Source: an uncultured Candidatus Saccharibacteria bacterium
GTDB lineage: Bacteria > Patescibacteriota > UBA1384 > XYA2-FULL-43-10 > CAINNR01
Direction: 5' to 3'
DNA length: 64,000 bases
NCBI GenBank assembly: GCA_964425445.1
Contig: CAYRLY010000001.1
Location: forward strand, 5,537 to 69,536
The position numbers and the translations under genes were made by a program. The number at the start of each line of letters is the position of its first letter. Within the stretch, counting starts at the first letter, position 1. Below are positions 1 through 64,000 of this stretch, in pieces. A model generated the notes under the pieces. That model was not told the origin of the DNA, did no database searches, and was given only the letters and a program-made list of their open reading frames with translations.

Positions 1-2016
1 TTTTTCCAAGCGATAAAGAAATTTTTTCTAGTCATTTTCTTTTTCTTTTTGCTTAATCTGTATTGGCTGCCGGCGATGCTCTTTTTTCCTGATCCTGGAG
101 TTTCTGGGAGCAACATGATTAATAGCACGATCAGTCTGGGAACATCATTGCGTTTAAGTGCTATAAATTTATTGCGTGGTTGGGGATCTTTATTTAATTT
201 CCAATTTGAATCATCATATCCGCCGGGATTCCCTATCGTCTCATTTGTTTTAATATTTTTGTCGCTAACAATTTTTCTTTGGAAGCGACAGGTAAATAAA
301 AATTGGCTTACTTTTTTAACTTTGTTACTAATTCCCATCGCTTTTTATAAAATCGATCGAGATTTATTAACATATCTGCCGTTTGCCAATCTAATCCGGG
401 ATCTGGCTAGATTTTCAGTTCTCTCAACCCTTTCGTTAGTAGTTCTCGGAGCTTTTGCTGTTGATCAATTATTTCTTATTAAAAATCTTTTTGCCAGACG
501 TTTTTTATTGATTTTTATTGTAGTAATCTTGATCTTAAATTCTTGGCCGACATTAAATTGGGAAATGTTTTCTTACTCCCGAGGCGAATCAGATTTCCGT
601 TTTCGCACTTATAAACAGTCAGCCGAACTTTCAGAATTTGAGGAGAAAATTAATCAGGAAGAAAATTTACGAGTTCTTTATCTACCAATTGGCGCACTAA
701 TAAATTTAGATGACAAGCGTTTTGATGGTGGCTTTGAAAAAATTTGGGATACTCAAGGGGCTTTTTCCAAAAACCCGGGAGCAATTACTGATTCTGACCG
801 TGGTCAGGGCGCGGCTTCAGGACTTGTGAGGTTATTAAATTTAGCAATTAAAAACCGCGATTTAGAGCGATTAAACTCGTTGGCAGAAATTGCCAAAATA
901 AACATGTTAGTTTTCCGCCGTGATGGCAAGTATTATGACTGGGGAGAGGAAGAAAAAAATGATTTTGAAAATAAGCTCGATGCATTAGTCACTGATGGCA
1001 AGGCCGACATTTATTTTGATCAAGGGGATGTTCTAGCTGTAAAATATAAAAACTCTGAAAGCCTGGTGCAAACAAGTCAAGATTATACACTAGTTGATTC
1101 CAGTCAGCTCCAAGTTGCAGAAGAAATTTATCCAGATATCTTTCCTCGCGGATTAGTTTCGGACGCTAGTTTTTCCAATGGTTCTTTACTGCTGGAAGTT
1201 AAAGAGCTCGTTAATCTTCCTTTAATTTATCAAAATGAGCAAAAATTACCCGATTTAAATTCAAAATATAAAATTTTTCTCTTTCATCAAAATCAAGATA
1301 TTTACAATCTGATTAGTAATAAAAAAGCTCTCTGTAAAAAAAATTCTCAAAATTATAAATTAAAAAAAAATTTATTGAATCAGGCTAAAGAGTGTTATCA
1401 AGTGCTGTCAGATATCAGTTGTGCTGATAGTGGTTGCGATGATTATTATACATTTTTGCCAAGTTCGATTCCTCCTTCTGCGGAAATAATTTTTATATCT
1501 GATCAAAATGAAACCGTCGTTTTTAATGGTAAATCGTACAGCCTTAATGAAGCAGAAAAAATGAGTAAATATTTTAAGCTCGAGGTTGATAATTTGCAAC
1601 CCGGTTTGAACCGGCTAGAACCGAAGAAATCAAGACCGATTTTTGTTCAAATGATTGGCAACCCAGTTGCTTCTGTTACCAATCTTGAATACCAGAAAAT
1701 TAATCCTGGTAAGTATAAAATTTATGTTGAGAAAGACGGTATAAAGTTACTGACTTTTAATCAGAATTTTGATCATTATTGGAGAATTTATCAAGATGAC
1801 AGTTTGTTTTTGAGAGCAGTTTCCAGCGATGATAAACATCTAATTGTTGATAGCTATGCTAACGGCTGGTTGATTGATACAGATAAATTTAATGGTGATT
1901 TGTATATTATTTATTGGCCGGATAGATTGCTGGTTATCGGTGGTTTCTTAACAATAATGACTTTAGCTTTGATGATTGTATTTTTAGCGATTAACCGAAG
2001 TGACTATGAAATTTAA
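1..2016 (+). CDS. polytopic membrane protein, hypothetical. The reading frame is open to the window start, so it is possibly 5'-truncated. An in-window TTG start is at 49.
   Basis: Long ORF with many hydrophobic helices at the N- and C-termini. No stop upstream in frame back to position 1. Confidence 0.45.
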   Translation, partial: FFQAIKKFFLVIFFFFLLNLYWLPAMLFFPDPGVSGSNMINSTISLGTSLRLSAINLLRGWGSLFNFQFESSYPPGFPIVSFVLIFLSLTIFLWKRQVNKNWLTFLTLLLIPIAFYKIDRDLLTYLPFANLIRDLARFSVLSTLSLVVLGAFAVDQLFLIKNLFARRFLLIFIVVILILNSWPTLNWEMFSYSRGESDFRFRTYKQSAELSEFEEKINQEENLRVLYLPIGALINLDDKRFDGGFEKIWDTQGAFSKNPGAITDSDRGQGAASGLVRLLNLAIKNRDLERLNSLAEIAKINMLVFRRDGKYYDWGEEEKNDFENKLDALVTDGKADIYFDQGDVLAVKYKNSESLVQTSQDYTLVDSSQLQVAEEIYPDIFPRGLVSDASFSNGSLLLEVKELVNLPLIYQNEQKLPDLNSKYKIFLFHQNQDIYNLISNKKALCKKNSQNYKLKKNLLNQAKECYQVLSDISCADSGCDDYYTFLPSSIPPSAEIIFISDQNETVVFNGKSYSLNEAEKMSKYFKLEVDNLQPGLNRLEPKKSRPIFVQMIGNPVASVTNLEYQKINPGKYKIYVEKDGIKLLTFNQNFDHYWRIYQDDSLFLRAVSSDDKHLIVDSYANGWLIDTDKFNGDLYIIYWPDRLLVIGGFLTIMTLALMIVFLAINRSDYEI

Positions 2017-3346
2017 AGCGCAGGTAATCACTATCGTTTTGCTTTTAATCTCTTCTTTGTCAGTGTTTTTTTTATTATTTTATTATTCAAGGCCTGAACC
2101 AGTCGAAATTTCTGATCGACCGCTGGTATTAGTATCTTTTCTTTACGAACATGGGGAAAAGGATTTAGCTAAAAATCAGAGAGAAAAAAATTTTCAGAGT
2201 GCCGAAAATCTCTACCGCATTATCACCGGTAATTCGGAAGTAATCGACCTGACTGAAGACATATCGGCTTCCAAATATGTAGACAGGTCATTTTCTTTTG
2301 CTTTCCCATTAGAACAATTTATCTCTACAGTTGATTTGTCACGAGAGGAAAACAATAATAATTTTAGTTACAGTCGAGCGCTAGAAGACAGTTCGGTGGA
2401 AAAGTTTGTATACGTTGACCAAGAAAAGAATTATGATATTTATTTTAAAACTAAAAATCATTCCGACACTTTGATAGTCAATGGAGAAAAAAAATCTGCG
2501 ATAAATTCATTCTCTGATTGGAGGATGGTTGGCAACTACTTGTCTGGAGAAAATAATACTATCACTTTCAAATCCGCTGATCAATATGATCAAGTAGTTG
2601 AAGTGGTTTTGGTTATTGACGAGGAAATCCAAAACAAAGACAATCAAAGAGAATATAGTCTAAATTATAAAAACGGAAGTTACTGTTTCAATTTAAGTGG
2701 TAAAAATTATGCGATTACTCATAATCCGAAAAACATATTTTTATCACCGATATCCTGCAATGACAATTGTGAAAATCCGAAATTTATCTCATATTATCCG
2801 GCAGATAATGGTAGAGTCTCTTTTGATAAGAAATCAATTAATATTATCACTAACTCGGGCTACTATCGATTAAATAACTACAACTTCTCCCGAAATTTAT
2901 TGGCATCGATTCTCATATTGTTTTTTGATCTCTTTATAATTTTATTGATCATAAATAAAGATTTCAAAAGGGGTGTTGTTCATTTTTTGAATGATTCGAA
3001 ATATGTTCTTAAAAAATTTTTTTCCGGAAACAAAATCCAAATTAGTAAAATAATAATATTAAATTTAATACTATTTATCTTGCGATTTATTTTGATATTT
3101 AGACCGTATCTCTCAATGACGCTAATTATTTTGATAAATGTTTTCTTGCTCTGGTGGTTTTTTCGATCAAAAAAATTGCTTTCGGTTGTGGCAATTTTGT
3201 TTTTGCTAATAGCTGCATCATTAAACAGTTTATTTCTGTTCGAGAATCTAGTTGAAAAACTTGCAACCGGTATTATTTTCCTGATAGTTTTTATAATACT
3301 CGAATCTCTAATTAATATAATTGACGATTCCCCTAACCAATATTGA
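2000..3346 (+). CDS. membrane protein, hypothetical (N-terminal TM anchor, Asn-rich extracytoplasmic middle, multi-TM C-terminus)
   Basis: ORF track; hydrophobicity pattern; overlaps the upstream gene stop, consistent with an operon. Confidence 0.4.
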   Translation: MTMKFKAQVITIVLLLISSLSVFFLLFYYSRPEPVEISDRPLVLVSFLYEHGEKDLAKNQREKNFQSAENLYRIITGNSEVIDLTEDISASKYVDRSFSFAFPLEQFISTVDLSREENNNNFSYSRALEDSSVEKFVYVDQEKNYDIYFKTKNHSDTLIVNGEKKSAINSFSDWRMVGNYLSGENNTITFKSADQYDQVVEVVLVIDEEIQNKDNQREYSLNYKNGSYCFNLSGKNYAITHNPKNIFLSPISCNDNCENPKFISYYPADNGRVSFDKKSINIITNSGYYRLNNYNFSRNLLASILILFFDLFIILLIINKDFKRGVVHFLNDSKYVLKKFFSGNKIQISKIIILNLILFILRFILIFRPYLSMTLIILINVFLLWWFFRSKKLLSVVAILFLLIAASLNSLFLFENLVEKLATGIIFLIVFIILESLINIIDDSPNQY

Positions 3347-3355
3347 TACATTAAG

Positions 3356-4312
3356 ATGAAAAAAGTAAACATATCGGTGATCATCCCGGTTTATAATGAA
3401 GCGGAGAATATCAATTCTCTTTATTCGGAGTTGAAGGAGGTTTTTGCTCTGACCGATCGCAAACACGAAATTATTTTTGTTAATGATGCCTCCAGAGATA
3501 AGACGTTGGCCGAATTAGAAAAAATTGCCGCCAAAGATAAGCAGGTTGTGGTCATTGATTTTATTCGCAACTTCGGCCAGACGGCGGCGCTTTCGGCCGG
3601 AATTGATAACTCTGTCGGCGAAATTATTATCCCGATGGATGGCGATGGCCAGAATGATCCAGCGGATATTCCGAAATTGGTGCAGAAGATCGACGAAGGA
3701 TTTGCAGTAGTTTCCGGTTGGCGCAAGAACAGGAAAGACGCCTTCATTCGAGTTTTACCCTCTCAAATCGCCAATTGGTTAATCAGGAAGATAACCGGAG
3801 TAAAAATTCATGACAACGGCTGTTCGCTCAAGGCCTATCGCCGCGAGGTAATTGATGGCGTTCAGCTTTATGGTGAGATGCACCGCTTTATCTCTGTCTA
3901 TGCCTCCTGGTCCGGTGGTAGGATCGCCGAGATTGTCGTCAACCACCGTCCGAGAACTTGCGGCAAAAGCAAATATGGTTTTTCCCGAATTTTTAAAGTT
4001 GTGCTTGACCTTCTGGTTATCCGCTTTCTCCATAAGTATATCTCCCGGCCGATTCACTTTTTCGGCAAATACGGGTTTTGGGCGATATTTGTTTCAATAG
4101 TTTTTTCTGCCTGGTCAATCTATCTAAAATTATTCCAAGATCTTTCAATCAATCGTACGCCGTTGCCGGTACTTTCATCGATGTTTTTAATCGTCGGACT
4201 TCAGTTAATATTAACCGGCGTTTTGGCCGAACTCCTGACTCGCACCTACTTCGAGTCACAGGGCAGAAAAGCATATAAAATAAAAAAGATAATTAATGGC
4301 AAAAAAAGCTAA
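3356..4312 (+). CDS. GT2 family polyprenol-phosphate glycosyltransferase (dolichyl-phosphate mannose synthase / ArnC / GtrB-like)
   Basis: N-terminal VSVIIPVYNEAENI motif, DGD(G) motif and two C-terminal TM helices typical of this family. Confidence 0.8.
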   Translation: MKKVNISVIIPVYNEAENINSLYSELKEVFALTDRKHEIIFVNDASRDKTLAELEKIAAKDKQVVVIDFIRNFGQTAALSAGIDNSVGEIIIPMDGDGQNDPADIPKLVQKIDEGFAVVSGWRKNRKDAFIRVLPSQIANWLIRKITGVKIHDNGCSLKAYRREVIDGVQLYGEMHRFISVYASWSGGRIAEIVVNHRPRTCGKSKYGFSRIFKVVLDLLVIRFLHKYISRPIHFFGKYGFWAIFVSIVFSAWSIYLKLFQDLSINRTPLPVLSSMFLIVGLQLILTGVLAELLTRTYFESQGRKAYKIKKIINGKKS

Positions 4313-5267
4313 AACAATTTTAGTTACCGGCTCTGCTGGCTTTATCGGCTTTCATTTAGCAAAGAAACTTCTTGAAGAAGGTGTGGATGTTGTTGGCATT
4401 GATAATTTAAATGATTATTATGATCCGAAATTAAAGACTGATCGTAACAAAATACTGAAAAGCCATGAAAACTATACTTTTCTTAAAGGCGATCTTGCTG
4501 ATGAAAAGTTTATTACTCAACTATTTAAAAAATTTAAATTTGACCAGATCTGTCACTTAGCGGCCCAAGCTGGTGTGCGCTACAGCATTGAAAATCCAGC
4601 CGTTTACATTCAATCAAATATAGTCGGCTTTGCTAATTTGATTGAAGCGACAAAAAACGCCGGCATTAGGAATTTTGTTTATGCTTCTTCAAGTTCAGTC
4701 TACGGCAATAGTGCAAAAGCGAAATTTTCAGTCAAAGATCGCACTGATGATCCGATCTCTCTCTATGCGGCGACGAAAAAAGCCGATGAGCTTATCGCCT
4801 ACACTTATAATCATTTATTTGGATTAAACTGCACGGGTTTGCGTTTTTTTACGGTTTATGGCCCTTGGGGCCGACCGGACATGGCGCCTTTTAAATTTAC
4901 TGGGCGGATTATTGCTGGCAAAGAGATTGAGGTTTACAACTTTGGTAAGATGAAAAGGGACTTCACCTACATCGACGACATTGTTTCCGGAATTATTGCC
5001 GCCCTAAGACGCCCCAGGGGCTTCAAGATTTATAATCTTGGCAATAACCGACCGGTGACCCTAAACCGTTTTATCAAATCTATAGAGGCTGCCTGTGGGC
5101 AAAAAGCGAAGATTAAATACTTGCCGCTACAACCGGGAGATGTTTTGAAAACCGCCGCTGATATTTCCGAATCAAAAAAGGATTTAAAGTTTTCGCCGAA
5201 GATAGATATCGAAGAGGGAATAAGAAAATTTGTTGATTGGTATAAAGAGTATTATGGCAAAAAATAA
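4296..5267 (+). CDS. NAD-dependent epimerase/dehydratase (UDP-glucuronate/UDP-glucose 4-epimerase-like)
   Basis: ILVTGSAGFIGFH Rossmann motif and YAATK catalytic motif (SDR extended family). Confidence 0.8.
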   Translation: MAKKAKTILVTGSAGFIGFHLAKKLLEEGVDVVGIDNLNDYYDPKLKTDRNKILKSHENYTFLKGDLADEKFITQLFKKFKFDQICHLAAQAGVRYSIENPAVYIQSNIVGFANLIEATKNAGIRNFVYASSSSVYGNSAKAKFSVKDRTDDPISLYAATKKADELIAYTYNHLFGLNCTGLRFFTVYGPWGRPDMAPFKFTGRIIAGKEIEVYNFGKMKRDFTYIDDIVSGIIAALRRPRGFKIYNLGNNRPVTLNRFIKSIEAACGQKAKIKYLPLQPGDVLKTAADISESKKDLKFSPKIDIEEGIRKFVDWYKEYYGKK

Positions 5268-6372
5268 AACCAAAATTTTATTTTTAAATTATGAATTCCC
5301 ACCGCTAGGAGGTGGAGCAGGTAATGCAACTAAATATTTATTTTTAGAATTTGCTAAACAAGAAGATCTAGAAATCGATCTAATCACCAGCTCGACCGAC
5401 AAGTTTAAAATTGAGAAATTTGCCAAAAATATTCGCGTCCATTATCTCGATATTGGGAAAAAGGGTAATATTCATTATCAAAGCAACAGTGATCTTTTAA
5501 AATATAGCTGGAAGGCTTATTTTTACGGAAAAGGTCTAATAAAAAAGAAAAAATTTGATTTGACCCACGCTTTTTTCGGTATCCCCTGTGGCTATATCGC
5601 GATGAAACTAGGACTGCCGTATATTGTTTCTCTTCGTGGCAGTGATGTGCCGTTTTATAATCCCAGATTTGCAAAACTAGACAAGCTGGTTTTTCATCGA
5701 TTGTCGCGACGGATCTGGCGGCGGGCGAGAGCGGTAATCGCCAACTCCGAAGATCTAAAAGGATTAGCGATGAAAACTTTCGCGGGTGGGATAGGCGTGA
5801 TTCCTAATGGTGTTGATACCAGCGAATTTAAGCCATTAAAAAACAAAAAAATATCAAACAAGATTCGTTTGATCTCCACCGGTCGTCTTATTGCGCGGAA
5901 AGGTTATCAATATTTGATTCCGGCGTTTAAAGGTTTGAAAAATGTCGAGTTAATTTTGGTTGGTGGTGGTGATCTGCGTAGTGAGCTTGATGAATTAGCG
6001 AGAAAAAATCAGGTAAAAGTCAATTTTGCTGGTGAAGTCAAACATGATGAAATCGTGAAATATCTCCAAAACTCGGATATTTTTGTTCTCCCTTCGCTCA
6101 ACGAGGGGATGAGCAACTCGATACTTGAAGCGATGTCCTGTGGCTTGCCGATAATTACCACTAACACTGGGGGCAGCAAAGAATTGATTGATGGGAATGG
6201 GTTTGTTTTTAAAAAAAGATCAATTGCTTCAATTAAAAAAACGCTGGAAAGATATTTAAAATCACGAGATTTAATTCGAAAACATGGCGAAAAATCACGG
6301 GGAATTGTCCAAGATATGAGCTGGGAAAATGTCTCAAATAAATATAAGAAAATTTATGATCAACTGGCGTAA
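5254..6372 (+). CDS. GT4 family glycosyltransferase
   Basis: C-terminal EGMSNSILEAMSCGLPIITT motif (GT4 E-x7-E region). The ORF track start at 5230 is also possible. Confidence 0.75.
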   Translation: MAKNKTKILFLNYEFPPLGGGAGNATKYLFLEFAKQEDLEIDLITSSTDKFKIEKFAKNIRVHYLDIGKKGNIHYQSNSDLLKYSWKAYFYGKGLIKKKKFDLTHAFFGIPCGYIAMKLGLPYIVSLRGSDVPFYNPRFAKLDKLVFHRLSRRIWRRARAVIANSEDLKGLAMKTFAGGIGVIPNGVDTSEFKPLKNKKISNKIRLISTGRLIARKGYQYLIPAFKGLKNVELILVGGGDLRSELDELARKNQVKVNFAGEVKHDEIVKYLQNSDIFVLPSLNEGMSNSILEAMSCGLPIITTNTGGSKELIDGNGFVFKKRSIASIKKTLERYLKSRDLIRKHGEKSRGIVQDMSWENVSNKYKKIYDQLA

Positions 6373-7699
6373 ACCAACAATACTGGCTTTGCTTTATATC
6401 TCCGGAAGTAAAATTCCGCGCAATCTTAAAATAATTCAAAAACTTGCCAAAAGCAGTAAAAGAGAGATAAGGAAATATCAAAAGGAAAAGCTAAAGAAAC
6501 TTCTATCCCATGCTTATGAAAATGTCCCTTACTATCAACGAGTGCTAAAAGAATCTGGTGTGATTACAAAATCAGGGGAAGTTGATCTGAAAAAATTCTC
6601 CAATATACCAATTCTAACAAAAGATATTATCCGCAAAGAGGGTAAAAATTTATACTCCAAAGATTATAAAAGAAGGGGATATTATAAAAATACCTCCGGT
6701 GGATCGACTGGCGAGCCGGTGGAATTTATACAGGACAAAAAATATTCCGATTGGAATGATGCGACAAAAATATTCTATTTTAATTCCCTAGGTCATGATT
6801 GGGGTGATCCGGAGATAAAATTATGGGGGTCGGATCGGGATATTATAAAAGGTAATTTATCTTTGAAAGATAGAGTGGCTAATTATCTTTATAATCGTCG
6901 TTTTTTTAATTGCTATAATTTCTCAAAAAATAATATGACCTCTTTATTGCGTTTGCATAACAGTTATAGACCAGTGGGATACTGGTCATATATGGAGGCT
7001 GTGAGTGAATTCGCTGATTTTATTGTCGAAAACAATTTGAAAGTGTTCAGCCCTAAATATATTGTATCGACCATTGGTCCATTGGAAGATAATGTCAGAA
7101 AAAAAATTTCCCAGACATTCTCTTGCCCTGTATTTGACCAATACGGGTCGCGAGAAGTGGGATTTATTGCGGCTGAGTTTCCCAAAAGTGAAGGGAAGTT
7201 ATTCTTTCCCTGGTTTAATTATGTTGAGAATACTAATGGGCTAGTAAAAAATGTCATTGTAACTAATTTGGCCAATTTTTCAATGCCACTTATTCGTTAT
7301 GACATTGGTGATGCCGCAATAATTAATTATGGGAAGATTAAACGATTGTGTGGTCGCACATTAGGTTTTTTTTACAAAAAAGATGGGTCATTGATCCACA
7401 CTCACTTTTTGGTTCAAACGTTGTTTTTTGTTGAATGGATAAAACGTTTTCAGATTATCCAGCCTAATTTTGGGTCTATTGAAATTAAAATAGAAAAAAA
7501 AGAAAATGTGTTAGCCAGCCGAAGGGGTCAGCAAGAAATACTGCAAAAGGTTAAAAAACTAACTGGGGATGAGATTGAATGTAAGATAAAATTTGTAAAA
7601 AGAATATGTTCGCAAAAAAATGGGAAATATACATATACAATTTGTAAAATACCTAAAGAAGATTTAAAGAAGCTAAAGGAAAAAATAGATGGAAGTTAA
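6329..7699 (+). CDS. CapK / PaaK-like adenylate-forming enzyme (coenzyme F390 synthetase family)
   Basis: TSGGSTGEPV adenylation motif with family-typical length; sits inside the glycan locus. The start may be an internal Met at about 6356. Confidence 0.65.
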   Translation: MSQINIRKFMINWRKPTILALLYISGSKIPRNLKIIQKLAKSSKREIRKYQKEKLKKLLSHAYENVPYYQRVLKESGVITKSGEVDLKKFSNIPILTKDIIRKEGKNLYSKDYKRRGYYKNTSGGSTGEPVEFIQDKKYSDWNDATKIFYFNSLGHDWGDPEIKLWGSDRDIIKGNLSLKDRVANYLYNRRFFNCYNFSKNNMTSLLRLHNSYRPVGYWSYMEAVSEFADFIVENNLKVFSPKYIVSTIGPLEDNVRKKISQTFSCPVFDQYGSREVGFIAAEFPKSEGKLFFPWFNYVENTNGLVKNVIVTNLANFSMPLIRYDIGDAAIINYGKIKRLCGRTLGFFYKKDGSLIHTHFLVQTLFFVEWIKRFQIIQPNFGSIEIKIEKKENVLASRRGQQEILQKVKKLTGDEIECKIKFVKRICSQKNGKYTYTICKIPKEDLKKLKEKIDGS

Positions 7700-9206
7700 A
7701 AAACTAAAAATTAATCCTGATTTTAAAAGCCATAAAATTGCTAAATCAGTAATTTACAAGCTAAAAAAATATCTTAAGCCCAAAAGTTCGGTGCTAGATA
7801 TTGGTGCAGGTGATGGTTGTCTCCTTGACCTAATTAGCAAAACATTTAAAAATGTTAATGTTTTTGGAATTGATCCCGAGCCAAAATCAAAGAAGATAAA
7901 GAAAGCTGGAATCGAAAAATTGCCGTTTCCTGATCAAAGCATTGATCTTGTGGTTTGTACCGATGTTATTGAACATCTAACTGATTCTCAACTGCACAAA
8001 GGTATCAAAGAGATTAGTCGGGTGCTAAAAGAGGGGGGCAGAGCAATTATTACCACAGTTGTGAATGAAAATTTCAACAGACAACTCTGCTTGTGCCCTA
8101 GATGCAGTAAAGTGTTTCACAAGATTGGCCATCAGCAGATCTTTGCTCCAGAAGAATTGGTTCAAATTTTTTCCTCAAATAACCTAAAAGTTATTGAGAC
8201 ATTTAATTTTAACTTAACATTATTCGCAAAATACCCGATGTTAATAAGACTGGCTGAAAGACTGAATTTCCATAAGTTATTTTCTGGTGAAATTAGATAT
8301 CGACTAAAAAAAGATTTCTTGTTAGTTGTCCAAAAGGAAGTAAATCACAAAGATTGTCCAGTTTGTGATTCCAAGAATTGCAATATTGAGCGAAAAATCG
8401 GTGGTTATTATTTTTTGCGCTGTATGGAATGCGGTTTTATTTATTCTAATCTATCCAGCGAAGAAATTGAAAAAGAGAATTTTTCGTATGACAAAGAAGC
8501 GATCAAAAAGTATAAAGACACTCAAACAAAATTTGATATTGTTTGGTTTGGTGAATTAGCAAAAAGAATTAATTCACGTTTTAAACAAGATAGCACTAAA
8601 AGAGTATTAGATATTGGCTGTGGGAACGGAATATTGTTAAACGAATTTAAAAAACTTGGCTGGGAGACTTGTGGACTTGATCCGTCGCCTTGGTCTGTAG
8701 GCTTTGCAAAAAAATATAATTTCAAGTTATACAGAAAAGTTATAGGTGAAGAAAAGTTGCCTCAAGAATACTTTGATGCAATTGTCTGTACTTCCACATT
8801 AGAGCACATTGAAGAACCAAAAAAATTCATTAGTCAAATATTGCCATTATTAAAGTCAAAAGGCGTGCTGTATTTTTCTGGAATGCCGAACTATAATTCA
8901 TTAGCAGTAATTTTGGGATTTTCAGATTTCTCTAAAAACGCTCCGCCGCAACATGTCAGTTTTTTCAAACGGCAGATTTTTAAAACATTAGTTTCAAATA
9001 GCGGGTATAAAATCACTGTTAGAAGCTACGGTTTTCCTGGGTTGTATGGTTTTTATCGCAAGATCAAAATAATTCGCCGATCGGGTGGTCGATCGTCTGG
9101 TAATCGTAATTCTTTATTGGCTAGATTGTCTGTTCTTATTAATTATTATTCAGGTCGACTTTTTGGTTTGGGCGATAAACTGGAGGTTATAATTGAAAAA
9201 AAATAA
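7689..9206 (+). CDS. tandem double class-I SAM-dependent methyltransferase with internal Cys4 zinc-ribbon
   Basis: Two glycine-rich SAM motifs (LDIGAGDGCLL and LDIGCGNGILL), each followed by a DVI/EHI motif; CPVC...CMEC zinc-ribbon between the halves. Confidence 0.7.
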   Translation: MEVKKLKINPDFKSHKIAKSVIYKLKKYLKPKSSVLDIGAGDGCLLDLISKTFKNVNVFGIDPEPKSKKIKKAGIEKLPFPDQSIDLVVCTDVIEHLTDSQLHKGIKEISRVLKEGGRAIITTVVNENFNRQLCLCPRCSKVFHKIGHQQIFAPEELVQIFSSNNLKVIETFNFNLTLFAKYPMLIRLAERLNFHKLFSGEIRYRLKKDFLLVVQKEVNHKDCPVCDSKNCNIERKIGGYYFLRCMECGFIYSNLSSEEIEKENFSYDKEAIKKYKDTQTKFDIVWFGELAKRINSRFKQDSTKRVLDIGCGNGILLNEFKKLGWETCGLDPSPWSVGFAKKYNFKLYRKVIGEEKLPQEYFDAIVCTSTLEHIEEPKKFISQILPLLKSKGVLYFSGMPNYNSLAVILGFSDFSKNAPPQHVSFFKRQIFKTLVSNSGYKITVRSYGFPGLYGFYRKIKIIRRSGGRSSGNRNSLLARLSVLINYYSGRLFGLGDKLEVIIEKK

Positions 9207-10140
9207 CCAGAAAGAAATCTTGTTCAGCATAGCCAAAGTTTTCATCGCAGCCGGGCTTATTTTTTGGATATTCAAGAAGATTGATTTGAATTCAGTTAAA
9301 AATTTGTTTGTATCAGCTAATTGGATTTATCTCGTGTTGCAATTGCTTGTGATCACTGTTGGTGTAATTGTTAGCTCTCTTAAATGGAAAGCAATATTGG
9401 ATTTTTATCATGTTTATTTCCGGCTATCAAAGCTAATTATTTCCTACTGGATAGGATTTTTTTTAAATTCATTTTTACCTACAAGTATTGGTGGAGACGT
9501 CTATAAATATCATGTTTTGGGCAGAAAAAAACCGGAAGAAAAATTAAAAATTGCCTCATCGGTCATCATAGAAAGGGGGATAGGCTTCCTCACTCTATTT
9601 TTTGTTATGGTAATATCTCTCTTTTTTCTTCCAAATTCATCAAACTTTATTTTTTTCCTCGCCTTGTTATTGTCGGTATTATCTATATCTGGCATTATCT
9701 ATTCTTCAATTTTGTCCAAAAGAAAATATAAGATTAAGAGAAATAGCCGCTTTAAACTTATTAATTACTTTTATCAATTCTGTAATCATATTTTAGAAAT
9801 TAGCGATAAAAATTTGCTGGCCTATACATTTTTTCTTTCCCTGGTTTTTGTTGGTTTATCTGTAATTTCAAACCAATTATCCTTCTTGATCGTCGGCTAT
9901 CGTATGCCGTTGATCTATTTTTTAATTGCAGTGCCGATAATTAATTTTTCAAAACTTATTCCTTTCTCGATTGACTCGATTGGAATCAGGGAAGCGACGG
10001 GCGTTATGATATTTTCCTTTTTCGGTGTACCAAGTGAAGTCACATTGACAGCTATGATTGTCGGTAGAGTTTCTAGTTATCTGTTTAGTCTGTCGGGTGG
10101 TATTATGTATTTGATTCGAAAATTTACTAAAATAATTTAA
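9193..10140 (+). CDS. flippase-like / lysylphosphatidylglycerol-synthase TM-domain family membrane protein
   Basis: About 8 TM helices with the GGDVYKYHVLG motif characteristic of the UPF0104 flippase-like family. Confidence 0.6.
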   Translation: MKKNNQKEILFSIAKVFIAAGLIFWIFKKIDLNSVKNLFVSANWIYLVLQLLVITVGVIVSSLKWKAILDFYHVYFRLSKLIISYWIGFFLNSFLPTSIGGDVYKYHVLGRKKPEEKLKIASSVIIERGIGFLTLFFVMVISLFFLPNSSNFIFFLALLLSVLSISGIIYSSILSKRKYKIKRNSRFKLINYFYQFCNHILEISDKNLLAYTFFLSLVFVGLSVISNQLSFLIVGYRMPLIYFLIAVPIINFSKLIPFSIDSIGIREATGVMIFSFFGVPSEVTLTAMIVGRVSSYLFSLSGGIMYLIRKFTKII

Positions 10141-10142
10141 AA

Positions 10143-11444
10143 ATGTTTTTAAAAGAATTTACTAAAAAATTATTAGAAAATCGCATACTGATAATTTTAA
10201 TTCTCGTGGGATTTTTTGTGCGCTTACTTTTTATGCCTAGTGCAACCTTTATCGATCTCTTGTCATCGACTTGGCGGGAGATGGTTTTTGTCAATGAAGG
10301 TCGAGCGATTGTTTCAAATATGAATGAGTTTATTGTCGCGATCTATATGAAGGCTTTTAGCCCGCTTTTTTTACCTCTCAATCAAATTATTGGGATTTTC
10401 CGCGAAACCGCCGAACCAAATCTTTTCAAAAATGCTTTGCCGACTTATGATGTTTTTGTCACTTTTCCTCACGCTCCGCGAATGCTTTTTTTGTTGAAAA
10501 TTCCTTATATTCTATTTGATCTAGGAGTTTTATACTTGTCACTTCGTTTTTTCTCCGAAGACAAAAAGAAGAAGTTACTCGTGGCGATTTGGGCTTTCGG
10601 CTTACCGCTTATTTTCGCTGCTTACATCTGGGGGCGATTTGAGACACTACCGATATTTTTTGCCTTTTTGGCTTTTTACTTTGCATACAAAAGGCCGAAG
10701 ATTTTTTGGCCAGCAATTTTATCGCTAGCTGTTGCCGTAGTTTTTCGTGGTGCATTTGCCTTTATGTTGCCGGCATTTTTGCTTTATTTCTTCTATCAAA
10801 ATCGCCAGCGCTTTTTGCCCCTAATCTCTTTCGTTTTTAGCTACCTAGTAGTCGGGAAAATATTTCAGTTAATAATTTCTGCATTTCGATCAACTCCTTC
10901 ATTTGCTACAAATTTATCGATTTCACATTTTTCACTTGGTTACATTGACGAATTTATCTTAACCGGGCGAATTGGTATTGGGCCAGGCGAGGTGTCGCTT
11001 TTTATTCTCCTAGTCGCCGCAATGATTTATCTCGCATATTCAGGTAGGAAGAAATTCAATTTTGAGCAGCTAGTCTATTTCTCTTCTTTGTTTATGCTCG
11101 CGTTCTTTCTTTCGTCTCGTGTCCACACACACTATGTTGTTTGGTTGGTGCCGGCACTCTCCCTCGCCAGCGTTTATCGGCCTAAAATAATCATTCCATC
11201 GATTGCAATGATAATATTCTATTATTTTTATTATTTTGTTCTTTTTGAGCCTCAGGTAATGCTCGAGCTTTTTGCACCACTAAATCCACAATTTTTTATG
11301 CACCTGGCGCCGATAAGTTCTCAACAGTTTTTTATGAATCACCGAATTGAAAATATTATCATAGTTGCGCGTTCGCTATTCTCAATTTTGGTTGTTTTTA
11401 TCATGTTTTTATTAATTAGAAAAAATGAGAATAAACTATCTTAG
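10143..11444 (+). CDS. polytopic membrane protein, putative GT-C-type glycosyltransferase (DUF2029-like)
   Basis: At least 10 TM helices throughout; placement in the glycan locus. The family assignment is an inference. Confidence 0.35.
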   Translation: MFLKEFTKKLLENRILIILILVGFFVRLLFMPSATFIDLLSSTWREMVFVNEGRAIVSNMNEFIVAIYMKAFSPLFLPLNQIIGIFRETAEPNLFKNALPTYDVFVTFPHAPRMLFLLKIPYILFDLGVLYLSLRFFSEDKKKKLLVAIWAFGLPLIFAAYIWGRFETLPIFFAFLAFYFAYKRPKIFWPAILSLAVAVVFRGAFAFMLPAFLLYFFYQNRQRFLPLISFVFSYLVVGKIFQLIISAFRSTPSFATNLSISHFSLGYIDEFILTGRIGIGPGEVSLFILLVAAMIYLAYSGRKKFNFEQLVYFSSLFMLAFFLSSRVHTHYVVWLVPALSLASVYRPKIIIPSIAMIIFYYFYYFVLFEPQVMLELFAPLNPQFFMHLAPISSQQFFMNHRIENIIIVARSLFSILVVFIMFLLIRKNENKLS

Positions 11445-12105
11445 ATTATTAATTATAATTGTCATTTTAGGAGCGGTTTTGCTGATTGTCCGTTTCGGCT
11501 CGCTTGAGCTTGTACTCTCGGAGAACAAAAATTTTATTTACAGTGATTACTATGTAGAGACTCGCAATCAAGAAGTTCTGAATAAAAAAGGGAACACTGT
11601 ATCATTCAAAATTCATTCAGTCCGCAACGGGTTGTCAAAAGTTACACTCTCAACGTTGCGGCCACACTACTTGTTTGAAGATGAAGATTTAAAAATAAAT
11701 CTTTCAATATACTATTTGGATCAGGACGAGGGGAGAGAGCAGAAATACTCAGCTGATTTCCCAGCTTCACGATTGCGCAATTTTACTACTTTCGATTTTC
11801 CAAATCTTGAAGACTCAAAAGATAAAGATATTCTGTTTGAGTTCACTGCCGTAGAGGATGCAGTTGATGAGCGTCATGTTATAGAAATAGTTGTTAATGA
11901 CACTGATCCAGACGAGAGAGTCACTACCGGTCCACGACTTTTTTACAACGTTAAACTCTACGATCTATGGAGTGAATATCTCGGAATAGCCAGCAAAGAT
12001 TTTAAATTTTTTAAATATTACTACTTATTGGTAGGGTTTGTCTCATTAGCAATTATTTTTCTTTTGATTATTGATTATAAAAAGATTGACAAGTCTCGAT
12101 GCTAG
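11425..12105 (+). CDS. hypothetical protein with N- and C-terminal TM helices
   Basis: ORF track; start overlaps the previous gene. Confidence 0.4.
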   Translation: MRINYLRLLIIIVILGAVLLIVRFGSLELVLSENKNFIYSDYYVETRNQEVLNKKGNTVSFKIHSVRNGLSKVTLSTLRPHYLFEDEDLKINLSIYYLDQDEGREQKYSADFPASRLRNFTTFDFPNLEDSKDKDILFEFTAVEDAVDERHVIEIVVNDTDPDERVTTGPRLFYNVKLYDLWSEYLGIASKDFKFFKYYYLLVGFVSLAIIFLLIIDYKKIDKSRC

Positions 12106-12121
12106 TCTGATACAATTTAAT

Positions 12122-12230
12122 CACATTATCAAGAGAGACGTTAGGGAATTGGCCCATTGAGCGTCCAGCAACCATCATTCACATAAGAGTGAACGGTGCT
12201 AAGTCCAAGCCGGATGGCAAGATAATTATT
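12122..12230 (+). promoter_or_regulatory. SAM-I (S-box) riboswitch in the metK leader
   Basis: Match to the SAM-I core: UAUCAAGAGAGACGUUAGGGAAUUGGCCCAUUGAGCGUCCAGCAACC ... GGUGCUAAGUCCAAGCC. The P1 3' strand GAUAAUUAUU pairs with the 5' AUUAUC. Confidence 0.8.
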
Positions 12231-12259
12231 TATCACGCTTTTCTTGGCGTGATATTTTT
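12231..12259 (+). terminator. intrinsic terminator, expression platform of the SAM riboswitch
   Basis: atcacgc-ttttcttg-gcgtgat hairpin followed by a TTTTT run. Confidence 0.7.
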
Positions 12260-12283
12260 AATAATTAATTTCTAGGAGGACAT

Positions 12284-13450
12284 ATGGAGAAAAGACTGTT
12301 CACCTCTGAATCGGTGACTGAGGGACATCCGGATAAGATGGCTGATCAAATTTCAGACGCCATTGTTGATGCGCTTTTGGAGCGCGACGAAAGAAGTCGA
12401 ATTGCAGTTGAAACGCTGCTTACAAATGGAGTTTGTGTAATTGCTGGTGAAGTTACAACAAGTGCCTATGTTGATATGGCAGAAATCGCCAGAGGGGTTA
12501 TCAAAGATATCGGATATAATGGTTGTGGTTTCCACCATGAAACTTCTGGGGTGATGACAGCAATAAAAGAGCAGTCATCAGATATTGCACAAGGTGTAGA
12601 CAGTTTTAAAAAGAGTGAAAGCGGGAAAATAGTTAAGGAAGATTTGGAACACTTAGGGGCTGGAGATCAGGGTTTAATGTTCGGTTATGCCTGTAACGAA
12701 ACACCGGAGCTGATGCCTCTGCCTATCGTTTTAGCTCATAAATTATGCCAACAATTAACAGAAGTTCGGAAGAAAAATATTGTGAAAGGCTTACGACCGG
12801 ACGGAAAGTCGCAGGTAACTGTCGAATATGTTGATGGTAGGCCAGAGAGGATTGACACCGTTTTAATCGCTGCACAACATGACCCAGATGTAAAAATTGC
12901 GACGATGAAAAAAGAAATTGAGAAAAATGTCATTGTGCCGATATTAAAAGAGCATGGTTATAAAATTGATTCGAAAACCAATGTTTATATAAATACTACT
13001 GGCAAATTTGTCATTGGTGGTCCGGAGGGCGACACAGGACTTACTGGTCGAAAAATAATAGTCGATACATATGGTGGATATGCTCGTCATGGTGGTGGTG
13101 CATTTTCTGGCAAGGACCCATCGAAGGTTGATCGCTCTGGTTCCTACATGGCCCGTTGGGTGGCGAAAAGCATTGTCAAGAGTGGATTAGCCGAAAAATG
13201 CGAAATCCAACTAGCTTATGCAATAGGGCGACCTGAACCATTATCAATTTATGTTGATACTTATGGTACCGGGAAGTTTTCGGAGGAGGAGATAGTAGAA
13301 AAAGTAAAGAAGAACTTTGATCTTCGACCTGGGATGATAATCAAAGAGTTGGGTTTGCGTAAACCGCTTTATCGACAGTGTGCTGCGTATGGACATTTTG
13401 GTAGAGATGATCTGAAACTTCCTTGGGAAAAAGCGAAGAAGATTAAATAA
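12284..13450 (+). CDS. metK: S-adenosylmethionine synthetase
   Basis: Bacterial MetK N-terminal signature [22 protein letters not shown]; [18 protein letters not shown]-terminal motif; RBS AGGAGG upstream. Confidence 0.92.
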
Positions 13451-13460
13451 TAATCACGGA

Positions 13461-13490
13461 AAAAGCCAACAGAACACTGTTGGCTTTTTT
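13461..13490 (+). terminator. intrinsic terminator after metK
   Basis: gccaacag-aaca-ctgttggc hairpin followed by a T6 run. Confidence 0.7.
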
Positions 13491-13492
13491 GA

Positions 13493-13527
13493 TTGACAAT
13501 TTAAAAAAAATAACATACGATAATATA
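13493..13527 (+). promoter_or_regulatory. sigma70-like promoter for the GC-rich GHMP kinase gene
   Basis: TTGACA, spacer of about 17 nt, then GATAAT/TATACG-like -10 immediately upstream. Confidence 0.4.
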
Positions 13528-13565
13528 CGATGTTCCGAGATTACCAACAAGGAGACTGATAACTG

Positions 13566-14675
13566 ATGCCTAGAGTGCAAATAGTACAGCCTATGATGAC
13601 ACCGACCTTCTTGGGTTGGGCGGCACTTCGGGGTATCGATTGGGGGAAGTGGAGCGATGTCAAGAAGTTCTTGGAGCTGATTGGCTACGGCATGGTCTGT
13701 AACCTGTCGATGGTTCTCTCACCGTGGGGATCCGGAGGCAGGATGAAGGGAGTGGAAGTCGCAGCCCGAGTAATGCCTATGGCTAGGCAGCAGGGCCGAG
13801 TCATCGTCAACGCTGGTAGTGATCCGTCCTACGATGCCCTTGTGAGTGCAGCCGACCTAGCTGGTGGCCAATTCAATGTCAAAGAGCTGGTACTCTGCAT
13901 TCTCTCAATGTTGGATCTTGATCCACTTCGAGAGAACGATCTACACATCGATCTTATCTCGCCTGCACTGCCGGGTGCCTCGCTTGGTACATCTGCCAGT
14001 GTACTAGTCGCAATCTTGAGCGCCTTCCTTGGCGACAGTTACACGGCGGACGAGATTTGGCTGATGGCCTTGCGGGCTGAGTACGAGATTGCTCGCCGTA
14101 ATACTGGCAACCAAGATCATATCGCCGCTATTATGGGAGCCAGAGAAGAAATAAAGACTCCAGCCAGACTAATCACCATCAACGATCTCTTCGATGTGGA
14201 GATCGAACACTTGGTGGTAGGCCCCATGATCTCTGCCGTCCTGCCAAATACTCTGGTGTCGGTCATCGGGGCCCATGACAGCTCCGATACTCACCAGAGG
14301 CTACAGGACGAGCTCGAGGGCGATCCGGAAATGGCGCGGGACAAACTCTGCGCAATGCGCAACACCGCCGTCATGGCCGCCAACGCTTTTCGTAGCGATT
14401 CACCAGATCAGCTATTTGCCTCGATTGACGCTTTGCTGGCTGCTCAGCAGTCTTTGAGTACTGGCCTGATAGGACCGTTCCACTGGAAGATAATTCAGGA
14501 CGCCAGGGCATACGGAGGCTATTCCGGTGTGCCTGGTGCCGGTGGCGACGGGGGGTCAGTGATCACTGTTTTTCAGGAAGCTGACTCCATGAGATGTTTC
14601 GCAGAGTCGATTCAGCTGGCTTTGCCGGACATCCGCCTTTTCCAGGCCGGCTACCCCGGCATCAACTTCGTGTAG
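13566..14675 (+). CDS. GHMP-family sugar/small-molecule kinase on a GC-rich islet
   Basis: GHMP ATP-binding motif LPGASLGTSASVLVA; RBS AAGGAG upstream; composition and codon use differ markedly from the neighbours. Confidence 0.65.
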   Translation: MPRVQIVQPMMTPTFLGWAALRGIDWGKWSDVKKFLELIGYGMVCNLSMVLSPWGSGGRMKGVEVAARVMPMARQQGRVIVNAGSDPSYDALVSAADLAGGQFNVKELVLCILSMLDLDPLRENDLHIDLISPALPGASLGTSASVLVAILSAFLGDSYTADEIWLMALRAEYEIARRNTGNQDHIAAIMGAREEIKTPARLITINDLFDVEIEHLVVGPMISAVLPNTLVSVIGAHDSSDTHQRLQDELEGDPEMARDKLCAMRNTAVMAANAFRSDSPDQLFASIDALLAAQQSLSTGLIGPFHWKIIQDARAYGGYSGVPGAGGDGGSVITVFQEADSMRCFAESIQLALPDIRLFQAGYPGINFV

Positions 14676-14702
14676 TGACCCGTTGGTCACTGCCTCTCTT
14701 TT

Positions 14703-14733
14703 GTCCCGACACCATGTCGGGACACTTTTTTTT
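14703..14733 (+). terminator. intrinsic terminator after the GHMP kinase gene
   Basis: gtcccgac-acca-tgtcgggac hairpin followed by a T8 run. Confidence 0.75.
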
Positions 14734-14764
14734 ACCCTGTAAATTTGCTAGTATCGAGGGAGTG

Positions 14765-16927
14765 ATGAAGGAATTTTCTATAAAAAGTTGGTTTAGAAAA
14801 TACTGGCCGCTTGTCGGCTATTTTTTGATTTCGATAATATTCCTCTATCCGGTTCTGATTCAAAGGGGAGTACCGTTTAAATATGATTGGCTTTGGCCCC
14901 TTTTTGATATGAATGAATATTGGCGGGTGATCGCCGACAAGAGTAGCTTTGGTCTGGTTTCATCACTTGGGAAATATGCCAATTCTTTCTTCGGCCTCTT
15001 TGGTTGGTTGCATATTTCGCCAAATATTGCCCTTAAAATATTTTTACTCCTGATCCATACTGCCTCTGGTTACGGTTTTTATCTCCTGGTTTCTAGAAGG
15101 ATCAAATCAGCCGCCGCTGCATTTATCGCCGGTATCGCCTACGCTTTTTCGCCCTATATATTTATTCGAACGATCGTCGGATTTATATATTCATTGATCG
15201 CTTATGCCTCATTGCCGTTTTTCTTAAATATCTTTATAAACCATAAGAAGAAAAAAATCCTTGATTTTCTGCTGATGGGTTTACTTTTTTCTTTGGTAGC
15301 TTCACAGATTCAGGCGGGGATACTTCTGGTGTTTCTGGTGATCGTCATCAGCTTCTCCGAGAGAAAGAAGATTGTATTTCGATTAAAAGAGCTTGTCCTA
15401 TTGTTAGCTTCTGTCTTGATCGTCGCTTTGCCTTGGATTATTTACCTTCTGTTTATCGGTGGCAATGTGCAACCCATTGATGGTGGGCAGGTGACGACGC
15501 TAAATTATATCGCCAATTTGCCTCATAGTTTGCGTAATGTATTGTTTTTCTCTGATCACATAATTACCAGGGATTACTTTTATTCATTTGCCAGAGAGCC
15601 GATAGTAATCATCGGTTTTGTTCTTTTTTATCTGGTTGCTCTATTTTCACTCTTCGATAAAAAGAACCGATCCCTCGTGCTCTCCCTGATAATTTCGACC
15701 TTGATAATAATTCCATTTTCTATCGGGCCGACCAAAATTTTCACCGGTTTTTACACCTTCGTCTTCAATCATCTTTCGCAGCTGGCTGTCTTTCGCGAAA
15801 CCTATCATTTCCAGTTTCTGCTCTCGTTTAACTTTATCGCCTTATTTGCCTTTGGCCTTTCGTATATTTTCAAAAATTTAAGCAACAAAAGACCCTTCTT
15901 CTGGCTGATAAAAGTAATTGCTGCCTCATCAATAATAATTGTGATTGCACCTTATTTGGGTCTTGATTATGCCGGCTATTTTCGCCTTCAAGAGATTCCA
16001 GATGAATACCATCAAGCAGATGAGTTTTTTCAAGAAAACGCCGACTATTGTAAAAAAGCTTATTACCCACCAAACTTGGGATTTGTCCGATTCGCTTCTG
16101 ACCCGACAGCAGAAACTAGTGCCTCAAACTCGGATATTATTGCTTGGGATTTTGGCTTGCCTCGAGTAACCGATGCCGCCTCAGTTTTGTCGATCGCCGG
16201 TGATGAAATGTATCAGCGCAATCATCTGACGTCACAATTTTTGGAATTTTCTGACAATGGTGAATTTGCCGCTCTGGCCAAGGAGCAGGGAGTTGACTGC
16301 GTCATCATCCGTGATGATCTTACTAGCTTATATTTTTTGGCGAATAATGTCTGGCGTGATCCGTCATTTGATGTTCGCTTGAAGTGGATGAATCAAGATA
16401 TGTTGTCATTGGCCGAAAGTAAGATCGGTCTTCGTCTTGATAAAAAATTCGGGGGCAAAATTTACCTTTATAAAGTTGAGTCAGATAAGAAATATGAGGC
16501 AAGTAGGTTGATCGATCAAGTTCCCGATGGCATAAAATTGCCAATTACTGATTGGGCGAATAATTATGATTGGTATACCGAGGGTTGGGCGAGGGGACGG
16601 TACAATTTTTGGCGCAAACACCTTTTTGCTCAACTTGCACAGGATTTTATTTATACAAACAAATCCGACTCCGAAGTTAGCGGAAAGATCGCCGAGAGCG
16701 GCTCCTATGACCTGGTAATTAGATATTTGGATGGAGGAGAGGAGGGGAAATTCGAAATCCGAATATCGAAATTCGAAACAATTATCGAGAAAAAATCGGG
16801 GGAAGAAAGACTTGTCGTCAAAAATCTTGGAGCGATTGATATCAAGAAAGGCGATACAATCACAATTAAAAATACATCTGGCGAGAACGCTATCGCCGAT
16901 CTGTTGTTGGTCGGGAGTAAGGAGTAA
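14765..16927 (+). CDS. large polytopic membrane protein with a C-terminal extracytoplasmic domain (YfhO/GT-C-like), hypothetical
   Basis: Start at ATG 14765 preceded by GAGGGAG. The ORF track start at 14594 lies inside the upstream GC-rich gene and terminator and is rejected. About 13 TM helices followed by a soluble domain of about 250 aa. Confidence 0.55.
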   Translation: MKEFSIKSWFRKYWPLVGYFLISIIFLYPVLIQRGVPFKYDWLWPLFDMNEYWRVIADKSSFGLVSSLGKYANSFFGLFGWLHISPNIALKIFLLLIHTASGYGFYLLVSRRIKSAAAAFIAGIAYAFSPYIFIRTIVGFIYSLIAYASLPFFLNIFINHKKKKILDFLLMGLLFSLVASQIQAGILLVFLVIVISFSERKKIVFRLKELVLLLASVLIVALPWIIYLLFIGGNVQPIDGGQVTTLNYIANLPHSLRNVLFFSDHIITRDYFYSFAREPIVIIGFVLFYLVALFSLFDKKNRSLVLSLIISTLIIIPFSIGPTKIFTGFYTFVFNHLSQLAVFRETYHFQFLLSFNFIALFAFGLSYIFKNLSNKRPFFWLIKVIAASSIIIVIAPYLGLDYAGYFRLQEIPDEYHQADEFFQENADYCKKAYYPPNLGFVRFASDPTAETSASNSDIIAWDFGLPRVTDAASVLSIAGDEMYQRNHLTSQFLEFSDNGEFAALAKEQGVDCVIIRDDLTSLYFLANNVWRDPSFDVRLKWMNQDMLSLAESKIGLRLDKKFGGKIYLYKVESDKKYEASRLIDQVPDGIKLPITDWANNYDWYTEGWARGRYNFWRKHLFAQLAQDFIYTNKSDSEVSGKIAESGSYDLVIRYLDGGEEGKFEIRISKFETIIEKKSGEERLVVKNLGAIDIKKGDTITIKNTSGENAIADLLLVGSKE
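16748..16778 (+). repeat. in-frame heptanucleotide tandem repeat (CGAAATC / CGAATAT / CGAAATT units) inside the membrane protein gene
   Basis: aaattcgaaatccgaatatcgaaattcgaaac, translated GKFEIRISKFETI. Confidence 0.6.
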
Positions 16928-16945
16928 GGAGTAGGGAGTGGGTGG
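16913..16945 (+). repeat. GGAGTAA heptamer tandem repeat straddling the stop codon of the membrane protein gene
   Basis: gggagtaaggagtaaggagtagggagtgggtgg; the TAA stop at 16925-16927 lies inside the repeat. Confidence 0.55.
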
Positions 16946-18193
16946 TTAGACTCTAGTTCTTTTTCTCCGTCGAATGAGGATTATGAGGACTGCAAGGAGC
17001 GCAAGAGCAAGCACTCCGGCAGCGATGGTTATTATCAGATTATAATTTTTACTATCTTTAACCGCTTCAGCAACGCTTTTTGGTGGGTTTATATCATCCT
17101 CAGTCAAAATATTTATCGATCCACCTTTGGCTTGTGAGATTTCGAAGATAATCTCATCACTAACGGGTGTCAATACCTTCTCTTTCTGCCCTTGGACACT
17201 GAGTTTATAATGGCCGGCGGGTATAAAATAATCCATCTCGAGAGTGAAATTGCCATCCTCGTCAGACTCAATCTCAAGTTTTTTACCCTCTGGGAGTGCT
17301 GGCGTTGGGGTTAGAGTGATTTTAGCTAAATAATTTGGCTCGATGATTCCGGAGATCTTCAGCCCAGAGACGGTGCCATCATCAATCTTGTTTATAAAAT
17401 TTTCCATCTTCTCGATCTTGATCGATCTTGGTTTACTTAGATTCTCATCTACTTTCGGATCAGGCTCTTTGATATTTATCTGAAAATGGGTTGTAGAGCC
17501 CCAACCGTCAGCATTTTGCGCTCGAATATGAAAATAATGAGTCCCAACCGGTTGATTGTCATAGCTTGCAGAGGTGTTGGCTGATGTCGATTTTGCCGGC
17601 GGGGTTGTCGTTGCGTTTTGATCGAGAAGATAAGAAAATGCGGTGACACCAGATGCTTTCGTCCATGAAAGGTCAATTTTGGTTGCTTCGTAGGATTCTG
17701 CTGGATTTGGATGAGATGATGAAGTCACATTTATTGCTCCCGGAGGCGTTGGTGCTCGGGTAATTGAATAGGAAGCGCTTCCTGCACCGGTACCAACTTC
17801 GGCACCGTCATTCGCCATCCGCACAGAGGATACTGTCACCGCTCCGCTACCGACTCCGGTCGCTTTTAGTCTTATTGTCGCCACCCTCATCGAAGAGACT
17901 GCCGGCACCAGCATCCCCTTGAAGTGGCCCCCGTTAGCTGGGATTGAAATCCAAGTTGCTCCGCCAGCGGCGAAAGAAACAATCGATACCGGCCCAGAGA
18001 CCGATATTGTTCCCTCGATGGCATTAAAAGTTGCCCCCGAAGCATCAACAGTGACAGTAAATGTCTGACCGACGGTCACGTTTCCGCCACCAGAAGCATA
18101 AATACCGGCTGCTGCTGCGTTCATTGGCAATATTAGAAAATAAAATACACTCGAAACAGTCAGCATTGTCGAAATCAGTCTTTTCATCAGCAT
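16946..18193 (-). CDS. cell-surface protein with signal peptide, Ig/FN3-like beta-rich domains and a C-terminal TM anchor with basic tail
   Basis: N-terminal hydrophobic leader; Thr/Ser-rich beta repeats; C-terminal IITIAAGVLALALLAVLIILIRRRKRTRV. Confidence 0.5.
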   Translation of the reverse strand: MLMKRLISTMLTVSSVFYFLILPMNAAAAGIYASGGGNVTVGQTFTVTVDASGATFNAIEGTISVSGPVSIVSFAAGGATWISIPANGGHFKGMLVPAVSSMRVATIRLKATGVGSGAVTVSSVRMANDGAEVGTGAGSASYSITRAPTPPGAINVTSSSHPNPAESYEATKIDLSWTKASGVTAFSYLLDQNATTTPPAKSTSANTSASYDNQPVGTHYFHIRAQNADGWGSTTHFQINIKEPDPKVDENLSKPRSIKIEKMENFINKIDDGTVSGLKISGIIEPNYLAKITLTPTPALPEGKKLEIESDEDGNFTLEMDYFIPAGHYKLSVQGQKEKVLTPVSDEIIFEISQAKGGSINILTEDDINPPKSVAEAVKDSKNYNLIITIAAGVLALALLAVLIILIRRRKRTRV

Positions 18194-18223
18194 GAAATTA
18201 TCCTCCCAAAATTATTTTTTATT

Positions 18224-19204
18224 TTAGCTTCCCCAAGCTCCAGCTAATATCGACAGATCAAGAAGGTCGACAGTACCATCAGAATTTAGATCAGCATCGG
18301 CGTTATTGCCACCCCAGTGAGTTGCAATCAAGGAGAGATCTAGTAGGTCGACATTCCCATCACGGTTTGCATCGCCAGTTTTTCTTTCTGCTGGTGGCGG
18401 TGTATCAGAGACCAAAACTGGATATGGGACAGAAATATATTCAGGTATGGTATAAGCTTTCATCCAGCTTCCCTTGGTGTTTAAGAAACTCTCAATTTCC
18501 GCTGCGCTTAATGGGTTAGCATTTCGGAAATTATTGTCAGAAATAATGTTTGTTGACGAATAATCCCCACCGTTTGGTGTCCCACCCCACCAGGATATCC
18601 AGTTGGTGTAGAAAGATGACCCGGTATTATAAGAAGAATAATGGGGGGTGTATTTATAAAGTGCACAAGATCCGGCGTTGGCAGTAGCAATTGTTCCGCC
18701 ATCAACAGAAACGGAGTTATTTCCTTCGCAATAGGTTCCATTTGCTGGGTTGCCATCGCCAGCAAGGTTTCGAAGCTGGGCGGTTGCGTAGGCGATCTGC
18801 TGACCGACGCCGCCATAATTTTCGGCGCGGTATGAGTAATCCGGCTTGTTGTATTTAGTATCAGTACAGTCTGTGCCCAAGAGCAAACAATTCGCCATTC
18901 TTTCATCGTAGTTGTAGAAAAGAGGCCAAGCCCTGGTGGTGTCTGAAGACGGTTCGGATCTAGTAATTGCTGAGCTCTCTTTTTGCAGCATAATCAAGAT
19001 AAGCCTGGGATTTATGTCGTGTTGTGCTGACTCGTCATAGATCAATTGTGCAACAGTCTTATTAAAAAAGGTATCAATATAGGCTTGTCTGGCGTTAACG
19101 TAACGAAGCTCGACATGGTCAGCTAGCACTTTTATCGGCGCAATCAAAAACACGACCAGCAAAATTGCTACAATTAGACTGTAATTTTTTGTTTTTGCCC
19201 TCAT
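18224..19204 (-). CDS. secreted protein with a C-terminal double dockerin-type repeat
   Basis: Signal/TM leader; C-terminal DANRDGNVDLLDLSLIATHW ... DLNSDGTVDLLDLSILAGAW, a dockerin type I calcium-binding repeat pair. Confidence 0.6.
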   Translation of the reverse strand: MRAKTKNYSLIVAILLVVFLIAPIKVLADHVELRYVNARQAYIDTFFNKTVAQLIYDESAQHDINPRLILIMLQKESSAITRSEPSSDTTRAWPLFYNYDERMANCLLLGTDCTDTKYNKPDYSYRAENYGGVGQQIAYATAQLRNLAGDGNPANGTYCEGNNSVSVDGGTIATANAGSCALYKYTPHYSSYNTGSSFYTNWISWWGGTPNGGDYSSTNIISDNNFRNANPLSAAEIESFLNTKGSWMKAYTIPEYISVPYPVLVSDTPPPAERKTGDANRDGNVDLLDLSLIATHWGGNNADADLNSDGTVDLLDLSILAGAWGS

Positions 19205-19205
19205 T

Positions 19206-19700
19206 TTACCCTCTCGTTGCCTCCTGATCTTCTGGAAAGAAATATTCTTTTTCTAGAGTATCAAGTTTGGAGTTTAATATTTCACTATCTGGATTGGCTG
19301 TGATCCCAGCCTCCAGAGTTTTTTTCGCTTCTTCTAGTTGACTTAATAATATCTCCGCTTCTGACTTGAGCGAATAGTAGCTACTGTTATTCGGATTCGC
19401 GGCAATTGCTTGATTCAGCTTGTTTATCGCTTCTTGATAATTTTTGTTTTCAAAATCTTCTACCGCAGAAACATAAAGGACTTGATCAGGGGACAGCCCA
19501 TCATCCTCGTCTTGATCTGACTGGTTCACGACATCTTCCTGGATCGGCGATTCCTCTGCTGGGGTATCTTCGCTATCTTTGGCGCCAGTTTCCGTTTTCT
19601 GTTCTTTTCCAATCAAGTAAAGCCCAGCGACAATGAAAATCACTGTAATCACCAAGAGGGTGATGAAATAATAAAGGGTTCGGAAGTTTTTCCCGTTCAT
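19206..19700 (-). CDS. membrane-anchored TPR-repeat protein
   Basis: N-terminal TM helix, acidic linker, TPR-like NKNYQEAINKLNQAIAANPNNSSYY. Confidence 0.5.
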   Translation of the reverse strand: MNGKNFRTLYYFITLLVITVIFIVAGLYLIGKEQKTETGAKDSEDTPAEESPIQEDVVNQSDQDEDDGLSPDQVLYVSAVEDFENKNYQEAINKLNQAIAANPNNSSYYSLKSEAEILLSQLEEAKKTLEAGITANPDSEILNSKLDTLEKEYFFPEDQEATRG

Positions 19701-19832
19701 ATTTACCTCAAAAAGTATTATATCATATTAAAATTCTACTTTGAATCTATGACAGAACACTCTATTTAAAAAAATATCAGCTCTGGTAAACGAAAAAATC
19801 TATACCGACAGCATACATTTAGTTTTTTTCTA

Positions 19833-19862
19833 TTGACACAGCATAGATTTATGGTATATAAT
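19833..19862 (+). promoter_or_regulatory. strong sigma70-like promoter in the 620-bp intergenic region
   Basis: TTGACA, 18-nt spacer, then TATAAT. Confidence 0.55.
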
Positions 19863-19868
19863 AAGGTC

Positions 19869-19966
19869 AACATTAACAACTTAATATGACTTTGATCGCG
19901 GAGGGGCGATAAGTGTTTCTGTTAGTTGTGTCGTATTGTGCAGCTCCTCTTGCGAGGAGTTTTTTT
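19869..19966 (+). ncRNA. candidate small transcript / structured 5' leader ending in a GAGGAG-containing hairpin plus T7 run
   Basis: Promoter at 19833; ctcctc-ttgc-gaggag hairpin at 19944-19959 followed by TTTTTTT. The hairpin sequesters a Shine-Dalgarno sequence placed 8 nt before ATG 19968. Confidence 0.3.
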
Positions 19967-19967
19967 A

Positions 19968-20123
19968 ATGTTTCGAGCCGTTGGCGAGAAGCTTTTGGAA
20001 AGTTGTTCTAAGGTGATTAGATCCAAAAGTTTCTCGCCAAAAAATGCCAAAACAAAAACAGAAAGATCTGAAGAAAAATTGGCGAGGAACCTGGGGAAGG
20101 CAATCATAGAGTATGTCTCTTGA
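19968..20123 (+). CDS. possible 51-aa basic small protein (MFRAVGEKLLES...)
   Basis: ATG preceded by GAGGAG; contains an 18-bp near-perfect inverted repeat (19981-19998 and 20023-20040), which argues for an RNA structure instead. Confidence 0.2.
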   Translation: MFRAVGEKLLESCSKVIRSKSFSPKNAKTKTERSEEKLARNLGKAIIEYVS

Positions 20124-20279
20124 TTGACTTCTATAAGTCAATTAAGGGATGCTACGAAGCGATTTCCAAGTCGTTTTCGCGACACCCCTCAAAGGCGTAA
20201 GTGACGCGACAGGGCAATAATTAAAAAATTTTGTTCCCTATAAGTCCGCAAATCCTTGCGCCTTTTTTAATTGATAAAA

Positions 20280-20312
20280 GTTCGACAGAAAAAATGTTCA
20301 CCTGTTATAATA
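20280..20312 (+). promoter_or_regulatory. extended -10 promoter (TGTTATAAT) for pcrA, near-leaderless
   Basis: TGnTATAAT at 20304-20312, 10 nt before the ATG at 20323. Confidence 0.35.
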
Positions 20313-20322
20313 CAAAAGCTCA

Positions 20323-22218
20323 ATGAAAGATTTACTAAAAGATTTAAATAGTGCGCAGCAAGAAGCGGTCCGAACTACCGAAGGGCCGGTTTTAATTTTA
20401 GCTGGGGCAGGGAGCGGTAAAACTCGGGCATTGACTCACCGCTTGGCTTATCTAATTTCTGAGAAAAAAGTTTCCCCGACGAACATTTTGGCAGTTACTT
20501 TCACCAATAAAGCAGCGGGAGAAATGAAACAGCGGACAGAAGCGCTGCTAGCCGAAAGCCCTAAGTCGAAAGTCGAAAGTGCGAGGAGTATTCTTCCGTG
20601 GCTGGGAACCTTTCATTCAATTTGTGTAAAAATTCTGCGCCGAGAGGCAAAGCATATCGGTTACCCCTCAGGCTTTACGATTTATGATAGTCAGGATCAG
20701 CTTTCGGTTGTCAAGAAAATTATGCAAGATAAGGGGATCGACCCCAAACATTACAACCCAAATGCCGTTCTTCATTTCATTTCTGGGGCAAAAAACGAAT
20801 TTATCTCTCCTGAGGGTTACGAAAAGTATGTTAACTCGCCGTTCGAAGAAGTAGTCTCGACTGTCTATAAGGAATATCAAAAGTATCTTAAAACTGCTTT
20901 TGGTATGGATTTTGATGATCTTTTGGTTTTGTGTCTTAAACTTCTGACTGAGAACAACGAGATTTTGCAGAAATACCAGAATATTTTTAAATATATTCTG
21001 ATTGATGAATATCAGGACACAAATCACGTTCAATATCTTTGGGCGAAGTTGTTGTCAGAAAAGAGCAAGAATATTTGTGTTGTGGGTGATGATTCACAAT
21101 CAATTTACGGTTTTCGCGGGGCAAATTTTCGCAACATTCTCAATTTTGAGCGTGATTTTCCAGGGGCGAAAGTAATAAAACTAGAACAAAATTATCGCTC
21201 GACCGGTAATATTTTACGAGCAGCTGATGAACTCATCAAATATAATAAACAGAAGACTGAGAAGACTCTGTGGACCGAAAATCCAGTAGGATCTCCACTT
21301 CTTGTATACCAGGCGTTGAATGAAAAAGATGAAGCCGAATTTGTGGCGATGGAGACCAGGGGGCTGGCGGCAGTTTCGGGTAAATGGTCGGATTTTGCCG
21401 TCCTCTACCGTACCAACGCTCAATCGCGAGCAGTAGAGGAAGCTTTCATTCGCTTTGGCATTCCATACCGAGTAGTTGGTGGAATCCGTTTTTATGAGCG
21501 TAAAGAGATAAAAGATATCTTGGCTTATCTTAAATTAATTGCCAATCCTAATGATCGAGTATCTTTTGAGAGGATCGTAAACGTTCCAGCAAGAGGGATT
21601 GGATCAAAAACCCTGATAAAATATTTCTCTGGCCTATCCGGTCTAAACCCTGAAGTTCCGGAAAAGATTCAAAATTTTTTAGATATGGTACATCTTATCA
21701 GGGACAAGGCAAAAGAGCTTTCTGTGGCTGATCTGATAGATTTGATAGCAGAAAATAGCAGCTACAAGGAGTATATTTTGGATGGTACTCCGGAGGGCGA
21801 GGGGCGCTACGAAAACATCATGGAGTTAAAATCTGTTGCCGCATATAACGATGCCTTGAGCCTCGAAAAACCGCTAGAAAACTTTCTGGAAAAAGTCGCG
21901 CTGTATCAAGATGCCGATGATTATGATTCCAATTCAAACGTTGTTACTCTGATGACATTGCATGCTGCAAAAGGCTTGGAATTTAAAAATGTTTTTTTGG
22001 TTGGTGTCGAAGAGGGAATTTTACCACATTCTAGAAGTGTCGGAGATCAGAGTGAGGTAGAGGAAGAGAGACGACTTTGTTATGTAGGCCTCACCAGGGC
22101 GATGAAGAAGCTTTACATCTTATATGCCTCCGAGAGAATCTATTTCGGCAATCCGCAGATTAACCAGCCTTCGAGGTTTATTTGTGAAATACCCGACGAT
22201 GTCAAAAAAGAGTTATGA
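20323..22218 (+). CDS. pcrA: ATP-dependent DNA helicase PcrA/UvrD (compact, 631 aa)
   Basis: LNSAQQEAV...AGAGSGKTRALTHRLAYLI Walker A and UvrD motifs throughout. Confidence 0.88.
   Translation: MKDLLKDLNSAQQEAVRTTEGPVLILAGAGSGKTRALTHRLAYLISEKKVSPTNILAVTFTNKAAGEMKQRTEALLAESPKSKVESARSILPWLGTFHSICVKILRREAKHIGYPSGFTIYDSQDQLSVVKKIMQDKGIDPKHYNPNAVLHFISGAKNEFISPEGYEKYVNSPFEEVVSTVYKEYQKYLKTAFGMDFDDLLVLCLKLLTENNEILQKYQNIFKYILIDEYQDTNHVQYLWAKLLSEKSKNICVVGDDSQSIYGFRGANFRNILNFERDFPGAKVIKLEQNYRSTGNILRAADELIKYNKQKTEKTLWTENPVGSPLLVYQALNEKDEAEFVAMETRGLAAVSGKWSDFAVLYRTNAQSRAVEEAFIRFGIPYRVVGGIRFYERKEIKDILAYLKLIANPNDRVSFERIVNVPARGIGSKTLIKYFSGLSGLNPEVPEKIQNFLDMVHLIRDKAKELSVADLIDLIAENSSYKEYILDGTPEGEGRYENIMELKSVAAYNDALSLEKPLENFLEKVALYQDADDYDSNSNVVTLMTLHAAKGLEFKNVFLVGVEEGILPHSRSVGDQSEVEEERRLCYVGLTRAMKKLYILYASERIYFGNPQINQPSRFICEIPDDVKKEL
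20551..20588 (+). repeat. GTCGAAA heptamer tandem repeat, in frame in pcrA
   Basis: ctaagtcgaaagtcgaaagtgcgagg, translated PKSKVESARS. Confidence 0.55.
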
Positions 22219-22249
22219 TATAATGTTTGTTGCTGATTAAAATTTTCAA

Positions 22250-23227
22250 ATGAAAAATTTTTTTTACTCGCTGGTTTTGGTGTCAATTATTGTCCTCGGT
22301 GTCTCGACGACCAAAAATAGCTTTGCAGAAAGTGATTCTTTATCTTTGTCTCCGAACTATCCTTACAAAATTGTTGAAGTTCAACCAAGCGGGGAGACGG
22401 GCGACTTCTCCGGTGAGAGTTCAAATTTTGACCCAAGAAAAGTGGTCGCTGATTTAGGCCTAACTGTTTATCCGGAAGATCGGGTTTCGGCCTTTCCCGA
22501 TCCGAAGATTGGTATCGGTTCGGTTATCAATCTGGAACGAGCACCGGTTATAAAATTGCGCGATGGTAAGAAGGAATTAGAGCTGCGCAGCTGGGTTACA
22601 ACTGCTGGTGAGCTTTTGGCAGAAAAGGGAATCGAGCTTGGTCTTGATGATAAAACAAACTTTCGCTCTGATAGTAGAATCTATGACGGTATCGAATTAT
22701 CAATAATTCGAGTTGCTATTACGAAAGTGGTTGAAAGTGAGGCAATAAATTTTAAAACAATCAAAAAAGAGGATCCGAAGCTAGATAAGGGTAAAACTCG
22801 AGTTGAAACTGCCGGTGTAAAAGGGGAAAGAGAGCTAACATATCAGGTCACGAGAGAGGATGGAGTCGAAGTCTCTAGGGTACTCGTTGGTAATGAAGTG
22901 GTAAAGGAGCCGGTCAATCAAGTCGAGTATTACGGGACAAAGCCAGTGATCACGGTTCGATGTCGTTATAATGACACTGTTTTGGCTGCTTCGATAAAAT
23001 ACAAACAGGATCCGAACACAATTTGCAGTTTGATGATGAAAGAAAGCAATGGTAACCCGGGTAGCATCAATCCAAACGGTTATTATGGGCTTTTTCAGTA
23101 TGAGCTTGGCTTATGGACATCTGCCTCCTCAAAAGCTGGTTATAGCGGTGCCGATTGGAGCAACCCGACGGCGCAAATCTATACCACCTGTTATTTGTTC
23201 TCAATCGGTCAATCCTGGCGCTGGTAA
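22250..23227 (+). CDS. secreted DUF348 / G5 / transglycosylase-like domain protein (RpfB/YabE-like)
   Basis: Signal peptide; G5 domain (KTRVETAGVKGERELTYQVTREDGVEV); C-terminal ESNGNPGSINPNGYYGLFQY resuscitation-promoting-factor-like transglycosylase motif. Confidence 0.7.
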   Translation: MKNFFYSLVLVSIIVLGVSTTKNSFAESDSLSLSPNYPYKIVEVQPSGETGDFSGESSNFDPRKVVADLGLTVYPEDRVSAFPDPKIGIGSVINLERAPVIKLRDGKKELELRSWVTTAGELLAEKGIELGLDDKTNFRSDSRIYDGIELSIIRVAITKVVESEAINFKTIKKEDPKLDKGKTRVETAGVKGERELTYQVTREDGVEVSRVLVGNEVVKEPVNQVEYYGTKPVITVRCRYNDTVLAASIKYKQDPNTICSLMMKESNGNPGSINPNGYYGLFQYELGLWTSASSKAGYSGADWSNPTAQIYTTCYLFSIGQSWRW

Positions 23228-23275
23228 ATTAGATAAATCTTAATTGATTAATTAGCTGTCGATCGCGTATAAGCG

Positions 23276-23304
23276 TTGACAGTCTTTTTTTAATCGTCTA
23301 AAAT
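23276..23304 (+). promoter_or_regulatory. near-consensus sigma70 promoter
   Basis: TTGACA, 17-nt spacer, then TAAAAT. Confidence 0.6.
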
Positions 23305-23310
23305 ACTTAT

Positions 23311-23527
23311 TTGGTGACAAGCATCAGCTGGAGGTGAAGAGTTTTGAGAAGGCCACATTCAGGCGAGCAGAGGGACATCGAAGATGATATGCGGTTGGAG
23401 TCACTGGCCGCTAATGGCGGTGATCAGCTAGCCTTGCAGGTATTGCAGGCTGATCGTGTCCGAGCTCCCCAACAGGAAGCTCAATCGAGTCGAGACCGGG
23501 CCAAATAGGTGCCGGTCTTTTTTTAAT
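23311..23527 (+). ncRNA. GC-rich transcript of about 210 nt of unknown identity bounded by promoter and terminator. Alternatively it is the mRNA of a 54-aa ORF (TTG 23344 to TAG 23508, SD GGAGG).
   Basis: Promoter at 23276; gaccgg-(gccaaataggtg)-ccggtc hairpin followed by T7 at 23494-23524; GC-rich unlike the flanks. Confidence 0.4.
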
Positions 23528-23563
23528 TGATAAATAATTACTAAAAAGCTAAATTAGATACAT

Positions 23564-24406
23564 ATGAATAGACAAGAGCTGATAGATTATTTGCGCGCAA
23601 ACCAGATCTGGGCCAAAAGAACCATGGGTCAGAATTTTTTGGTTGATGAGCAAGCGCTGGCGCAAATAGTTGCTGCTGCTGATATTCAGTCTACAGATAC
23701 AATTGTTGAGATCGGCCCTGGCCTGGGGGTATTAACAGCGGAATTATCTAAACGTGCTGGTAAAGTGATCGCGATTGAAAAAGATGACAAATTTGCTGAT
23801 GTTTTAAAAACTCAATATTTAAATTCAAATGTCGAGATAGTTCATCAGGATGCATTGAACTTTGAACCTAACACTTATGGACTCATAGCCGAGAGCTATA
23901 AACTAGTTGCAAATATTCCATATAATATTACCTCTTTAATTATTCGAAAATTTTTGGAGGAAGAGGATAAGCCGGAGATGATGATTTTATTAGTCCAGAA
24001 GGAAGTCGCCGAAAGAATTATCGCGGAACCGGGTGATATGTCGCTTCTCGCTGTGTCTGTTCAATTCTATGCAGAGGTAAAGATTGTAGCAATTGTACCC
24101 AAGGAATCGTTTTTTCCTATTCCGAAGGTCGATTCGGCGATTATTAAGCTGAAAGTCAAAAGCCAAAAGCACAAAGTACAAAGCAGGGAATTTTTTCGAA
24201 TCGTGAAGTTTGGTTTTGCCGCCAAGAGGAAAACTCTGGAAAATAATTTATCTGCTGGCATGCATATTAAAAAGGATGATGCCCGTGATATAATTAAAAA
24301 AGCTGGTTTTGCTCCGAATATCAGAGCTGAAGGCTTAAGTGTTTTAGATTGGTTAAAATTATTTGAAACTTTGAAGGAGGGGAAAAGTGGACAAAAGAAA
24401 GTATGA
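23564..24406 (+). CDS. rsmA: 16S rRNA (adenine1518-N6/adenine1519-N6)-dimethyltransferase
   Basis: MGQNFLVDEQAL...IVEIGPGLGVLT KsgA signature. Confidence 0.9.
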   Translation: MNRQELIDYLRANQIWAKRTMGQNFLVDEQALAQIVAAADIQSTDTIVEIGPGLGVLTAELSKRAGKVIAIEKDDKFADVLKTQYLNSNVEIVHQDALNFEPNTYGLIAESYKLVANIPYNITSLIIRKFLEEEDKPEMMILLVQKEVAERIIAEPGDMSLLAVSVQFYAEVKIVAIVPKESFFPIPKVDSAIIKLKVKSQKHKVQSREFFRIVKFGFAAKRKTLENNLSAGMHIKKDDARDIIKKAGFAPNIRAEGLSVLDWLKLFETLKEGKSGQKKV

Positions 24407-25829
24407 AAGCTTCGATGAGAAAATTAGCATCGAAGACCGGCCCGATAAAAAGACGGAAACAACAATAATTGAAAGAGTTGTTGAAACTCCGGCCAAAGTC
24501 TTGGACGAAACGATTGAAATAACCAAAACGGTTGAAAAAGCCATAACCGACAATACTTCGACTAAAAAAGCCAAAGAATATTGGGAGATACTTGGACCGG
24601 GTTTGACCACCGGTGCTTCCGATAATGACCCTTCGGGAGTCGCTACTTATTCTCAAACCGGCGCTGTTTACGGATACAAGTTTCTTTGGCTGTCTCCTCT
24701 GGCTTTTCCTTTGATGGCTACCATTTCGGAGATGTGTGCCAGAATCGGTTTGGTTACCGGCCGCGGTTTGGCGGCGAATATAAGACAATTCTTTCCTCGT
24801 TGGATATTAATTTTGTGCACGATTCTTTTATTTGTTGCTAACACTTTTAATATTGGAGCCGATCTTGGAGCGATGTCGGAGGCGGTTAGGCTTTTCCGTC
24901 CGGAATGGAACTATTTTAATTTGATAATCATTTTTGCGTTGGCAATAATGCTTTTGCAAATCTTTACCAGCTATAAAAAATATGCCAGCTATTTGAAGTG
25001 GATGTCTTTAGTGCTTCTAACCTATATTTTTTCCACTCTGATGATTGACGGTCTCCCGTGGAGATTGATCGGAATTTCGGCAATCACGCCGTCTTTTGGT
25101 TTTAGTCGTGATGAAATTTTTATTGTCACCGGTGTCTTGGGGACAACAATTTCACCGTATTTGTTTTTTTGGCAGACCTCTCAAGAAGTTGAAGCTGATA
25201 TTGAGCGTGGCTATGAAACTGTCGTCATGCGCCAAGAGGCGGTTAACAATAAGCAAATAAACGATATGAGGGTTGATGTTTGGTCGGGAATGTTTCTGGC
25301 TCACTTGGTGATGTTTTTTATTATCACCGCCTGTGGAGCAACTCTAAATACCATCGGAATCACTAATATCTCTTCGGCCGCGGAAGCCGCCAGCGCCCTT
25401 CGGCCGTTTGCCGGTGATTATTCCTATTTTTTATTTGCTCTCGGAATTATCGGGACGGGAGCCTTGGCGATACCGGTTTTGGCTGGCGCTTCGTCTTATG
25501 CTCTTGCCGAAACTTTCGGTTGGAAACAGGGGCTTCGCTATAAACTTCGCCAGGCTTATTCTTTTTACGGGATAGTGATAATTTCCATGGTGATCGGAGT
25601 ATTGATTAACGTGATCGGCCTCGACCCGATAAAGGCTTTAATCTATTCGGCGGTTTTAAACGGTTTGGTTGCGCCGATAATTTTAATTCTAATTCTGATT
25701 TTAGCTTCAAACGGGAGATTAATGGGTAAATACAAAAATGGCATTTGGTCAAAAATCATCGGTTTGGCGACCGTTGTTCTTATGATACTAGCCGGAGCGG
25801 CCACCGTTTGGCTATTAATTTTTGGGTAA
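24387..25829 (+). CDS. mntH: NRAMP-family divalent metal (Mn2+/Fe2+) transporter with an N-terminal extension of about 60 aa
   Basis: GPGLTTGASDNDPSGVATYSQ Nramp signature; about 11 TM helices. Confidence 0.85.
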   Translation: MDKRKYESFDEKISIEDRPDKKTETTIIERVVETPAKVLDETIEITKTVEKAITDNTSTKKAKEYWEILGPGLTTGASDNDPSGVATYSQTGAVYGYKFLWLSPLAFPLMATISEMCARIGLVTGRGLAANIRQFFPRWILILCTILLFVANTFNIGADLGAMSEAVRLFRPEWNYFNLIIIFALAIMLLQIFTSYKKYASYLKWMSLVLLTYIFSTLMIDGLPWRLIGISAITPSFGFSRDEIFIVTGVLGTTISPYLFFWQTSQEVEADIERGYETVVMRQEAVNNKQINDMRVDVWSGMFLAHLVMFFIITACGATLNTIGITNISSAAEAASALRPFAGDYSYFLFALGIIGTGALAIPVLAGASSYALAETFGWKQGLRYKLRQAYSFYGIVIISMVIGVLINVIGLDPIKALIYSAVLNGLVAPIILILILILASNGRLMGKYKNGIWSKIIGLATVVLMILAGAATVWLLIFG

Positions 25830-25834
25830 AAAAA

Positions 25835-25851
25835 CCGAGCCTAGGGCTCGG
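25835..25851. terminator. bidirectional terminator hairpin between mntH and the convergent GC-rich gene
   Basis: ccgagcc-tag-ggctcgg with an A-run before and a T-rich tract after. Confidence 0.55.
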
Positions 25852-26167
25852 GTGGGTGCGTTTTCGACTCCTTGCAGAGCTCGATGTAATGCCTCGCAGC
25901 ATCAGTCCGGTGGTAGTGGGCTGCCTCACCGCTTAGGTGGGCGATCACTCGGTTGTTCTGAATGATCTTCGGCAGTTCGCCGTCTCTCACGGTTAGGTCG
26001 ATCGTCGTTCCTTGTAGATCGGGAAACTCAAGCATCCTGGTTTCGATCACCCTGAACTCGATGATCAGGGCGAGCATGTTGTCTTGGTCTGCTTCTGCGA
26101 GAAAGACAATCCGCCCCATATCTTCTCGCTCTGGGCTGTAGACAGCGGTCCGGGCTGCAATCTGCAT
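25841..26167 (-). CDS. GC-rich small hypothetical protein (108 aa; alternative upstream start at 26200)
   Basis: ORF with AAGGAGGTG 7 nt before ATG 26167; composition differs sharply from the flanking mntH and rsmI. Confidence 0.45.
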   Translation of the reverse strand: MQIAARTAVYSPEREDMGRIVFLAEADQDNMLALIIEFRVIETRMLEFPDLQGTTIDLTVRDGELPKIIQNNRVIAHLSGEAAHYHRTDAARHYIELCKESKTHPPEP

Positions 26168-26232
26168 CCTGACCACCTCCTTATAGGCCGAGAATAGCAT
26201 AATGAGTAGATTTTTGCTACAATTTCTTCACA

Positions 26233-26907
26233 ATGAGTAATGGTAAAATATATTTTATTGCCACTCCGATAGGTAACCTCGGTGACATATCAGAGAGAAC
26301 CAGAGAAGTTCTTTTATCTGTGGATTTGGTTGTTTGTGAAGACACTCGTGTTAGTGGCCGTCTTTTAAAACATTTGAAATTAAAAAAGTCGTTACTTTCT
26401 CTGCACCAACACTCTGATGACGGAAAGATAAACCATATAATTCATGAAACAGAAATTGGAAAAAACATTGCATATCTATCAGATTCCGGTACTCCGGGAA
26501 TCTCTGATCCTGGGCAGAAATTAGCCCGTGTTGCTCGTGATCTCGGGGTAGAAATAATTCCAATACCCGGACCGTCAGCGCTAGCAGCGGCAATATCGGT
26601 ATCTGGCATGATCGAGAAAGAGTTCTATTTTGCCGGTTTTTTGCCAAAAAAGAAGGGGCGGGAAACGAAGTTCAAGGAGTTGGCAATGCTTAATATTCCG
26701 ATAATAATATATGAAGCTGCACCAAGAATCGAGAAAACATTGACGGGAATTTTGCGGTTTTTTGGTCCGAATATGGAGGTTTTTCTTGCTCGGGAGATAA
26801 GTAAAAAATTTGAAGAGTATTGGGGTGGTGAAATTGAAGTTGTAATTAATAGTTTAAGTACCCACATAATTAAGGGGGAATTCACCCTAATTATTAGTAA
26901 AAAATAA
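26233..26907 (+). CDS. rsmI: 16S rRNA (cytidine1402-2'-O)-methyltransferase
   Basis: KIYFIATPIGNLGDISERTREVL...VCEDTR tetrapyrrole-methylase-fold RsmI signature. Confidence 0.85.
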   Translation: MSNGKIYFIATPIGNLGDISERTREVLLSVDLVVCEDTRVSGRLLKHLKLKKSLLSLHQHSDDGKINHIIHETEIGKNIAYLSDSGTPGISDPGQKLARVARDLGVEIIPIPGPSALAAAISVSGMIEKEFYFAGFLPKKKGRETKFKELAMLNIPIIIYEAAPRIEKTLTGILRFFGPNMEVFLAREISKKFEEYWGGEIEVVINSLSTHIIKGEFTLIISKK

Positions 26908-27014
26908 TATTTTTTGAAATTACCCTTTACCCATCGGCGCCTCAGGCGCTTGTTTTTGTGTTGAAAATGGGGTTTAGTTAAATTAGTTCCCACTCTGTTT
27001 CGGAGGCGATCACC

Positions 27015-27626
27015 GTGAGAATCAGCTGCGCTTTGTGGGTTTTAGCTATTGCGGCGGTTTCCTCCGCTGCTGATAGTCAAGTGGAGTTTCGGGGTGAGTA
27101 CTTCTTCAATCGTGATAGTTTCGACTTCTTTGAGCTCACTAATGAGCATTGGCCGGCGACGATCGAAATGCGGTTTTGCTCGCCTGATTCCGGGGGGAAG
27201 AACCGGCTTGGTCTCGCCTTTTCTTTGGGGTCAACACCAAAGATACATGAGAAACTGCGATTGGGATTGGCTTTTGACATCGACCCCAGAACGGTTGACC
27301 CGCTAAACCCTCATCGGGTGGATCGGGACAACCGATTCTACATCTATGGGAGATCAGAGTTTGATTGGGCTACCTTTCATCTCCTCTACCCGTTAGCCCA
27401 GAACTCCAAAGGACATGATTGGCATTGGCGGGTCGAGATTGATGACCTTCGGTACCCGATTCTGTCATCCGGTGACTTTGTTTCCAGTGCTATTGCTGAT
27501 GCCAGCTACAGCCCGGATCCTGATCTTGGGCTCGATTACAACTGCGGTTTGCGTTTCCAATACAAAGAGTATTGGATTGATGCAACTACCGAATGTTTCT
27601 CGGTTGGTGCCACGATTATCAGGTAA
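27015..27626 (+). CDS. GC-rich secreted hypothetical protein (GTG start, signal peptide)
   Basis: GGAGG 8 nt before the GTG; N-terminal MRISCALWVLAIAAVSSAA leader; aromatic-rich beta-like body. Confidence 0.4.
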   Translation: MRISCALWVLAIAAVSSAADSQVEFRGEYFFNRDSFDFFELTNEHWPATIEMRFCSPDSGGKNRLGLAFSLGSTPKIHEKLRLGLAFDIDPRTVDPLNPHRVDRDNRFYIYGRSEFDWATFHLLYPLAQNSKGHDWHWRVEIDDLRYPILSSGDFVSSAIADASYSPDPDLGLDYNCGLRFQYKEYWIDATTECFSVGATIIR

Positions 27627-27649
27627 TTCTCACCGCGCCCGCACCATGC

Positions 27650-27679
27650 AGGCGCTTTTTTTCATGAAAAAAAGCGCCT
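27650..27679. terminator. perfect palindromic bidirectional terminator
   Basis: aggcgc-TTTTTTT-catg-AAAAAAA-gcgcct. Confidence 0.7.
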
Positions 27680-27716
27680 TGATACTGCTCCAAGGCGCAC
27701 GGCTTAGGGGTGATGT

Positions 27717-28028
27717 TCAGATAGGATACTCGAAGTGTATGAGGTTGGTTCTCCCTCCCTCACAATCTTCTCGACATATCCTCATGCCGATTCCCAAAAT
27801 CGGCTTTTCATACTCGGCGATGCGGGATGCCACCAGCCTCAATCTCGCTTCCTGAAAGCTGGGGTTGATTTTGATCTCCTCCCCGAGCCATCCGGGATCG
27901 CCGACGTCAATAAGGATCTGGATTCTTTCTATGTCTCTTGTCGACGTTGCCTCCAGTTCATAGAACAGTAGCTCGATTTTCCCAAATATGACTTGGCGAC
28001 GAGTGATCTGCTTAAGCACGAACATCAC
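27717..28028 (-). CDS. GC-rich small hypothetical protein (103 aa), convergent with the previous gene
   Basis: ORF track; GC-rich codon usage; no recognisable motif. Confidence 0.35.
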   Translation of the reverse strand: MMFVLKQITRRQVIFGKIELLFYELEATSTRDIERIQILIDVGDPGWLGEEIKINPSFQEARLRLVASRIAEYEKPILGIGMRICREDCEGGRTNLIHFEYPI

Positions 28029-28150
28029 CTCCAGATAGAAGCATACCGATTAGCCTTTTAAATATGACATATATTAATTAATACGTCAATAATTGTTAGA
28101 GCGCCTTTCTTTTGCTATTCTAGAATAAAGACAGGTTTTAAATATTTTTT

Positions 28151-29590
28151 ATGAAAAAAGTTTTTTACATCACAACCCCGATTTATTACATTAATGATGT
28201 ACCTCACATCGGTCATGCTTACACAACAGTTGCCGCTGACGTTCTTGCTCGTTATTACCGAGGCAAGGGAGAAGATGTCTTTTTTTTGACTGGTGTTGAC
28301 GAACACGGCGCGAAAATTTCCGAAGCGGCGAAGAAGGCCGGGTTGGAGCCAAAAGATTTTGCAGATACATTGGTGCCAAGATTTCAAGAAGCGTGGAAGA
28401 ATTTAAATATCGAATATTCGGAATTTTTTCGAACGACTGACCCGAAACACGAAGAAATTGTCAAAAAACTGATACTTGACCTCAAAGAGCGCGGTTACGT
28501 TGAAAAGAAAAAATATACAGGCCTTTATTGTACGGCCTGTGAAAAATTTCTGTTGCCAGATGAGCTCAAGGACGGGAAATGCCCGGATCATGGAACCGAA
28601 CCGGAGAAACATTCTGAAGAGAATTATTTCTTTCTGCTCTCAAAACTTACCGATAAATTATTGAAGGTCGTTGAATCCGGAGAGGTTGCAGTTTTACCAC
28701 AGTCACGTAAAAACGAGGTAATCGGAAAAATTAAATCCGGGCTTGAAGATGTTTCAATCTCGCGCGAAAAAGTTGAATGGGGGATACCGTTTCCGGGTGA
28801 TGATTCACAGACAATTTATGTTTGGATTGATGCGCTGATAAATTATTGGTCTGCGACCAAAATTTATCAAGTCGAAAGTCGCAAGTCGAAAGTCGCAAGT
28901 GATGGAATCTGGCCGCCGGACATTCATCTAATGGCCAAAGATATACTTTGGTTTCACGCAATCATTTGGCCGGCGATGCTGCTGGCGCTAGATATACCTC
29001 TACCCAAAAAAGTTTTTGCTCACGGATTTTTCACCGTTGGCGGGCAGAAGATGAGTAAAACTCGTGGCAATGTGCTTGACCCGAATAAATTGGTTGAGAA
29101 ATTTGGAGCTGACGCCGTTCGCTATGCTCTACTGCGCGAATTTCCTTTCGGCGAGGACGGCGATATTTCCGAAGAGAAAATTGCTCATCGTTATCAATCC
29201 GAGCTTTCAAATGGGTTAGGGAACCTGGTACAGAGAACAATAAGTATGGTTAATAAATACAATGTCGAAATCCGAAATCCGAATGACGAAAAAAATCCGA
29301 AATCCGAACTGGGAAAAATCGGGAAACTTGTTGAAGAATTGAAATTTGATCAAGCATTGCAAGAAGTTAATAGTGAAATTACAAGGTTAAATCAATATAT
29401 TGAAGAAAATAAACCCTGGGAACTGGCAAAGAAAAGCAAAGATGAACTTGTTTTAATTTTGACTAAAGTGTATCAAGCATTGGAATCTTTGGTCTTGCCA
29501 TTGTCGATATTTATGCCGCAGACGGCGGAGAAGATGAAAAAACAACTCGAAGTTCTTGAACCAGAGCCTTTGTTTCCAAGAATAGACTAA
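28151..29590 (+). CDS. metG: methionyl-tRNA synthetase (compact form)
   Basis: PIYYINDVPHIGHAYTTVAADVLARY (HIGH); KMSKTRGN (KMSKS); zinc knuckle CTACEKF...CPDHG. Confidence 0.92.
   Translation: MKKVFYITTPIYYINDVPHIGHAYTTVAADVLARYYRGKGEDVFFLTGVDEHGAKISEAAKKAGLEPKDFADTLVPRFQEAWKNLNIEYSEFFRTTDPKHEEIVKKLILDLKERGYVEKKKYTGLYCTACEKFLLPDELKDGKCPDHGTEPEKHSEENYFFLLSKLTDKLLKVVESGEVAVLPQSRKNEVIGKIKSGLEDVSISREKVEWGIPFPGDDSQTIYVWIDALINYWSATKIYQVESRKSKVASDGIWPPDIHLMAKDILWFHAIIWPAMLLALDIPLPKKVFAHGFFTVGGQKMSKTRGNVLDPNKLVEKFGADAVRYALLREFPFGEDGDISEEKIAHRYQSELSNGLGNLVQRTISMVNKYNVEIRNPNDEKNPKSELGKIGKLVEELKFDQALQEVNSEITRLNQYIEENKPWELAKKSKDELVLILTKVYQALESLVLPLSIFMPQTAEKMKKQLEVLEPEPLFPRID
28868..28900 (+). repeat. 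GTCGAAA/GTCGCAA heptamer tandem repeat (4 units), in frame in metG
   Basis: aagtcgaaagtcgcaagtcgaaagtcgcaagtg, translated QVESRKSKVASDG. Confidence 0.6.
29264..29308 (+). repeat. CGAAATC heptamer repeats (two pairs), in frame in metG
   Basis: gtcgaaatccgaaatccgaatgacgaaaaaaatccgaaatccgaa, translated NVEIRNPNDEKNPKSE. Confidence 0.55.
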
Positions 29591-29605
29591 ATTAATCGGA
29601 GGGCT

Positions 29606-30445
29606 ATGACTTTAGCTTTAATCGCTGCTATTGGTTATGCCGGCGGGATTGTTGTTGACAAGATCATACTTTCGCGATATCGGATCCCGGTTAAGCGTTT
29701 TGTCCCATTGCTTTTTATCTGGTTAGCGACAATCACTGCTTTTTTATTGCCAAAGTTTGGTGTTGTTGATTGGTCGGTTTTTGGAACAACGAAATATCTG
29801 CTTTTATTCTTAGCGATGTTTGCGGTAGCTATAACATGGAACTCTTTCTATTATCGAGGAATTCAAAACGAAGAGATTCATGAATTTGAGCTGGTGATGT
29901 TGTTGTCCCCACTGGTTACGATTGTTCTTTCGGAGATTTTTCTGCCAAGCGAGCGAAATATCGAGTTATTTATTGCCGGTGCTGTCGCTTCTATTGCACT
30001 TATTCTTTCTCGATTTAAACATCATCATCTGCAGATAACGAAGAACACTAGTATAATTTTTATCGCCATGTTCTTTATGTCTGCCGAGTCGATAATCATT
30101 AAAATGTTGCTTGATGTATTCTCGCCCGTTGCGCTCTATTTTATCCGGACTGCAATCATGGCAGTGATTTTTCTCATAATTTGGCGACCTAAGTTGCTCT
30201 CTGTGCCGGCCCGATGCTTCGCTTATACCATAATCTCTGCCGTTTTTGGTGTAATCCAAATGGTATTAAAGTTCTATGGTTTTGCCAAACTTGGCGTTGT
30301 TGAAACAACGATAATCTTGGTGCTTGGACCGTTTTTGGTTTACTTTTTCTCCGCCTTTTATTTTAAAGAGAATTTGAAAAAGCGTGATATAATTGCAGCA
30401 CTGATAGTTATCGCTAGCGTTTTATATGTAACTCTATTTAGGTAA
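29606..30445 (+). CDS. DMT-superfamily (EamA-like) membrane transporter
   Basis: 10 TM helices in two 5-TM halves. The family call is an inference from topology. Confidence 0.45.
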   Translation: MTLALIAAIGYAGGIVVDKIILSRYRIPVKRFVPLLFIWLATITAFLLPKFGVVDWSVFGTTKYLLLFLAMFAVAITWNSFYYRGIQNEEIHEFELVMLLSPLVTIVLSEIFLPSERNIELFIAGAVASIALILSRFKHHHLQITKNTSIIFIAMFFMSAESIIIKMLLDVFSPVALYFIRTAIMAVIFLIIWRPKLLSVPARCFAYTIISAVFGVIQMVLKFYGFAKLGVVETTIILVLGPFLVYFFSAFYFKENLKKRDIIAALIVIASVLYVTLFR

Positions 30446-30448
30446 ATT

Positions 30449-31237
30449 ATGTTTATTGATACTCATGCACACTTAGACTTTCCAGAGTTTAAAAATGAAG
30501 TTCACCAGGTCTTGGGCCGGGCGAACTCTGCTGAAGTCAAAAGAATTATAAATGTCGGCGTTGATGTCGATTCCTCGAAGAGATCCGTTGATTTAGCTCG
30601 CAAATATCCTGAAGTTTATGCCGCGTGTGGAGTACATCCTCATTCTGCTAATGATCTCGATATCGAAGCCAATCAGAAACTGCTCTCAATTACTAATCAT
30701 CCGAAGGTGGTGGCGATCGGTGAGATCGGTCTGGACTATTACTATCTCAAGCGTTCGTCACAATTTTCCAAATACCCTTCGCGCGAAAAACAAATTTTAT
30801 GTTTTGAACAAATGCTTGATCTCTCGGTTGAATTACGACTGCCGGTTATTATTCATTCACGTGAGGCTGATTCCGATGTTTATGCAATTTTAAAAAGCTA
30901 TCAAAAAGATATTCGGGGCGTGGTTCATTGCTTTTCCTCCGATTGGGATTTTGCAAAAAAAATCCTCGATTTAAATATGGCAATATCATTCACCGGTAAC
31001 ATCACTTATAAGCAGGGCACAGAGGTCGAGCGAATTATTAAAGAGCTTCCACTTGGATCGATGATGATCGAGACTGATTGTCCGTATCTTGCGCCGGAAC
31101 CGTTTCGAGGCAAGCGTAATGAGCCGGCTTACGTTGTCAAAGTTGCAGAGGAGATTGCTAGAATTAAAGATCTGCCTTTGTCTGAAGTCGAGCGCCAAAC
31201 GACTAAAAAAGCGATGACACTTTTTGGAATAAAATAA
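30449..31237 (+). CDS. tatD: TatD-family metal-dependent hydrolase/DNase
   Basis: MFIDTHAHLDF start plus conserved HxH and GEIGLD motifs. Confidence 0.85.
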   Translation: MFIDTHAHLDFPEFKNEVHQVLGRANSAEVKRIINVGVDVDSSKRSVDLARKYPEVYAACGVHPHSANDLDIEANQKLLSITNHPKVVAIGEIGLDYYYLKRSSQFSKYPSREKQILCFEQMLDLSVELRLPVIIHSREADSDVYAILKSYQKDIRGVVHCFSSDWDFAKKILDLNMAISFTGNITYKQGTEVERIIKELPLGSMMIETDCPYLAPEPFRGKRNEPAYVVKVAEEIARIKDLPLSEVERQTTKKAMTLFGIK

Positions 31238-31242
31238 TTTTG

Positions 31243-31298
31243 TTGACTCATTCGACCATGACCAGAGTCAACTCTGAATGGCCAACAACAGAGTTGAC
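31243..31298 (+). promoter_or_regulatory. operator-like array of three GTTGAC-containing motifs, including a self-palindrome AGAGTCAACTCT
   Basis: gttgactc (31243), gagtcaac within agagtcaactct (31264-31275), cagagttgaca (31288-31298); followed by TTTACA, 17 nt, TATATC and the ATG. Confidence 0.45.
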
Positions 31299-31355
31299 AA
31301 AAAGTTACCTAAAATGTTACCTTATTTACAGGTAATTCTTTAAATTTATATCATA

Positions 31356-31565
31356 ATGAAAAACATTAACGTAAATGAACTACAAAACACAATTTCACAG
31401 GTAATGCGCGAAGTTGAATCGGGTGAGGTTTTTGAAGTAAGTCGTTATTCCAAGCCGGTGGCTTATTTAGTGCCACAACGTGAGTATGAAGCAGCTGTTT
31501 CCGGCAGTGGCTGCAAGGCTTGTATGGCAGATTTACGAAAAATCGCAAAAGAAATTAAAAAATGA
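31356..31565 (+). CDS. Phd/YefM-fold antitoxin-like small protein (69 aa), translationally coupled (ATGA) to iscS
   Basis: INVNELQNTISQVMREVESGEVFEVSRYSKPVAYLVPQREYE matches the Phd/YefM N-terminal domain pattern; no cognate toxin gene adjacent. Confidence 0.6.
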   Translation: MKNINVNELQNTISQVMREVESGEVFEVSRYSKPVAYLVPQREYEAAVSGSGCKACMADLRKIAKEIKK

Positions 31566-32827
31566 AAAGAATATACTTAGATAATTCAGCTACTACTCCG
31601 ACCGATCCGGAGGTTTTAAAGGTAATGTTACCGTGTTTTTCTGATGATTTTGGTAATCCTTCGTCGATTCACAATTTTGGTCAAAGTGCTAGATCAGCAA
31701 TCGATGAGTCAAGGGTAACAATTGCCAAGTTTCTAAATTGCAAATCAACGGAAATAATTTTTACTTCCGGCGGTAGTGAATCGGATAATCTCGCCCTAAA
31801 GGGCGTAGTTGAAAGTCTAAAGCCTCAAGTTAAAAACCGAAAGCCTCATGTGATTACTAGTGCTTTTGAACATCATGCAGTTTTGGATACCATTAAAGAG
31901 TTGGAAAATGACGGAGTGGTTGAAGCCACATACATTAAGCCCAATTCTGACGGGATAATTAAAACTGGAAGTGTTGAAAAAGCGATCAAAAATAATACCG
32001 TTCTAATTTCAATTATGTATGTCAATAATGAAATCGGTACGCTCCAGCCGATTAGAGAGATCGGACAGATGATTGAAAGAATCAATGAAGCAAGGAGTAA
32101 GAAGCAAGGAGTAAAAAGTGGAAACAAAATCCTTACTTCTAACCCCATACTTCATACTTCTGAAAATTCGTCGCGGATTTTTTTTCATTCAGACGCGGTT
32201 CAGGCGGCAGAATATTTTGAGATGAATGTTGATTATTTACATGTTGATCTACTTTCGATGTCAGCACACAAAATTTATGGACCAAAAGGTATCGGCTTGC
32301 TTTATATTCGTTCTGGAACGCCGATAAAACATCAGATTGTCGGAGGCGGTCAAGAATACAAAAAAAGGGCGGGAACGGAAAATGTGCCGGGAATTGTTGG
32401 CTTTGCGAAAGCAGTAGAATTAATAAATTCTAAATCCGAATATCGAAATTCAAAATTCAATATTCAAGAACTTTGTGATAGATTAATTGATGGTTTGTTA
32501 GAAATTCCAAAATCAAGGTTAAATGGTAGTCGGGAGCAAAGAAGTCCGGCGAATGTAAATATCTCGTTTTTAAATGCCGAAGGAGAGTCGATTTTGCTGA
32601 ATCTGGATATGGAGGGCATTGCTGCTTCAACCGGCTCTGCCTGTACTTCCGGATCGCTCGAGCCGTCGCATGTGCTTTCCTCATTGGCTTTGCCGCCAGA
32701 GGAATGCCATGGTTCGGTTCGTTTCACACTTGGAAGACAAACTAGCGCTGAAGAAATTGATAAAGTTATTTTGGCAATGAAAAATATTGTTGAGAAATTA
32801 CGCAAAATGAGTCCATTAAAAATTTAA
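31562..32827 (+). CDS. iscS: cysteine desulfurase (IscS/NifS class)
   Basis: IYLDNSATTPTDPEVL start; PLP-lysine SAHKIYGPKG; C-terminal GSACTSGSLEPSHVL active-site Cys loop. Confidence 0.9.
   Translation: MKRIYLDNSATTPTDPEVLKVMLPCFSDDFGNPSSIHNFGQSARSAIDESRVTIAKFLNCKSTEIIFTSGGSESDNLALKGVVESLKPQVKNRKPHVITSAFEHHAVLDTIKELENDGVVEATYIKPNSDGIIKTGSVEKAIKNNTVLISIMYVNNEIGTLQPIREIGQMIERINEARSKKQGVKSGNKILTSNPILHTSENSSRIFFHSDAVQAAEYFEMNVDYLHVDLLSMSAHKIYGPKGIGLLYIRSGTPIKHQIVGGGQEYKKRAGTENVPGIVGFAKAVELINSKSEYRNSKFNIQELCDRLIDGLLEIPKSRLNGSREQRSPANVNISFLNAEGESILLNLDMEGIAASTGSACTSGSLEPSHVLSSLALPPEECHGSVRFTLGRQTSAEEIDKVILAMKNIVEKLRKMSPLKI
32088..32119 (+). repeat. GGAGTAA-containing 11-mer direct repeat, in frame in iscS
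   Basis: gcaaggagtaa-gaa-gcaaggagtaa-aaagtgg, translated EARSKKQGVKSGN, in a low-complexity insertion. Confidence 0.5.
32428..32468 (+). repeat. CGAATAT / CGAAATT / CAAAATT heptamer tandem repeat, in frame in iscS
   Basis: ttctaaatccgaatatcgaaattcaaaattcaatattcaag, translated NSKSEYRNSKFNIQE. Confidence 0.55.
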
Positions 32828-32865
32828 AATCCCGCCATGGGCGGGAGTCGGTCTTGCGGCATGAG

Positions 32866-33129
32866 TTACGCCGCAGGGAAGATAGTGCGGAAGCGCTCGA
32901 TGACCCGCTCGGTCATCTCAGTACCGTAGGTCTCGCGGTCGGTAGCGTCTCTGACCCCGTCAGTCTCGTGGTCCCAGCACTGGTCGAGGTATGAGGAACC
33001 GCAGGGGTTGGTCTCGCCGATATTCGAGCGAATATGCTCTTCGGTGAGCTCCCCCCCATCCTCTTCGGTGATCCTCTTCGCGCGTACGAGCATGCCGTCA
33101 ATCTGTTCGTCAGAAATACTGCTTCTCAT
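32866..33129 (-). CDS. GC-rich small acidic hypothetical protein (87 aa)
   Basis: ORF track; GC-rich; flanked by the cccgccatgggcggg and tgcggc-atgagttac-gccgca hairpins on the iscS side. Confidence 0.35.
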   Translation of the reverse strand: MRSSISDEQIDGMLVRAKRITEEDGGELTEEHIRSNIGETNPCGSSYLDQCWDHETDGVRDATDRETYGTEMTERVIERFRTIFPAA

Positions 33130-33207
33130 GGCGTTTCCTCCGATTTAGTTTTGGACGCTAAATATTTGTAACATAAAATAATAAATCTGTCAATAATAAG
33201 GAGTAAA

Positions 33208-33624
33208 ATGGAAAATATATATAGCGAAAAAATTATGGATCACTTTCGCAACCCGAGAAATCTTGGGGAAATTGCTGACGCCGATGGTGTTGGTGTTGTT
33301 GGCAACCCAAGGTGCGGTGATGTGATGAAAATGTATATTAAAGTCGAAAGTCGAAAGTCGCAAGTCGGAAAGACCGAGGAATTTATCAGAGATATTAGAT
33401 TCCAAACTTTGGGCTGCGGAGCGGCGATCGCTTCCTCGTCAATAGCGACCGAGATGGCAAAAGATAAAACTCTTGATGAAGCGCTAAAAATCTCCGGTAA
33501 GGACATTTCACGTGAAATGGGCAAATTCCCCCCGGCAAAATTTCATTGTTCGATCTTAGCTGAAGAAGGAATAAAAAAAGCCATCGCTGATTATAGAAAA
33601 AACGAAGTAAGGAGAAAAAAGTAG
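33208..33624 (+). CDS. iscU: Fe-S cluster assembly scaffold protein (IscU/NifU N-terminal domain type)
   Basis: MDHFRNPRNLGEI...GNPRCGDVMKMYIKV...FQTLGCGAAIASSS; all three conserved Cys present. Confidence 0.85.
   Translation: MENIYSEKIMDHFRNPRNLGEIADADGVGVVGNPRCGDVMKMYIKVESRKSQVGKTEEFIRDIRFQTLGCGAAIASSSIATEMAKDKTLDEALKISGKDISREMGKFPPAKFHCSILAEEGIKKAIADYRKNEVRRKK
33340..33372 (+). repeat. GTCGAAA/GTCGCAA heptamer tandem repeat, in frame in iscU
   Basis: aaagtcgaaagtcgaaagtcgcaagtcggaaag, translated KVESRKSQVGK. Confidence 0.6.
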
Positions 33625-33626
33625 GA

Positions 33627-34430
33627 ATGAAAGTTTTTGATGGCCGAAAAATTCAAAAAGAAATCCTGGCTAAGATTAAGAAACGGCTAGAAAAAATTGA
33701 TTACCAGCCAACACTAGCGGTGATTTGGGTTGGCAATGATCCGATCTCTGCTCGGTATGTGGCAATAAAACAACGAATTGCTGAAGATTTGGGGATACAT
33801 TTTGATATTTATAAATATTCGACCGATGTCGAAATCGAAGAGTTAATTTCAAAGATTAAGGAGTTAAATCTGGAGAAAAAAGTCGATGGGATAATGATCC
33901 AGATGCCACTTCCGAGTCGAGTTGATTCAATAAAAATAATTTCAGAAATTGACCCCAAAAAGGATGTTGACGGGCTTAGAATGTGTGCTGATCTTGTATG
34001 CGAGATAAGACCGCCGGTAATAAAATCGGTGCTTATGGCAATAAAATCATCCGGTGTGGATATCAGGAAAAGCAAGGTAGCAATTGTTGGTAAGGGTTTC
34101 TTGGTTGGTGCACCACTTATTAAAATCCTGCAACAATTGGCTCTCGAGCTTAATGTTGCCGATATAGAAACCCCATACATTGGCACTATGACTGCCGATG
34201 CTGATATTGTGATCTCAGCGACGGGCAAAGCCGGTCTCATCACTTCGGATATTGTCAAGGATGGAGTCGTGATAGTCGACGCTGGTACCTCGGAAGTTGG
34301 CGGAGAACTTAGGGGGGATGTCGATCCTGAAGTTTACAAAAAGGCCTCGCACTATACTCCAGTCCCCGGTGGAATTGGTCCGGTAACCGTGGCAATGTTA
34401 TTTAAGAATTTAATTGAAAAATTGAAGTAA
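33627..34430 (+). CDS. folD: bifunctional methylenetetrahydrofolate dehydrogenase/cyclohydrolase
   Basis: KIDYQPTLAVIWVGNDPISARYVAIKQR and the FolD-typical C-terminal TPVPGGIGPVTVAML. Confidence 0.9.
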   Translation: MKVFDGRKIQKEILAKIKKRLEKIDYQPTLAVIWVGNDPISARYVAIKQRIAEDLGIHFDIYKYSTDVEIEELISKIKELNLEKKVDGIMIQMPLPSRVDSIKIISEIDPKKDVDGLRMCADLVCEIRPPVIKSVLMAIKSSGVDIRKSKVAIVGKGFLVGAPLIKILQQLALELNVADIETPYIGTMTADADIVISATGKAGLITSDIVKDGVVIVDAGTSEVGGELRGDVDPEVYKKASHYTPVPGGIGPVTVAMLFKNLIEKLK

Positions 34431-35566
34431 TGAAGCTAGCTGTTGCGATGTCCGGAGGCGTTGATTCTTCGGTAGTAGCTAAAATTTTAAAAGATCAGGG
34501 CCACGATCTAGTCGGTTTATTTTTAAAGATGTGGTCTGACCCGACCTGCTCAGCTAAAAAGGAGAATCGTTGTTGTGACTACGAAGCGCTTGAGGATGCA
34601 AGAGTAGTAGCAAAAAGTCTTAATATTCCTTTTTATGTTATTAATGCTGAAAAAGAATTTAAGAAAATGGTTGTCGATTATTTCCTTGATGAATATAAGA
34701 ATTTACGGACTCCAAACCCCTGCGTTGTTTGTAATAAAAAAATCAAATTTGATCTTCTTTTGCGCAAAGCGCTAGGGATTGATTGTGACAAGTTGGCAAC
34801 CGGACACTACGCCAGAATTGTCGAGGACAATTCTGGAATTTCTAAATTCGAAATCCGAAGCACGAAACAAAAAAAATCAAATTTCAAACTATTAAAAGGA
34901 ATTGACGAAACAAAGGACCAATCCTATATGCTTTATTCTTTAAATCAGGATCAACTTGGGAAAATTATCTTCCCTATTGGAGGAATGAGGAAAAAAAATG
35001 TTCGGGATTTAGCGATTAAATGGAATCTCCCAGTTAAGGAAAAGCCGGAGAGCCAGGAGATCTGTTTTTTCGCTGATAGAGATTATCGCTTATTTTTAAA
35101 AAGATATTTGCCGAAGAAATATTTTCGATCAGGTGACATTGTTGATACTAATGGTAAAAAAATTGGAAAACATGAAGGCTTGATAAATTACACAATTGGA
35201 CAGCGGAAAAGGTTGGAGCAAGAAGTATGGAGCAAGAAGTATGGAGATAAAAAACCATTATATGTTATCGGATTTGATATCAGGAATAATCAGTTAATCG
35301 TTGGCGAGGACAAAGATGTTTATTCGGATAAAATGGTGGTGACAGATTTAAATTTTATCCATGATTCACAATTCATAATTCATTATTCTAATCTTACAGT
35401 GAAGATTCGCTATCAACATCCGGCTGTGGAGTGCCAGATTGAAAATATTTCTAACAAAGAACTAAAAGTAAAATTCAAAAAATCCCAGAGAGCAATAACC
35501 CCGGGTCAATCAGCAGTGTTTTATCTAGAGGACGAGGTCATTAGTGGCGGAGTAATTGAATCTTAG
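34430..35566 (+). CDS. mnmA: tRNA-specific 2-thiouridylase
   Basis: KLAVAMSGGVDSSVVA PP-loop; catalytic Cys residues; C-terminal beta-barrel. Confidence 0.9.
   Translation: MKLAVAMSGGVDSSVVAKILKDQGHDLVGLFLKMWSDPTCSAKKENRCCDYEALEDARVVAKSLNIPFYVINAEKEFKKMVVDYFLDEYKNLRTPNPCVVCNKKIKFDLLLRKALGIDCDKLATGHYARIVEDNSGISKFEIRSTKQKKSNFKLLKGIDETKDQSYMLYSLNQDQLGKIIFPIGGMRKKNVRDLAIKWNLPVKEKPESQEICFFADRDYRLFLKRYLPKKYFRSGDIVDTNGKKIGKHEGLINYTIGQRKRLEQEVWSKKYGDKKPLYVIGFDIRNNQLIVGEDKDVYSDKMVVTDLNFIHDSQFIIHYSNLTVKIRYQHPAVECQIENISNKELKVKFKKSQRAITPGQSAVFYLEDEVISGGVIES
34835..34868 (+). repeat. TTCTAAA/TTCGAAA/TCCGAAG heptamer-like repeat, in frame in mnmA
   Basis: ggaatttctaaattcgaaatccgaagcacgaaac, translated SGISKFEIRSTKQ. 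Confidence 0.5.
35214..35243 (+). repeat. tandem duplication of the 15-mer GGAGCAAGAAGTATG, in frame in mnmA
   Basis: ggagcaagaagtatg occurs twice, translated LEQEVWSKKYGD. Confidence 0.6.
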
Positions 35567-35639
35567 ATAGTTGCACATTCTACTTTATCTTTTTTTTAAT
35601 TTATTTAAAAACCCCGACGCAATGATCGGGGCGGGGCTG

Positions 35640-36206
35640 TCATCCGCTAGTGACCTTCTGGGCCAGGCGGATGATCTCTGATAGAGGGTGGTGCCGACGC
35701 ATCCTCAGCACCGACCATGGGAGACGTATGTCTCTGGGTTCAGGATTCGAGGAGGTGCTGACCACCGGTGTTCCATCATTGGTCTCTTCAGACTCAGGGC
35801 CAGGCTCTAGATATGGGAGGTCGATTACCGGCATGCCATCCTCGGCCTCCTCGGGCGTGGTAGCGAAGACGATCAGACGTTTCTTGATCTCCTCGATCGT
35901 CTCGCCGGTGATCTTGGCGATCTTATCAAAAGGAATCAGATCGGTGACGACACCCGCCGGTACCGGTCCGCCGGAGGCAATATCCCCGGCATTGTGTTGG
36001 AGAAATACAACATCGCCAACACCGAGCCGGAAGGTGATCCGACTGGCGGCTCGAATCGCCACGATCTCCTGTTCTTTGCCACTTATATCGGGGAATGGTA
36101 TGAACTCTACTCCACAGTCGGCGGTTCCGATTATGGGGCTATCCGACACAACGACGATTCTACCTTTGCCCATTCCAAAGACTCCCTTCGGGGGATTCAT
36201 GCTCAA
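35640..36206 (-). CDS. GC-rich hypothetical protein (188 aa)
   Basis: Protein-like minus-strand ORF (GVFGMGKGRIVVVSDSPIIGTADCGVEF...). The overlapping plus-strand ORF is Ser/Arg/Pro-rich, as expected for a wrong frame in GC-rich DNA. Confidence 0.4.
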   Translation of the reverse strand: MSMNPPKGVFGMGKGRIVVVSDSPIIGTADCGVEFIPFPDISGKEQEIVAIRAASRITFRLGVGDVVFLQHNAGDIASGGPVPAGVVTDLIPFDKIAKITGETIEEIKKRLIVFATTPEEAEDGMPVIDLPYLEPGPESEETNDGTPVVSTSSNPEPRDIRLPWSVLRMRRHHPLSEIIRLAQKVTSG

Positions 36207-36308
36207 GATTTTTATAACATAATACTAAAAAATAGTCAATGGTTTTTTCGGTAACTGCCCCCATTACTATCATTATTTAGAGGATCTCTCGACAAAGCTC
36301 GAAATGTA

Positions 36309-36345
36309 CACCTATTCCCACACCCCGTAGGTGTGGGAATAGGTG
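36309..36345. repeat. perfect 16-bp inverted repeat (hairpin / palindromic protein-binding site) upstream of recG
   Basis: cacctattcccacacc-ccgta-ggtgtgggaataggtg; no T-run follows. Confidence 0.55.
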
Positions 36346-36459
36346 TGAGAACCCCGTGCTTGAACAAGTCAAGAGATCCTTCACTATGTTCATGATGACA
36401 CAAGATCGAGTGAGCAGTTATTTTTGGTGCCAATTGTTGCTTTGTTGTACAATTAAGCC

Positions 36460-38511
36460 ATGGAAATAACTCTAAAAACCAAAGTCCAGTATCTCAAAGG
36501 CGTCGGGCCGAAAATGGCCTCGAGGTTAGATCGACTGGGGATTAAAACAATTTACGACCTCATCTTTTATTTTCCTAGGACATATTGTGATTATTCCAAA
36601 ATTACCAAAATAGCCGATCTAACAATTTCTAATTCCGAATTTCTAATTTCTAATGAATATCAAAACCCAAATGTTAAAACAATAAAGGCCAAAATCATCA
36701 ACATCGCTAATCGAAGAACATCTAGACGTAGATTCACGGTTACTGAAGCGGTAGTTGCCGACGAAACTGGCAGTATAAAAGTAGTTTGGTTCAATCAACC
36801 GTATCTGGAAAAAATGTTAAAAGCTGGCAGAGAGATTATTTTAAACGGGAAAGTTAGAAGAAGCAGTTATTCCGGTGAGTTGCAGATGGAGTCGCCAAAT
36901 AGGGCTGATAAACCAAAGATTGTGCCGGTTTATTCGGAAACTGTGGGCATATCGAGCTACTATATACAGAAGTTAGTAAAATCTGTCAGCTGTCAGCTTT
37001 TAGTTGTCAGAGAATACCTTCCGGAAGAAATTATTAAAAAAAATAATTTAGTAGGGATATCGGCTGCGATTTCCGAACTGCATCAGCCGACAAGTACGGA
37101 AAAATTAGGAGAGGCTAGAGATCGGATGGCTTTTGATGAACTTTTTCTTTTTTCTCTTCAGAAACAGCTGTTGAAAAAAGATATTTTAATTCACGGTTCA
37201 CCAAAGATTGAGATAGACGAGGATTTTTTAAAAAAGTTCACCAAATCTTTGCCTTTTGAACTCACCGGAGCGCAGAAAAAAACGGCGTGGGCTATAATAA
37301 AAGACTTAAACTCCGATAAGCCGATGAATCGGCTCTTGAACGGTGACGTTGGTTCAGGCAAAACTGTGGTCGCAGCGATGGCGGCGGCTTTAGTGGTTAA
37401 ATCTGGCCTGCGGGTGGCAGTGATGGCACCGACAGAAATTTTAACACTTCAACATTATGAGACCTTAAAGAAGATATTACCCTCATTCTCGATTTCAGTC
37501 GGTTTAGTTAGCGGAAGCAAAAAGGAGCTTGTGGATGCGGAGATTGTTGTTGGTACTCATGCACTGATTAGCGGAAAAACTATTCAAAAAAATCTTGGTT
37601 TAGTAATTATTGACGAGCAACATCGTTTTGGTGTCCAGCAGAGAGAAAAACTTTTGCAAACGAAAACTAGTCGACGTCCGCATTTTCTTTCAATGACGGC
37701 GACGCCGATCCCGAGGACAATGTCACTAGTATTATTTGCCGATTTAGATGTTTCAGTAATTGATGAAATGCCGAGAAACCGCAAAAAAATTATTACAAAA
37801 GTAATTGCTGGAGATCGTCGCAAATCAGCCTACAATTTTATTCGAAAAGAGATCGATGAGGGCCATCAGGCGTTTGTTATTTGTCCATTGATTGAGGAGC
37901 AAGAGAAAGTGAGCGGAAAGTTAGAGATTTTCGAAGAGGATAGAAAAGCAGTGCTCCATGAATACAAAAAACTGAATGAGGAGATTTTTCCCGGTGCCAA
38001 AATCGCCATGCTTCATGGGAAGATGAAGTCAGGGGAGAAGGAGAGAGTGATGGCAGATTTTCGGGAGAAAAAATTTGACATTTTGGTGTCTACATCGGTG
38101 GTCGAGGTTGGAGTCGATATTCCTGGAGCGACGATTATGATGATTGAAAACGCCGATCGTTTTGGGCTTGCCCAACTTCACCAATTCCGTGGTCGTGTCG
38201 GCCGATCTGATTTACAGTCGTATTGCCTTCTCTTCTCATCATCGATGAGCGAAAATGCTCGCAAGCGGCTGAAGTATATGGAAAATATTCATTCTGGTTT
38301 TGAGCTAGCAGAAAAGGATCTAAAACTGCGAGGCCCAGGGGTTTTGTATGGCTACAAGCAGTCTGGTTTCTGGGATTTCCAGTTCGCCAGTTTGAATGAT
38401 AAAATAATGATAGAGAAAGCGACAGAAGCGGCCAAGACAGTCATTGGCGAAATTGAAAAATATCCACTGATATTAAAGAAGATTAGTGATAGATCAAAAC
38501 ATCTTGAGTAA
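36460..38511 (+). CDS. recG: ATP-dependent DNA helicase RecG
   Basis: N-terminal wedge/OB domain; helicase motifs GDVGSGKTVVA and DEQHRFG; QFRGRVGR. Confidence 0.9.
   Translation: MEITLKTKVQYLKGVGPKMASRLDRLGIKTIYDLIFYFPRTYCDYSKITKIADLTISNSEFLISNEYQNPNVKTIKAKIINIANRRTSRRRFTVTEAVVADETGSIKVVWFNQPYLEKMLKAGREIILNGKVRRSSYSGELQMESPNRADKPKIVPVYSETVGISSYYIQKLVKSVSCQLLVVREYLPEEIIKKNNLVGISAAISELHQPTSTEKLGEARDRMAFDELFLFSLQKQLLKKDILIHGSPKIEIDEDFLKKFTKSLPFELTGAQKKTAWAIIKDLNSDKPMNRLLNGDVGSGKTVVAAMAAALVVKSGLRVAVMAPTEILTLQHYETLKKILPSFSISVGLVSGSKKELVDAEIVVGTHALISGKTIQKNLGLVIIDEQHRFGVQQREKLLQTKTSRRPHFLSMTATPIPRTMSLVLFADLDVSVIDEMPRNRKKIITKVIAGDRRKSAYNFIRKEIDEGHQAFVICPLIEEQEKVSGKLEIFEEDRKAVLHEYKKLNEEIFPGAKIAMLHGKMKSGEKERVMADFREKKFDILVSTSVVEVGVDIPGATIMMIENADRFGLAQLHQFRGRVGRSDLQSYCLLFSSSMSENARKRLKYMENIHSGFELAEKDLKLRGPGVLYGYKQSGFWDFQFASLNDKIMIEKATEAAKTVIGEIEKYPLILKKISDRSKHLE
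36624..36654 (+). repeat. AATTTCT heptamer tandem repeat (reverse complement of the CGAAATT family), in frame in recG
   Basis: aatttctaattccgaatttctaatttctaat, translated ISNSEFLISN. Confidence 0.55.
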
Positions 38512-38533
38512 CTTGAATCATAAATGATTTGAG

Positions 38534-39016
38534 ATGAAAGATTTATTTGAAAAATACAGCAATTGGATCGGACTGGGACTGATAATTTTATCGCTCATTG
38601 GTGGGACATTATTAATAATGAAAAAAGGTACTCTGGCGGGGGAATCGAACAAAAATTCGCTGATGGAAGAAAAAAATCAAAAAATCTCTGAACTTGAAAA
38701 TAAAATTACTGATTTAGAAGGCCAAATTGAACAGTTAAAATCTGCCACACCGTCTGCGGATTCACAACCGGCGACTTCCCCATCTCCGTCGGCATCTCTG
38801 ACGCCTACTCCAAGTCAAGCTGCCGGCAAGATTAATATTAATACTGCAACTGTCGTTCAGCTTGACTCACTGCCAGGTATTGGCCCGGTCTACGCCCAGC
38901 GGATAATTGATTACCGAACTGCTAATGGCCCTTTCACCTCAATAGACCAGGTACAGAATGTAAAAGGTATAGGCCCGAAGACTTTGGAAAAATTTCGTGA
39001 TCTAGTGACGATTTAG
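38534..39016 (+). CDS. comEA: ComEA-family helix-hairpin-helix DNA-binding / competence protein
   Basis: N-terminal TM helix; C-terminal INTATVVQLDSLPGIGPVYAQRIIDYRTANGPFTSIDQVQNVKGIGPKTLEK double HhH. Confidence 0.85.
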   Translation: MKDLFEKYSNWIGLGLIILSLIGGTLLIMKKGTLAGESNKNSLMEEKNQKISELENKITDLEGQIEQLKSATPSADSQPATSPSPSASLTPTPSQAAGKININTATVVQLDSLPGIGPVYAQRIIDYRTANGPFTSIDQVQNVKGIGPKTLEKFRDLVTI

Positions 39017-39057
39017 TCTGGACATTTTGGACAATAACGGGTACAATTTTGCTGTTT

Positions 39058-39144
39058 GGGCGTATGGTGGAATTGGTAGACACGCATGCCTTAGGAGCAT
39101 GTGGAGTAAAATCCATGGGGGTTCGAGTCCCTCTACGCCCACCA
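39058..39144 (+). tRNA. tRNA-Leu (anticodon TAG)
   Basis: 87-nt cloverleaf with acceptor gggcgta/tacgccc, anticodon loop cuUAGga, long variable arm, T-arm ggggg-ttcgagt-ccctc and encoded CCA. Confidence 0.85.
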
Positions 39145-39203
39145 AGCTGAGGAAGTAATTCGTTTAGTTTTTCGGCTTGGTGAGTGCAATATTTCGGGGA
39201 CGA

Positions 39204-39292
39204 GAAAGCCGGAGGCGCGACTGGCGCCGAGGCGGGGTCGAGCGAAATTTCAGCAGAAATTTACGCGTGACCGAGTCCCTCTACGCCCACCA
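39204..39292 (+). other. conserved GC-rich structured element (copy A) ending in a 21-nt direct repeat of the tRNA-Leu(TAG) 3' end. Possibly a miniature integrative element, an att remnant or a tRNA-linked small RNA.
   Basis: gaaagccggag + hairpin + gaggcggggtcga + hairpin with a CAGCAG loop + gtgacc + cgagtccctctacgcccacca. The last block is identical to 39124-39144. Confidence 0.6.
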
Positions 39293-39348
39293 ATTTGAGA
39301 AAAAAACTGGATTTATTCCAGTTTTTGTTATTTTGTTATAATAAATGC

Positions 39349-39537
39349 ATGGACGATAGTGTTTTGTCTGACAACGATCTCGATGAGATCGATGACGAAT
39401 ATTACGAAAAGCTGGAAGAAGAGCTACTGGAAGAAGCCGATAAATCAGACCACAAAGAGATGCCGGTTTCCGGCAGAAGTGTTTTTGAGATTGAACGCCT
39501 GAAAAGAAAGAAACAAGAGGACAGAGACAAGGATTAG
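39349..39537 (+). CDS. small highly acidic protein (62 aa), hypothetical
   Basis: ATG just after TTGTTATAAT; preceded by the terminator hairpin 39303-39330. The ORF track's upstream extension at 39295 overlaps the terminator and is rejected. Confidence 0.3.
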   Translation: MDDSVLSDNDLDEIDDEYYEKLEEELLEEADKSDHKEMPVSGRSVFEIERLKRKKQEDRDKD

Positions 39538-39635
39538 TAACCCATAATTATAATATATCTCGTACCTTTTTCTTCTAAATTTGTGAGCCGTGTGTTTCTG
39601 GCTCTTTTTATTTTGTCCCTTAGATGTTATAATTT

Positions 39636-40535
39636 TTGCCAATGAAAAAAGAGCGGAAAATCATTTGTATTGTTGGCCCGACGGCCAGCGGAAAAACTGG
39701 CTGGGGGGTTTCTGTTGCCAGGAAGTTCAATGGTGAGATTATTTCAGCTGATTCTAGGCAGGTTTACCGTGGTTTAGATATTGGCACAGGTAAAGATCTC
39801 GAGGACTATCGTGATGTCAAATATCATTTAATTGACATTTGTGAACCGGGTGTATATTTTACGATGTTTGATTGGCTTGAGCGCGCCAGAGAAATTATTG
39901 AAGATATTTTTACTCGTGGCAAAACACCTATTATTGTTGGAGGGACAGGGTTATATGTTCAAGCATTGATCGAAGGATTTGAGCTAAAAGTCGAAAGTCA
40001 AAAGTCGAAAGTCAAAAGATATCGGAGGGAGGAACTGGAATCTAAGTCGCTAGAAGAATTGCAAAAAATCATTTTTAAATTGAAAATTTTAAATTCTAAA
40101 TTGGATATGAATAATCCTCATCGAATAATCCGGGCAATTGAGAAAGTCCAGTCCGGTGAAATTGCTAATAAAAAGAAACCGGATTTTCAAGCATTGCAAA
40201 TTGCTATCGATCTACCACGCGATGTTTTATATGATCGAATAGATCAAAGAGTTGAAGAGCGTTTTGAACAGGGAATGCTGGAAGAGGTAAAAAGCTTGAT
40301 TGCCTCTGGAGTTGATAAAAAATGGTTGCTTGGATTGGGGCTTGAATATCGAATTATTGGTAGATTTGTGCTAGGTGAAAATAACCAAATCTTTGATGAG
40401 ATGAAACAGGAACTTAAATACAAAATTCATGCTTTTGCCCGACGCCAGCTAACTTGGTTTCGGCGTTTTCCGGAGATTGTTTGGTGTAACGATTTAAAAT
40501 CGGCTGAAGAAGAAATTAAAAAATTTCTGATATAA
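39636..40535 (+). CDS. miaA: tRNA dimethylallyltransferase
   Basis: IICIVGPTASGKTG P-loop and SADSRQVYRGLDIGTGK. Confidence 0.9.
   Translation: MPMKKERKIICIVGPTASGKTGWGVSVARKFNGEIISADSRQVYRGLDIGTGKDLEDYRDVKYHLIDICEPGVYFTMFDWLERAREIIEDIFTRGKTPIIVGGTGLYVQALIEGFELKVESQKSKVKRYRREELESKSLEELQKIIFKLKILNSKLDMNNPHRIIRAIEKVQSGEIANKKKPDFQALQIAIDLPRDVLYDRIDQRVEERFEQGMLEEVKSLIASGVDKKWLLGLGLEYRIIGRFVLGENNQIFDEMKQELKYKIHAFARRQLTWFRRFPEIVWCNDLKSAEEEIKKFLI
39987..40018 (+). repeat. GTCGAAA/GTCAAAA heptamer tandem repeat (4 units), in frame in miaA
   Basis: aaagtcgaaagtcaaaagtcgaaagtcaaaag, translated KVESQKSKVK. Confidence 0.6.
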
Positions 40536-40542
40536 TTGATTT

Positions 40543-41832
40543 GTGATATTTGCCAAAATAAATAATTGGCTGCTCTCAAGGGGCGTGAGTTTTAGCAAAA
40601 AAGGCCTAGCCATTAGAGGCTTGGTTTTTTCGTGGATTGTCATCGCCGGAATGTTTACCATCTGTGGTGCCAGTTTTTGGGTGGCAAACGAATACAAATC
40701 GCTGGATGATCAACCAGATGATCAAGAAGTGGCGCTTGATAGCTCGGAAGAGTCGCAAGATGAGGAACAAGTGTCAACTGAAGGCACTGGCCAAACTGCT
40801 ACAACTAAGAAAAAATCTACTACCAGTAGTGGCTCCGGTAGTACTCCGCCAGCAGCGCCGGTTCCGGGTCCTGGCGAGCCGGAAACTCCGACGGCGGTTA
40901 GCAAACAGGTAGCAGTTTATCTGCCCTATTGGGATATGGAAAACGCTTTTTCTTCACTCCAAGCCAATGCTGACAAGATTAGCGTTGCTCATCCAGTTTG
41001 GTATTATCCAAATAGTGCTGGTGGAATCGAGCAATTCACTGGCGCTGGCAACGGAGCAATAATCAACTTTAGCCGAAGTAATAATATTAAAATCATTCCT
41101 AGCTTAAATAATGAGTGTAATCCGACAGCGATCGAACAGGTGCTCTCCGATTCTGGTAAAACTGCGACCCATATTCAAAATATTATCTCCTTGGTTGGCA
41201 CTTATGGCTACGATGGGGTTGATATCGACTACGAATGCTTTACTAATGTTGGGTTGAAAGACAGCTATTCAAATTTTATCGGCAATTTAGCCAATGAGCT
41301 TCATTCTCGAGGCAAATATTTAACAACCGCAGTTCATGCCAAAACCTCAGATGCTGGTGGTTGGTCTGGCACAGCGGCCCAAGACTGGAGTGCAATCGGT
41401 AATTATGTTGATCAAATGCTAATTATGACATATGACTATCACTGGAATACATCTGCTGCTGGTGATATCGCACCACTTTCTTGGATGCAGTCAGTTCTTT
41501 CCTACGGCAAGACAAAGGTCAACGCAAGTAAGATTCTTTTGGGTATTCATTTCTACGGCTATGATTGGGTAGGGACCTCGGGCACTGATAAAACCTATAA
41601 TGAAATTCAAGCAATCATTGCTGCCCACTCTCCCAACGTTTCGATTTCTGGCGAAACAGAAAAATATTTTACATATAATGATGGCTCCCCCCACACTGTA
41701 TATTTTGCTGATCGCGATGTCGTTGCTCCCAGAGTAAATTTGGTTAACAGTTATTCTGTAGCGGGGATTGGGATTTGGCGAATTGGTCAGGAAGATAGTG
41801 AAAACTGGCAGAAGATTGATCAAGCATTTTAA
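40543..41832 (+). CDS. membrane-anchored secreted glycoside hydrolase family 18 (chitinase-like) protein
   Basis: N-terminal TM; low-complexity Ser/Thr/Pro linker; GH18 catalytic motif YGYDGVDIDYE (DxxDxDxE). Confidence 0.7.
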   Translation: MIFAKINNWLLSRGVSFSKKGLAIRGLVFSWIVIAGMFTICGASFWVANEYKSLDDQPDDQEVALDSSEESQDEEQVSTEGTGQTATTKKKSTTSSGSGSTPPAAPVPGPGEPETPTAVSKQVAVYLPYWDMENAFSSLQANADKISVAHPVWYYPNSAGGIEQFTGAGNGAIINFSRSNNIKIIPSLNNECNPTAIEQVLSDSGKTATHIQNIISLVGTYGYDGVDIDYECFTNVGLKDSYSNFIGNLANELHSRGKYLTTAVHAKTSDAGGWSGTAAQDWSAIGNYVDQMLIMTYDYHWNTSAAGDIAPLSWMQSVLSYGKTKVNASKILLGIHFYGYDWVGTSGTDKTYNEIQAIIAAHSPNVSISGETEKYFTYNDGSPHTVYFADRDVVAPRVNLVNSYSVAGIGIWRIGQEDSENWQKIDQAF

Positions 41833-41852
41833 ATATTTTCTGGAATGTTGGA

Positions 41853-43388
41853 ATGAAAATTGCCAAGGTAAAAAGTTGCGCAGTTTTTGGGCTGGATGCT
41901 TATCCAGTTGAAGTTGAAGTCGATATTGGACGGGGGCTCCCGTCTTTTTCAATAGTCGGGTTGCCCGACAAAGCAATTGACGAATCAAAGGATCGTGTTC
42001 GTAGTGCGATAAAAAACTCTGGCTTGTTTTTCCCCGACAAGCGCTTGACGGTCAACTTGGCCCCCGCGGATATTAAAAAAGAGGGCCCGACTTACGATCT
42101 GCCGATCGCTGTCTCGATTCTTTTGGCCGGTGAGCAAATTTCTGATGAGTCAATTAGCAGCGATGATATATTTATCGGCGAACTTTCTTTATCGGGCGAA
42201 TTGCGCGCGGTCTCTGGGATATTACCGATGATAATGGCAGCAAAGGAATGGAAAGTAAGGAGAGTTTTTATCCCAGTTGATAATTCAAAAGAAGCCGAGT
42301 TGATAAGTGGGCTGGACATCTATTCGGTTCGATCGCTTGAAGAGCTTGTTAATTTCTTGCGTGGCGAGATTGAAATCAAGCCGATCGAAAAAACCGGTAT
42401 TGTCGAATCAGAAGAAATAATTTCTGAATATGACTTCGCTTTTGTTGCTGGGCAGGAAAATGCCAAACGGGCGCTAGAAATTGCTGCTGCCGGTTCCCAT
42501 AATGTGCTTTTGTCTGGCCCGCCGGGTTCTGGCAAAACTCTTTTGGCCAGAAGTCTGCCGACAATCTTGCCACCGATGGAGGAAGACGAGATTCTGGAGA
42601 GCTCAAAAATTTACAGTGTTGCTGGGCTACTTCACCGCGGAGATCTGGGGATAGTGAGCAAAAGGCCGTTTCGGTCGCCACATCACACAACTTCTTCAGT
42701 TGCGATGGTTGGTGGAGGCACTTGGCCAAGACCGGGTGAGATCTCCCTGTCGCATCGCGGAGTTCTTTTTTTGGATGAATTCCCAGAATTTCCCCGAAGC
42801 GTTCTTGAAGCTTTGCGCCAACCGTTAGAAGATGGCTTGGTCACTGTTTCTCGCGCTCAAGGTTCAATAAGTTTTCCGGCGCAGTTTATATTACTCGCGG
42901 CTCAAAATCCTTGTCCGTGTGGTTATCTTGGCTCCGATTATCGTGAGTGTATCTGCAGCCCAACACAAATTATTAAATATCAAAAAAAAGTTTCCGGCCC
43001 TCTCCTGGATCGAATTGATATGTATGTTGAGGTTCCAAGGGTAAAGATTGAAAAATTATCGGCAACCGTCAAAGCGGAACCAAGCAAAACTGTGAGATCT
43101 AGAGTGATGATAGCAAAAAAAATACAACAAGAAAGATTTAAAGGGACTAAAATCAAGTCGAATTCTGAAATGAGAAATAATGATATCAAAAAATACTGTC
43201 AGGTTGATGAGCGAACAAAGAAACTTCTAAATTCAGCGGTTGAAAGACTCGGGCTCTCTGCTAGAGGTTATCACCGGATTTTAAAGCTGGCGCGCTCAAT
43301 ATCTGACTTAGCAAACGAAAAAAATATTTCTTCCACACATATTGCAGAGGCCTTGCAATATCGGCCAAAAGAGAAGAAAGAATATTAA
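41853..43388 (+). CDS. comM: YifB/ComM-family Mg-chelatase-like AAA+ ATPase
   Basis: N-terminal Lon-like domain; GPPGSGKTLLARSLPTILPPM Walker A; GVLFLDEFPEF Walker B. Confidence 0.88.
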   Translation: MKIAKVKSCAVFGLDAYPVEVEVDIGRGLPSFSIVGLPDKAIDESKDRVRSAIKNSGLFFPDKRLTVNLAPADIKKEGPTYDLPIAVSILLAGEQISDESISSDDIFIGELSLSGELRAVSGILPMIMAAKEWKVRRVFIPVDNSKEAELISGLDIYSVRSLEELVNFLRGEIEIKPIEKTGIVESEEIISEYDFAFVAGQENAKRALEIAAAGSHNVLLSGPPGSGKTLLARSLPTILPPMEEDEILESSKIYSVAGLLHRGDLGIVSKRPFRSPHHTTSSVAMVGGGTWPRPGEISLSHRGVLFLDEFPEFPRSVLEALRQPLEDGLVTVSRAQGSISFPAQFILLAAQNPCPCGYLGSDYRECICSPTQIIKYQKKVSGPLLDRIDMYVEVPRVKIEKLSATVKAEPSKTVRSRVMIAKKIQQERFKGTKIKSNSEMRNNDIKKYCQVDERTKKLLNSAVERLGLSARGYHRILKLARSISDLANEKNISSTHIAEALQYRPKEKKEY

Positions 43389-43389
43389 A

Positions 43390-43707
43390 CTAGCTGGTAC
43401 GAATATTTAGAACTTTGATCAGCCAATCACCAAGTTTGTCGATTAGATCAGTCTGATTTTGGAGTATTTTCACACCAGCGAGAATGAGAACTAGAACAAA
43501 AACTGTGATTAAAATCATTTTAATATCTCTAGAGATCAATTTCTTAGTTGACGCATCAATAGTACTTGCGCTTATCGTCTCGTTTGTTTTTCCCTCATCT
43601 TTAGTATCTATCTCTTGAAAATCTAAATTTTTCTCAGGTGCAGAATACTGCTGGACTTTCTTTTGAATCTTTTCTTTTCTTTTCTTATTGCGATTTCTTT
43701 TGCTCAT
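43390..43707 (-). CDS. small Lys-rich membrane protein, hypothetical
   Basis: ORF track; basic N-terminus and a single TM helix. Confidence 0.35.
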   Translation of the reverse strand: MSKRNRNKKRKEKIQKKVQQYSAPEKNLDFQEIDTKDEGKTNETISASTIDASTKKLISRDIKMILITVFVLVLILAGVKILQNQTDLIDKLGDWLIKVLNIRTS

Positions 43708-43727
43708 AATTATTATATAAATTTATA

Positions 43728-43802
43728 TGGAGCGGGAAACGGGACTTGAACCCGCGACCTCATCCTTGGCAAGGACGCGCTCTACCACTGAGCTACTCCC
43801 GC
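43728..43802 (-). tRNA. tRNA-Gly (anticodon GCC)
   Basis: The reverse complement gcgggagtagctcagtggtagagcgcgtccttGCCaaggatgaggtcgcgggttcaagtcccgtttcccgctcca folds as a cloverleaf. Confidence 0.85.
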
Positions 43803-43894
43803 GTAATTACACTAAAAAATTTATCATTTTTTTACCTTGTTGTAAAGAATTGATTCTTGTTGATTGACTAAATTTTAATTTTAAAACCCGCGGT

Positions 43895-44485
43895 CTAGTA
43901 GACGCGGGTCGGTGCTTCGGGTATCTCTCCAAGTGCCCGGAGCCGGCGCTGGTTGATCACCTCAAGAGTGATCCTTTTCCAAAGCGGAATCGGCTCAATT
44001 GATGGCACCCAAATGGAAGGGATTCCGAGTCGATTGGCTCCGAGGATGTCGGTGCCGAATTGGTCACCAACCATCAGCGTGTTATCTAGGGTAGCGCCAT
44101 CCATCTCTGACATCGCTATCTCCAGCGCTCGTGGGTTCGGTTTCGTTGGATGTGGCCAGTAGTGGGCGACATACTGACACTCAAGGGCTTCGGCTAGCTT
44201 CTCGATCCGTCTGGCCATGAACCACAATTGAGCGTTTGAGGTCAGGCAGATCTCCCAGCCGTTGTCTTGGGCAGCTCGCAGGTTTTGTGCGATCTCTTCC
44301 GGCACAACCATCTTGCAGATCTGTGTGATTGTGCCATCGACATCGAGCAGCAGCTTAGAAAGTCCTTGTTCTCGCAGCGCTTCGAAGTCAATCGAGGCGA
44401 CGCTGCGAGCCTGGTAAGTCGGGCGGAACCTTTCGATGCTTTGAGCCAACAGAATCACCCCTTCTGGGTTTTTGTTGTGCTGCAA
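43895..44485 (-). CDS. GC-rich HAD-superfamily hydrolase (YqeG-like phosphatase)
   Basis: LLDVDGTI motif I and MVGDQFGTDI motif IV; GC-rich, unlike the neighbours. Confidence 0.6.
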   Translation of the reverse strand: MQHNKNPEGVILLAQSIERFRPTYQARSVASIDFEALREQGLSKLLLDVDGTITQICKMVVPEEIAQNLRAAQDNGWEICLTSNAQLWFMARRIEKLAEALECQYVAHYWPHPTKPNPRALEIAMSEMDGATLDNTLMVGDQFGTDILGANRLGIPSIWVPSIEPIPLWKRITLEVINQRRLRALGEIPEAPTRVY

Positions 44486-44589
44486 GGAATAATATTAACA
44501 GATTTAGGTCATTTTGTAAACGCTTTTCAGCTACTAACATTTACAAATTCTTCACATTAGGGTAGTATTTTCATATGACTGTGGCTTCC

Positions 44590-44663
44590 GGCCTCGTGGC
44601 GGAGTGGTTACGCAGCGGTCTGCAAAACCGCGTACGCCGGTTCAATTCCGGCCGAGGCCTCCA
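44590..44663 (+). tRNA. tRNA-Cys (anticodon GCA)
   Basis: ggcctcgtggcggagtggttacgcagcggtctGCAaaaccgcgtacgccggttcaattccggccgaggcctcca cloverleaf. Confidence 0.85.
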
Positions 44664-44719
44664 CTCATCAATTAGATTAATTTGGTGTAAACTCTCGTTT
44701 ACTCTGAGTGCAGTAAAAA

Positions 44720-44794
44720 GCCGATGTAGCTCAGTGGTAGAGCAGTGGACTGAAAATCCTCGTGTCGCCAGTTCGATTCTGGCCATCGGCACCA
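44720..44794 (+). tRNA. tRNA-Phe (anticodon GAA)
   Basis: gccgatgtagctcagtggtagagcagtggactGAAaatcctcgtgtcgccagttcgattctggccatcggcacca cloverleaf. Confidence 0.8.
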
Positions 44795-44817
44795 TTACCA
44801 TTTTTTAAAAATTAAAA

Positions 44818-45039
44818 ATGACTGAGAGCTATTTTCAAATTTTACAAATTATTTTCGCGATTTTGGTGGTAATTTTAATATTATTGCAACAGCAAGGAAG
44901 CGGACTCGGTTCTGCTTTTGGTGGCGAGGGGAATTACTATCGTTCGAAAAGAGGATTAGAAAAGGTATTTTTTTACTTAACCATAGTGTTAATTGTGCTT
45001 TTTGCGGCCTCGGTCATAGTCCCCCTGTTTTTGAACTAA
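44818..45039 (+). CDS. secG: preprotein translocase subunit SecG
   Basis: Two TM helices flanking LLQQQGSGLGSAFGG. Confidence 0.8.
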   Translation: MTESYFQILQIIFAILVVILILLQQQGSGLGSAFGGEGNYYRSKRGLEKVFFYLTIVLIVLFAASVIVPLFLN

Positions 45040-45054
45040 TCTCCAGAGGAGAAA

Positions 45055-46629
45055 ATGTCTAACATCAACGATTTTTGGGGGTCGGCAAAAGAGAGATTGA
45101 AGCCGAAAAGAAAAATTTCAATTCGACCGAAAATAGATTACAAAAATAAAATTCTCCCTGTTTTAAGCCGATTTTCCAGCTGGTTAAAATCTTTTATTGT
45201 TCGCATTTCCCGCTTACCGTTTGTTCTTAGTCGCAGGGATAGGTTGATAGTTTTAGTGTTATTTGTTGTGCTTTCAGGATTGATTGGCTATCGTTTTTAT
45301 CGGGAGTATCTAATTAAAACTGAAATTGTGCCAGCTATTGGCGGAACATTTGAAGAAATTCTTATTGGCGAAGCAAACTATTTAAACCCGATTTTGGCGA
45401 AAAATGACACCGACAGAATTATTAATGGTTTGATTTACTCTGGCCTAACGAAAATTGATAGCTCGGGGAGCATTGCACCGGATTTGGCTACTAAATGGGA
45501 AATTACTGATGAGAATAAAACTTATACTTTTCATCTTCGCGATGATGTAAACTGGCATGACGGGATGAAGCTTTCAGCAAACGATGTGGCCTATACAATC
45601 GAGGAAATTAAAGATCAAAATATTAAAAGTCCTTATTTTCAAGCCTGGGAAGACGTGAAAGTTGAAATACCTGATGATCTAACGGTGGTTTTTCGTTTAG
45701 AGAATCCATATGGACCATTTATTTATAATACTCTGGTTGGAATCATTCCCGCGCACATTGATAGCTCAACAATTTCATCATCCCCCGTTGGCACTGGTCC
45801 ATTTAAATTTTCGAAAGCGGTTTCTGATAAAAACAAAAAAATCCAAGAAGTGTTATTGGCGAGGAATGATAATTATTGGTTGGATAAGTATTATATAAAA
45901 AATATTAAATTTCATATCGTTTCTGATGAGAAAAATGCTGAAAAGAAATTTCGGTCAAAAAATATCTCTGCAGTTGCAAATTTACGAATAGAGAGAGAAG
46001 GGACTAAAGATTATTCTTTCCCGACCTCGCGTCATTTTGCTTTGTTATTTAACCTGACTTCCGAAAAATTTAAAGATGAAGCTTTGAGAAAAAAAATCAA
46101 ATCTGAGGAAAACTTTGATCCAAAATTTGAAATGACTTTAACAATACTCGATAGGCCGCTCTATGCGGCTCAAGCCGAGAAGATTAAAAATGACTTTCTT
46201 GACCGAGGTATTGAAATTAATATTGATAAACGCTCGCCGATCGAGTTTCAAACCGTGATTGAGAAAAGACAGTTTGAATCTATGCTTTACGGTTTTGATC
46301 CTGGCTATGACCGCGATCCGTATCCGTTTTGGCATACAAGCGAGATAAATGGCGGGATGAATTATTCCGGTTTTTCAGAGAAAAATGCTGATATCCTTCT
46401 TGAAGATGCGAGAATGACTGTTGACCCAGCGATTAGAAATCAAAAATATGATGAATTTATGAATATTATCAACGAGAAAGTACCGGCGATTTTTTATCAG
46501 AATCAAGACTTTATTTTTTCCGTCAAAGATACGGTAAAAGGAATCGAAAAAATTGACGGTGACGAACCCTGGGATCATCTAAATTCAATTCGAGACTGGT
46601 ATATTAAAACCAAGAGAGTAAAACCATAA
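45055..46629 (+). CDS. ABC transporter substrate-binding protein, family 5 (oligopeptide/nickel type), membrane-anchored
   Basis: N-terminal TM anchor; SBP_bac_5-like architecture. Homology is judged by eye. Confidence 0.55.
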   Translation: MSNINDFWGSAKERLKPKRKISIRPKIDYKNKILPVLSRFSSWLKSFIVRISRLPFVLSRRDRLIVLVLFVVLSGLIGYRFYREYLIKTEIVPAIGGTFEEILIGEANYLNPILAKNDTDRIINGLIYSGLTKIDSSGSIAPDLATKWEITDENKTYTFHLRDDVNWHDGMKLSANDVAYTIEEIKDQNIKSPYFQAWEDVKVEIPDDLTVVFRLENPYGPFIYNTLVGIIPAHIDSSTISSSPVGTGPFKFSKAVSDKNKKIQEVLLARNDNYWLDKYYIKNIKFHIVSDEKNAEKKFRSKNISAVANLRIEREGTKDYSFPTSRHFALLFNLTSEKFKDEALRKKIKSEENFDPKFEMTLTILDRPLYAAQAEKIKNDFLDRGIEINIDKRSPIEFQTVIEKRQFESMLYGFDPGYDRDPYPFWHTSEINGGMNYSGFSEKNADILLEDARMTVDPAIRNQKYDEFMNIINEKVPAIFYQNQDFIFSVKDTVKGIEKIDGDEPWDHLNSIRDWYIKTKRVKP

Positions 46630-46647
46630 TTTATTTTGTGGAAATAG

Positions 46648-46734
46648 GGGCGAATGGTGGAATTGGTAGACACGCAGCGTTCAGAACGCTGTGGCCGCAA
46701 GGTCGTGGAGGTTCAAGTCCTCTTTCGCCCACCA
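46648..46734 (+). tRNA. tRNA-Leu (anticodon CAG)
   Basis: 87-nt cloverleaf with acceptor gggcgaa/ttcgccc, anticodon loop uuCAGaa and long variable arm. Confidence 0.85.
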
Positions 46735-46758
46735 AATTTTAGAAAAGTAATAGGACTT

Positions 46759-46848
46759 GAAAGCCGGAGTCCGCCATGGCGGACGAGGCGGGGTCGACGA
46801 ATTCGCCAGCAGACGAATATCGGTGACCAAGTCCTCTTTCGCCCACCA
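46759..46848 (+). other. conserved GC-rich structured element (copy B) ending in a 21-nt direct repeat of the tRNA-Leu(CAG) 3' end
   Basis: gaaagccggag + tccgccatggcgga hairpin + gaggcggggtcga + hairpin with a CAGCAG loop + gtgacc + caagtcctctttcgcccacca (identical to 46714-46734). Shares its core and hairpin architecture with copy A at 39204-39292. Confidence 0.6.
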
Positions 46849-46955
46849 AGCTTTACATTTAAATTGAATTTTGTTAAGATACAGACAATAAAATCATTAA
46901 ACTAGCTTGAATAAGAATAATTATTATCTCGGGCTAGTTCCGGGATTTTTTGTTC

Positions 46956-47032
46956 GGGCGATTAGCTCAGCTGGTTAGAGCGCCTCGTTTACACCGAGGA
47001 GGTCGCGGGTTCGATCCCCCCATCGCCCACCA
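46956..47032 (+). tRNA. tRNA-Val (anticodon TAC)
   Basis: gggcgattagctcagctggttagagcgcctcgtttTACaccgaggaggtcgcgggttcgatcccccatcgcccacca. Confidence 0.85.
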
Positions 47033-47033
47033 T

Positions 47034-47120
47034 GCCGAGGTGGTGGAATTGGTAGACACGCAGCCTTGAGGTGGCTGTGCCCGCAAGGGCGTGGAGGTTC
47101 AAGTCCTCTCTTCGGCACCA
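47034..47120 (+). tRNA. tRNA-Leu (anticodon GAG)
   Basis: 87-nt cloverleaf, 1 nt after tRNA-Val, with acceptor gccgagg/cttcggc and anticodon loop uuGAGgu. Confidence 0.85.
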
Positions 47121-47163
47121 TTCAACTCGCACTGCTCGCTCATGGCAGGCCAAAAATTTATTT

Positions 47164-47556
47164 ATGCCAGATAACTTTTTTACAACTGAATATCTTTTTG
47201 CAACAGTTGCACCGACAAACAAAGTCACTTTTTTTGTTCTTCTTGGTGCCTACGTTATTTTTATTGTTTTGGCATATTTGACCAGCATCAATAAAAAAAT
47301 GCACAAACAGCTCAAAGCCTGGGTTTTTAACTATTTTTTAACTCTTGGCACAGTCGGTGTAATAATTTCATTTTTCCGTTCACAAAGTATACCTTATCTT
47401 GGAAGCAGATTCGCGATGTTGGTAGTTATTTTCACGGCGATTATCTGGTATTTTGCGATTGTTTTTTACACACTGTTTAAAATGCCCAACGAAGTAAAAA
47501 TGACTAAAAACGAAGAAACTTATCAGAAATATTTACCGAAGAAAAAAAATAAATGA
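47164..47556 (+). CDS. small membrane protein (130 aa), hypothetical
   Basis: Start at ATG 47164. The ORF track start at 47071 lies inside tRNA-Leu and is rejected. Three or four TM helices. Confidence 0.4.
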   Translation: MPDNFFTTEYLFATVAPTNKVTFFVLLGAYVIFIVLAYLTSINKKMHKQLKAWVFNYFLTLGTVGVIISFFRSQSIPYLGSRFAMLVVIFTAIIWYFAIVFYTLFKMPNEVKMTKNEETYQKYLPKKKNK

Positions 47557-47580
47557 TTTTTTTAGAAAGGAATAATTAAG

Positions 47581-48843
47581 ATGGCAGAAGAAAAGAAAAA
47601 GGCAGTTAAAAAGATTGAAGAAACCGAACAAAAAGAGGAAATGGTAAAAAAAGAGAAAACAAAAAAAGAAAATGTTGATTCGATGGAGAGTCTGATTGAA
47701 AAGGCTGGTGATTCTCTGCTCCCGTATCGCGAGGGCGAGATTGTCGATGCCAAAGTTTTGTCCGTGAGTCGTAACAAAATTTGGGTTGATGTCCAAGGAT
47801 TATCTTTGGGTTATGTGCCGGAAAAAGAGATAACGCTAAACTCTGATATAAAAGTTGGCGATACGATAACTTCCTATGTTATCTTGCTCGAAGACGAAGA
47901 TGGTAATGTGGTCTTGTCTTTGAAGCGGGCTGATCGAGAAAAATACTGGAAAGATATGGAAGAGCGATACAAAACTGGTGAGCCAGTCGAGATTACTGTA
48001 AACGAGGCTAATAAAGGTGGCTTGATTTCAGAGATCGGTGGAATACCAGGATTTTTGCCTGTTTCTCAGCTCTCTCCTGAACACTATCCAAGAGTCAGTG
48101 GTGGTGATCGCGAAGAGATTCTTTCCAGGCTCTCTAAATTGATTGGTGAAAAAATTTATGTCAAAGTAATAAATTGCGATAAAGCAAGCAATAAGTTGAT
48201 CTTTTCGGAAAAAGCCGTTGACGCTGAAAAATTAGCTTCAAAGATAGAAAAATATAAAGTTGGGGATGCAGTAGAGGGCAAAATTTCTGGTATCGTTGAT
48301 TTTGGTCTCTTTGTAAAAATTGATCCTTTGGTTGAAGGTTTAGTCCATATTTCTGAGGTTTCTTGGTCAAGAATTTCCGACCTAAATAAGGAATTTAAGG
48401 TTGGCGATTCTGTCAAAGTTATGGTGATCGCTATTGATGACGGTCGTCTTTCTTTATCATTGAAAAAATTAACTCCAGATCCTTGGGTGAAAGCTGCCGG
48501 CAAATATAAAGTCGGGGATTTAGTTAAGGGCGAAATCACTAAAATTACTCCATATGGCGCTTTTGTTTCTTTGGATGATCAAATTGATGGTCTTGTTCAC
48601 GTTTCCGAGCTTTCTGATCAGCACGTGATTGATCCTGGACAGGTTGTTGAGCTGGGCAAAACCTATGAATTTAAAATAATTTCCATCGAGCCAGATATTC
48701 ATCGTCTGGGCTTAAGCCTCAAAGCGCTTTCTGGCAAAAGTAAGGAAGAAAAAAAGGGAAAAGAAGAAGTAATTGTTGAGCCGGAAGCTAAAACCGAGAA
48801 CAAAAAAGCTAAAAAAGAAACAAAAAAGAGTATTAAAAAATAA
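47581..48843 (+). CDS. rpsA: 30S ribosomal protein S1 (four S1 domains) with Lys/Glu-rich N- and C-terminal extensions
   Basis: Repeated S1 OB-fold motifs (GEIVDAKVLSV..., GDAVEGKISGIVDFGLFVKI..., GDLVKGEITKITPYGAFVSL...). Confidence 0.8.
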   Translation: MAEEKKKAVKKIEETEQKEEMVKKEKTKKENVDSMESLIEKAGDSLLPYREGEIVDAKVLSVSRNKIWVDVQGLSLGYVPEKEITLNSDIKVGDTITSYVILLEDEDGNVVLSLKRADREKYWKDMEERYKTGEPVEITVNEANKGGLISEIGGIPGFLPVSQLSPEHYPRVSGGDREEILSRLSKLIGEKIYVKVINCDKASNKLIFSEKAVDAEKLASKIEKYKVGDAVEGKISGIVDFGLFVKIDPLVEGLVHISEVSWSRISDLNKEFKVGDSVKVMVIAIDDGRLSLSLKKLTPDPWVKAAGKYKVGDLVKGEITKITPYGAFVSLDDQIDGLVHVSELSDQHVIDPGQVVELGKTYEFKIISIEPDIHRLGLSLKALSGKSKEEKKGKEEVIVEPEAKTENKKAKKETKKSIKK

Positions 48844-48856
48844 GTGAGGAATAAAA

Positions 48857-49339
48857 ATGATAATAAGTTATCTGGGTAGTGAAAAATTTAAAATCAAGAC
48901 TAAAGATGCAGAGATTTTATTAAGCGATGGAAAGATAGAGATCGACGGCTTTGTCATCGATTGCCCTGGCGAATATGAAAGGAAAAACATCTTCGTTGAA
49001 TCGCCGATAGATAAACCAGCATACAAACTTTTTGTCGAAGAGGTCAAAATGTTGTATCTGGGGAAGGTAAAAAGTTTGACTGATCGTGAGGTGGAAGAAA
49101 TTGACGGAATTGATCTAATTTTTCTTCCAGGCGGTTCTGAGAATTCTATGGATTTGAAAAATGCTCTCGACCTTGCTGCTACACTTGAACCGGGGATAAT
49201 AATTCCAATGCTTTATGAAAGCATGGAATCTTTGCAAAAAGAAGGAATTGAAGGGGAAATTGTTAAATCAGCAAAGATTGGTAAATCTTCTATACCCGAA
49301 GAAGGCAAAATGGTTGTTATTCTCGAGAAGAATAATTAA
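48857..49339 (+). CDS. hypothetical protein (160 aa)
   Basis: ORF track; no confident motif. Confidence 0.35.
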   Translation: MIISYLGSEKFKIKTKDAEILLSDGKIEIDGFVIDCPGEYERKNIFVESPIDKPAYKLFVEEVKMLYLGKVKSLTDREVEEIDGIDLIFLPGGSENSMDLKNALDLAATLEPGIIIPMLYESMESLQKEGIEGEIVKSAKIGKSSIPEEGKMVVILEKNN

Positions 49340-49357
49340 GACTAGCTTTAAACTTAA

Positions 49358-50323
49358 ATGTCTTCTATCAACAAGTTCATTTCTCACATAAAAGAGGAAA
49401 AAAACGACAATTTTCTTTTGATCGCTCATGAACGTCCCGACGGCGATACAATATCTGCTGTTCTATCTTTAAGGTCGATGATCCTTTCTTATAAAAAGAA
49501 AGTTCATCCCGCATCTTCGCAAGGTGTGCCTGAAGTTTTCCGTTTTCTTGACGGCTGGAATCATATCAAGGAAGATTTTTTAACTGGTGATTTTCAAACG
49601 ATTGTTTTGGTTGATAATGGTGATCTGAAAAGGACCGGCTATATGAGTCGAATTATAGCTGCCAAAAAGAGCGGGGCAACGATCGTAAATATTGATCATC
49701 ATCCAAAAAATGACATCTGGAAATTGGCAAATATTAATATTGTCGATGAAAAAGCTTCTTCTACCTGCGAGATTGTTTATAATATTTTTAAGCATGCTGG
49801 TATGCAAATAAGTCACCAGGTGGCGACTGCTCTTCTAACGGGAATTTACACTGACACTGGTGGTTTCCAGCATGCGACAACAACGGCAAAAACGCTTGGA
49901 ATTGCTTCGGATCTTATGAGTCTGGGGGCAAAATTAAAAAAAATTTCTGGCAACATCAGCAATTTTAAAAGTGTCTCGATGCTTAAACTTTGGGGCGTCG
50001 TATTAAATCGCATGGTATCCAGGTCAGACCTCGGACTAATATATTCGGTTATCACTAGAGATGACATTCAAAAATGCCAGGCCAAAGAGGAGGATTTAGC
50101 CGGAGTTGTAAATTTAATTGCAGCTATACCTGATGAGAGGGCTTCGCTCTTGCTATACGAGCTTCCAAATGGTAAAATCAAGGGTAGTTTACGCACAGAA
50201 AATAACGAGGTTGATGTTTCTCAAATTGCCTCGCTTTTTGGTGGCGGTGGTCACAAGCGAGCCTCAGGATTTGAGATTGATGGACGATTGCGACAGACAA
50301 AAGATGGTTGGGAAGTAGTTTAA
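49358..50323 (+). CDS. nrnA: DHH/DHHA1-family phosphoesterase (NrnA-like nanoRNase / pAp phosphatase)
   Basis: HERPDGDTISA, LVDNGD and DHHP motifs plus the C-terminal GGGH motif of DHHA1. Confidence 0.8.
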   Translation: MSSINKFISHIKEEKNDNFLLIAHERPDGDTISAVLSLRSMILSYKKKVHPASSQGVPEVFRFLDGWNHIKEDFLTGDFQTIVLVDNGDLKRTGYMSRIIAAKKSGATIVNIDHHPKNDIWKLANINIVDEKASSTCEIVYNIFKHAGMQISHQVATALLTGIYTDTGGFQHATTTAKTLGIASDLMSLGAKLKKISGNISNFKSVSMLKLWGVVLNRMVSRSDLGLIYSVITRDDIQKCQAKEEDLAGVVNLIAAIPDERASLLLYELPNGKIKGSLRTENNEVDVSQIASLFGGGGHKRASGFEIDGRLRQTKDGWEVV

Positions 50324-50337
50324 ACAATAACAATTAT

Positions 50338-50425
50338 GCCCGAGTGGTGGAATTGGTAGACACGAAGGACTTAAAATCCTTTGGCCTAAAAAACCGTATC
50401 GGTTCGACTCCGGTCTCGGGCACCA
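50338..50425 (+). tRNA. tRNA-Leu (anticodon TAA)
   Basis: gcccgagtggtggaattggtagacacgaaggactTAAaatcctttggcctaaaaaaccgtatcggttcgactccggtctcgggcacca, followed by the aaaaaacagaagaaattctgttttttt terminator. Confidence 0.85.
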
Positions 50426-50480
50426 AAAAAAACAGAAGAAATTCTGTTTTTTTGTTTTTTATTATGTTACAATTATCTCA

Positions 50481-51161
50481 ATGATAAAAATTAGATCTGC
50501 GATAAAAACTCTAATTGTTTCTTTTGTTTTAGTTGTGGTAGTTGTCGCCGGCTATTTTTATTTACCGGGGGTTTTAGGTGATTCTGTCTTTCCGCTTGAA
50601 TATGAGGATACGATTAAAAAATGGTGCAAGAAATACAACGAAGACCCGTTTTTGGTCGCTGGTATAATTATGCAGGAATCTGGGTTTAACCCACAAGCCA
50701 AGTCTTATGCTGGTGCAATGGGAATTATGCAAATAATGCCGACTACTGGAATGAGTATCGCCAAGGGTGTCGGGATAACAAATTTTTCAACTGATATGCT
50801 TTATAATCCGGAAATTGCGATACAAATGGGGACTTGGCATATCCATGTTTTGAAAGAAAAATATGGTGGTAGCGTGCCGGCTGTACTAGCTGCTTATAAT
50901 GCCGGAACTGGTAATGCTGACAAGTGGATTAGAATGGGAATTTTGAATGATCTTCCTTACGGCGAAACTCGAAAATATGTTGCTAATGTTCAGGAATATA
51001 TGCAAGTTTATCACAAACTTTATCAGGATCGCTTGGAGTTGACTGATGAACCAGTGGGCGAACCGGTGCCAATTGTTAAAAAACAGGAAGAACCATCGAC
51101 TGCTGTTGTTTGGGGGCGAATGTTGAAAGAATTGGTAAACGTCTTTTATAACGTTGAATAG
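50481..51161 (+). CDS. lytic transglycosylase (SLT domain), membrane-anchored
   Basis: N-terminal TM; SLT motifs AGIIMQESGFNPQAKSYAGAMGIMQIMP and AYNAG. Confidence 0.8.
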   Translation: MIKIRSAIKTLIVSFVLVVVVVAGYFYLPGVLGDSVFPLEYEDTIKKWCKKYNEDPFLVAGIIMQESGFNPQAKSYAGAMGIMQIMPTTGMSIAKGVGITNFSTDMLYNPEIAIQMGTWHIHVLKEKYGGSVPAVLAAYNAGTGNADKWIRMGILNDLPYGETRKYVANVQEYMQVYHKLYQDRLELTDEPVGEPVPIVKKQEEPSTAVVWGRMLKELVNVFYNVE

Positions 51162-51163
51162 AG

Positions 51164-53056
51164 ATGAAATCGGGTGAATTAAGAGAAAAATTTCTGAAAT
51201 TCTTTGAGGAGCGGGGTCACAAGGTGATCCCTTCTGCTTCTTTAGTGCCGGAAAACGATCCTTCGGTTCTTTTTACAACCGCCGGAATGCACCCACTAGT
51301 TCCATATCTTCTGGGCGAAAAACATCCTTTGGGCAATAAACTTTGTAATGTCCAGAAATGTTTGCGAACAGACGACATTGATGAAGTCGGAGATATGCAA
51401 CACTGTACATACTTTGAAATGCTAGGTTATTGGTCGCTCGGCGATTATTTTAAGAAAGAATCAATCCACTATACTTTTGATTTTTATACTCAAATACTCG
51501 GGTTCAATAAGGATGACATTTCCGTCACCGTTTTCGCAGGTGACGATGACGCGCCTTTTGATCAAGAATCATTTGATACTTGGAAAAACGAAATTGAAAT
51601 TCCAGAAGATAGGATTTACAAATATAATCGGAAAGATAACTGGTGGGGCCCTGTTGGCAATACTGGCCCATGCGGACCTTGCACAGAAATGTTTGTTGAT
51701 ACTGGCATAGATGCGTGTGGTCCAGATTGTGGGCCAAGTTGTAACTGCGATAAATTCGTTGAGATTGGCAACAATGTTTTTATGGAGTACAACAAAACTG
51801 CAGATGGCAATTTTGAGCCACTGACACAAAAAAATGTTGATGTTGGACTTGGCTTAGAGCGTTTAGCGATGTTTTCGCAAAAAAAGGATGATGTTTTTCA
51901 GATTGATACTTTTGAACCAATTATAAAGAAAATAGAGGAGCTATCAGGAAAAACATATAAGGGCAACGAAAAGGCTTTTCGAATAATTGCAGATCATTCT
52001 CGAGCCGCTGTTTTCGCAATTGGAGACGGGGCAGTTCCATCAAATAAGGGTACGGGTTACATTGTCCGCAGGCTGATCCGCCGAGCGATTAGATATTCTT
52101 GGCTCTTGGGATATGAGGGTTCTTTAGCATCAATATTGGAACTGATTATTTCTGGAAGCTCGTATGAAATGCGAGAGGGAAAAACTATTAAAGATAAATT
52201 CAAAACAGAAGAGGAGCAGTTTTCAAAGATCATTGATAGTGGCTTAAAACAGGTTGAAAAGGTTTTTGCCAGCAAAACGCCGATTCCACAGAATGAATAT
52301 TCCAAGGTAATGCAGTTTCCAAATAGAAGAAATATACTCCGAGAGATTCACAGTCAGGAACCAAATGACCAAATCCATCCAGAATTCAAAAAAGCCGGAA
52401 TCAACATGACCAATCGGCAGATGCACGATGCTTACATTAGTGGGAAAGAAGGATTTGATCTTTATCAGACTTATGGTTTGCCGCATGAAATCTTGCTTGA
52501 TCTGGGTCAGAAAAGGCATTTATTTATTAGCATAAGAAACTTTGAAGCAGAACTAAAGAAACATCAGGATCTTTCTCGCACTGCTTCAGCCGGAATGTTT
52601 AAAGGTGGATTAGCTGATAATAAAGTTGAAACAATGCGACTACATACTGCGGCACATCTACTTTTAGCAGCGTTGCGTCAAGTTTTATCACCGGAGGTTT
52701 CGCAAAAAGGCTCAAACATTACCGAAGAGCGATTGCGGTTTGATTTTAATTGGCCTGAAAAATTATCGGTTGAACAAATCTCTGAAGTTGAAAAAATTGT
52801 CAATGAAAAAATTAGTGATGATTTGCCGGTTAAAATGGAAGAGATGAGTCTGGAAGAAGCGAAACAATCTGGAGCGACCGGCGTTTTTGATGATCGATAT
52901 GGCGAGAAAGTAAAAGTATACAGTATAGATAAATTCTCCTGCGAAATTTGCGGTGGTCCTCATGTCGAGGGAACTGGCGAGCTTGGTCATTTCAAAATTA
53001 TCAAAGAGGAATCTTCCTCTGCTGGTGTTCGCAGAATCAAGGCGATATTGGAATAG
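51164..53056 (+). CDS. alaS: alanyl-tRNA synthetase (compact, 630 aa, lacks the C-terminal C-Ala/oligomerisation region)
   Basis: FFEERGHKVIPSASLVP...FTTAGM...HCTYFEMLGYWSLGDYFK catalytic core; HTAAHLL / CGGPHV editing-domain zinc motifs. Confidence 0.88.
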   Translation: MKSGELREKFLKFFEERGHKVIPSASLVPENDPSVLFTTAGMHPLVPYLLGEKHPLGNKLCNVQKCLRTDDIDEVGDMQHCTYFEMLGYWSLGDYFKKESIHYTFDFYTQILGFNKDDISVTVFAGDDDAPFDQESFDTWKNEIEIPEDRIYKYNRKDNWWGPVGNTGPCGPCTEMFVDTGIDACGPDCGPSCNCDKFVEIGNNVFMEYNKTADGNFEPLTQKNVDVGLGLERLAMFSQKKDDVFQIDTFEPIIKKIEELSGKTYKGNEKAFRIIADHSRAAVFAIGDGAVPSNKGTGYIVRRLIRRAIRYSWLLGYEGSLASILELIISGSSYEMREGKTIKDKFKTEEEQFSKIIDSGLKQVEKVFASKTPIPQNEYSKVMQFPNRRNILREIHSQEPNDQIHPEFKKAGINMTNRQMHDAYISGKEGFDLYQTYGLPHEILLDLGQKRHLFISIRNFEAELKKHQDLSRTASAGMFKGGLADNKVETMRLHTAAHLLLAALRQVLSPEVSQKGSNITEERLRFDFNWPEKLSVEQISEVEKIVNEKISDDLPVKMEEMSLEEAKQSGATGVFDDRYGEKVKVYSIDKFSCEICGGPHVEGTGELGHFKIIKEESSSAGVRRIKAILE

Positions 53057-53107
53057 TTCTAAAATTTGCTATAATTTAATAAATGTCTGTTTTTGTAGTG
53101 GAGGGAT

Positions 53108-54352
53108 ATGGGACTCTGGAATTTTCGCAAAAAAAATAATTACGCACTTGCGCTCGATGTTGGGACTGAGTTTGTGAAGGCTTTGATATTTCGCATTGAC
53201 GACGATCAAGCTTCGGTTATCGGTGTTGGTCGCCAGCGTCAGCGATTATCCGACATGCAGGGCGGACGAGTAACTGATATCACTGGGGTGATTTCGAATT
53301 GTGAAAAAGCGCTAGATCAGGCAGCCGAGGAGGCTGGTGTTGCGCCGACACAGTGCGTCGTTGGCATTGCCGGAGAGCTGGTAAAAGGAACGACAACAAC
53401 GGTTCACTATCAGCGCCCAGCGCCGAAGTCAAAAGTCACTGTGGCGGAATTGAAAACAATAATTACTGAAGTTCAAAAGAAAGCTTTCGAAAAAACTAGA
53501 GCTAATCTGGTCTGGGAGACAGGATATTCAGAGATTGATGTTCGACTTGTTAATAGCGCAGTAGTTGATGTTAAAATCGATGGCTATAAGGTTACAAATC
53601 CAGTTGGTTTCCAAGGCCGCGATGTTTCTGTTGGGATATTTAATGCTTTTGCACCAGTTGTTCATTTAGGAGCGCTCCAAACCATTACTGAAGGACTGGG
53701 TCTTGATCTCCTAGGAGTAGTTGCTGAGCCATATGCAGTTGCTAGGAGTATGGGTATGGAAGAGTCGGTAGAATTTTCAGCAGTATTTATTGACATTGGT
53801 GGCGGAACAACTGATATTGCTGTTGTCAGCAACGGTGGAGTTGAGGGAACAAAGATGTTTGCTCTTGGTGGCCGAGTTTTCACTAAGCGGATTGCCAATG
53901 ATTTTGGCTTGTCATTCCAAGAAGCTGAGAAAATGAAGCTTATGTATTCAAATGAAGAAATTGATAAAAAACAACAAGAAAAAATTGTCAAATCTTTGGA
54001 TGGAGATTGCCAGGTTTGGCTCTCCGGGGTACAATTAGCACTGGAGGAGTTTTCAGGGATTGATCTTTTGCCATCAAGAATTCTTCTTTGTGGTGGTGGT
54101 TCAATGTTGCCGGATATTAAAAAATTACTTGAAGACTCTGATTGGGTGGAAGATCTGCCTTTTGCCAAGAAGCCGAAGGTCAGTTTTATCCACCCCAGAG
54201 ACGTTGCCAATGTTATTGACGAAACGCAAAGTCTTGATGATGCTCAGGACATCACTCCGATGGCCCTTGCTAATATGGCAATCGATCTCGCCGGTACTCC
54301 GTCTGTGATCACTGGTGCAATGGACAAAATAGTTGATTCTTTAAAGGAATAG
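53108..54352 (+). CDS. ftsA: cell division protein FtsA (actin-like ATPase)
   Basis: ALDVGTEFVKALIF (phosphate 1) and VFIDIGGGTTDIAVVSNGG (phosphate 2); SHS2-type insert. Confidence 0.8.
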   Translation: MGLWNFRKKNNYALALDVGTEFVKALIFRIDDDQASVIGVGRQRQRLSDMQGGRVTDITGVISNCEKALDQAAEEAGVAPTQCVVGIAGELVKGTTTTVHYQRPAPKSKVTVAELKTIITEVQKKAFEKTRANLVWETGYSEIDVRLVNSAVVDVKIDGYKVTNPVGFQGRDVSVGIFNAFAPVVHLGALQTITEGLGLDLLGVVAEPYAVARSMGMEESVEFSAVFIDIGGGTTDIAVVSNGGVEGTKMFALGGRVFTKRIANDFGLSFQEAEKMKLMYSNEEIDKKQQEKIVKSLDGDCQVWLSGVQLALEEFSGIDLLPSRILLCGGGSMLPDIKKLLEDSDWVEDLPFAKKPKVSFIHPRDVANVIDETQSLDDAQDITPMALANMAIDLAGTPSVITGAMDKIVDSLKE

Positions 54353-54356
54353 AAAT

Positions 54357-56198
54357 ATGTCGAAGTTGATTTATCTTGAACCCGATGAAGAGATAACTGA
54401 TGTTATCGACAAGATAAGTAAAGCGGACAGCGACGCCGTTTCCTTAGTCATTCCAAGAGGTTCAACTTTAGCTAACAGTATCGTAAATCTGAAACTATTG
54501 GGTAAACGTAGCAAGAAGCTAAAAAAAGATGTGTTTTTGGTTACCAATGACAAGATTGCCCGAAACTTGGCTTCTCAAATTGGGCTTCCGGTTTTTGCTT
54601 CGGTAAACGAGGCAAAATCTGGAGTAGCGGCCAAAGTGCCGGAAGAAAAGAAACCGGAAAAAGTGTTAGAACCTCAAAGCTCAGAAACCGATAATATTGA
54701 AGAAATTGATGGAATTAAAGTCCACAAATATGATAAGGATGCTGAAGATAAATTAGAAGATAGCGCGCCAGAGGTTGAAGAACCAATAATAGAAGATACC
54801 GTGACAACTGACCATGATTCTGGTGTTGAACCTGAAGTGATAGAAGCAGTTCAGGATTTAGAAAAAGATGAGCCAGAAGAGCCAAAAGTAGAAAGAAAAG
54901 AGATGAGCACAGAAACAATTAAACCAAATGATTACAAGCTAGAAAAGAAAAAGACAGAAAGAAACGGAATTGCTGGTGATGTTGGCCGTCCTGGTGGCTC
55001 ACTGTTTGGAGAAATTAGAGATAAAAAAACTCGAAGAAAAAAGAAAATTATTATTACAGCGGCAATTGCCTTTGTGGTATTAGCTTTTGCTCTATATATT
55101 CTAATACCCACCGCAAAGATTGTAATCGCTGTGGTCTCTGAACCTTTTTCTTCCGAGGCTAATATAAATGTAAGCAAAGATAGCAGTGAAATTGATTCCG
55201 AGAATTCTACCATTCCGGGTAATTTTATTGAAAAAGAGGAGGAACTTTCAAAGACCTTCTCCGCTACTGGCGAAAAAAATGTTGGAGCGAAGTCTAAAGG
55301 AAAAATCACCGTTTACAATAATTGGGACCAGCAACCAATAAGTCTGGCTGCCGGTACGACATTTGCTTCTTCCGGCGGAATAAATTTTGTCTCAACATCA
55401 GCTGTTACTGTGCCGGGGGCTCAGGTTGGTTTGCAGGGGGGTCAGTTTGTGATCACCGCTTCCGGTACTGCCGATGTCAATGTCGAAGCAGTGGAAGTTG
55501 GCGAACAAGGTAATATTGGGCCGTCAGATTTTACTATTACCTCAATTCCCAAAATTCAACAATCAAAGATTTATGGTAAAAGCGCAAATTCAATGTCAGG
55601 TGGCACTAACCAGATAGTAAAGGTTGTTGCTAAAAGTGACATATCTGACGCTAAAACTGCCACCGAGAACGAACTTAAAGAAACAGCAACGAACAAAATT
55701 AATGAGGAGCTGGGAGATAACTATAAACTCTTAGAATCTGCCCTGACATTTGAAGTGCTCTCTGAAAATTCTGACAGGAAAGAGGGTGATCAAGCAGATA
55801 CCTTTAATTATGAGTTAAAATTCAAAGTTAGAGCGTTAGCATTTTCAGAGGAAGACTTTAGAAATATGTTAGTTAAAAATGCAGAGGAACAATTACCCGA
55901 GGATCAGGAGATTGTTTCTGATGAAGTCGAGGATATAAATTACGAAGTTGTCAGCAGTGATATCGCTAGTGGGAAAATCGAATTAAAAGGCAAGTTTGAG
56001 GGATATATTGCTAATAAGTATGATAATGACATTATAAAGAGTGATACAAGAGGAAAATCAATAACGGCAGCGAGGAAAAAAATAACTTCCTATGACAAGG
56101 TATTGTCTGTTGACATAAATACCTTCCCTCGTTTTATCCATTCGATTCCCTATATTACGCGAAATATTACGATCGAATATAACTATGGTAAAGAGTGA
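54357..56198 (+). CDS. hypothetical bitopic membrane protein (cytoplasmic N-domain, acidic linker, TM, beta-rich exodomain) immediately downstream of ftsA
   Basis: ORF track; TM helix IIITAAIAFVVLAFALYILIP; no FtsZ motifs (no GGGTGTG). Confidence 0.4.
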   Translation: MSKLIYLEPDEEITDVIDKISKADSDAVSLVIPRGSTLANSIVNLKLLGKRSKKLKKDVFLVTNDKIARNLASQIGLPVFASVNEAKSGVAAKVPEEKKPEKVLEPQSSETDNIEEIDGIKVHKYDKDAEDKLEDSAPEVEEPIIEDTVTTDHDSGVEPEVIEAVQDLEKDEPEEPKVERKEMSTETIKPNDYKLEKKKTERNGIAGDVGRPGGSLFGEIRDKKTRRKKKIIITAAIAFVVLAFALYILIPTAKIVIAVVSEPFSSEANINVSKDSSEIDSENSTIPGNFIEKEEELSKTFSATGEKNVGAKSKGKITVYNNWDQQPISLAAGTTFASSGGINFVSTSAVTVPGAQVGLQGGQFVITASGTADVNVEAVEVGEQGNIGPSDFTITSIPKIQQSKIYGKSANSMSGGTNQIVKVVAKSDISDAKTATENELKETATNKINEELGDNYKLLESALTFEVLSENSDRKEGDQADTFNYELKFKVRALAFSEEDFRNMLVKNAEEQLPEDQEIVSDEVEDINYEVVSSDIASGKIELKGKFEGYIANKYDNDIIKSDTRGKSITAARKKITSYDKVLSVDINTFPRFIHSIPYITRNITIEYNYGKE

Positions 56199-56614
56199 TG
56201 TACCTAGGAGTTGATTGGGGTAGTAAGATGATTGGCCTAGCCGTTGGCAGTGAGATACCCTACGAATTGGCGACGATTAGAAATGACAAAGAAGCAATTG
56301 AAAAGATTGCTAAACTTTGTGCTGAGGAGAAAATTGAAAGAATTGTTATTGGTATGCCGGTACTGGAAAGTGGCGACAAGGGGAACCTGGCCGACAAAGT
56401 TGAAGATTTTGGTCGCCAGCTAAAAGAGAAAACAAATTTGCCAGTCTATTTTGAGCCGGAAAATTTGACTACACAGACTGCCCTAGAGCTTCTTAGAGAG
56501 GAGGGCATGAAACCGGATGATATTGGAAAGAAAGTTGATCAAACTGCAGCAAGATTGATCTTGGAGCAGTATATCGCAAATATTGAGGAGGATATATCGC
56601 AAGAGGCACTATAA
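56195..56614 (+). CDS. ruvX: Holliday-junction resolvase-like / pre-16S rRNA nuclease YqgF
   Basis: YLGVDWGSKMIGLAVG RNase H-like N-terminal motif; family-typical size. Confidence 0.85.
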   Translation: MMYLGVDWGSKMIGLAVGSEIPYELATIRNDKEAIEKIAKLCAEEKIERIVIGMPVLESGDKGNLADKVEDFGRQLKEKTNLPVYFEPENLTTQTALELLREEGMKPDDIGKKVDQTAARLILEQYIANIEEDISQEAL

Positions 56615-56640
56615 AAACAGTACTGCTTATACTTCTCCTT

Positions 56641-57561
56641 TTGTTTATCTTTTCTATTAGCGGGTTTTTATATTATTTCAAAAACGAGGTAAGAAAAGCT
56701 ACCGGAAGTGGTAAAATTGTTCAGATCGAAATCGAAAAAGGCGAAAGCGTTTCAAATATCTCCAAAAAATTAGAATCTAAGGGTCTGGTAAATTCCTCGA
56801 TAATTTTTTACCTGTACGAACGGATAAAAGATAAAAAAATTGTTGCCGGTAAATATCTGATTCCTGATAATTTGACCCTGGTTGAGATCGCAAACGTTTT
56901 GGAGAAAGGTGAGAGACAAGTTCGCAGAATTACGATTCCTGAAGGCTGGAGGATGGAGCAGATTGCTACTTATTTGGAAGCAAATACCGGTATTTTAGCC
57001 CTGGATTTTTTACAGGAGGCCCGAGGAAAAGAGGGTAAACTTTTTCCTGATACTTATGAATTAATGGATCAGCCCACCGCCAAGGAAGTAATTCAAAAGA
57101 TGGATGACAATTATCTTTTTAGAATTTCAGAATTGTCGCCGACAGATGATCAACTTGTGCTAGCCTCGATAATTGAGCGTGAAGCAGCCAGTGACTCTGA
57201 AAGAGCCGATATCGCTGGAGTTTTTGCCAACAGATTAAAAATTGGCATGAAACTAGAAGCTGACCCGACGGTCCAATACCAAAAAGATTCTAATAATTAT
57301 CCTCAAATCGGTTTGATTTCTTATACTTTCTGGCAAAAATTAATTCCAGGTGACCTGCGTGGGGTACAGGGGCCGCATAATACCTATCTGCGTTCTGGTT
57401 TGCCGTCGAGCCCAATTTGCAACCCTGGTCTAAAAAGCATTGAAGCAGCAGTCAAACCCGCTAGCCATGATTATTATTTTTTCTTGCATGGCTCTGATGG
57501 CAATATTTATTTCTCAAAAAACGAGGAAGAACATAATAGAAAAAAGGCTTTATATTTATAA
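56641..57561 (+). CDS. mltG: endolytic murein transglycosylase MltG (YceG family)
   Basis: N-terminal TM; YceG motifs ITIPEGWRMEQIATYLE and ASIIEREA. Confidence 0.8.
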   Translation: MFIFSISGFLYYFKNEVRKATGSGKIVQIEIEKGESVSNISKKLESKGLVNSSIIFYLYERIKDKKIVAGKYLIPDNLTLVEIANVLEKGERQVRRITIPEGWRMEQIATYLEANTGILALDFLQEARGKEGKLFPDTYELMDQPTAKEVIQKMDDNYLFRISELSPTDDQLVLASIIEREAASDSERADIAGVFANRLKIGMKLEADPTVQYQKDSNNYPQIGLISYTFWQKLIPGDLRGVQGPHNTYLRSGLPSSPICNPGLKSIEAAVKPASHDYYFFLHGSDGNIYFSKNEEEHNRKKALYL

Positions 57562-57565
57562 AAAA

Positions 57566-58443
57566 ATGTCTGAAGTAATTCAAGTTAAAGGTTTAAAAAA
57601 ATATTTTGGCAAAACCCGTGCGGTTGATGGTGTTGATATCGATGTTAAAAAAGGCGAGATTTTTGGTTTTTTGGGACCAAATGGCGCCGGAAAAACTACT
57701 CTAATCCGTTGCTTAATGGATTTCATTCGTCCTACTGCCGGGCAAATTACAATTCTCGGTAAAAATTCAATTATAAATTCTTCAGAACTAAAAAAAGATA
57801 TCGGTTTTCTGCCTGGAAATGTCCGTTTGTATGATTCTTGGACCGGAAAAGAACATATCTCTTTTTTCAATCATTTGGCGCCGATAAAAAAATTGCCGAC
57901 GAGCTTTCCTCAAAGCTTGATTTTGATCAAAATAAAAAATTTAAAAATCTTTCATCAGGAAATAAGCAAAAGCTTGGGGTTATTCTTGCATTAATGAAAA
58001 AGCCTAAAATTCTTATTATGGATGAGCCGACAAATGCTCTCGATCCTTTGCTACAAAATCAAGTTCATGAGCTTCTGAAAGAAGAGAAAAATAGAGGGAC
58101 AACTGTGTTTATTTCGTCGCATAATTTATCGGAGGTTGATCGTATCTGTGATCGTGTGGCAATAATTAAAGATGGAAAAATTATTGCGACTGAAAATATT
58201 AGAAGCTTGAAAGAGAAGCGAATACATACAACAACGATTTATTTTGTCGACAAAGTTAAGAAGACCGAGTTTGAAATTCCTGGAGTTGAAAATGTTGAGG
58301 AAATTGTCGACGGTCTAGTTATTAGATCAAAAGGAGATATCGGACCATTGCTGAAGAGAATCGCTGGCTATAGATTAAAAGATATAGAGATCGCTCATGC
58401 CAGCTTGGAAGAGATATTTCTAGAGTTTTATAATAACAAATAA
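57566..58443 (+). pseudogene. ABC transporter ATP-binding protein interrupted by a -1 frameshift at a T6 tract near 57862-57868
   Basis: Walker A GPNGAGKTT in the first frame (ORF 57440..57994). ABC signature LSSGNKQKL, Walker B ILIMDEPTNALD and the H-loop are in the second frame (57838..58443). One extra T in cttttttcaatc would restore ...HISFFQSFGADKKIADELSS... Confidence 0.7.
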
Positions 58444-58444
58444 A

Positions 58445-59248
58445 ATGTGGCCAATTATTAAAAGAACAATCAACGATCGCAAAACTGTAATTATGATTTA
58501 CATCATCGTTGCGCTTGCTTTTCTTCTGATGTATGTTTCGATGTTCCCATCGTTTGCCGATCAAACACAGCAGTGGGACGAGTTGATGAAAACAGTGCCG
58601 GAAGGTGTGATGAAAGCCTTCAATCTTGAGGATTACAGCTTTGCTCGCTTGGAGAATTTCTTATCTGGGGAGCTGTATTCAATAACCTGGCCATTGCTTC
58701 TAATTATTCTAGCTGTTTCAACTGCTGGAGCGGCAATTGCTAATGAAGTCGAGAAAGGCACAATTGAAATTATTCTTTCCCAACCAATTACCAGGGCAAA
58801 ATTTTATCTATCGCGTTATATTGCTGGTATAGCAGTTATTTTTGCCTTCGTCGTTATTACCATTTATCCAGCAATTCCAATGGCAAAGATTTTTGATATC
58901 TCGATTACTACTGCCAACTATTCTACACTGGCACTTTCAGCGTTTTTGTTTGGTGTGGCTGTTTTTAGTATCGGCTACGCTTTGTCAGCGGTTTTTTCTG
59001 ATCGCGGCAAAGTTTATTTTTTAACCGCTGGTCTGATGGTTTTGATGTATGTGTTTAATATCGTTGCCCTTTTGAAAGAGAATTTTTCTGATCTTAAATA
59101 CCTATCCTTTTTCCACTATTTTAATCCGGTGGATAATCTGGTTCGCAACCAAATAAGCGACACCGGCGCTATAGTATTCATTTCAACAACTATAATTACT
59201 TTTATTATTGGAATGATTGTTTATAACAAAAGAGATATCGCAACCTAA
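58445..59248 (+). CDS. ABC-2 family transporter permease
   Basis: Six TM helices. The start overlaps the ATPase stop (ATAAAATG), which is typical ABC-2 operon coupling. Confidence 0.7.
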   Translation: MWPIIKRTINDRKTVIMIYIIVALAFLLMYVSMFPSFADQTQQWDELMKTVPEGVMKAFNLEDYSFARLENFLSGELYSITWPLLLIILAVSTAGAAIANEVEKGTIEIILSQPITRAKFYLSRYIAGIAVIFAFVVITIYPAIPMAKIFDISITTANYSTLALSAFLFGVAVFSIGYALSAVFSDRGKVYFLTAGLMVLMYVFNIVALLKENFSDLKYLSFFHYFNPVDNLVRNQISDTGAIVFISTTIITFIIGMIVYNKRDIAT

Positions 59249-59263
59249 ATAATTAAAGGAGGA

Positions 59264-59869
59264 TTGATGTCTACAGTTTGGAAGATTGTTATTGCGATAG
59301 TAGTAACTTTAGCCGTAGTCGGTGGTGGCACCTACTACTATATGAATCAAAAAGCCACTAGTGAAAAAGATGAATTGCAGTCTCAGATTGACGAGTTGAA
59401 CAATCAGGTCGAGGATTTACAGGCTAAAAACACAACAGCAGCTTCCAATGAATCTTCTTCCCCCGTAACAAACTCGCCAACAACTGCAACAACTTCTGAT
59501 TGGAAAAATTATTCAAATACGAAGTATGGTTTCTCACTGACGTTCAATGATTTGTGGAAAAATTACGAGATAGTTGAAAAAAGTCCTGATGATTCGACAG
59601 CCACTGCTTACTTGTATACCTGTGTCCCGACGACTTCTTCCAGCTGGTCAGACCAGAAATCTGGAATGTTCTGTCCTTTTTCCATCACAGTCGTATCGCT
59701 ATCTGGCAAAAGTGCTTTTGAGCAAGCGAACGACCCCATGATTCCAAAATATCTTGGTGCCAATTCTTCTTATGCTTTTTATACTGGATCAGCACAAGAT
59801 CGACCAGATGATGGCGTTACTGTAATGAATGATTCGCAAAATATTATTGTAACCTTCAAAGCTAACTAA
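59264..59869 (+). CDS. membrane-anchored secreted hypothetical protein with a coiled-coil
   Basis: RBS AAGGAGG; N-terminal TM; ELQSQIDELNNQVEDLQAKN coiled coil. Confidence 0.4.
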   Translation: MMSTVWKIVIAIVVTLAVVGGGTYYYMNQKATSEKDELQSQIDELNNQVEDLQAKNTTAASNESSSPVTNSPTTATTSDWKNYSNTKYGFSLTFNDLWKNYEIVEKSPDDSTATAYLYTCVPTTSSSWSDQKSGMFCPFSITVVSLSGKSAFEQANDPMIPKYLGANSSYAFYTGSAQDRPDDGVTVMNDSQNIIVTFKAN

Positions 59870-59987
59870 TAAATAAAAAATCAATCTCTTCTGGGATTGA
59901 TTTTTTATATTCTTTGATCTAGTGTTAGTTTATAACCAGGGGAGGTAGACTCTGGCTTTTTTGTCGCATTAATTTATAATCAGCAAT

Positions 59988-61046
59988 ATGAAGTCACCGT
60001 TTAATTTTATTTTTAATCGCCTGTCTCATGATATCGGTATCGATCTCGGTACCGCTAACTCTTTGGTCTATGTAAAAGGTAAAGGAATTGTTATCACCGA
60101 GCCGTCAGTGGTGGCGATAAACAAAAAAACCAAAGAAATTTTAGCGATCGGAGAAGAGGCCAAAAGAATGGTTGGTCGCACTCCCGCACATATAGTTGCA
60201 GTTAGGCCTTTGGTTGATGGCGTAATCTCTGATTTTGAAGTAACAGAACAGATGCTAAAATATTTTTTTGACAAGGTTCATCGAGAGAAATTTTCCTTAT
60301 TTCCACACCCAAGGGTGGTGATCGGTATACCCTACGGGGTTACCGAGGTAGAAAAAAGAGCAGCGGAGGAAGGGGCAATTAACGCTGGTGCCAGGGAGAT
60401 TTATCTTATCGAAGAGCCGATCGCTGCAGCGATCGGCGCCCGACTTCCGGTTCAAGACGCATCCGGAAATATGATTGTTGATATTGGTGGGGGAACGACT
60501 GAGGTGGCAATTATCTCTCTTGGTGGCATTGTTTCCTCCCGGTCGCTACGAATTGCTGGTGATGAAATGAATACTGATATAATTCAGTATGCGAGAGATA
60601 ATTTTAATCTTTTGTTAGGTGAGAGAACGGCAGAAGAAATTAAAATTAAAGTTGGGGCAGCGATACCAATTAAAGAGAAATTAGAAACACCGATGCGAGG
60701 AAGGGATTTGGTGACCGGTTTACCAAAAGAAATAATTGTTAATAACGAACAGATTCGTCAAGCGATACAGAAATCGGTCAATGCTATTATTGATAGCATC
60801 AAAGTTACGATGGAAGAATCACCTCCTGAGCTCCTGGCCGATATAATGGATCGAGGCATCGTTCTTGCTGGTGGTGGGGCCTTGCTCCGGGGTCTTGATA
60901 AACTGATTGCTGTAGAAACTAGAACGATAGTGCATATTGCCGATGATCCATTAACCTGTGTTGTTCGTGGGACAGGTATAGTTCTTGAAGATATTGATCT
61001 ATTGTCAGATGTTCTTGTTCCTAATCGATTTAAATTGAGGGCGTAG
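59988..61046 (+). CDS. mreB: rod shape-determining protein MreB
   Basis: IGIDLGTANSLVYVKGKGIVITEPSVVAI and DIGGGTTEVAIISLGG actin-fold motifs. Confidence 0.92.
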   Translation: MKSPFNFIFNRLSHDIGIDLGTANSLVYVKGKGIVITEPSVVAINKKTKEILAIGEEAKRMVGRTPAHIVAVRPLVDGVISDFEVTEQMLKYFFDKVHREKFSLFPHPRVVIGIPYGVTEVEKRAAEEGAINAGAREIYLIEEPIAAAIGARLPVQDASGNMIVDIGGGTTEVAIISLGGIVSSRSLRIAGDEMNTDIIQYARDNFNLLLGERTAEEIKIKVGAAIPIKEKLETPMRGRDLVTGLPKEIIVNNEQIRQAIQKSVNAIIDSIKVTMEESPPELLADIMDRGIVLAGGGALLRGLDKLIAVETRTIVHIADDPLTCVVRGTGIVLEDIDLLSDVLVPNRFKLRA

Positions 61047-61049
61047 TTA

Positions 61050-61838
61050 ATGACTAGGAGGAATTTATTTTTGTTTTTTTTCATTGTAGTGCTGATTTTG
61101 ATATTGCTGGTACCATCGAAGATAAGCCAAACGACCAACAATTTTATTTTGAAAGTGAGTCAACCTTTGACTTCTGGAATGGTTAAAGCTGGAAAAAGTA
61201 TCGCTGGCACACTGTCAATATTTGGAGAAATCAGCAACCTGCGCAAGGAAAACCGTCGTTTAGCCGAGGATATAATCAAGGCGAAAGTTGACAGCACTAA
61301 ACTTGAGGAGCTTGAACAAGAAAATACTAGCTTGAAGGAAGCTCTTGAGTATAAAGAAGCCCATCCGGAAATGAAGCTACTTCTTGCGGAAATAATCGGT
61401 CTGGACCCGACAAATTTTTATGATTCTTTGGTTTTAAACAAGGGTTCAAATGATGGAGTGTCTGACGGTATGGCAGTGGTTTATCTTGGTGTGTTGGTCG
61501 GGAAAATTGATCAGGTGACTCCTGACACTTCGCGAGTCGTGCTTATAACCAGTAGAGACTCAATTGTTCAGGTGATGCTTGAGAGCTCAAGAACTACCGG
61601 GATTTTAAAAGGTGGAATTTCAGGTATGACTTTAGAAAATATTCCGCTAGATACGCCGATAGCTGAGTCAGAGAGTATTATTACATCTGGTCTTGGTGGC
61701 AAATTGCCAAAAGGTATATTCGTTGGAAGCGCTGGAAGTGAAGTATCAGCAAAATCAGATATTTTCAAGACAATTGAGGTAAAATCTCCGATAAACTTCT
61801 CGAAACTGGAGAACTTGTTTATTATTATTGGGATTTGA
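61050..61838 (+). CDS. mreC: rod shape-determining protein MreC
   Basis: N-terminal TM; coiled-coil LRKENRRLAEDIIKAKVDSTKLEELEQEN; beta-rich C-terminal domain; position after mreB. Confidence 0.75.
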   Translation: MTRRNLFLFFFIVVLILILLVPSKISQTTNNFILKVSQPLTSGMVKAGKSIAGTLSIFGEISNLRKENRRLAEDIIKAKVDSTKLEELEQENTSLKEALEYKEAHPEMKLLLAEIIGLDPTNFYDSLVLNKGSNDGVSDGMAVVYLGVLVGKIDQVTPDTSRVVLITSRDSIVQVMLESSRTTGILKGGISGMTLENIPLDTPIAESESIITSGLGGKLPKGIFVGSAGSEVSAKSDIFKTIEVKSPINFSKLENLFIIIGI

Positions 61839-62343
61839 TATGTGGTTATTTATGCTTCTGATTTCATTATTCGTTGCTATTCTCGATGCAACTGTTGCCC
61901 CATCTTTATCAATTTATGGTGGAATTTTCAGTTTCACTACTTCTATAATTTTAGTTTTCCTAGTAAAAAAATCTTTTCAGAATGCAAGTATGCTACTTAT
62001 ATTTTCGACGATATTTTTAGTAATATTTAGTCAAATCCCCGTTGTCTATATTCTCCTACCGAATTTTTTTCTATTTATCACAATAATTTTTGCCATCAAC
62101 AAGAGGTTAATTGATCGACCGTCAACGATGTTATCGGTTCCAATTTATGCTATTGCTTTTCTGTTTTTCGGATTGTTCAGATTGTTAATTATGAGTGAGT
62201 TCTCTCTGGCAAATTTACTCGTAACACTCGAGGGGGCAATTTATTCAACGATCATCACAGTGGCATTATATTTTATAATCAATAAAATAAATTATCTCTT
62301 AAACCCACAAGCAGGTAGAGAACAGATAAAAATTAACATTTAA
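61828..62343 (+). CDS. mreD: rod shape-determining protein MreD
   Basis: Small polytopic membrane protein following mreC in synteny. Confidence 0.6.
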   Translation: MGFDMWLFMLLISLFVAILDATVAPSLSIYGGIFSFTTSIILVFLVKKSFQNASMLLIFSTIFLVIFSQIPVVYILLPNFFLFITIIFAINKRLIDRPSTMLSVPIYAIAFLFFGLFRLLIMSEFSLANLLVTLEGAIYSTIITVALYFIINKINYLLNPQAGREQIKINI

Positions 62344-62345
62344 TT

Positions 62346-64000
62346 ATGGATATTTTTGGGAATTTTTCCGCTTTAATTGGAGAAAAGAGAAAAAGAAAAG
62401 TCTCTCTGAATGAAGAGAGCGATTTTCAATATCAGGATGTCACACTGGAGGGTCAATCTCGGATTGAGGAGACTCAAACAAGCAGACTATCAATATATCT
62501 CAAATTAATAATATTAATCATATTTATCGCTATTGGTTCCAAGTTGTTTTATTTGCAGGTAATAAACGCCTCAAAAAGTTTCAATTTGGCTGAGGGTAAC
62601 AGGATACGTCCTAGGAGTATTCTCTCAAGCCGCGGGGTGATTACTGATTCAAAAGGGGTTTGGCTGGCGCGGAATAAACCGAGTTTTGCTCTCGGAGTTT
62701 ACCCCTCAGATTTACCAAGAAAAAAAACGGAGAGGGAAGATCTACTCAATAAAATATCAGCCTTGGCTAAAATCCCAAAAGACGAGATCAAACAAAAGAT
62801 CGAAGCTAACGGCGAGTTTTCAATTGATTTGACAATTTTAAAGGCAAATTTACCACGGGAAGAAGCTTTAATTTTAGAGGAAGAGGTAGCTGGTCTACCG
62901 GGAGTTGTCGTCAGCAAAAGAGCGATTAGGGAGTACAAAAGCGATTCAGGCCTGGCCCACATAATGGGCTACACCGGCATTATATCAAGCGATGAATTGG
63001 CAAAAAATCCTAATTATCTGATGAGCGAGGAGTTTGGTAAGGCAGGAATCGAAAAGTATTATCAAACTGAACTTCGTGGTGATCCTGGAATTGAACAGGT
63101 TGAAGTTGATTCGCGTGGAAGAATTATTCAGGTGCTTAAGGATTTTAATAACTTGCAGCCGATTGGTGGCAACAACTTGGTATTAAATATCAACTATGAT
63201 CTGCAACAAAAAATGACGGAGAAACTTGTTTCCGGCATACAAAGTGCTGGTCCGGAGGTAAATTCCGGAGTAGCGGTTGCAATGAATCCTCAAACGGGTG
63301 CTGTTCTGGGTATGGTTTCTGTGCCGTTTTATGACAATAATATTTTTCAAGGCGAGATTAACAAAAGTGAATACAGCCGGTTGCTTAAAGACCCGTCTTT
63401 GCCACTTTTAAATCGAGCAACAATGGGGACTTACCCCCCTGGTTCGATAATAAAGATTGTTACAGCGGCAGCCGGTCTCCAAGAGGGAATAATCACTAAA
63501 AATACCTCAATCGAGACACCACAAGAAATTATTATCGGAGAATGGAAGTTCCCTGATTGGAAATATCATGCTGGCATGTCAAATGTTACGAGAGCAATAG
63601 CAGAATCAAATAATATTTTCTTTTATGCTGTTGGCGGTGGTTGGGACAAAATTAAAGGCCTTGGCCCTGATGTTTTGCGAAATTATCTTTCGATGTTTGG
63701 TTTCGGTGCAAAGAGCGGAGTGGATTTATCCTCTGAGGCTTCGGGTTTAGTTCCGGGTCCCGAATGGAAGAAAAATTACAAGGGCGAGAATTGGTATTTG
63801 GGTGACACCTATCATGTTGCTATCGGTCAAGGCGATCTTTTGGTCACTCCGATCCAAATGGTAAAGGCATTATCAGCGGTTGCTAACGGAGGGCGGTTAC
63901 TCAGGCCTCAGATTCTAAAAGAGATAACCGATGTCGACGGGAATGTGGTTAGAAATTATTCAACTGAGGTTGAGCGAGACAATTTTATTTCGGCCGAAAA
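62346..64000 (+). CDS. mrdA: penicillin-binding protein 2 (elongation-specific transpeptidase), 3'-truncated by the window end
   Basis: Open frame from ATG 62346 to the window end. N-terminal TM; PBP dimerisation domain; transpeptidase motifs (TYPPGSIIK is SxxK; SNN-like). Absent from the ORF track because no stop lies in the window. Confidence 0.8.
   Translation, partial: MDIFGNFSALIGEKRKRKVSLNEESDFQYQDVTLEGQSRIEETQTSRLSIYLKLIILIIFIAIGSKLFYLQVINASKSFNLAEGNRIRPRSILSSRGVITDSKGVWLARNKPSFALGVYPSDLPRKKTEREDLLNKISALAKIPKDEIKQKIEANGEFSIDLTILKANLPREEALILEEEVAGLPGVVVSKRAIREYKSDSGLAHIMGYTGIISSDELAKNPNYLMSEEFGKAGIEKYYQTELRGDPGIEQVEVDSRGRIIQVLKDFNNLQPIGGNNLVLNINYDLQQKMTEKLVSGIQSAGPEVNSGVAVAMNPQTGAVLGMVSVPFYDNNIFQGEINKSEYSRLLKDPSLPLLNRATMGTYPPGSIIKIVTAAAGLQEGIITKNTSIETPQEIIIGEWKFPDWKYHAGMSNVTRAIAESNNIFFYAVGGGWDKIKGLGPDVLRNYLSMFGFGAKSGVDLSSEASGLVPGPEWKKNYKGENWYLGDTYHVAIGQGDLLVTPIQMVKALSAVANGGRLLRPQILKEITDVDGNVVRNYSTEVERDNFISAE

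Follow-up and report, generated by a model that had tools for sequence, protein, structure and literature searches.

The GC-rich islets of the window (the whole 64,000-nucleotide stretch of DNA analyzed here, from the chromosome of an uncultured Candidatus Berkelbacteria-type organism of the CPR/Patescibacteria) are probably old, mostly vertically inherited, and separately transcribed genes held at a GC-rich equilibrium, which would make them a lineage-restricted class of accessory genes rather than fresh insertions. As judged from sequences and models, the products of this class would include a GHMP sugar-kinase-like enzyme, a HAD-IIIA phosphatase, a secreted beta-barrel protein, and several small acidic orphans (Table 1).

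Base composition and transcription-unit layout

Eight islet ORFs located between 13.5 and 44.5 kb were compared with 45 plus-strand core genes of the same window, the GC content of which was 0.402 overall. The core genes had a GC of 0.390 (sd 0.035) and a GC3 of 0.362 (sd 0.043, maximum 0.495), whereas the islet ORFs ranged from 0.49 to 0.58 in GC and from 0.54 to 0.74 in GC3, placing all of them above the core by 3.8 to 8.7 sd units of GC3. Codon preference was inverted relative to the core, with NNC used more often than NNT; the use of TTA fell from 0.22 in the core to 0.02 in the islets, and the lysine content from 8.7% to 2.8%. The dinucleotide signatures of the pooled islets and the pooled core differed by a delta* of 0.16, and six of seven islets were nearer to other islets than to the core, the exception being I203. 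The islets form one compositional class, and the computed values bear out the by-eye call of GC-rich islets with GC-ending codons made in the initial annotation.

Long co-directional core operons flank each islet, which forms a separate transcription unit composed of an AT-rich sigma-70-type promoter, a GC-rich body, and usually an intrinsic terminator, often in the opposite orientation. Using 50-bp bins, GC fell from about 0.55 inside the islets to 0.22-0.38 within 50 bp past the ORF ends, except in the terminator region between the convergent I203 and I103, which kept 0.44-0.54. The strand-bias break pointed out previously was confirmed, since five of the eight islets lay on the minus strand as against 4 of the 53 other genes (Fisher p = 0.001). 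Terminator-like hairpins were located 3' of seven islets, including the two hairpins quoted when the islets were described as bracketed by palindromes. The upstream sides carried AT-rich sigma-70-like promoters and not hairpins; the hairpins are therefore real, but "bracketed" overstated their arrangement.

Table 1. Coordinates of the islets, their predicted signals, and the tRNA-Leu-linked elements in the window
Feature	Position	Strand	Details
Sigma-70-like promoter of the GHMP islet, TTGACA-17-TACGAT	13493..13521	+	10/12 matches; AT-rich, directly 5' of ORF
GHMP-kinase-like gene, 369 aa	13566..14675	+	GC 0.55, GC3 0.61
Tandem pair of terminator-like hairpins 3' of the GHMP gene	14672..14724	+	14672-14693 and 14702-14724, then T run
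Small GC-rich unit	23276..23527	+	Promoter 23276-23304, RBS GGAGGTG, terminator hairpin about 23497-23526
54-aa ORF, TTG start	23344-23508	+	GC 0.56, GC3 z 3.8
I119 terminator hairpin, overlapping stop codon	25835-25851	-	3' end of the I119 gene
I119, acidic 119-aa orphan	25841..26200	-	GC 0.56, GC3 0.70
I203, predicted secreted protein, signal peptide and 12-stranded beta-barrel	27015..27626	+	GC 0.50, GC3 0.54
Two-way terminator region common to I203 and I103, palindrome aggcgcTTTTTTTcatgAAAAAAAgcgcct and second hairpin	27643..27698	.	Between the convergent ORFs
I103, 103-aa orphan	27717..28028	-	GC 0.49, GC3 0.61; promoter-like site 28089-28061
I87 unit, whole	32830..33207	-	Terminator 32830-32846, promoter about 33178-33207
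I87, 87-aa acidic ORF	32866-33129	-	GC 0.58, GC3 0.74
I188 unit, 177-188-aa acidic orphan ORF	35611..36206 (ORF 35640-36206)	-	GC 0.56, GC3 0.62
I188 terminator	35611-35632	-	3' of the ORF
Non-coding GC-rich element 3' of tRNA-Leu(TAG), its end duplicating the tRNA 3' end	39145..39293	+	Repeat family D7
HAD-IIIA (YqeG-like) phosphatase gene	43895..44485	-	GC 0.55, GC3 0.63
Promoter-like site of the HAD gene	44520-44492	-	5' of the ORF
Second copy of the tRNA-Leu element, after tRNA-Leu(CAG)	46735..46849	+	Same element as at 39145..39293

Gene products and counterparts in related genomes

Loci of relatives used for comparison are numbered L011 to L076, L076 being that of the closest other relative. 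The GHMP-kinase-like gene was matched by Pfam GHMP_kinases_N with 29.5 bits (cut-off 22.3). Its orthologues were found 3' of MetK in L021 and L022, with the downstream gene order also kept in L021, and a further GC-rich orthologue in L019 was not accompanied by MetK. At identities of 62, 46, and 36%, the orthologues had a GC of 0.525-0.563 in loci of GC 0.35-0.42; GC3 was 0.61 in both the window and L021, and the pairwise distances were tree-like. The HAD gene passed the cut-off of TIGR01662 (53.6 against 44.6) and remained below that of TIGR01668 (73.1 against 89.1). No terminator could be clearly assigned to this gene, downstream of which a tRNA-Gly gene (43728-43802) and the small gene p105 lie in the same orientation. 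Orthologues in the same slot were present in L074 (79% identity), L072 (58%), and L012 (30%), all of them GC-rich (0.50-0.535 versus a background of 0.38-0.41).

I203 carries a signal peptide, and its AlphaFold model (pLDDT 88.4, pTM 0.80) predicts a beta-barrel, for which Foldseek returned weak matches to the OmpG, invasin, and FapF barrels. A search of 1.84 billion proteins yielded no more than 12 cluster representatives for I203, and one of 5.8 billion only two clusters for I188, so that both are, as far as their sequences tell, near-orphans. An orthologue of I203 with 83% identity occupied the same slot in L076. Those of I103 were located directly 5' of MetRS in L076 (78%) and L016 (26%, full length, E = 2e-7), and both L076 and L028 carried a homologue of I188 with 52% identity in the corresponding slot, with a marginal one in L016.

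The remaining islets were more restricted. I119 was present in the same slot only in strain-level contigs, the slot in other relatives holding unrelated minus-strand ORFs or open stretches of ~105-150 aa. An identical I87 protein was recovered in the same context from 13 contigs of independent samples and assemblers, and its slot was empty in L076, L011, L013, and L014. Neither I87 nor I119 was found beyond a single species, and both are missing in L076, where the flanking core genes abut. The small unit at 23 kb gave an RNA fold z-score of only -0.8, which lends no support to a structured RNA, and its slot was covered by no related locus compared, so that the coding status of the 54-aa ORF is the least certain of the eight.

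Age of the islets and competing explanations

Same-slot orthologues that are likewise GC-rich were thus available for five of the eight islets (GHMP, HAD, I103, I203, and I188). Between the window and L021 all genes had reached synonymous saturation (pS 0.73-0.81), and islet dS (0.6-1.4) fell within the range of the adjoining core genes (0.4-2.4); for example, dS was 1.02 for I188 versus 1.26 for MnmA. Most islets are inherited vertically, in fixed slots, and co-diverge with their neighbors at the synonymous level. Their proteins change at roughly twice the rate of adjacent core proteins and are still under purifying selection (median dN/dS 0.21 versus 0.095 in core neighbors; Mann-Whitney p = 0.013). 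Codon-position differences followed the order pos3 > pos1 > pos2 in every islet tested, GHMP included, which together with a dN/dS of 0.12-0.30 (0.30 in I188) identifies the tested islets as coding genes. The comparison with relatives proposed in the initial annotation therefore gave a divided outcome: the same genes were found at the same positions, but their composition there is not host-like.

The co-divergence argument is blurred by recombination, which is rampant as indicated by a mosaic of core dS (0.04 to >2 between the same two genomes) and by strain contigs with FolD at 60% nucleotide identity beside MnmA at 99.9%. Polarized substitutions (W>S versus S>W) were balanced in HAD (7/6 and 15/9) and leaned towards S>W in I188 (5/17 and 2/12) and GHMP (18/23 and 12/28); parsimony polarization is itself biased towards S>W in GC-rich sequence, and the lean could reflect slow decay of GC. 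In L012 and L016 the homologous genes exceeded their background by only 0.05-0.10, so that the GC excess is uneven among lineages. Within the clade, the slot between MnmA and RecG measured between 0 and 3281 bp and held at least three unrelated families, and GC-rich minus-strand ORFs (ORF GC up to 0.71) occurred in many relatives in this slot as well as in the slots RsmI|MetRS and p480|RsmI. Islets are thus occasionally lost, and some slots hold different families in different lineages; since the absence of I87 and I119 from L076 and the variation between MnmA and RecG show that gene gain and loss occurs, some islets may be real gains.

GC-richness that survives synonymous saturation and stops at the edges of transcription units would not be a fading relic of a donor, and a gene-specific equilibrium under a continuing force would follow from this. 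A local process that is neutral only, either recombination hot spots with GC-biased heteroduplex repair or a mutational bias confined to the transcription unit, is an unlikely though serious candidate. The shift affects all three codon positions and the amino acids (Lys down; Arg, Ala, and Pro up), the signs of recombination in this population are strong, and the GC excess of the islets taken together seems to vary with lineage, being small in L012 and L016 (about 0.06-0.08) and larger in L013, L017, and L018 (0.16-0.20), which hints at a genome-wide factor. This explanation is opposed by the sharpness of the edges and by the core genes FolD and p160, which recombined recently (dS 0.04-0.08) and are not GC-rich. 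A difference of 25-35 GC3 points is far above the effects known for biased conversion in bacteria. Furthermore, p105 is adjacent to the HAD gene, on the minus strand, and fast-evolving, but has a GC of only 0.34, so that fast evolution and minus-strand location alone do not yield GC-richness.

It is somewhat more doubtful that the islets are cassettes from a long-lived GC-rich pool, swapped through homologous recombination in the flanking core genes and circulating among Berkelbacteria or with a GC-rich partner or host, in which case their composition would reflect the pool and not the chromosome. The arrangement would resemble that of O-antigen loci, where cassettes are swapped through conserved flanks. 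O-antigen clusters also show that a single locus can retain an atypical GC (PMC3715488). The variable contents of the MnmA|RecG slot (0 to 3.3 kb), the presence or absence of I87 and I119 between close relatives, and the mosaic core divergence are all in keeping with such a pool, as is the I87 block, which was 100% identical in strains with IscS and NifU at 81-93% identity. However, that block overruns the islet into IscS and NifU, and the contigs carrying it were chosen by protein identity, which is an ascertainment bias. Islet dS also fits that of the immediate neighbors, being neither near zero nor saturated beside them, the GHMP distances are tree-like, and contexts other than the Berkelbacteria type yielded no member of such a pool.

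The initial suggestion, that a small mobile agent (possibly the one behind the tRNA-Leu elements) had repeatedly, independently, and fairly recently brought in genes of a high-GC donor, is now very unlikely. Atypical GC, codon use, and dinucleotide signature, the break in strand bias, the species restriction of I87 and I119, and promoter-gene-terminator modules resembling a phage moron (PMC2920897) would all suit it. For GHMP, HAD, I103, I203, and I188 this origin is largely refuted by the GC-rich same-slot orthologues in relatives diverged to saturation, with dS matching that of neighbors. Searches of large protein databases with islets other than I87, I103, and I119 returned no donor homologues; pattern scans for close relatives in viral contigs, run for four of the eight islets, gave no match, and profile scans with PHROG and PADLOC, which covered all eight, gave no family. 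Among the islets no family occurred in two slots, and no shared flanking repeats or ends, integrase, or target duplication were found. In addition, bacterial orphans and acquired genes tend to exceed their host in AT and not in GC (PMC3514957, PMC6519830). The tRNA-linked elements reported at about 39204 and 46759 do exist and end in duplicated tRNA 3' ends, so that some integrating agent was once active, but both are non-coding, outside the islet class, and not linked to the islets, and their motif is present at the two tRNA-Leu genes and nowhere else. Distant GHMP homologues include one on an actinobacterial contig of 73% GC, as would fit an ancient source of high GC, and the ultimate origin of the islets may be an ancient foreign transfer into the ancestor of the clade.

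A chimeric metagenome assembly, or chance ORFs in GC-rich spacers that are non-coding or hold structured RNA, can practically be dismissed: long ORFs do occur on both strands of GC-rich DNA (e.g. 35650-36222 (+) over I188) and the folding of two transcripts was somewhat better than after shuffling (z = -2.3 and -3.6, values that take in the terminator hairpins), but the same junctions recurred in JGI, ENA (MEGAHIT, SPAdes), and Logan assemblies made from different samples, as well as in other species, the divergence pattern is that of coding sequence, two islets have Pfam/NCBIfam matches and a third a confident fold, and there was no Rfam match.

Forces that may hold the islets GC-rich

With the islets taken as old genes at equilibrium, the continuing force would be bounded by the transcription unit and hold each islet GC-rich. 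Transcription-coupled mutation bias is an improbable source of it, and repair or conversion with a GC bias, acting at accessory loci prone to recombination, is a minor candidate. Tentatively, the leading possibility is that base composition or codon use is selected as a means of controlling expression. Such selection would set the islets apart from the AT-rich bulk of the chromosome in transcription, mRNA stability, or translation, as a mirror image of rare-codon regulons or of the islands of AT-rich DNA that are retained for silencing.

Composition, layout and coding content of the islets

Eight GC-rich ORFs lying at 13.5-44.5 kb, termed islets, were compared with a core set of 45 plus-strand genes (mean GC 0.390, sd 0.035; GC3 0.362, sd 0.043, maximum 0.495) in a window with an overall GC content of 40.2%. 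Two are named GHMP and HAD, and the others by the letter I followed by the protein length in amino acids. The segments listed as GC-rich in the initial annotation were found to lie far outside the core range of GC and GC3 (GC3 z-scores of 3.8-8.7), and the compositional anomaly was confirmed as real and strong. In 50-bp bins, GC fell from approximately 0.55 to 0.22-0.38 within 50 bp past the ends of the islet ORFs, with no such drop between the convergent genes I203 and I103. Codon choice is opposite to that of the core: C-ending codons exceed T-ending codons in every two-fold pair, the TTA share of leucine codons decreases from 0.22 in the core to 0.02 in the islets, and lysine decreases from 8.7% to 2.8%. 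The dinucleotide signatures of the pooled islets and the pooled core are separated by a delta* of 0.16; by this signature six of seven islets, the exception being I203, group more closely with the remaining islets than with the core. The encoded proteins are acidic in all islets (pI 4.5-5.5).

The claim that the islets break the strand bias was likewise borne out, with five of the eight on the minus strand as against four of the 53 other genes (Fisher p = 0.001). The description of each islet as bracketed by hairpins was overstated: terminator-like hairpins follow seven of the eight on the 3' side, and the 5' side of each islet is an AT-rich sigma-70-like promoter and not a hairpin. HAD has no clear terminator of its own; downstream of it, in the same orientation, lie tRNA-Gly and a small gene.

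Coordinates of the islets and of other features in the window
Feature	Position	Strand	GC	GC3	Remarks
SAM (S-box) riboswitch	12123-12228				52.2 bits, gathering score 44.4
S-adenosylmethionine synthetase gene	12284-13450				downstream of riboswitch
GHMP	13566-14675	+	0.55	0.61	
Mechanical ORF	14594-16927				begins within GHMP 3' end
TPR/UvrD slot	19701-20322				ordinary GC
Promoter TTGACA-18-TATAAT	19833-19862				perfect
Terminator-like hairpin	19942-19961				
I54	23344-23508	+	0.56	z 3.8	
Terminator-like hairpin	25835-25851				among those following islets
I119	25841-26200	-	0.56	0.70	
I203	27015-27626	+	0.50	0.54	
Palindrome	~27650-27698				common to convergent pair I203/I103
I103	27717-28028	-	0.49	0.61	
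PhdYefM-antitoxin-like gene	31356-31565				69 aa; 4-nt overlap with IscS start
I87	32866-33129	-	0.58	0.74	
I188	35640-36206	-	0.56	0.62	
tRNA-Leu element	39145-39293				after tRNA-Leu(TAG)
HAD	43895-44485	-	0.55	0.63	
tRNA-Leu element	46735-46849				after tRNA-Leu(CAG)
Heptanucleotide repeat	16748-16796				
Heptanucleotide repeat	20550-20581				
Heptanucleotide repeat	28856-28901				
Heptanucleotide repeat	29261-29317				
Heptanucleotide repeat	31793-31845				
Heptanucleotide repeat	32418-32452				
Heptanucleotide repeat	33335-33374				
Heptanucleotide repeat	34837-34871				
Heptanucleotide repeat	39982-40021				

Divergence decreased in the order third, first and second codon position in I188, I103, I203, HAD, and GHMP, and islet dN/dS was 0.12-0.30; judged from this clear coding signal, these islets are real coding genes. 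A structured-RNA reading was ruled out by the same signal, by an Rfam search of the islets that gave no match, and by the modest fold z-scores of islet transcripts (-0.8, -2.3, and -3.6), which are partly due to the included terminator hairpins. The putative ORF I54 has a good ribosome-binding site and a terminator.

GHMP matches PF00288 (GHMP_kinases_N), the domain of the ATP-binding motif region, with a score of 29.5 bits (cut-off 22.3), and this domain was present in 107 of 107 homologues; the C-terminal domain PF08544 scored 13.8 against a cut-off of 21, and mevalonate-kinase models were far under their cut-offs. The name heptose-7-phosphate kinase (HddA) derives only from JGI labels on GHMP homologues of no more than 37% identity. 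HAD passes TIGR01662 (HAD-IIIA; 53.6, cut-off 44.6) and lies under the threshold of the YqeG equivalog TIGR01668 (73.1, cut-off 89.1). The I203 model, which was generated from a 13-sequence alignment (pLDDT 88, pTM 0.80), has a signal peptide and 12 beta-strands, and the protein is confidently predicted to be a beta-barrel with a weak likeness to the outer-membrane barrels OmpG, invasin, and FapF; these were the top Foldseek matches, with a probability of 0.99 but with E-values above 1e-3 and TM-scores of 0.3-0.45. The nearest, if weak, matches of this barrel are outer-membrane barrels, in a lineage that to our knowledge is generally thought to have no outer membrane. The predicted structure of I188 is of low confidence (pLDDT 34).

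Several other features were recorded in the same region. The conserved membrane protein that follows GHMP probably starts near 14762, because relatives align from there, and the first 56 codons of the mechanical ORF are likely spurious. The S-adenosylmethionine synthetase gene is preceded by a SAM riboswitch. The PhdYefM-like gene directly upstream of IscS is kept in those Berkelbacteria-type relatives whose loci reach there, and no toxin partner adjoining it was visible in the gene tables. Tandem heptanucleotide repeats, (AAGTCGA)n and (AAATCCG/AAATTCG)n, are located in frame within core genes (membrane protein, UvrD, MetRS, IscS, NifU, MnmA, and MiaA), where they are translated as, for example, KVESRKS and KFEIRN. 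The MnmA repeat site coincides with a hypervariable insertion that is 0-35 residues long in nine Berkelbacteria, and the repeat is exactly where the NifU genes of strain contigs differ; the repeats resemble hot spots for variable, frame-preserving insertions in housekeeping proteins.

Orthologues in the same slots, divergence and turnover

Relatives were obtained from an MnmA scan of species-representative genomes, which returned eight loci of 60-65% amino-acid identity, and from a metagenome scan, which provided a further 48 loci. Six of the eight are labelled as Candidatus Berkelbacteria or the Patescibacteria group, and the core gene order of the eight loci is co-linear with the window. Homologous loci are numbered with the prefix L, and a position between two named core genes is referred to as a slot. 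The view of the islets as insertions between otherwise adjacent core genes held for I87 and I119, which were found only in strain-level contigs and are absent from L076, the closest other relative, where the flanking genes abut at both slots; it did not hold for GHMP, HAD, I103, I203, and I188, which occupy the same slots in relatives. No homology of I87 or I119 to ORFs in the same slots of relatives was detectable.

The closest homologues of GHMP (62%, 46%, and 36% identity) are all on contigs with Berkelbacteria-type gene content, and MetK is kept upstream in two of the three. L021 also keeps the downstream order (membrane protein, two surface proteins, TPR protein, and UvrD), and L019, the source of the 62% homologue, has other neighbouring genes than the window. 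The GC content of GHMP homologues was 0.525-0.563 in every relative locus, the loci themselves having 0.35-0.42, and their pairwise distances were tree-like. Orthologues of HAD (79%, 58%, and 30% identity) occupied the HAD slot with the relative orientation unchanged, and had a GC content of 0.50-0.535 compared to 0.38-0.41 in the rest of the locus. L076 (27.8 kb) carries I103 (78%), I203 (83%), and I188 (52%) in the slots of the window, and L016 contains a full-length 26% homologue of I103 and a marginal homologue of I188.

Values of dN and dS were estimated by the Nei-Gojobori method. Islet dS fell inside the range of adjacent core genes, being 1.02 for I188 (MnmA 1.26, RecG 0.41), 0.68 for I103 and 0.84 for I203 (MetRS 0.70 and RsmI 1.47 for both), 1.42 for HAD compared with L072 (p524 1.64, ComM 2.4), and 0.61 for HAD compared with L074 (p105 0.90, ComM 1.0, SecG 0.18), where p-numbers denote neighbouring non-islet genes. 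Median dN/dS was 0.21 in the islets and 0.095 in their neighbours (p = 0.013), corresponding to a roughly doubled rate of protein evolution. In the comparison of the window with L021, all genes were saturated at synonymous sites (pS 0.73-0.81), and yet the GC3 of GHMP was 0.61 in both. Since a donor-derived composition could not outlast such saturation, we infer that the GC-richness of the islets is a standing gene-specific equilibrium rather than a donor relic. GHMP, HAD, I103, I203, and I188 appear from these comparisons to be old residents in fixed slots and not recent imports.

Other slots vary in content. Across the clade, the length of the MnmA/RecG slot varies between 0 bp, in the L014 group, and 3281 bp; slot GC reaches 0.56 and ORF GC reaches 0.71. 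Three or more families specific to this slot were found in it: that of I188, one rich in Ala and Thr with a signal peptide, and one of ~95-aa proteins. Unrelated cassettes between conserved flanks were found in this slot and not in the GHMP and HAD slots, and the RsmI/MetRS and p480/RsmI slots behave similarly to MnmA/RecG. Turnover of islet genes appears to be a clade-level property. The GC excess seems, on small numbers, to be lineage-dependent (~0.06-0.08 in L016 and L012; 0.16-0.20 in L013, L017, and L018). In the TPR/UvrD slot, L021 has a GC-rich ORF of 86 aa (14919-15179; GC 0.56, GC3 0.71), and the promoter and hairpin in the same slot of the window possibly belong to a small transcript.

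The divergence of core genes was compared over positions 29600-38500 of the window using L076, L001-L003, and L007. Between the same two genomes, dS of adjacent core genes ranged from 0.04 to more than 2, and this mosaic indicates that homologous recombination among diverged lineages is very frequent, to the point of being rampant here. Relative to L076, dS was 0.04-0.08 for p160 and FolD and 1.3-1.5 for MnmA, IscS, and RsmI, and EamA was saturated; in strain contig L001, FolD with 60% nucleotide identity is located beside MnmA with 99.9%. The I87 unit was 100% identical in strains with IscS and NifU at 81-93% identity, in contigs that had been picked for the identical protein, and the identical block reaches into both flanking genes.

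Candidate forces and tests of mobility

The islets are separate promoter-gene-terminator modules between core operons, mostly head-on and inherited in place, and share one GC-rich compositional regime that stops at transcription-unit edges. A continuing force would keep them GC-rich, and the leading candidate, itself short of probable, is selection acting on base composition or codon usage as a means of setting expression. Such a composition-coded regulon would mark the islets off from other genes at the level of transcription, mRNA stability, or translation, as the inverse of AT-rich islands that are kept for xenogeneic silencing. In its full form, which is put forward more tentatively, this reading gives Berkelbacteria two long-lived compartments, an AT-rich operonic core and a scattered, GC-rich, fast-evolving regulon whose GC-rich make-up is itself selected.

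GC-biased repair at recombination-prone loci is an unlikely alternative force; were it the cause, an effect of this size would be exceptional among bacteria. Core genes that have recombined recently show no GC-richness. Polarised W>S and S>W counts were balanced for HAD and leaned towards S>W for I188 and GHMP, which is the direction in which parsimony polarisation is known to be biased in GC-rich sequence. A circulating pool of GC-rich genes is judged less likely still, and transcription-coupled mutation bias improbable.

Recent horizontal transfer ranks below these as very improbable and is mainly an option for I87 and I119. The initial annotation had proposed repeated import from a high-GC donor by a small mobile agent; against this stand the GC-rich orthologues in the same slots, the neighbour-like dS, and the lack of a donor or mobility signature. 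No family was found in two different slots when 125 GC-rich ORFs from all loci were compared, and no repeats, target duplications, or shared ends flank the islets. The search for a donor lineage returned no homologues closer than those of Berkelbacteria-type relatives, the best matches all lying in Berkelbacteria-type gene order (islets other than I87, I103, and I119 were also searched against large protein databases); I188, with two clusters among 5.8 billion proteins, and I203, with 12 cluster representatives among 1.84 billion, are near-orphans. Distant GHMP homologues (~31-32% identity) were found both in a 73%-GC actinobacterial contig and in a 36%-GC contig, where the gene has host-like GC; they point both ways and indicate nothing firm on a donor. 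The initial interpretation is supported in part: its compositional anomaly holds and some slots do vary, but recent repeated import was not upheld.

A phage or defence origin was rejected on the basis of scans of viral contigs with four islets, which gave no relatives using exact peptide words that see only close relatives, and of PHROG and PADLOC families, which gave no match for any of the eight. The islet flanks (MetK, KsgA, RsmI, MetRS, IscS, NifU, MnmA, RecG, and tRNAs) are cellular and not phage. Exact I87 and I119 proteins were recovered in the same context across samples and assemblers (JGI, ENA MEGAHIT and SPAdes, and Logan), and a chimeric assembly was therefore excluded, identical junctions being present in independent assemblies and in other species. 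The proposal that highly expressed genes are GC-rich was rejected because S1 and MetRS, which are usually highly expressed, have like other housekeeping genes a GC3 of ~0.33-0.40, so that high expression is not tied to GC-rich codons. Fast evolution or minus-strand location alone was rejected as well: p105 and TPR164 are fast-evolving and on the minus strand, yet AT-rich.

A link between the islets and GC-rich non-coding elements beside tRNA genes had also been suggested; the element motif was found only at two tRNA-Leu genes, and the elements are unconnected to the islets. They are ~105-150 nt long, occur in addition at L018 (~14953-15100, minus strand) and L034 (downstream of 16040), and have the conserved core GAAAGCCGGAG..hairpin..GAGGCGGGGTCGA..CAGCAG..GTGACC, usually ending in an exact copy of the last 21 nt of the neighbouring tRNA. 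Some relatives have the element and others do not. Two readings of it are offered: a relic of a small integrating element that targeted tRNA genes, or a small RNA linked to the tRNA.

Comparison with known systems and significance

Phage morons, as described by Hendrix and colleagues, have their own promoter and terminator and a different GC content, and are inserted between conserved genes at hot-spot positions (PMC2920897). The islets resemble them as single, independently regulated genes of deviant GC with their own promoter and terminator between genes of a conserved co-directional array, and in the different inserts at the same hot-spot positions of related genomes. Unlike morons, they are located in a cellular chromosome between housekeeping genes, are mostly old and vertically inherited, are shifted towards GC, and include no family at more than one position or genome class.

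AT-rich pathogenicity islands are kept under H-NS-type silencing. In O-antigen and capsule clusters, atypical GC persists at one locus (PMC3715488). The islets share with both types of loci an atypical composition that persists at the same locus across lineages without amelioration, variable content between conserved flanks, and probably surface- or interaction-related genes, including a putative sugar kinase beside a glycan cluster. They differ in the opposite sign, being GC-rich within an AT-rich genome, and in consisting of single genes of 0.2-1.1 kb rather than clusters of 10-40 kb; unlike in O-antigen loci, their synonymous divergence matches that of the flanks, with no sign of ancient swapped alleles. 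We know of no silencing system in CPR bacteria.

Orphans and acquired DNA are usually AT-richer than the host (PMC3514957, PMC6519830). The islets are like acquired islets and ORFans (PMC3514957, PMC2718499) in being short, fast-evolving, lineage-restricted, and of deviant composition between core genes. Whereas such genes are typically AT-richer and patchy among strains, the islets are GC-richer, mostly position-stable over deep divergence, and without an integrative-element signature. Head-on (lagging-strand) genes reportedly show accelerated evolution, in work by Paul and colleagues from 2013, and most islets similarly oppose the dominant, presumably leading-strand, direction and evolve faster than their neighbours. 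Three of the eight are nevertheless co-directional yet equally GC-rich, other minus-strand genes are AT-rich, and we know of no GC bias in collision-induced mutation.

Literature searches found no published description of such an islet pattern in Patescibacteria. The known kind to which it belongs is that of compositionally deviant genomic islets, and the unusual feature is the long-term GC-richness of single genes in an AT-rich CPR genome. Atypical GC is routinely taken as a sign of recent horizontal transfer; that reading fails here, where the odd composition has outlasted synonymous saturation, which is a caution against composition-based transfer calls and against filtering such regions from CPR bins. 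If the composition is actively maintained, the islets would offer a clear bacterial example, on a small scale, of a compositional equilibrium specific to individual genes, and, in a reduced, uncultured CPR lineage with poorly understood regulation, would provide a handle on how cells set apart genes that are probably surface- or interaction-related.

Follow-up and report, generated by a model that had tools for sequence, protein, structure and literature searches.

A divergent, GC-rich GHMP-family kinase gene is a conserved part of an envelope-glycan locus in Berkelbacteria-like CPR bacteria

The open reading frame at 13566..14675 (+ strand, 369 aa) of the 64,000-nt stretch of DNA analysed here (the window) encodes a GHMP-superfamily sugar kinase of the HddA/WcbL/Fkp branch, as assigned by Pfam, an AF2 model, Foldseek and a family profile. 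In Berkelbacteria-like CPR bacteria, the module of promoter, ORF and terminator is a conserved part of the envelope-glycan locus and not a private insertion, and the kinase alleles are shuffled between lineages by recombination. The reading that we favour, with a probability of roughly 0.6, is that the gene encodes an active ATP-dependent GHMP sugar kinase with its own transcript, and that this conserved glycan-locus module, whose alleles are exchanged by recombination, makes a sugar-1-phosphate precursor. The kinase would then mark a conserved, separately regulated and allele-shuffled step in the envelope-glycan synthesis of an uncultured CPR lineage. Surface glycans of CPR bacteria probably mediate host attachment and phage exposure.

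Membership in the GHMP family, proposed in the preliminary description from the letters of the DNA, was supported by profile and structure searches. In Pfam, PF00288 (GHMP_kinases_N) reached 29.5 bits against a cut-off of 22.3, while PF08544 (GHMP_kinases_C) stayed below its cut-off of 21 with 13.8 bits; the C-domain superposed on solved GHMP kinases in Foldseek. The AF2 model (pLDDT 95, pTM 0.93) had the GHMP fold and gave 190 PDB matches at E ≤0.001 with TM values up to 0.80; among the matches listed, 50 of 50 were GHMP-family kinases or putative members. The heptokinase WcbL (4usm/4usk; E 2e-17, TM 0.74-0.80) and the fucokinase domain of Fkp (9iip) were the closest, ahead of mevalonate kinases and galactokinases. 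The sequence itself is distant from these proteins, with just 15-17% identity to solved sugar kinases in the Foldseek alignments. A single kinase sequence found 3k85 in the PDB at E = 0.41 only, and family profiles were needed to reach it (3k85 2e-37, WcbL 8e-34, Fkp 1e-24). No NCBIfam model came near its cut-off, the best being mevalonate kinase (18 bits vs 163); galactokinase scored 10.8 bits against 509. The name ‘heptose-7-phosphate kinase’ carried by distant homologues is an automatic JGI annotation.

The three GHMP motifs could be located in the protein. Motif I reads R22...D25.GKWSD31, motif II (PGASLGTSAS) covers residues 135-144 within the segment ALPGASLGTSASVLVA (residues 133-148), and motif III (PGAGGDGGS) corresponds to residues 323-331. 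In motif II, G141 and S143 were invariant in 99 sequences and G137, S139, T142 and A144 were at least 90% conserved; family alignments showed invariant Gly and Ala positions in motif III. The catalytic pair is Q183-D184. The N-domain contains two clade-specific insertions and a family-specific HDSSxxH motif. The clade is rare and divergent: clustering at 50% identity leaves about 8 clusters in a set of 1.84 billion representatives. We conclude that the kinase belongs to the HddA/Fkp branch of GHMP sugar kinases, the branch of the heptose-7-phosphate 1-kinases HddA and WcbL, and is an ordinary kind of protein in a divergent clade.

Other explanations of the ORF were considered and rejected. Within the kinase gene, the one further ORF of 60 aa or more was frame-shifted, 60 aa long and on the + strand, leaving no good candidate for an overlapping gene; no Rfam family lay inside the GC-rich ORF that would point to a structured RNA. 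A role in a defence system was dismissed since PADLOC gave no match, and a phage-borne gene since IMG/VR held neither a relative of the gene nor a copy of its promoter pattern.

In WcbL, mutation of R13, D22, S118-120, Q162 or D163 abolishes activity (PMC4691232). These residues align with R22, D31, S139/T142/S143, Q183 and D184 of the window kinase, all invariant in a 25-sequence alignment apart from S139, which is conserved to at least 90%. Most of them are common to other GHMP sugar kinases, and so they do not fix the substrate. Kinase activity and the anomeric position of phosphorylation are inferred by analogy: the enzyme would phosphorylate a sugar or sugar phosphate at its anomeric O1 hydroxyl, taking the gamma-phosphate from ATP, with D184 as the probable base, R22 stabilising the phosphates, Q183 and D31 holding the sugar and motif II binding ATP. 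Profile searches, Foldseek and the WcbL residues agree that, among the candidates named in the preliminary description, a sugar 1-kinase of the HddA/WcbL type is the nearest functional model. The window kinase shares with WcbL and HddA the two-domain GHMP fold, the length class (~345-370 aa) and the setting in a surface-polysaccharide locus, and it has, like WcbL, a Gln at the position of the galactokinase Leu. It differs from them in motif I (GKWSD vs GGGTD), the N-domain insertions and HDSSxxH motif, and the low identity noted above.

Fkp of Bacteroides fragilis (PDB 9iip, 9iit, 5yys) was the third-best Foldseek match (TM 0.74-0.76). It phosphorylates sugars at the anomeric position in a salvage-type role that supplies surface glycans, and the same role is proposed for the window kinase in a scavenging CPR bacterium. 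However, Fkp is a bifunctional protein of 949 aa with a fused GDP-fucose pyrophosphorylase domain, whereas the window kinase stands alone. The matches cover the kinase part of Fkp only (residues 583-947 of 5yys_A and 603-967 of 9iit_A), and the window ORFs scanned include no pyrophosphorylase gene. Galactokinases and mevalonate kinases share the fold and motifs I-III, and the Arg/Asp catalytic pair is as in galactokinase, but the matches to them were weaker (TM 0.58-0.68; profile E 1e-13 to 1e-22).

The predicted signals around the gene, all on the + strand, describe a separate transcription unit. Upstream, metK ends at an intrinsic terminator at 13459..13490, a 13-bp perfect inverted repeat (13460-13472/13477-13489) followed by a T-run (-18.9 kcal/mol, z = -6.8), so metK and the kinase gene should be found on separate transcripts and the left boundary of the kinase unit lies here. 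The SAM riboswitch before metK (12123-12228) was the only cis-regulatory Rfam match and brackets metK together with this terminator. A sigma-70-type promoter follows at 13493..13521, with TTGACA at 13493-13498, a spacing of 17 nt and TACGAT at 13516-13521; its score (10/12) was among the best in the 5.2 kb scanned. The scan by itself is weak evidence (15 matches vs 10.6 expected), and it is conservation in 16 distinct loci that places this promoter far beyond chance: the -35 hexamer, spacing and -10 element are kept in 15 of these 16. The direct repeat ATACGAT-AAT-ATACGAT (13515..13531, 10-bp period), unique within the window, overlaps the -10 element and the transcription start predicted near 13528. 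Its position and conservation suggest that it is probably an operator to which a regulator binds. An AAGGAG ribosome binding site (RBS) is located at 13549..13554, 11 nt upstream of ATG 13566, and GGAGG-type sites occur at the same place in all kinase alleles; the 5' UTR was predicted to be unstructured. ATG 13566 is preferred as start codon over the JGI call at Met10 (13593), since in all alleles the GGAGG-type RBS precedes an N-terminal extension of equal length and the window and locus L002 share sequence in it (VQPM vs VNPM).

At the 3' end, a first terminator-like hairpin (14672..14693) overlaps the kinase stop codon and is followed by the main intrinsic terminator (14702..14733; hairpin 14702-14724), which consists of the 10-bp stem TGTCCCGACA/TGTCGGGACA with 6 G-C pairs, a 3-nt loop and T8. 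Both hairpins together were predicted at -30.5 kcal/mol (z = -7.65 vs shuffles), and hairpins of the CCCCGAC...GTCGGGG type are present 3' of the kinase gene in most related loci. Transcription would thus start at a sigma-70 promoter whose -10 element is embedded in a probable regulator site, the repeat, and stop at the double hairpin. The private TTGACA promoter at 13493, the AAGGAG site and the strong terminator of the preliminary description were all recovered, the terminator being a double hairpin. The same description was right to regard the start at 14594 called for the next gene as an artefact and ATG 14765 as real: the former overlaps the kinase 3' end and both hairpins, and the gene as called by JGI on L001, an identical contig, and the homologue N-termini all begin at the equivalent of ATG 14765. 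This next gene (14765..16927, + strand) encodes a GT-C-fold membrane glycosyltransferase-like protein with an AftD-type N-domain (PF11847, 1.3e-10).

The module of promoter, ORF and terminator was present in every related Berkelbacteria-type locus recovered, usually between metK and the GT-C gene and otherwise beside other glycan genes. The pattern TTGACA-N16-ATACGATnnYATACGA lies just 5' of the kinase gene in 16 distinct loci. Each of 18 Berkelbacteria-type loci (16 distinct loci) had exactly one copy of the ATACGAT repeat, in every case immediately 5' of the kinase gene, and the repeat was the most conserved non-coding sequence of the kinase locus. Glycan genes accompany the kinase in every long locus, with GT-C, Wzy_C, GT2, GT4, flippase, epimerases and LPG_synthase_TM among them.

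The neighbourhood of metK raises another reading, in which the kinase serves the SAM/methionine cycle and acts on a ribose, methylthioribose or homoserine-type metabolite instead of on a glycan precursor. Homoserine kinase is a GHMP member, the kinase gene is directly 3' of metK in the window, L001, L006-8, L018, L020, L021 and L025, and in L005 it follows metK-PfkB-SAH hydrolase. We regard this as improbable. The riboswitch and terminator make metK a separate unit, and the metK-kinase adjacency is absent in L002-4, L024, L026, L029 and L030, and also in L014 and L016, where tblastn found no metK, while glycan genes still adjoin the kinase in all of these. In addition, the homoserine kinase match (7.7e-07) was far weaker than those to HddA/WcbL/Fkp (1e-24 to 2e-37), and the sugar-binding residues of WcbL are conserved in the window kinase.

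On the favoured reading, the neighbouring glycosyltransferases build a glycan for which the kinase would provide a precursor, a sugar-1-phosphate obtained by salvage or activation. A link to the adjacent glycan machinery is plausible and rests on the neighbourhood. Feeding the adjacent glycosylation machinery was also one of the candidate roles named before this analysis. Neither GmhA (SIS), a GmhB-type partner nor a nucleotidyltransferase (HddC, NTP_transferase) was found among the window ORFs scanned, which sets the window kinase apart from HddA and WcbL, and the related loci likewise showed neither an SIS nor an NTP_transferase domain. A single HAD-IIIA phosphatase was seen; it is encoded at 43895-44485, 30 kb from the kinase, and resembles YqeG. 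A sugar 1-kinase role would require a downstream nucleotidyltransferase. In the GC-rich genomes that carry the wider kinase family the neighbours are not glycan genes, and the glycan link may thus be clade-specific or coincidental.

The kinase alleles are deeply divergent (32-62% identity), and the kinase tree conflicts with the trees of the flanking genes. Between L005 and L021, for instance, the kinase is 69% identical and GT-C 44%, whereas between the window and L018 the kinase is 42% identical, GT-C 77% and the upstream 226-aa protein 93%. Sharp breakpoints were seen at the sequence level. From a point 4 nt before the repeat, L002 matches L003/L004 at 100% identity, and upstream of that point the sequences are unrelated; comparison of the window with L018/L020 placed the junction of identical and unrelated sequence just downstream of the repeat, at 13535. 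L018 and L020 are 100% identical over ~2550 nt and then 79-96% from mid-gene onward, a breakpoint inside the kinase ORF, and the GT-C gene is itself a strain-level recombination mosaic with internal breakpoints. In-situ hypermutation of the kinase ORF was rejected on account of this block-wise identity with sharp breakpoints in close strains and the conflicting gene trees. The argument that the kinase diverged beyond the neutral expectation from its flanks was dropped and replaced by gene-tree incongruence, because the synonymous sites of metK are saturated too.

The divergent alleles would be exchanged by recombination with crossovers at the promoter repeat, in the terminator region or inside the gene. 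Such exchange at the kinase gives the pattern seen at variable surface-polysaccharide loci. The likeness to O-antigen and capsule loci extends to divergent alleles, tree conflict with flanks, strain mosaics, atypical composition and the glycan-assembly setting. The locus differs from them in that the variable unit is a single cytoplasmic kinase gene with crossovers in its own promoter, and in that its atypical composition is a GC excess, apparently maintained, whereas surface-polysaccharide loci of atypical composition are usually AT-rich.

Could a site-specific recombinase move the module as a cassette delimited by the promoter repeat and the terminator, with ATACGAT as a recombination site instead of, or besides, an operator? 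The identity junction within a few bases of the repeat in two independent comparisons would fit, as would the exceptional conservation of the repeat, and ~20 nt is short for RecA-type exchange. Still, this appears to be an unlikely mechanism, given that in none of the loci is the module flanked by a recombinase or integrase gene, that the repeat occurs once per locus with no partner site seen at the right end, and that other GC-rich islands lack it. The breakpoints inside the kinase ORF and the GT-C gene fit ordinary homologous recombination across a mosaic locus. RecA-type homology exchange at the ~20 nt conserved promoter would be inefficient.

The kinase gene is GC-rich, as claimed at the outset, with a GC content of 0.55 (GC1 0.60, GC2 0.44, GC3 0.61). 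The 2-kb flanks have 0.39 and 0.41, and GC3 lies at 0.29-0.45 in most of the remaining window ORFs. A recent horizontal acquisition, by which a foreign GC-rich cassette carrying its own signals entered the interval between metK and the GT-C gene, would account for this step in composition, which is raised at all three codon positions. Two further findings would suit a foreign source: the contigs that carry members of the wider kinase family are mostly GC-rich (0.67-0.74), and some of these are labelled Acidimicrobiales; the clade also has a member in a WS1 bacterium, with the GC of 0.66 that is native to that bacterium. Nevertheless, we consider a recent acquisition highly improbable, and the words ‘inserted’ and ‘acquired’ of the preliminary description did not hold for this genome. 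Relatives with kinases of 32-47% identity have the module at the same site with the same promoter signature and GC excess; in the related loci the kinase has a GC of 0.49-0.59 and its flanks 0.33-0.42, and the gene was GC-rich in 14/14 low-GC contexts examined. The promoter and 5' UTR are AT-rich and lineage-specific, and the WS1 copy is without them. Of the features of a recent genomic island, only the atypical composition was found: the module is not absent from relatives, there were no mobility genes or target-site duplications, and a search for the direct or inverted repeats that would flank a mobile element gave only short chance-level matches. Viral contigs had no match, and the substitution pattern described below is unlike a decay toward host composition. 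A sharp GC jump combined with private transcription signals can mimic a fresh insertion, and annotation should be cautious here, where the module is an old, syntenic feature of the lineage.

An old transfer of the kinase into the Berkelbacteria-like lineage is possible. Whether the GC excess is then a slowly fading relic of one ancient transfer, from a GC-rich donor to the Berkelbacteria ancestor, with no force maintaining it, is a different matter, and we think this rather unlikely. All codon positions are ~35-40% of the way from WS1-like (0.68/0.51/0.79) to host values, and the alleles differ in GC3 (0.50-0.68) as if they were at different stages of decay. Some decay does seem to be under way, as the equilibrium GC3 implied for the kinase (~0.60) is lower than the current 0.74 at the sites counted. 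On the other hand, synonymous sites between allele groups are saturated (dS >2 or not computable) and yet GC3 holds at 0.50-0.68. Substitution rates per site, counted between close alleles, were 0.43 for W>S and only 0.28 for S>W, which implies the equilibrium GC3 of ~0.60 given above; metK and GT-C, treated identically, gave only 0.41-0.46. Furthermore, in another genome of low GC a sister clade matches the host composition fully (GC3 0.31), and the same lasting excess of GC was seen, at a syntenic site, in a HAD gene that is unrelated. The GC richness of the kinase thus looks maintained rather than decaying. The favoured reading does not account for the GC excess.

A tentative idea, which we rate as doubtful, is that Berkelbacteria-like genomes keep a few modules of one gene, with a promoter of its own and a GC-rich hairpin as terminator, ~15 GC points above the genome over the long term; an active force would be needed, and for the kinase the ATACGAT repeat inside the promoter would be the exchange point at which whole ORFs are swapped between lineages. 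If so, the force could be selection acting on codons or on the mRNA, or else gene conversion biased toward GC at hot spots of recombination. A search of the literature on GC-rich genes in CPR genomes found nothing relevant. Kinship between the GC-rich HAD gene of the window and the HAD gene beside the WS1 kinase was considered and rejected, as the two are unrelated. The set of genes that stay GC-rich in the long term may comprise the kinase, the HAD-IIIA phosphatase and perhaps two unannotated ORFs. Since the apparently maintained excess is also found in an unrelated gene, these small AT-rich genomes offer a compact test case in which selection on composition, biased gene conversion and slow amelioration can be separated.

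The kinase gene (13566-14675, + strand) lies between metK and a gene for an AftD-like, membrane glycosyltransferase-like protein (GT-C gene; 14765-16927, + strand). Its 369-aa ORF contains the GHMP ATP-binding motif ALPGASLGTSASVLVA and has a GC content of 0.55 (GC1 0.60, GC2 0.44, GC3 0.61) compared with 2-kb flanks of 0.39 and 0.41; the steps up and down in GC match the ends of the ORF. The private promoter, ribosome binding site and terminator of the preliminary description were all recovered on the + strand. The promoter-like site consists of TTGACA (13493-13498), a 17-nt spacer and TACGAT (13516-13521) and scored 10/12 in the scan, AAGGAG is located 11 nt upstream of the ATG, and folding predicted two hairpins after the gene (14672-14693, and 14702-14724 followed by T8) with a joint energy of -30.5 kcal/mol (z = -7.65). 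We prefer ATG 13566 as the probable start over the JGI choice of Met10, because alleles share both the placement of the RBS and the N-terminal extension. The extended start of the GT-C gene at 14594, already called an artefact, would put the 3' end of the kinase gene, with its two hairpins, inside the GT-C ORF; ATG 14765 is backed by gene calls and the N-termini of homologues. Since metK has its own terminator (-18.9 kcal/mol by folding) and is preceded by a SAM riboswitch (12123-12228, + strand; Rfam RF00162, 52 bits versus a gathering score of 44.4), metK and the kinase gene form separate transcription units. A terminator-like hairpin (12231-12254) accompanies the riboswitch immediately before metK, and this leader region is also kept in related loci.

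GHMP membership held up in profile and structure searches. The Pfam GHMP_kinases_N model scored 29.5 against a cut-off of 22.3, the C-domain model stayed below its cut-off and none of the NCBIfam models came near threshold. An AlphaFold model built from an alignment of 99 homologues reached pLDDT 95, and a Foldseek search of the PDB with it ranked WcbL, a heptokinase from Burkholderia (TM 0.74-0.80), and the fucokinase portion of Fkp highest, ahead of mevalonate kinases and galactokinases. Likewise, the family profile matched HddA-like 3k85 (2e-37), WcbL (8e-34) and Fkp (1e-24). WcbL loses activity upon mutation of R13, D22, S118-120, Q162 or D163 (PMC4691232). The kinase keeps counterparts of all these essential residues (R22, D31, S139/T142/S143, Q183 and D184 in the alignment), which are invariant among 25 aligned sequences except S139 (at least 90% conserved). 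Based on the fold and profile matches and these residues, the protein very probably functions as an anomeric sugar kinase in the COG2605-type branch, a novel member within an already known enzyme type. No GmhA, no GmhB-type partner and no nucleotidyltransferase turned up in the window ORFs that were scanned.

The kinase had been described as inserted between its neighbours, a reading that did not survive comparison with related contigs (designated L001 etc.), as both the site and the GC excess recur in relatives whose kinase is only 32-47% identical. Among genome records, the nearest are MAGs of Candidatus Berkelbacteria, along with one WS1 MAG; these records and the shared neighbours point to a Berkelbacteria-like organism. 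The kinase directly follows metK in the window, L001, L006-8, L018, L020, L021 and L025, and metK-PfkB-AdoHcyase in L005, usually with the GT-C gene 3' of it where contigs were long enough to show this. Elsewhere its 5' neighbour is a GT-C gene in L024 and L029 and a Wzy_C gene in L030, and in L002 it comes after other large membrane proteins; glycan genes were present in all longer kinase loci. In 14 of 14 low-GC contexts the kinase was GC-rich (0.49-0.59, GC3 0.50-0.68; flanks 0.33-0.42). Altogether, the annotation-level claims of the preliminary description are right and its evolutionary reading is wrong as stated. In L026 (5855-6001) the kinase module directly follows the gene of a 226-aa protein, no metK was found by tblastn, and the genes upstream are 92-97% identical to those of the window. 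In L029 a HepT-like/Polbeta (MNT-type) toxin-antitoxin pair (1845-2623, - strand) comes immediately after the module. In L012 (7444-8031) and L013, from genomes with a GC of 0.73-0.74, a DUF4126 membrane-protein gene is overlapped by the following wider-family kinase gene, and one protein (P0049, 436 aa) combines both domains; this hints at a functional link between DUF4126 and the kinase in the GC-rich-genome branch.

The kinase clade is rare: it made up about 10 clusters in a set of 5.8 billion sequences, and a set of 1.84 billion contained 8 representatives at E ≤1e-89. Its tree has four internal groups and places the copy from the WS1 MAG inside the clade. The window kinase groups with that of L002 (62% identity), the flanks of which are unrelated. 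Between the window and L018 the GT-C protein is 77%, the upstream 226-aa protein 93% and the kinase 42% identical; between L005 and L021 the kinase is 69% and the GT-C protein 44% identical. At the DNA level, similarity of the window to L018 and L020 spans metK and the promoter up to 13535, is lost across the 5' UTR and ORF, and returns at 14705 (L020) or 14793 (L018). L002 is 100% identical to L003/L004 starting 4 nt 5' of a direct repeat in the kinase promoter, with unrelated sequence upstream, and L018 and L020 share about 2550 identical nt, then 79-96% identity from mid-ORF on. Judged from these alignments, the kinase locus is a recombination mosaic, of the same kind as variable surface-glycan loci. 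The GT-C gene likewise reads as a strain-level mosaic: the window and L001/L017 are 100% identical to about 15440 and then 73-90% inside this gene. An indel immediately 3' of the kinase further separates L018 from L020. An argument from kinase divergence beyond the neutral expectation from the flanks was set aside, as metK synonymous sites are saturated too.

The promoter repeat, ATACGAT-AAT-ATACGAT (13515-13531), occurs once in the window. All Berkelbacteria-type loci share the pattern TTGACA, 16 nt, ATACGAT-(A/G/T)(A/T/G)(T/C)-ATACGA, with 15 of the 16 distinct sequences having the same spacing, and with one copy per locus, always 5' of the kinase. The repeat was absent from the viral contigs searched, from the WS1 copy and from the sister clade of another low-GC genome. 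Because it covers the -10 element and predicted start with a 10-bp period, its arrangement suggests a putative operator. In L001 a run of 10 N (about 1390-1400; window 13525-13532) falls exactly at the second ATACGAT copy, the JGI contig being otherwise identical, an indication that assembly or scaffolding broke at the repeat.

What gives the locus moderate interest is this conserved repeat, together with the exchange of alleles and a GC excess that persists. GC-rich coding is not needed by the protein: in the sister clade from a low-GC genome, GC is 0.39 and GC3 0.31. Synonymous sites are saturated between allele groups and GC3 is nonetheless high, an excess for which slow amelioration following an old transfer is one possible source. 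Three-taxon parsimony was used to polarise synonymous changes between the close alleles of L018, L020 and L022, with the caveats of small numbers and of recombination among these alleles: 64 changes were S>W, at 226 S sites, and 34 were W>S, at 79 W sites. By the same parsimony, the implied equilibrium GC3 is about 0.60 for the kinase, 0.41 for metK and 0.46 for the GT-C gene, and S>W made up 65% of the 98 kinase changes versus 80% expected at metK's rate ratio (z about -3.8). Selection on codons or mRNA and GC-biased gene conversion are both possible explanations. So is repeated import from a GC-rich reservoir, e.g. the WS1 lineage with its copy nested in the kinase clade.

The same kind of GC excess was seen in a gene unrelated to the kinase (43895-44485, - strand; GC 0.55, GC3 0.63). 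This gene lies between tRNA genes and codes for a YqeG-like HAD-IIIA phosphatase; its syntenic homologues in L031-L033 (56-58% identity) have a GC of 0.52-0.53 versus 0.36-0.40 in the flanks. Two GC-rich single ORFs, each with a GC-rich hairpin terminator 3', had no Pfam, NCBIfam or PADLOC match: 27015-27626 (+ strand, GC 0.50), with a signal-peptide-like N-terminus, and 35640-36206 (- strand, GC 0.56), where the coding strand is uncertain because it has a frame-overlapping antisense ORF (35650-36222). L005 carries a small GC-rich patch (17001-17500; 0.55) between TPR and UvrD genes, without a window counterpart and with no tRNA found in it. Finally, the two surface-protein genes 3' of the GT-C gene (16946-19204, - strand), of which one encodes a C-terminal membrane anchor and the second a dockerin domain, have a moderately raised GC (0.45-0.46), and both are kept in relatives at 59-69% identity.

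Follow-up and report, generated by a model that had tools for sequence, protein, structure and literature searches.

Heptamers are the most abundant class of long simple sequence repeats (SSRs) in many bacteria, and a 7-nt contact of the polymerase has been proposed in this connection (PMC4679880, PMC4692102). For long SSRs with 7-nt units (Mrazek et al. 2007, as cited in the same two papers) the origin is described there as unexplained, with polymerase slippage as a proposal. The Mrazek-type LSSRs and the cyanobacterial STRRs of Calothrix and Nostoc consist of few head-to-tail copies of a 7-nt unit at many loci (PMC4692102 and general knowledge). In these accounts heptamers far exceed other unit lengths, and sequence and length differ between relatives. 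They are described mainly from large free-living genomes and mostly from intergenic DNA, non-triplet units being rare in coding regions. Here we analysed a whole stretch of 64,000 nucleotides (the window) from the genome of a Candidatus Berkelbacteria member, an ultra-small bacterium of the candidate phyla radiation. Its arrays resemble the LSSRs and STRRs in all of the former respects. In contrast, the host has a very small Patescibacteria genome, and most of the arrays are in-frame parts of conserved housekeeping genes. The arrays belong to the known class of bacterial heptanucleotide repeats and are here unusually tolerated inside conserved proteins.

The GGGAATC/GGGGAYT repeats of Xanthomonas and Nostoc (Rehm et al. 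2015, PMC4692102) have, like the arrays described here, a preferred size of about four units, and both their length and their sequence vary extensively between close species at the same loci. They are G-rich and capable of forming quadruplexes (PMC4692102), whereas the units found here are A-rich and devoid of G-tracts, such that quadruplexes cannot explain the preference for about 4.6 units. The TAACTGA repeats of Beggiatoaceae, Cyanobacteria and Bacteroidetes (MacGregor 2015, PMC4679880) are similarly scattered over the phylogeny, no mechanism of transfer being known, and, as here, are tolerated by ORFs in the stop-free orientation only. That system comprises one unit, mostly located just upstream of start codons, for which a regulatory role was proposed (PMC4679880), whereas our arrays comprise many units, are mostly intragenic and have no positional tie to start codons. 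No TAACTGA array was found in the window, the nearest unit being CTGTCAG in recG; arrays of the reverse-complement type TCAGTTR occur in two relatives (L008, L015).

Rickettsia palindromic elements (RPEs) are about 100-150 nt long, palindromic and similar over their whole length. Like these, the arrays are selfish-looking DNA placed in frame at tolerant, surface-exposed sites of conserved ORFs. We rejected an RPE-like element, since the arrays are about 33 nt long, share only the 7-nt unit, have no common flanks and are, as had been claimed before, not palindromic. Contingency loci switch surface or restriction-modification genes by frameshift and are polymorphic within populations. Both they and the arrays are intra-ORF SSRs with a unit length that is not a multiple of three. 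This candidate was rejected as well, since the hosts are essential or housekeeping genes, none of the assemblies has a copy out of frame and we encountered no frameshifted allele. As the slip of a single unit causes a frameshift, essential genes would be expected to be cleared of non-triplet repeats; yet about nineteen of them are found in frame in nine genes within 23 kb.

Heptamer arrays in the window

An earlier note on this DNA had listed 12 arrays. Using Tandem Repeats Finder (TRF) and direct translation we found all 12 to be present, each in frame within an intact ORF. Together with seven further arrays this gives about nineteen in or at the ends of essential genes:

16747-16778, + strand: membrane protein gene (14594-16927, 777 aa), CGAAATY-type array, 4.6 copies, reads KFEIRISKFE (TRF, translation)
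16913-16945, + strand: 3' end of the membrane protein gene, GGAGTAA array (TRF, translation)
20551-20588, + strand: pcrA, GTCGAAA-type array with perfect core at 20563-20580, reads SPKSKVESARS
24152-24185, + strand: rsmA-like gene (23564-24406), AAAGYMA array, reads KVKSQKHKVQS; overlooked before
28868-28900, + strand: metG site 1, perfect 14-mer (CAAGTCGAAAGTCG), 2.4 copies, 33 nt, reads QVESRKSKVAS
29264-29308, + strand: metG site 2, compound CGAAATC array, blocks 29266-29283 and 29293-29308, reads VEIRNPNDEKNPKSE
31808-31846, + strand: iscS, decayed GAAAGTC-type array; overlooked before
32087-32119, + strand: iscS site 1, 14-mer GAAGCAAGGAGTAA, 2.3 copies
32146-32160, + strand: iscS, CATACTT array, 2.1 copies, in the same 72-nt insertion as site 1; overlooked before
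32428-32468, + strand: iscS site 2, CGAAATY/CAAAATT array, reads SKSEYRNSKFNI
33340-33372, + strand: iscU, AAAGTCG array, 4.6 copies, reads KVESRKSQVGK
33604-33624, + strand: iscU C-terminus, weak three-unit GAAGTAA/GGAGAAA/AAAGTAG array including the stop codon (TAG at 33622-33624); overlooked before
34835-34868, + strand: mnmA site 1, AATTTCT/CGAAATC array in a 45-nt insertion, reads GISKFEIRSTK
35214-35246, + strand: mnmA site 2, perfect 14-mer TGGAGCAAGAAGTA, 2.4 copies, 33 nt (TRF)
35355-35392, + strand: mnmA site 3, CATAATT array, reads HDSQFIIHYS; overlooked before
36624-36654, + strand: recG site 1, AATTTCT array (TRF, translation)
36983-37010, + strand: recG site 2, CTGTCAG array, reads SVSCQLLVV, length unchanged; overlooked before
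39986-40018, + strand: miaA site 1, perfect 14-mer AAAAGTCGAAAGTC, 2.4 copies, 33 nt, reads KVESQKSKVK
40073-40102, + strand: miaA site 2, TTTTAAA/TTCAAAA array, reads IFKLKILNSKL; overlooked before

TRF assigned period 7 or 14 to all sites, with 2.1-6.6 copies. The arrays are direct repeats of 26-45 nt that have the unit alone in common. NCBIfam identified the host genes as PcrA, MetG, IscS/NifS, IscU/NifU, MnmA, RecG and MiaA, while the 777-aa membrane protein gave a weak MmpA-like match alone. At least nine affected genes had been claimed with eight of them named; the rsmA-like ORF is the ninth. What had been taken for a 15-mer duplication in mnmA is the perfect 14-mer of site 2. As stated in the note, the periodicity resides in the DNA: the 7-nt unit gets read in all three frames, which results in a period of seven residues. 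The proposal that all units form one family held in part. GTCGAAA and CGAAATY are reducible to NNCGAAA, whereas GGAGTAA/GAAGCAA, CATAATT, CTGTCAG and TTTTAAA are distinct. The window has three main unit families with 4-5 sites each.

For the statistics we counted periodic segments scoring at least 8 and used block shuffles as control. The window contained 16 period-7 segments compared to 1.15 in the shuffles. With the same scoring periods 5, 6 and 8-11 gave 2-6 segments each, and at a stricter threshold periods 7 and 14 alone yielded matches. Period 7 (or 14) was the only over-represented repeat length. Outside the arrays the unit heptamers show no enrichment as single copies: those of family A occur 64 times there versus 77 times expected for the whole window, and about half of all their occurrences fall within the 1% of the window that is array.

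We consider it refuted, with next to no remaining probability, that the arrays arose from assembly errors in low-complexity DNA or by chance, as seemingly periodic stretches of normal loops rich in lysine and glutamate. Their small size (about 4.6 units) and an A-richness shared with the coding strand would suit such a reading. However, the same arrays came out of assemblies made independently from several samples and with several pipelines, those of iscU, mnmA site 1 and mnmA site 2 recurring at 100% identity in two assemblies (L087, L088). Furthermore, the shuffles yield about one segment instead of 16, periods other than 7 and 14 are not enriched, and selection at the protein level cannot yield perfect 7- or 14-nt repeats.

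Array sites in orthologous genes

The arrays had been described as insertions into loops or insertion-tolerant regions. Alignments to orthologues and PDB structures confirmed the location, since all sites are indel hotspots among orthologues, i.e. hypervariable loops or C-termini. Insertions proper, with gains of 5 to 24 residues, were found for pcrA, metG site 1, iscS sites 1 and 2, iscU, mnmA site 1 and recG site 1. These net insertions, about half of the sites, fall in gaps of solved homologues. The description did not apply to metG site 2, both miaA sites, mnmA sites 2 and 3, the rsmA-like gene, the membrane protein and recG site 2, which have approximately the length of their non-repetitive orthologues. 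In about half of the arrays periodic DNA fills a loop of unchanged length.

Among the net insertions, the pcrA array adds 9 aa compared to PcrA 2pjr_A; it is also present in L019 and missing from L017 and L025. At metG site 1 (+10 aa compared to 2csx_A) 30 nt are missing in L371, the array is kept with two substitutions in L372 and L373, and L009 and L020 carry orthologous arrays built from other units. The array of iscS site 1 opens a 72-nt lineage-specific insertion (about 32096-32167; +24 aa), and the alignment to IscS 9wep_A is interrupted between residues 169 and 200. At iscS site 2 the gain is 15 nt (5 aa) compared to L001, L371, L372 and L373. The decayed iscS array has a less decayed counterpart in L001-6, L372 and L373 that reads VVESLKSKVES. 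The array of mnmA site 1 adds 14 aa compared to 9hln_A (14/15 overall), and L013 and L373 also have arrays here. At recG site 1 the window is 39 nt (13 aa) longer than L371 and L373, and the difference between L372 and L373 amounts to exactly 21 nt, i.e. three units.

No net insertion was found at metG site 2. Here, a perfect (GAAAGTC) array of 4.6 copies in L373 is opposed to a non-repetitive patch in L372: a clean patch difference of about 40 nt, net +3 nt, within surroundings of about 93% identity. Site 1 of miaA has no net insertion compared to MiaA 3d3q_A, the membrane protein segment has equal length in L010 (the one orthologue compared), and the rsmA-like array, found also in L372 and L373, has the length seen in orthologues. 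Compared to close relatives mnmA site 2 is merely 6 nt longer. Its 15-nt core is found identically in recG of L372. The CATAATT unit of mnmA site 3 is also used in L019, whereas L001, L372 and L373 have AAAAGCY arrays at this site.

Relatives either lack an array at these sites or carry one there, be it the same or one built from a different unit. Slippage-prone length variation had been suggested. Between species length and unit indeed differ; for iscU and metG site 1, however, the copy number is fixed at 82-96% nucleotide identity. The lack of copy-number polymorphism of these two arrays among close relatives gives no support for present-day instability. Out-of-frame variants were not seen among the relatives and assemblies compared. 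Particular units recur: AAAGTCG is found in pcrA, metG, iscU and miaA, and GRAGYAA at four sites of the window and one of L372 while being absent otherwise from 1.4 Mb of relatives.

The iscU array adds 9 aa compared to canonical IscU (4eb5_C), and 27 nt are missing in L371. In an AlphaFold model (mean pLDDT 88) it constitutes the distal part of an extended beta-hairpin (strands 38-50 and 56-67), such that, as modelled, the array lengthens a hairpin pointing away from the core. Of 119 homologues scored, 43 have a loop of 24 residues, which is non-repetitive in most of them, and seven species have arrays with species-specific units in the loop. Across 17 proteins at 88-100% identity the copy number is constant. 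At the iscU C-terminus relatives at 93% identity have other heptamer-derived tails.

The arrays might be retained as nucleic-acid sites (e.g. for binding of cold-shock-domain proteins, mRNA structure or translation speed) or as useful peptide extensions, which we regard as improbable. The iscU arrays of the window and its sister species L001-6 differ by synonymous changes only, the predicted hairpin extension is ordered, arrays occupy the same sites across deep divergence, and cold-shock proteins have been suggested as heptamer binders (PMC4679880). However, units, orientation and even presence vary freely among close relatives at one site, L371 has almost no arrays in a syntenic 15.8 kb, and the host genes share nothing but tolerant loops. 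In IscU the array residues are not less variable than the rest of the protein (4 of 12 versus 23 of 118 positions). In addition, arrays of stop-bearing units gather in spacers and gene ends, as junk would.

Spread beyond the window and coding constraint

About 600 kb of Patescibacteria loci contained 112 period-7 segments compared to 16 or fewer for any other period. For unrelated metagenome contigs the corresponding numbers were 199 and 10 or fewer. Arrays of (AAAGTCG)n were found in viral contigs and in over 120 metagenome contigs with GC contents of 32-72% and are thus not lineage-specific. The heptamer arrays are a clade-wide and broader phenomenon of a known repeat class. Array lengths peak at 17-18, 25-26 and 30-32 nt, corresponding to 7n plus about 4, with a sharp ceiling at about 33 nt in these genomes. 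Compound arrays contain blocks of units that are one base apart (e.g. L090, L102, L116, L159).

A comparison of coding with intergenic DNA, which the earlier note had suggested, gave no mainly intergenic placement: in the window all arrays lie in ORFs or overlap ORF ends, and every array inside a gene leaves the ORF intact. Of 123 arrays in the clade 41 are located outside ORFs; with about 15% non-ORF DNA this is an approximately two-fold enrichment, the majority still being coding. The consensus unit contains a sense-strand stop in 28 of 80 coding arrays versus an antisense stop in 48 of 80, compared to about 50% for random heptamers. Outside ORFs 37 of the 41 arrays have a stop on at least one strand. 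Two sites in the window support such a stop filter. At recG site 1 the variant unit AATTCCG abolishes the in-frame TAA expected of a perfect array. At the end of the membrane protein gene the GGAGTAA array spans the stop codon (TAA at 16925-16927), as had been noticed before, and occupies the entire spacer up to the convergent gene, the stop of which is located at 16946-16948.

Origin and turnover of the arrays

The arrays are probably heptanucleotide microsatellites of the kind of the cyanobacterial STRRs, the GGGAATC repeats of Xanthomonas and Nostoc and the TAACTGA repeats of Beggiatoaceae, shaped by turnover at the DNA level and a selection filter. Units would be duplicated and lost by slipped-strand mispairing with a strong preference for the 7-nt register, re-homogenisation of short tracts being a probable contributor. 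In this small, gene-dense Berkelbacteria genome with little non-coding DNA arrays persist only where they are harmless, i.e. in surface loops, hairpin tips, C-terminal ends and short spacers. Within genes selection admits only total lengths that keep the frame and units without in-frame stops on the sense strand. The arrays would be transcribed and translated as short hydrophilic peptides without dedicated function. Unit-wise growth is supported by the length quantisation, the blocks of variant units and the three-unit step between L372 and L373 at recG site 1. Further support comes from orthologous arrays that hold position and approximate length while their units are species-specific, as in the window, L009 and L020 at metG site 1.

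Several findings argue against simple slippage, which would change length by whole units only: about half of the arrays have the length of non-repetitive orthologous segments, and the clean patch at metG site 2 changes the length by net +3 nt. Four perfect 14-mers have 2.3-2.4 copies and all measure 32-33 nt, while duplicating 14 nt just once would cause a frameshift. Identical units (AAAGTCG, GRAGYAA) are found at unrelated sites, and 14 of 16 arrays are bunched in 23 kb of the window (P = 4e-5).

An alternative to which we assign a minor, though appreciable, probability is that another array in the genome serves as template for patches of about 30-45 nt, which would be made by short-tract ectopic conversion, by template switching or by a dedicated templated-insertion activity. 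The arrays would then be an ultra-small dispersed repeat family. A selfish short element or a targeted insertion process, both considered in the note, may apply. In the clean replacement at metG site 2 the new perfect array uses a unit that the genome concerned also has at iscU, metG site 1 and iscS. The arrays of metG site 1 and miaA share the architecture (AAGTCGAAAGTCNN) with 2.4 copies and 33 nt each, and the GRAGYAA family is lineage-specific and found at unlinked sites. Loops overwritten at constant length, the length ceiling and the wide range of GC contents and viral contigs carrying (AAAGTCG)n point in the same direction. However, we detected neither a signature in the flanks nor target duplications nor conserved boundaries of an element, a search for compound elements gave loose heptamer similarity only, and no candidate enzyme was found. 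The genome-specificity of the units was not significant in a cross-genome permutation test (p = 0.08-0.36), and the units are barely more alike than random heptamers of equal composition. In scans of viral contigs scrambled units gave 3, 9 and 78 matches compared to 50 and 22 for real units, which supports no special status of the latter. Length quantisation and variant-unit blocks suit local growth.

We prefer to regard the arrays as microsatellites under a selection filter; the clean patches and the lineage-specific unit families at unlinked sites leave room for templated copying. It seems rather unlikely that the arrays, perhaps in bacteria generally, do not grow by single units but are written as templated patches of about 30-45 nt from other arrays, with the replaced length preserved and loops overwritten in one in-frame step. 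If true, we would be dealing with ultra-small dispersed repeats of a class not recognised before or with a mutational mechanism associated with repair, and some of the lineage-specific loop sequences that typify proteins of the candidate phyla radiation would be explained.

Heptamer repeats visibly give rise to variation in the loops and tails of Patescibacteria core proteins. They provide a natural experiment on repeat birth, in which clean patches between close relatives could separate slippage from templated copying. In practice, the arrays alter protein lengths and disrupt alignments of nucleotide sequences, and both annotation and the comparison of strains can be misled by them in these genomes. 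Hairpin in-frame elements of the RPE sort, absent in the window, were observed at the same loop sites in L007, L008, L012 and L019.

Heptanucleotide arrays in the window and in related DNA

The window has a G+C content of about 40% and carries almost all of its genes on the plus strand. For every heptamer array listed in the earlier note Tandem Repeats Finder returned a period of 7 or 14, and upon translation each array was found to lie within an intact open reading frame, as had been claimed. The NCBIfam assignments of the host genes were PcrA, MetG, IscS/NifS, IscU/NifU, MnmA, RecG and MiaA, while a 777-aa protein gave only a weak, MmpA-like match. The stop codon of the latter gene is indeed located inside a GGAGTAA array (16913-16945), which fills the spacer to the convergent gene. 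The mnmA array at 35214, previously taken for a 15-mer duplication, is actually a perfect 14-mer in 2.4 copies. Peptides encoded by the arrays are e.g. KVESRKSQVGK (IscU) and QVESRKSKVASDG (MetG). Three arrays were recovered exactly when two further assemblies of this strain were compared, and no Rfam family overlapped the arrays. In addition we found seven arrays that had not been listed before:

Additional arrays (window positions)
24152-24185, rsmA-like gene
31808-31846, iscS, decayed
32146-32160, iscS
33604-33624, iscU tail
35355-35392, mnmA
36983-37010, recG
40073-40102, miaA

PcrA (20323-22218, 631 aa) matches positions 1-635 of the 725-position TIGR01073 profile, with the C-terminal part missing, and MetG (28151-29590, 479 aa) is without the C-terminal tRNA-binding extension of its 648-position profile; both scores were under the curated equivalog cut-offs. 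The window also contains a SAM riboswitch (12123-12228, Rfam RF00162, 52 bits) upstream of the ORF 12284-13450, and eight tRNA genes (39058-39141, 43731-43802, 44590-44791, 46648-47117 and 50338-50422), four of which are grouped at 46.6-47.1 kb.

Strong self-matches within the window occurred at periods 7 and 14 only. At a looser threshold 16 period-7 segments were obtained compared to 1.15 in block shuffles, and periods 5, 6 and 8-11 gave 2-6 segments. About half of the occurrences of AAAGTCG-type heptamers fell into the arrays, i.e. into 1% of the window; as singletons the unit heptamers were not enriched. The segments were unevenly distributed, with 14 of the 16 located within 23.4 kb (16900-40100) of the 64 kb (binomial P = 4e-5). 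The G+C content of this array-rich part was slightly higher (41-46% vs 33-40%). No arrays were found at 40-64 kb, though the genes there are equally conserved (AlaRS, ribosomal protein S1, MreB, FtsA-like, YceG).

A MetG-based scan of species genomes placed the window in Candidatus Berkelbacteria, within the Patescibacteria. Related loci contained 0-10 period-7 arrays per roughly 20 kb, with periods 5, 6 and 9-11 being nearly missing, and Chloroflexota loci as well as most Elusimicrobiota loci contained none. Over about 600 kb of Patescibacteria DNA we counted 112 period-7 segments vs at most 16 at any other period. Among the matches listed, four exact AAAGTCG units occurred in more than 120 metagenome contigs with G+C contents of 32-72%, which held 199 period-7 arrays of up to 310 nt vs at most 10 arrays at any other period. 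Very long (AAAGTCG)n runs were seen in metagenome contig L140 (605-914) and also in L090, L112, L122, L125 and L126 (G+C 43-66%); in the five contigs of high G+C content (58-66%) the unit therefore greatly exceeds its host in A+T content. An AAAGTCG array was present in 50 viral contigs. Scrambled-heptamer controls in such contigs gave 3, 9 and 78 matches, the 78 mostly from one sample, and were too noisy to be informative on whether AAAGTCG or CGAAATC is special. A protein search with (KVESRKS) x6 returned only 3 significant matches, because short arrays cannot reach significance.

Position in the proteins and stop codons

The earlier note had assigned the arrays to insertion-tolerant regions, and in orthologue alignments every array site was an indel hotspot. 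That the arrays are insertions holds for sites in IscU, MnmA, IscS, MetG, PcrA and RecG, at which a net gain was found, but not for about half of the sites.

Length change at array sites
IscU: net +9 aa, vs 4eb5_C
MnmA site 1: net +14 aa, vs 9hln_A
IscS site 1: alignment interrupted across about 30 aa, vs 9wep_A
MetG site 1: net +10 aa, vs 2csx_A
PcrA: net +9 aa, vs 2pjr_A
IscS site 1: net +24 aa, vs the close relatives L371, L372, L373 and L001
IscS site 2: net +5 aa, vs close relatives
RecG site 1: net +13 aa, vs close relatives

The same length as in non-repetitive orthologous segments was found for MetG site 2, both MiaA sites, MnmA sites 2 and 3, RecG site 2, the rsmA-like gene and the membrane protein. 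For the IscU loop, scored in 119 homologues, 22 had 15 residues and 43 had 24 residues, with the 24-residue loops being mostly non-repetitive. In an AlphaFold model with a mean pLDDT of 88, an extended beta-hairpin (strands 38-50/56-67) carries the IscU array residues 45-55 at its distal end, such that they are predicted not to be in a disordered loop. A test for faster evolution of these residues was not significant.

The distribution of the arrays and of their stop triplets points to a filter by selection. The majority of the arrays in the clade (80/123) lie in long open frames. Since non-ORF DNA makes up only about 15% of the total, the 41 arrays outside ORFs correspond to a roughly two-fold enrichment in non-coding DNA. 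The consensus unit of the coding arrays provided a stop triplet in 28/80 cases in sense and in 48/80 in antisense direction, compared to about 50% for random heptamers. A stop on at least one strand was found for 37 of the 41 non-ORF arrays, though there is some circularity in this figure, as an array with stops cannot be part of an ORF. Arrays of stop-bearing units were located at gene ends or in spacers (window 16913; iscU tail of the related locus L019). In recG, a perfect AATTTCT array would create an in-frame TAA, which a single variant unit eliminates.

Sister lineages and the origin of the arrays

The window was compared with sister lineages (L001-6 and L371-373; 72-96% nucleotide identity). 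At recG site 1, L372 and L373 differed by exactly 21 nt, i.e. three units. In iscU and at metG site 1 the arrays acquired few substitutions at constant copy number. Segments at iscS site 1 (72 nt), iscS site 2 (15 nt) and mnmA site 1 (45 nt) were missing from several relatives, and in L371 neither the iscU array (27 nt) nor the one at metG site 1 (30 nt) was present. Over the syntenic 15.8 kb we found 10 arrays in the window, 9 in L373, 5 in L372 and 2, both weak, in L371. Strain-level indels among L001-L006 were limited to one of 6 nt and one of 15 nt, the latter a hairpin-type element; neither is heptameric. Orthologous arrays kept their position and rough length while their units were species-specific: The metG site 1 unit was AAGTCGM in the window, AAAGTCA in the related locus L009 and AAAGTKA in L020, with GATGGA following the array in all three and TATCAA preceding it in the window and L009. 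For the iscU loop, seven species had seven unit variants.

The array lengths were grouped at 17-18, 25-26 and 30-32 nt, corresponding to 7n plus about 4, and in these genomes almost no array exceeded 34 nt. In the long metagenome arrays, blocks built from a single unit variant gave way to blocks of a second variant with a one-base difference. Both features are typical of unit-wise duplication from a short seed. The most likely explanation, which we hold to be rather probable, is a turnover of heptanucleotide microsatellites, the resulting arrays of which would be filtered by selection. A preference for 32-nt arrays in coding DNA, which a '+21 nt' rule would predict, was rejected, the trend (27/79 vs 7/33 in non-coding DNA) not being significant.

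Simple slippage does not fit the length-neutral overwriting of loops, nor a difference between L372 and L373 at metG site 2. Across metG-mnmA the two share about 93% identity, and at this site a patch of about 40 nt (net +3 nt) is cleanly replaced: L373 carries a perfect (GAAAGTC) x4.6 array and L372 a non-repetitive, outgroup-like sequence. Equally unlike simple slippage are four arrays of perfect 14-mers, each with 2.3-2.4 copies and a length of 32-33 nt; with one 14-nt duplication the frame would be shifted. A (AAGTCGAAAGTCNN) x2.4 architecture is common to metG site 1 and miaA, and members of the GRAGYAA family were located at four unlinked sites of the window and in L372 recG, being absent elsewhere in 1.4 Mb of relatives. 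A templated process that copies patches by copying or template switching would account for such arrays and is the most interesting alternative. However, a permutation test gave no significant support for unit families specific to a genome and the scrambled-heptamer controls were too noisy to mark units as special, such that it is a live but rather unlikely rival and not a finding. CAAATCTCAAATCCCAATGA-like sequence follows several of the AATTTCT array copies, but a discrete mobile element around them was dismissed: a wider search gave only loose heptamer similarity without boundaries.

Between 21500 and 39250 of the window, L372 and L373 exhibited a mosaic identity of 70-96% by segment (iscU 94-96%, recG 3' part 93%, metG 82%, Nramp gene 70%), and BLAST blocks stopped at array sites (32076/32171, 34812/34912, 36731). 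This suggests that related lineages have recombined, with breakpoints at or near arrays. In the mnmA C-terminal domain (L001 position about 5223), strains of 95-98% identity diverge locally, and within this patch an in-frame segment of 15 nt (SHPELIEGSG) distinguishes L001, L003 and L004 from L002 and L005. This is another patch-wise replacement at a loop, of the hairpin-element type. IscU homologues (P0015-P0019, P0024; L372 10391-10520 and L373 10365-10520) are 93% identical to that of the window and differ in their heptamer-derived C-terminal tails (e.g. ...KLQTNYKLQ, ...FEARNSKS). Their genes are separated from folD by a spacer of 80-100 nt that is densely filled with heptamer arrays; the window has folD beginning 2 nt past the iscU stop.

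Comparison with known repeats

According to two papers, no other class of long SSR is as abundant as heptamers in many bacteria, with a 7-nt polymerase contact proposed as cause, and non-triplet units are rare in coding DNA (PMC4679880, PMC4692102). In Xanthomonas and Nostoc, GGGAATC repeats are located between ORFs, show a preference for four units and vary among close species (PMC4692102). TAACTGA repeats are tolerated within ORFs only when oriented without stops and are scattered, with no known transfer route (PMC4679880). Heptamer repeats in Patescibacteria were not the subject of any paper found in the literature searched. The window arrays have the tandem 7-nt unit, the over-representation and the interspecies variability in common with this class. 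They differ by occurring in a very small genome, by A-rich units without G-tracts and by lying mostly in frame within conserved housekeeping genes. Overall, a DNA-level repeat placed in frame at tolerant sites remains of the original reading, but not all arrays are insertions, they do not form one family, and their instability today is hypothetical. Neither an insertion of the Rickettsia palindromic element type nor a contingency locus describes the window arrays.

Elements that behave like Rickettsia palindromic elements were found in relatives. At the same loop sites (metG, iscS and mnmA) the related loci L007, L008, L012 and L019 carry in-frame hairpin-type elements, of which the window has none. 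They translate as e.g. HPELVSGSNKNEIPDQVRNDK, SHSREDGNPLKEDPRLRGDD and DSRLRGNDK. Their core motif GGAATGACA is absent from L012 and the 64-kb window, and each of the loci L007, L008 and L019 has 3-4 copies of it.
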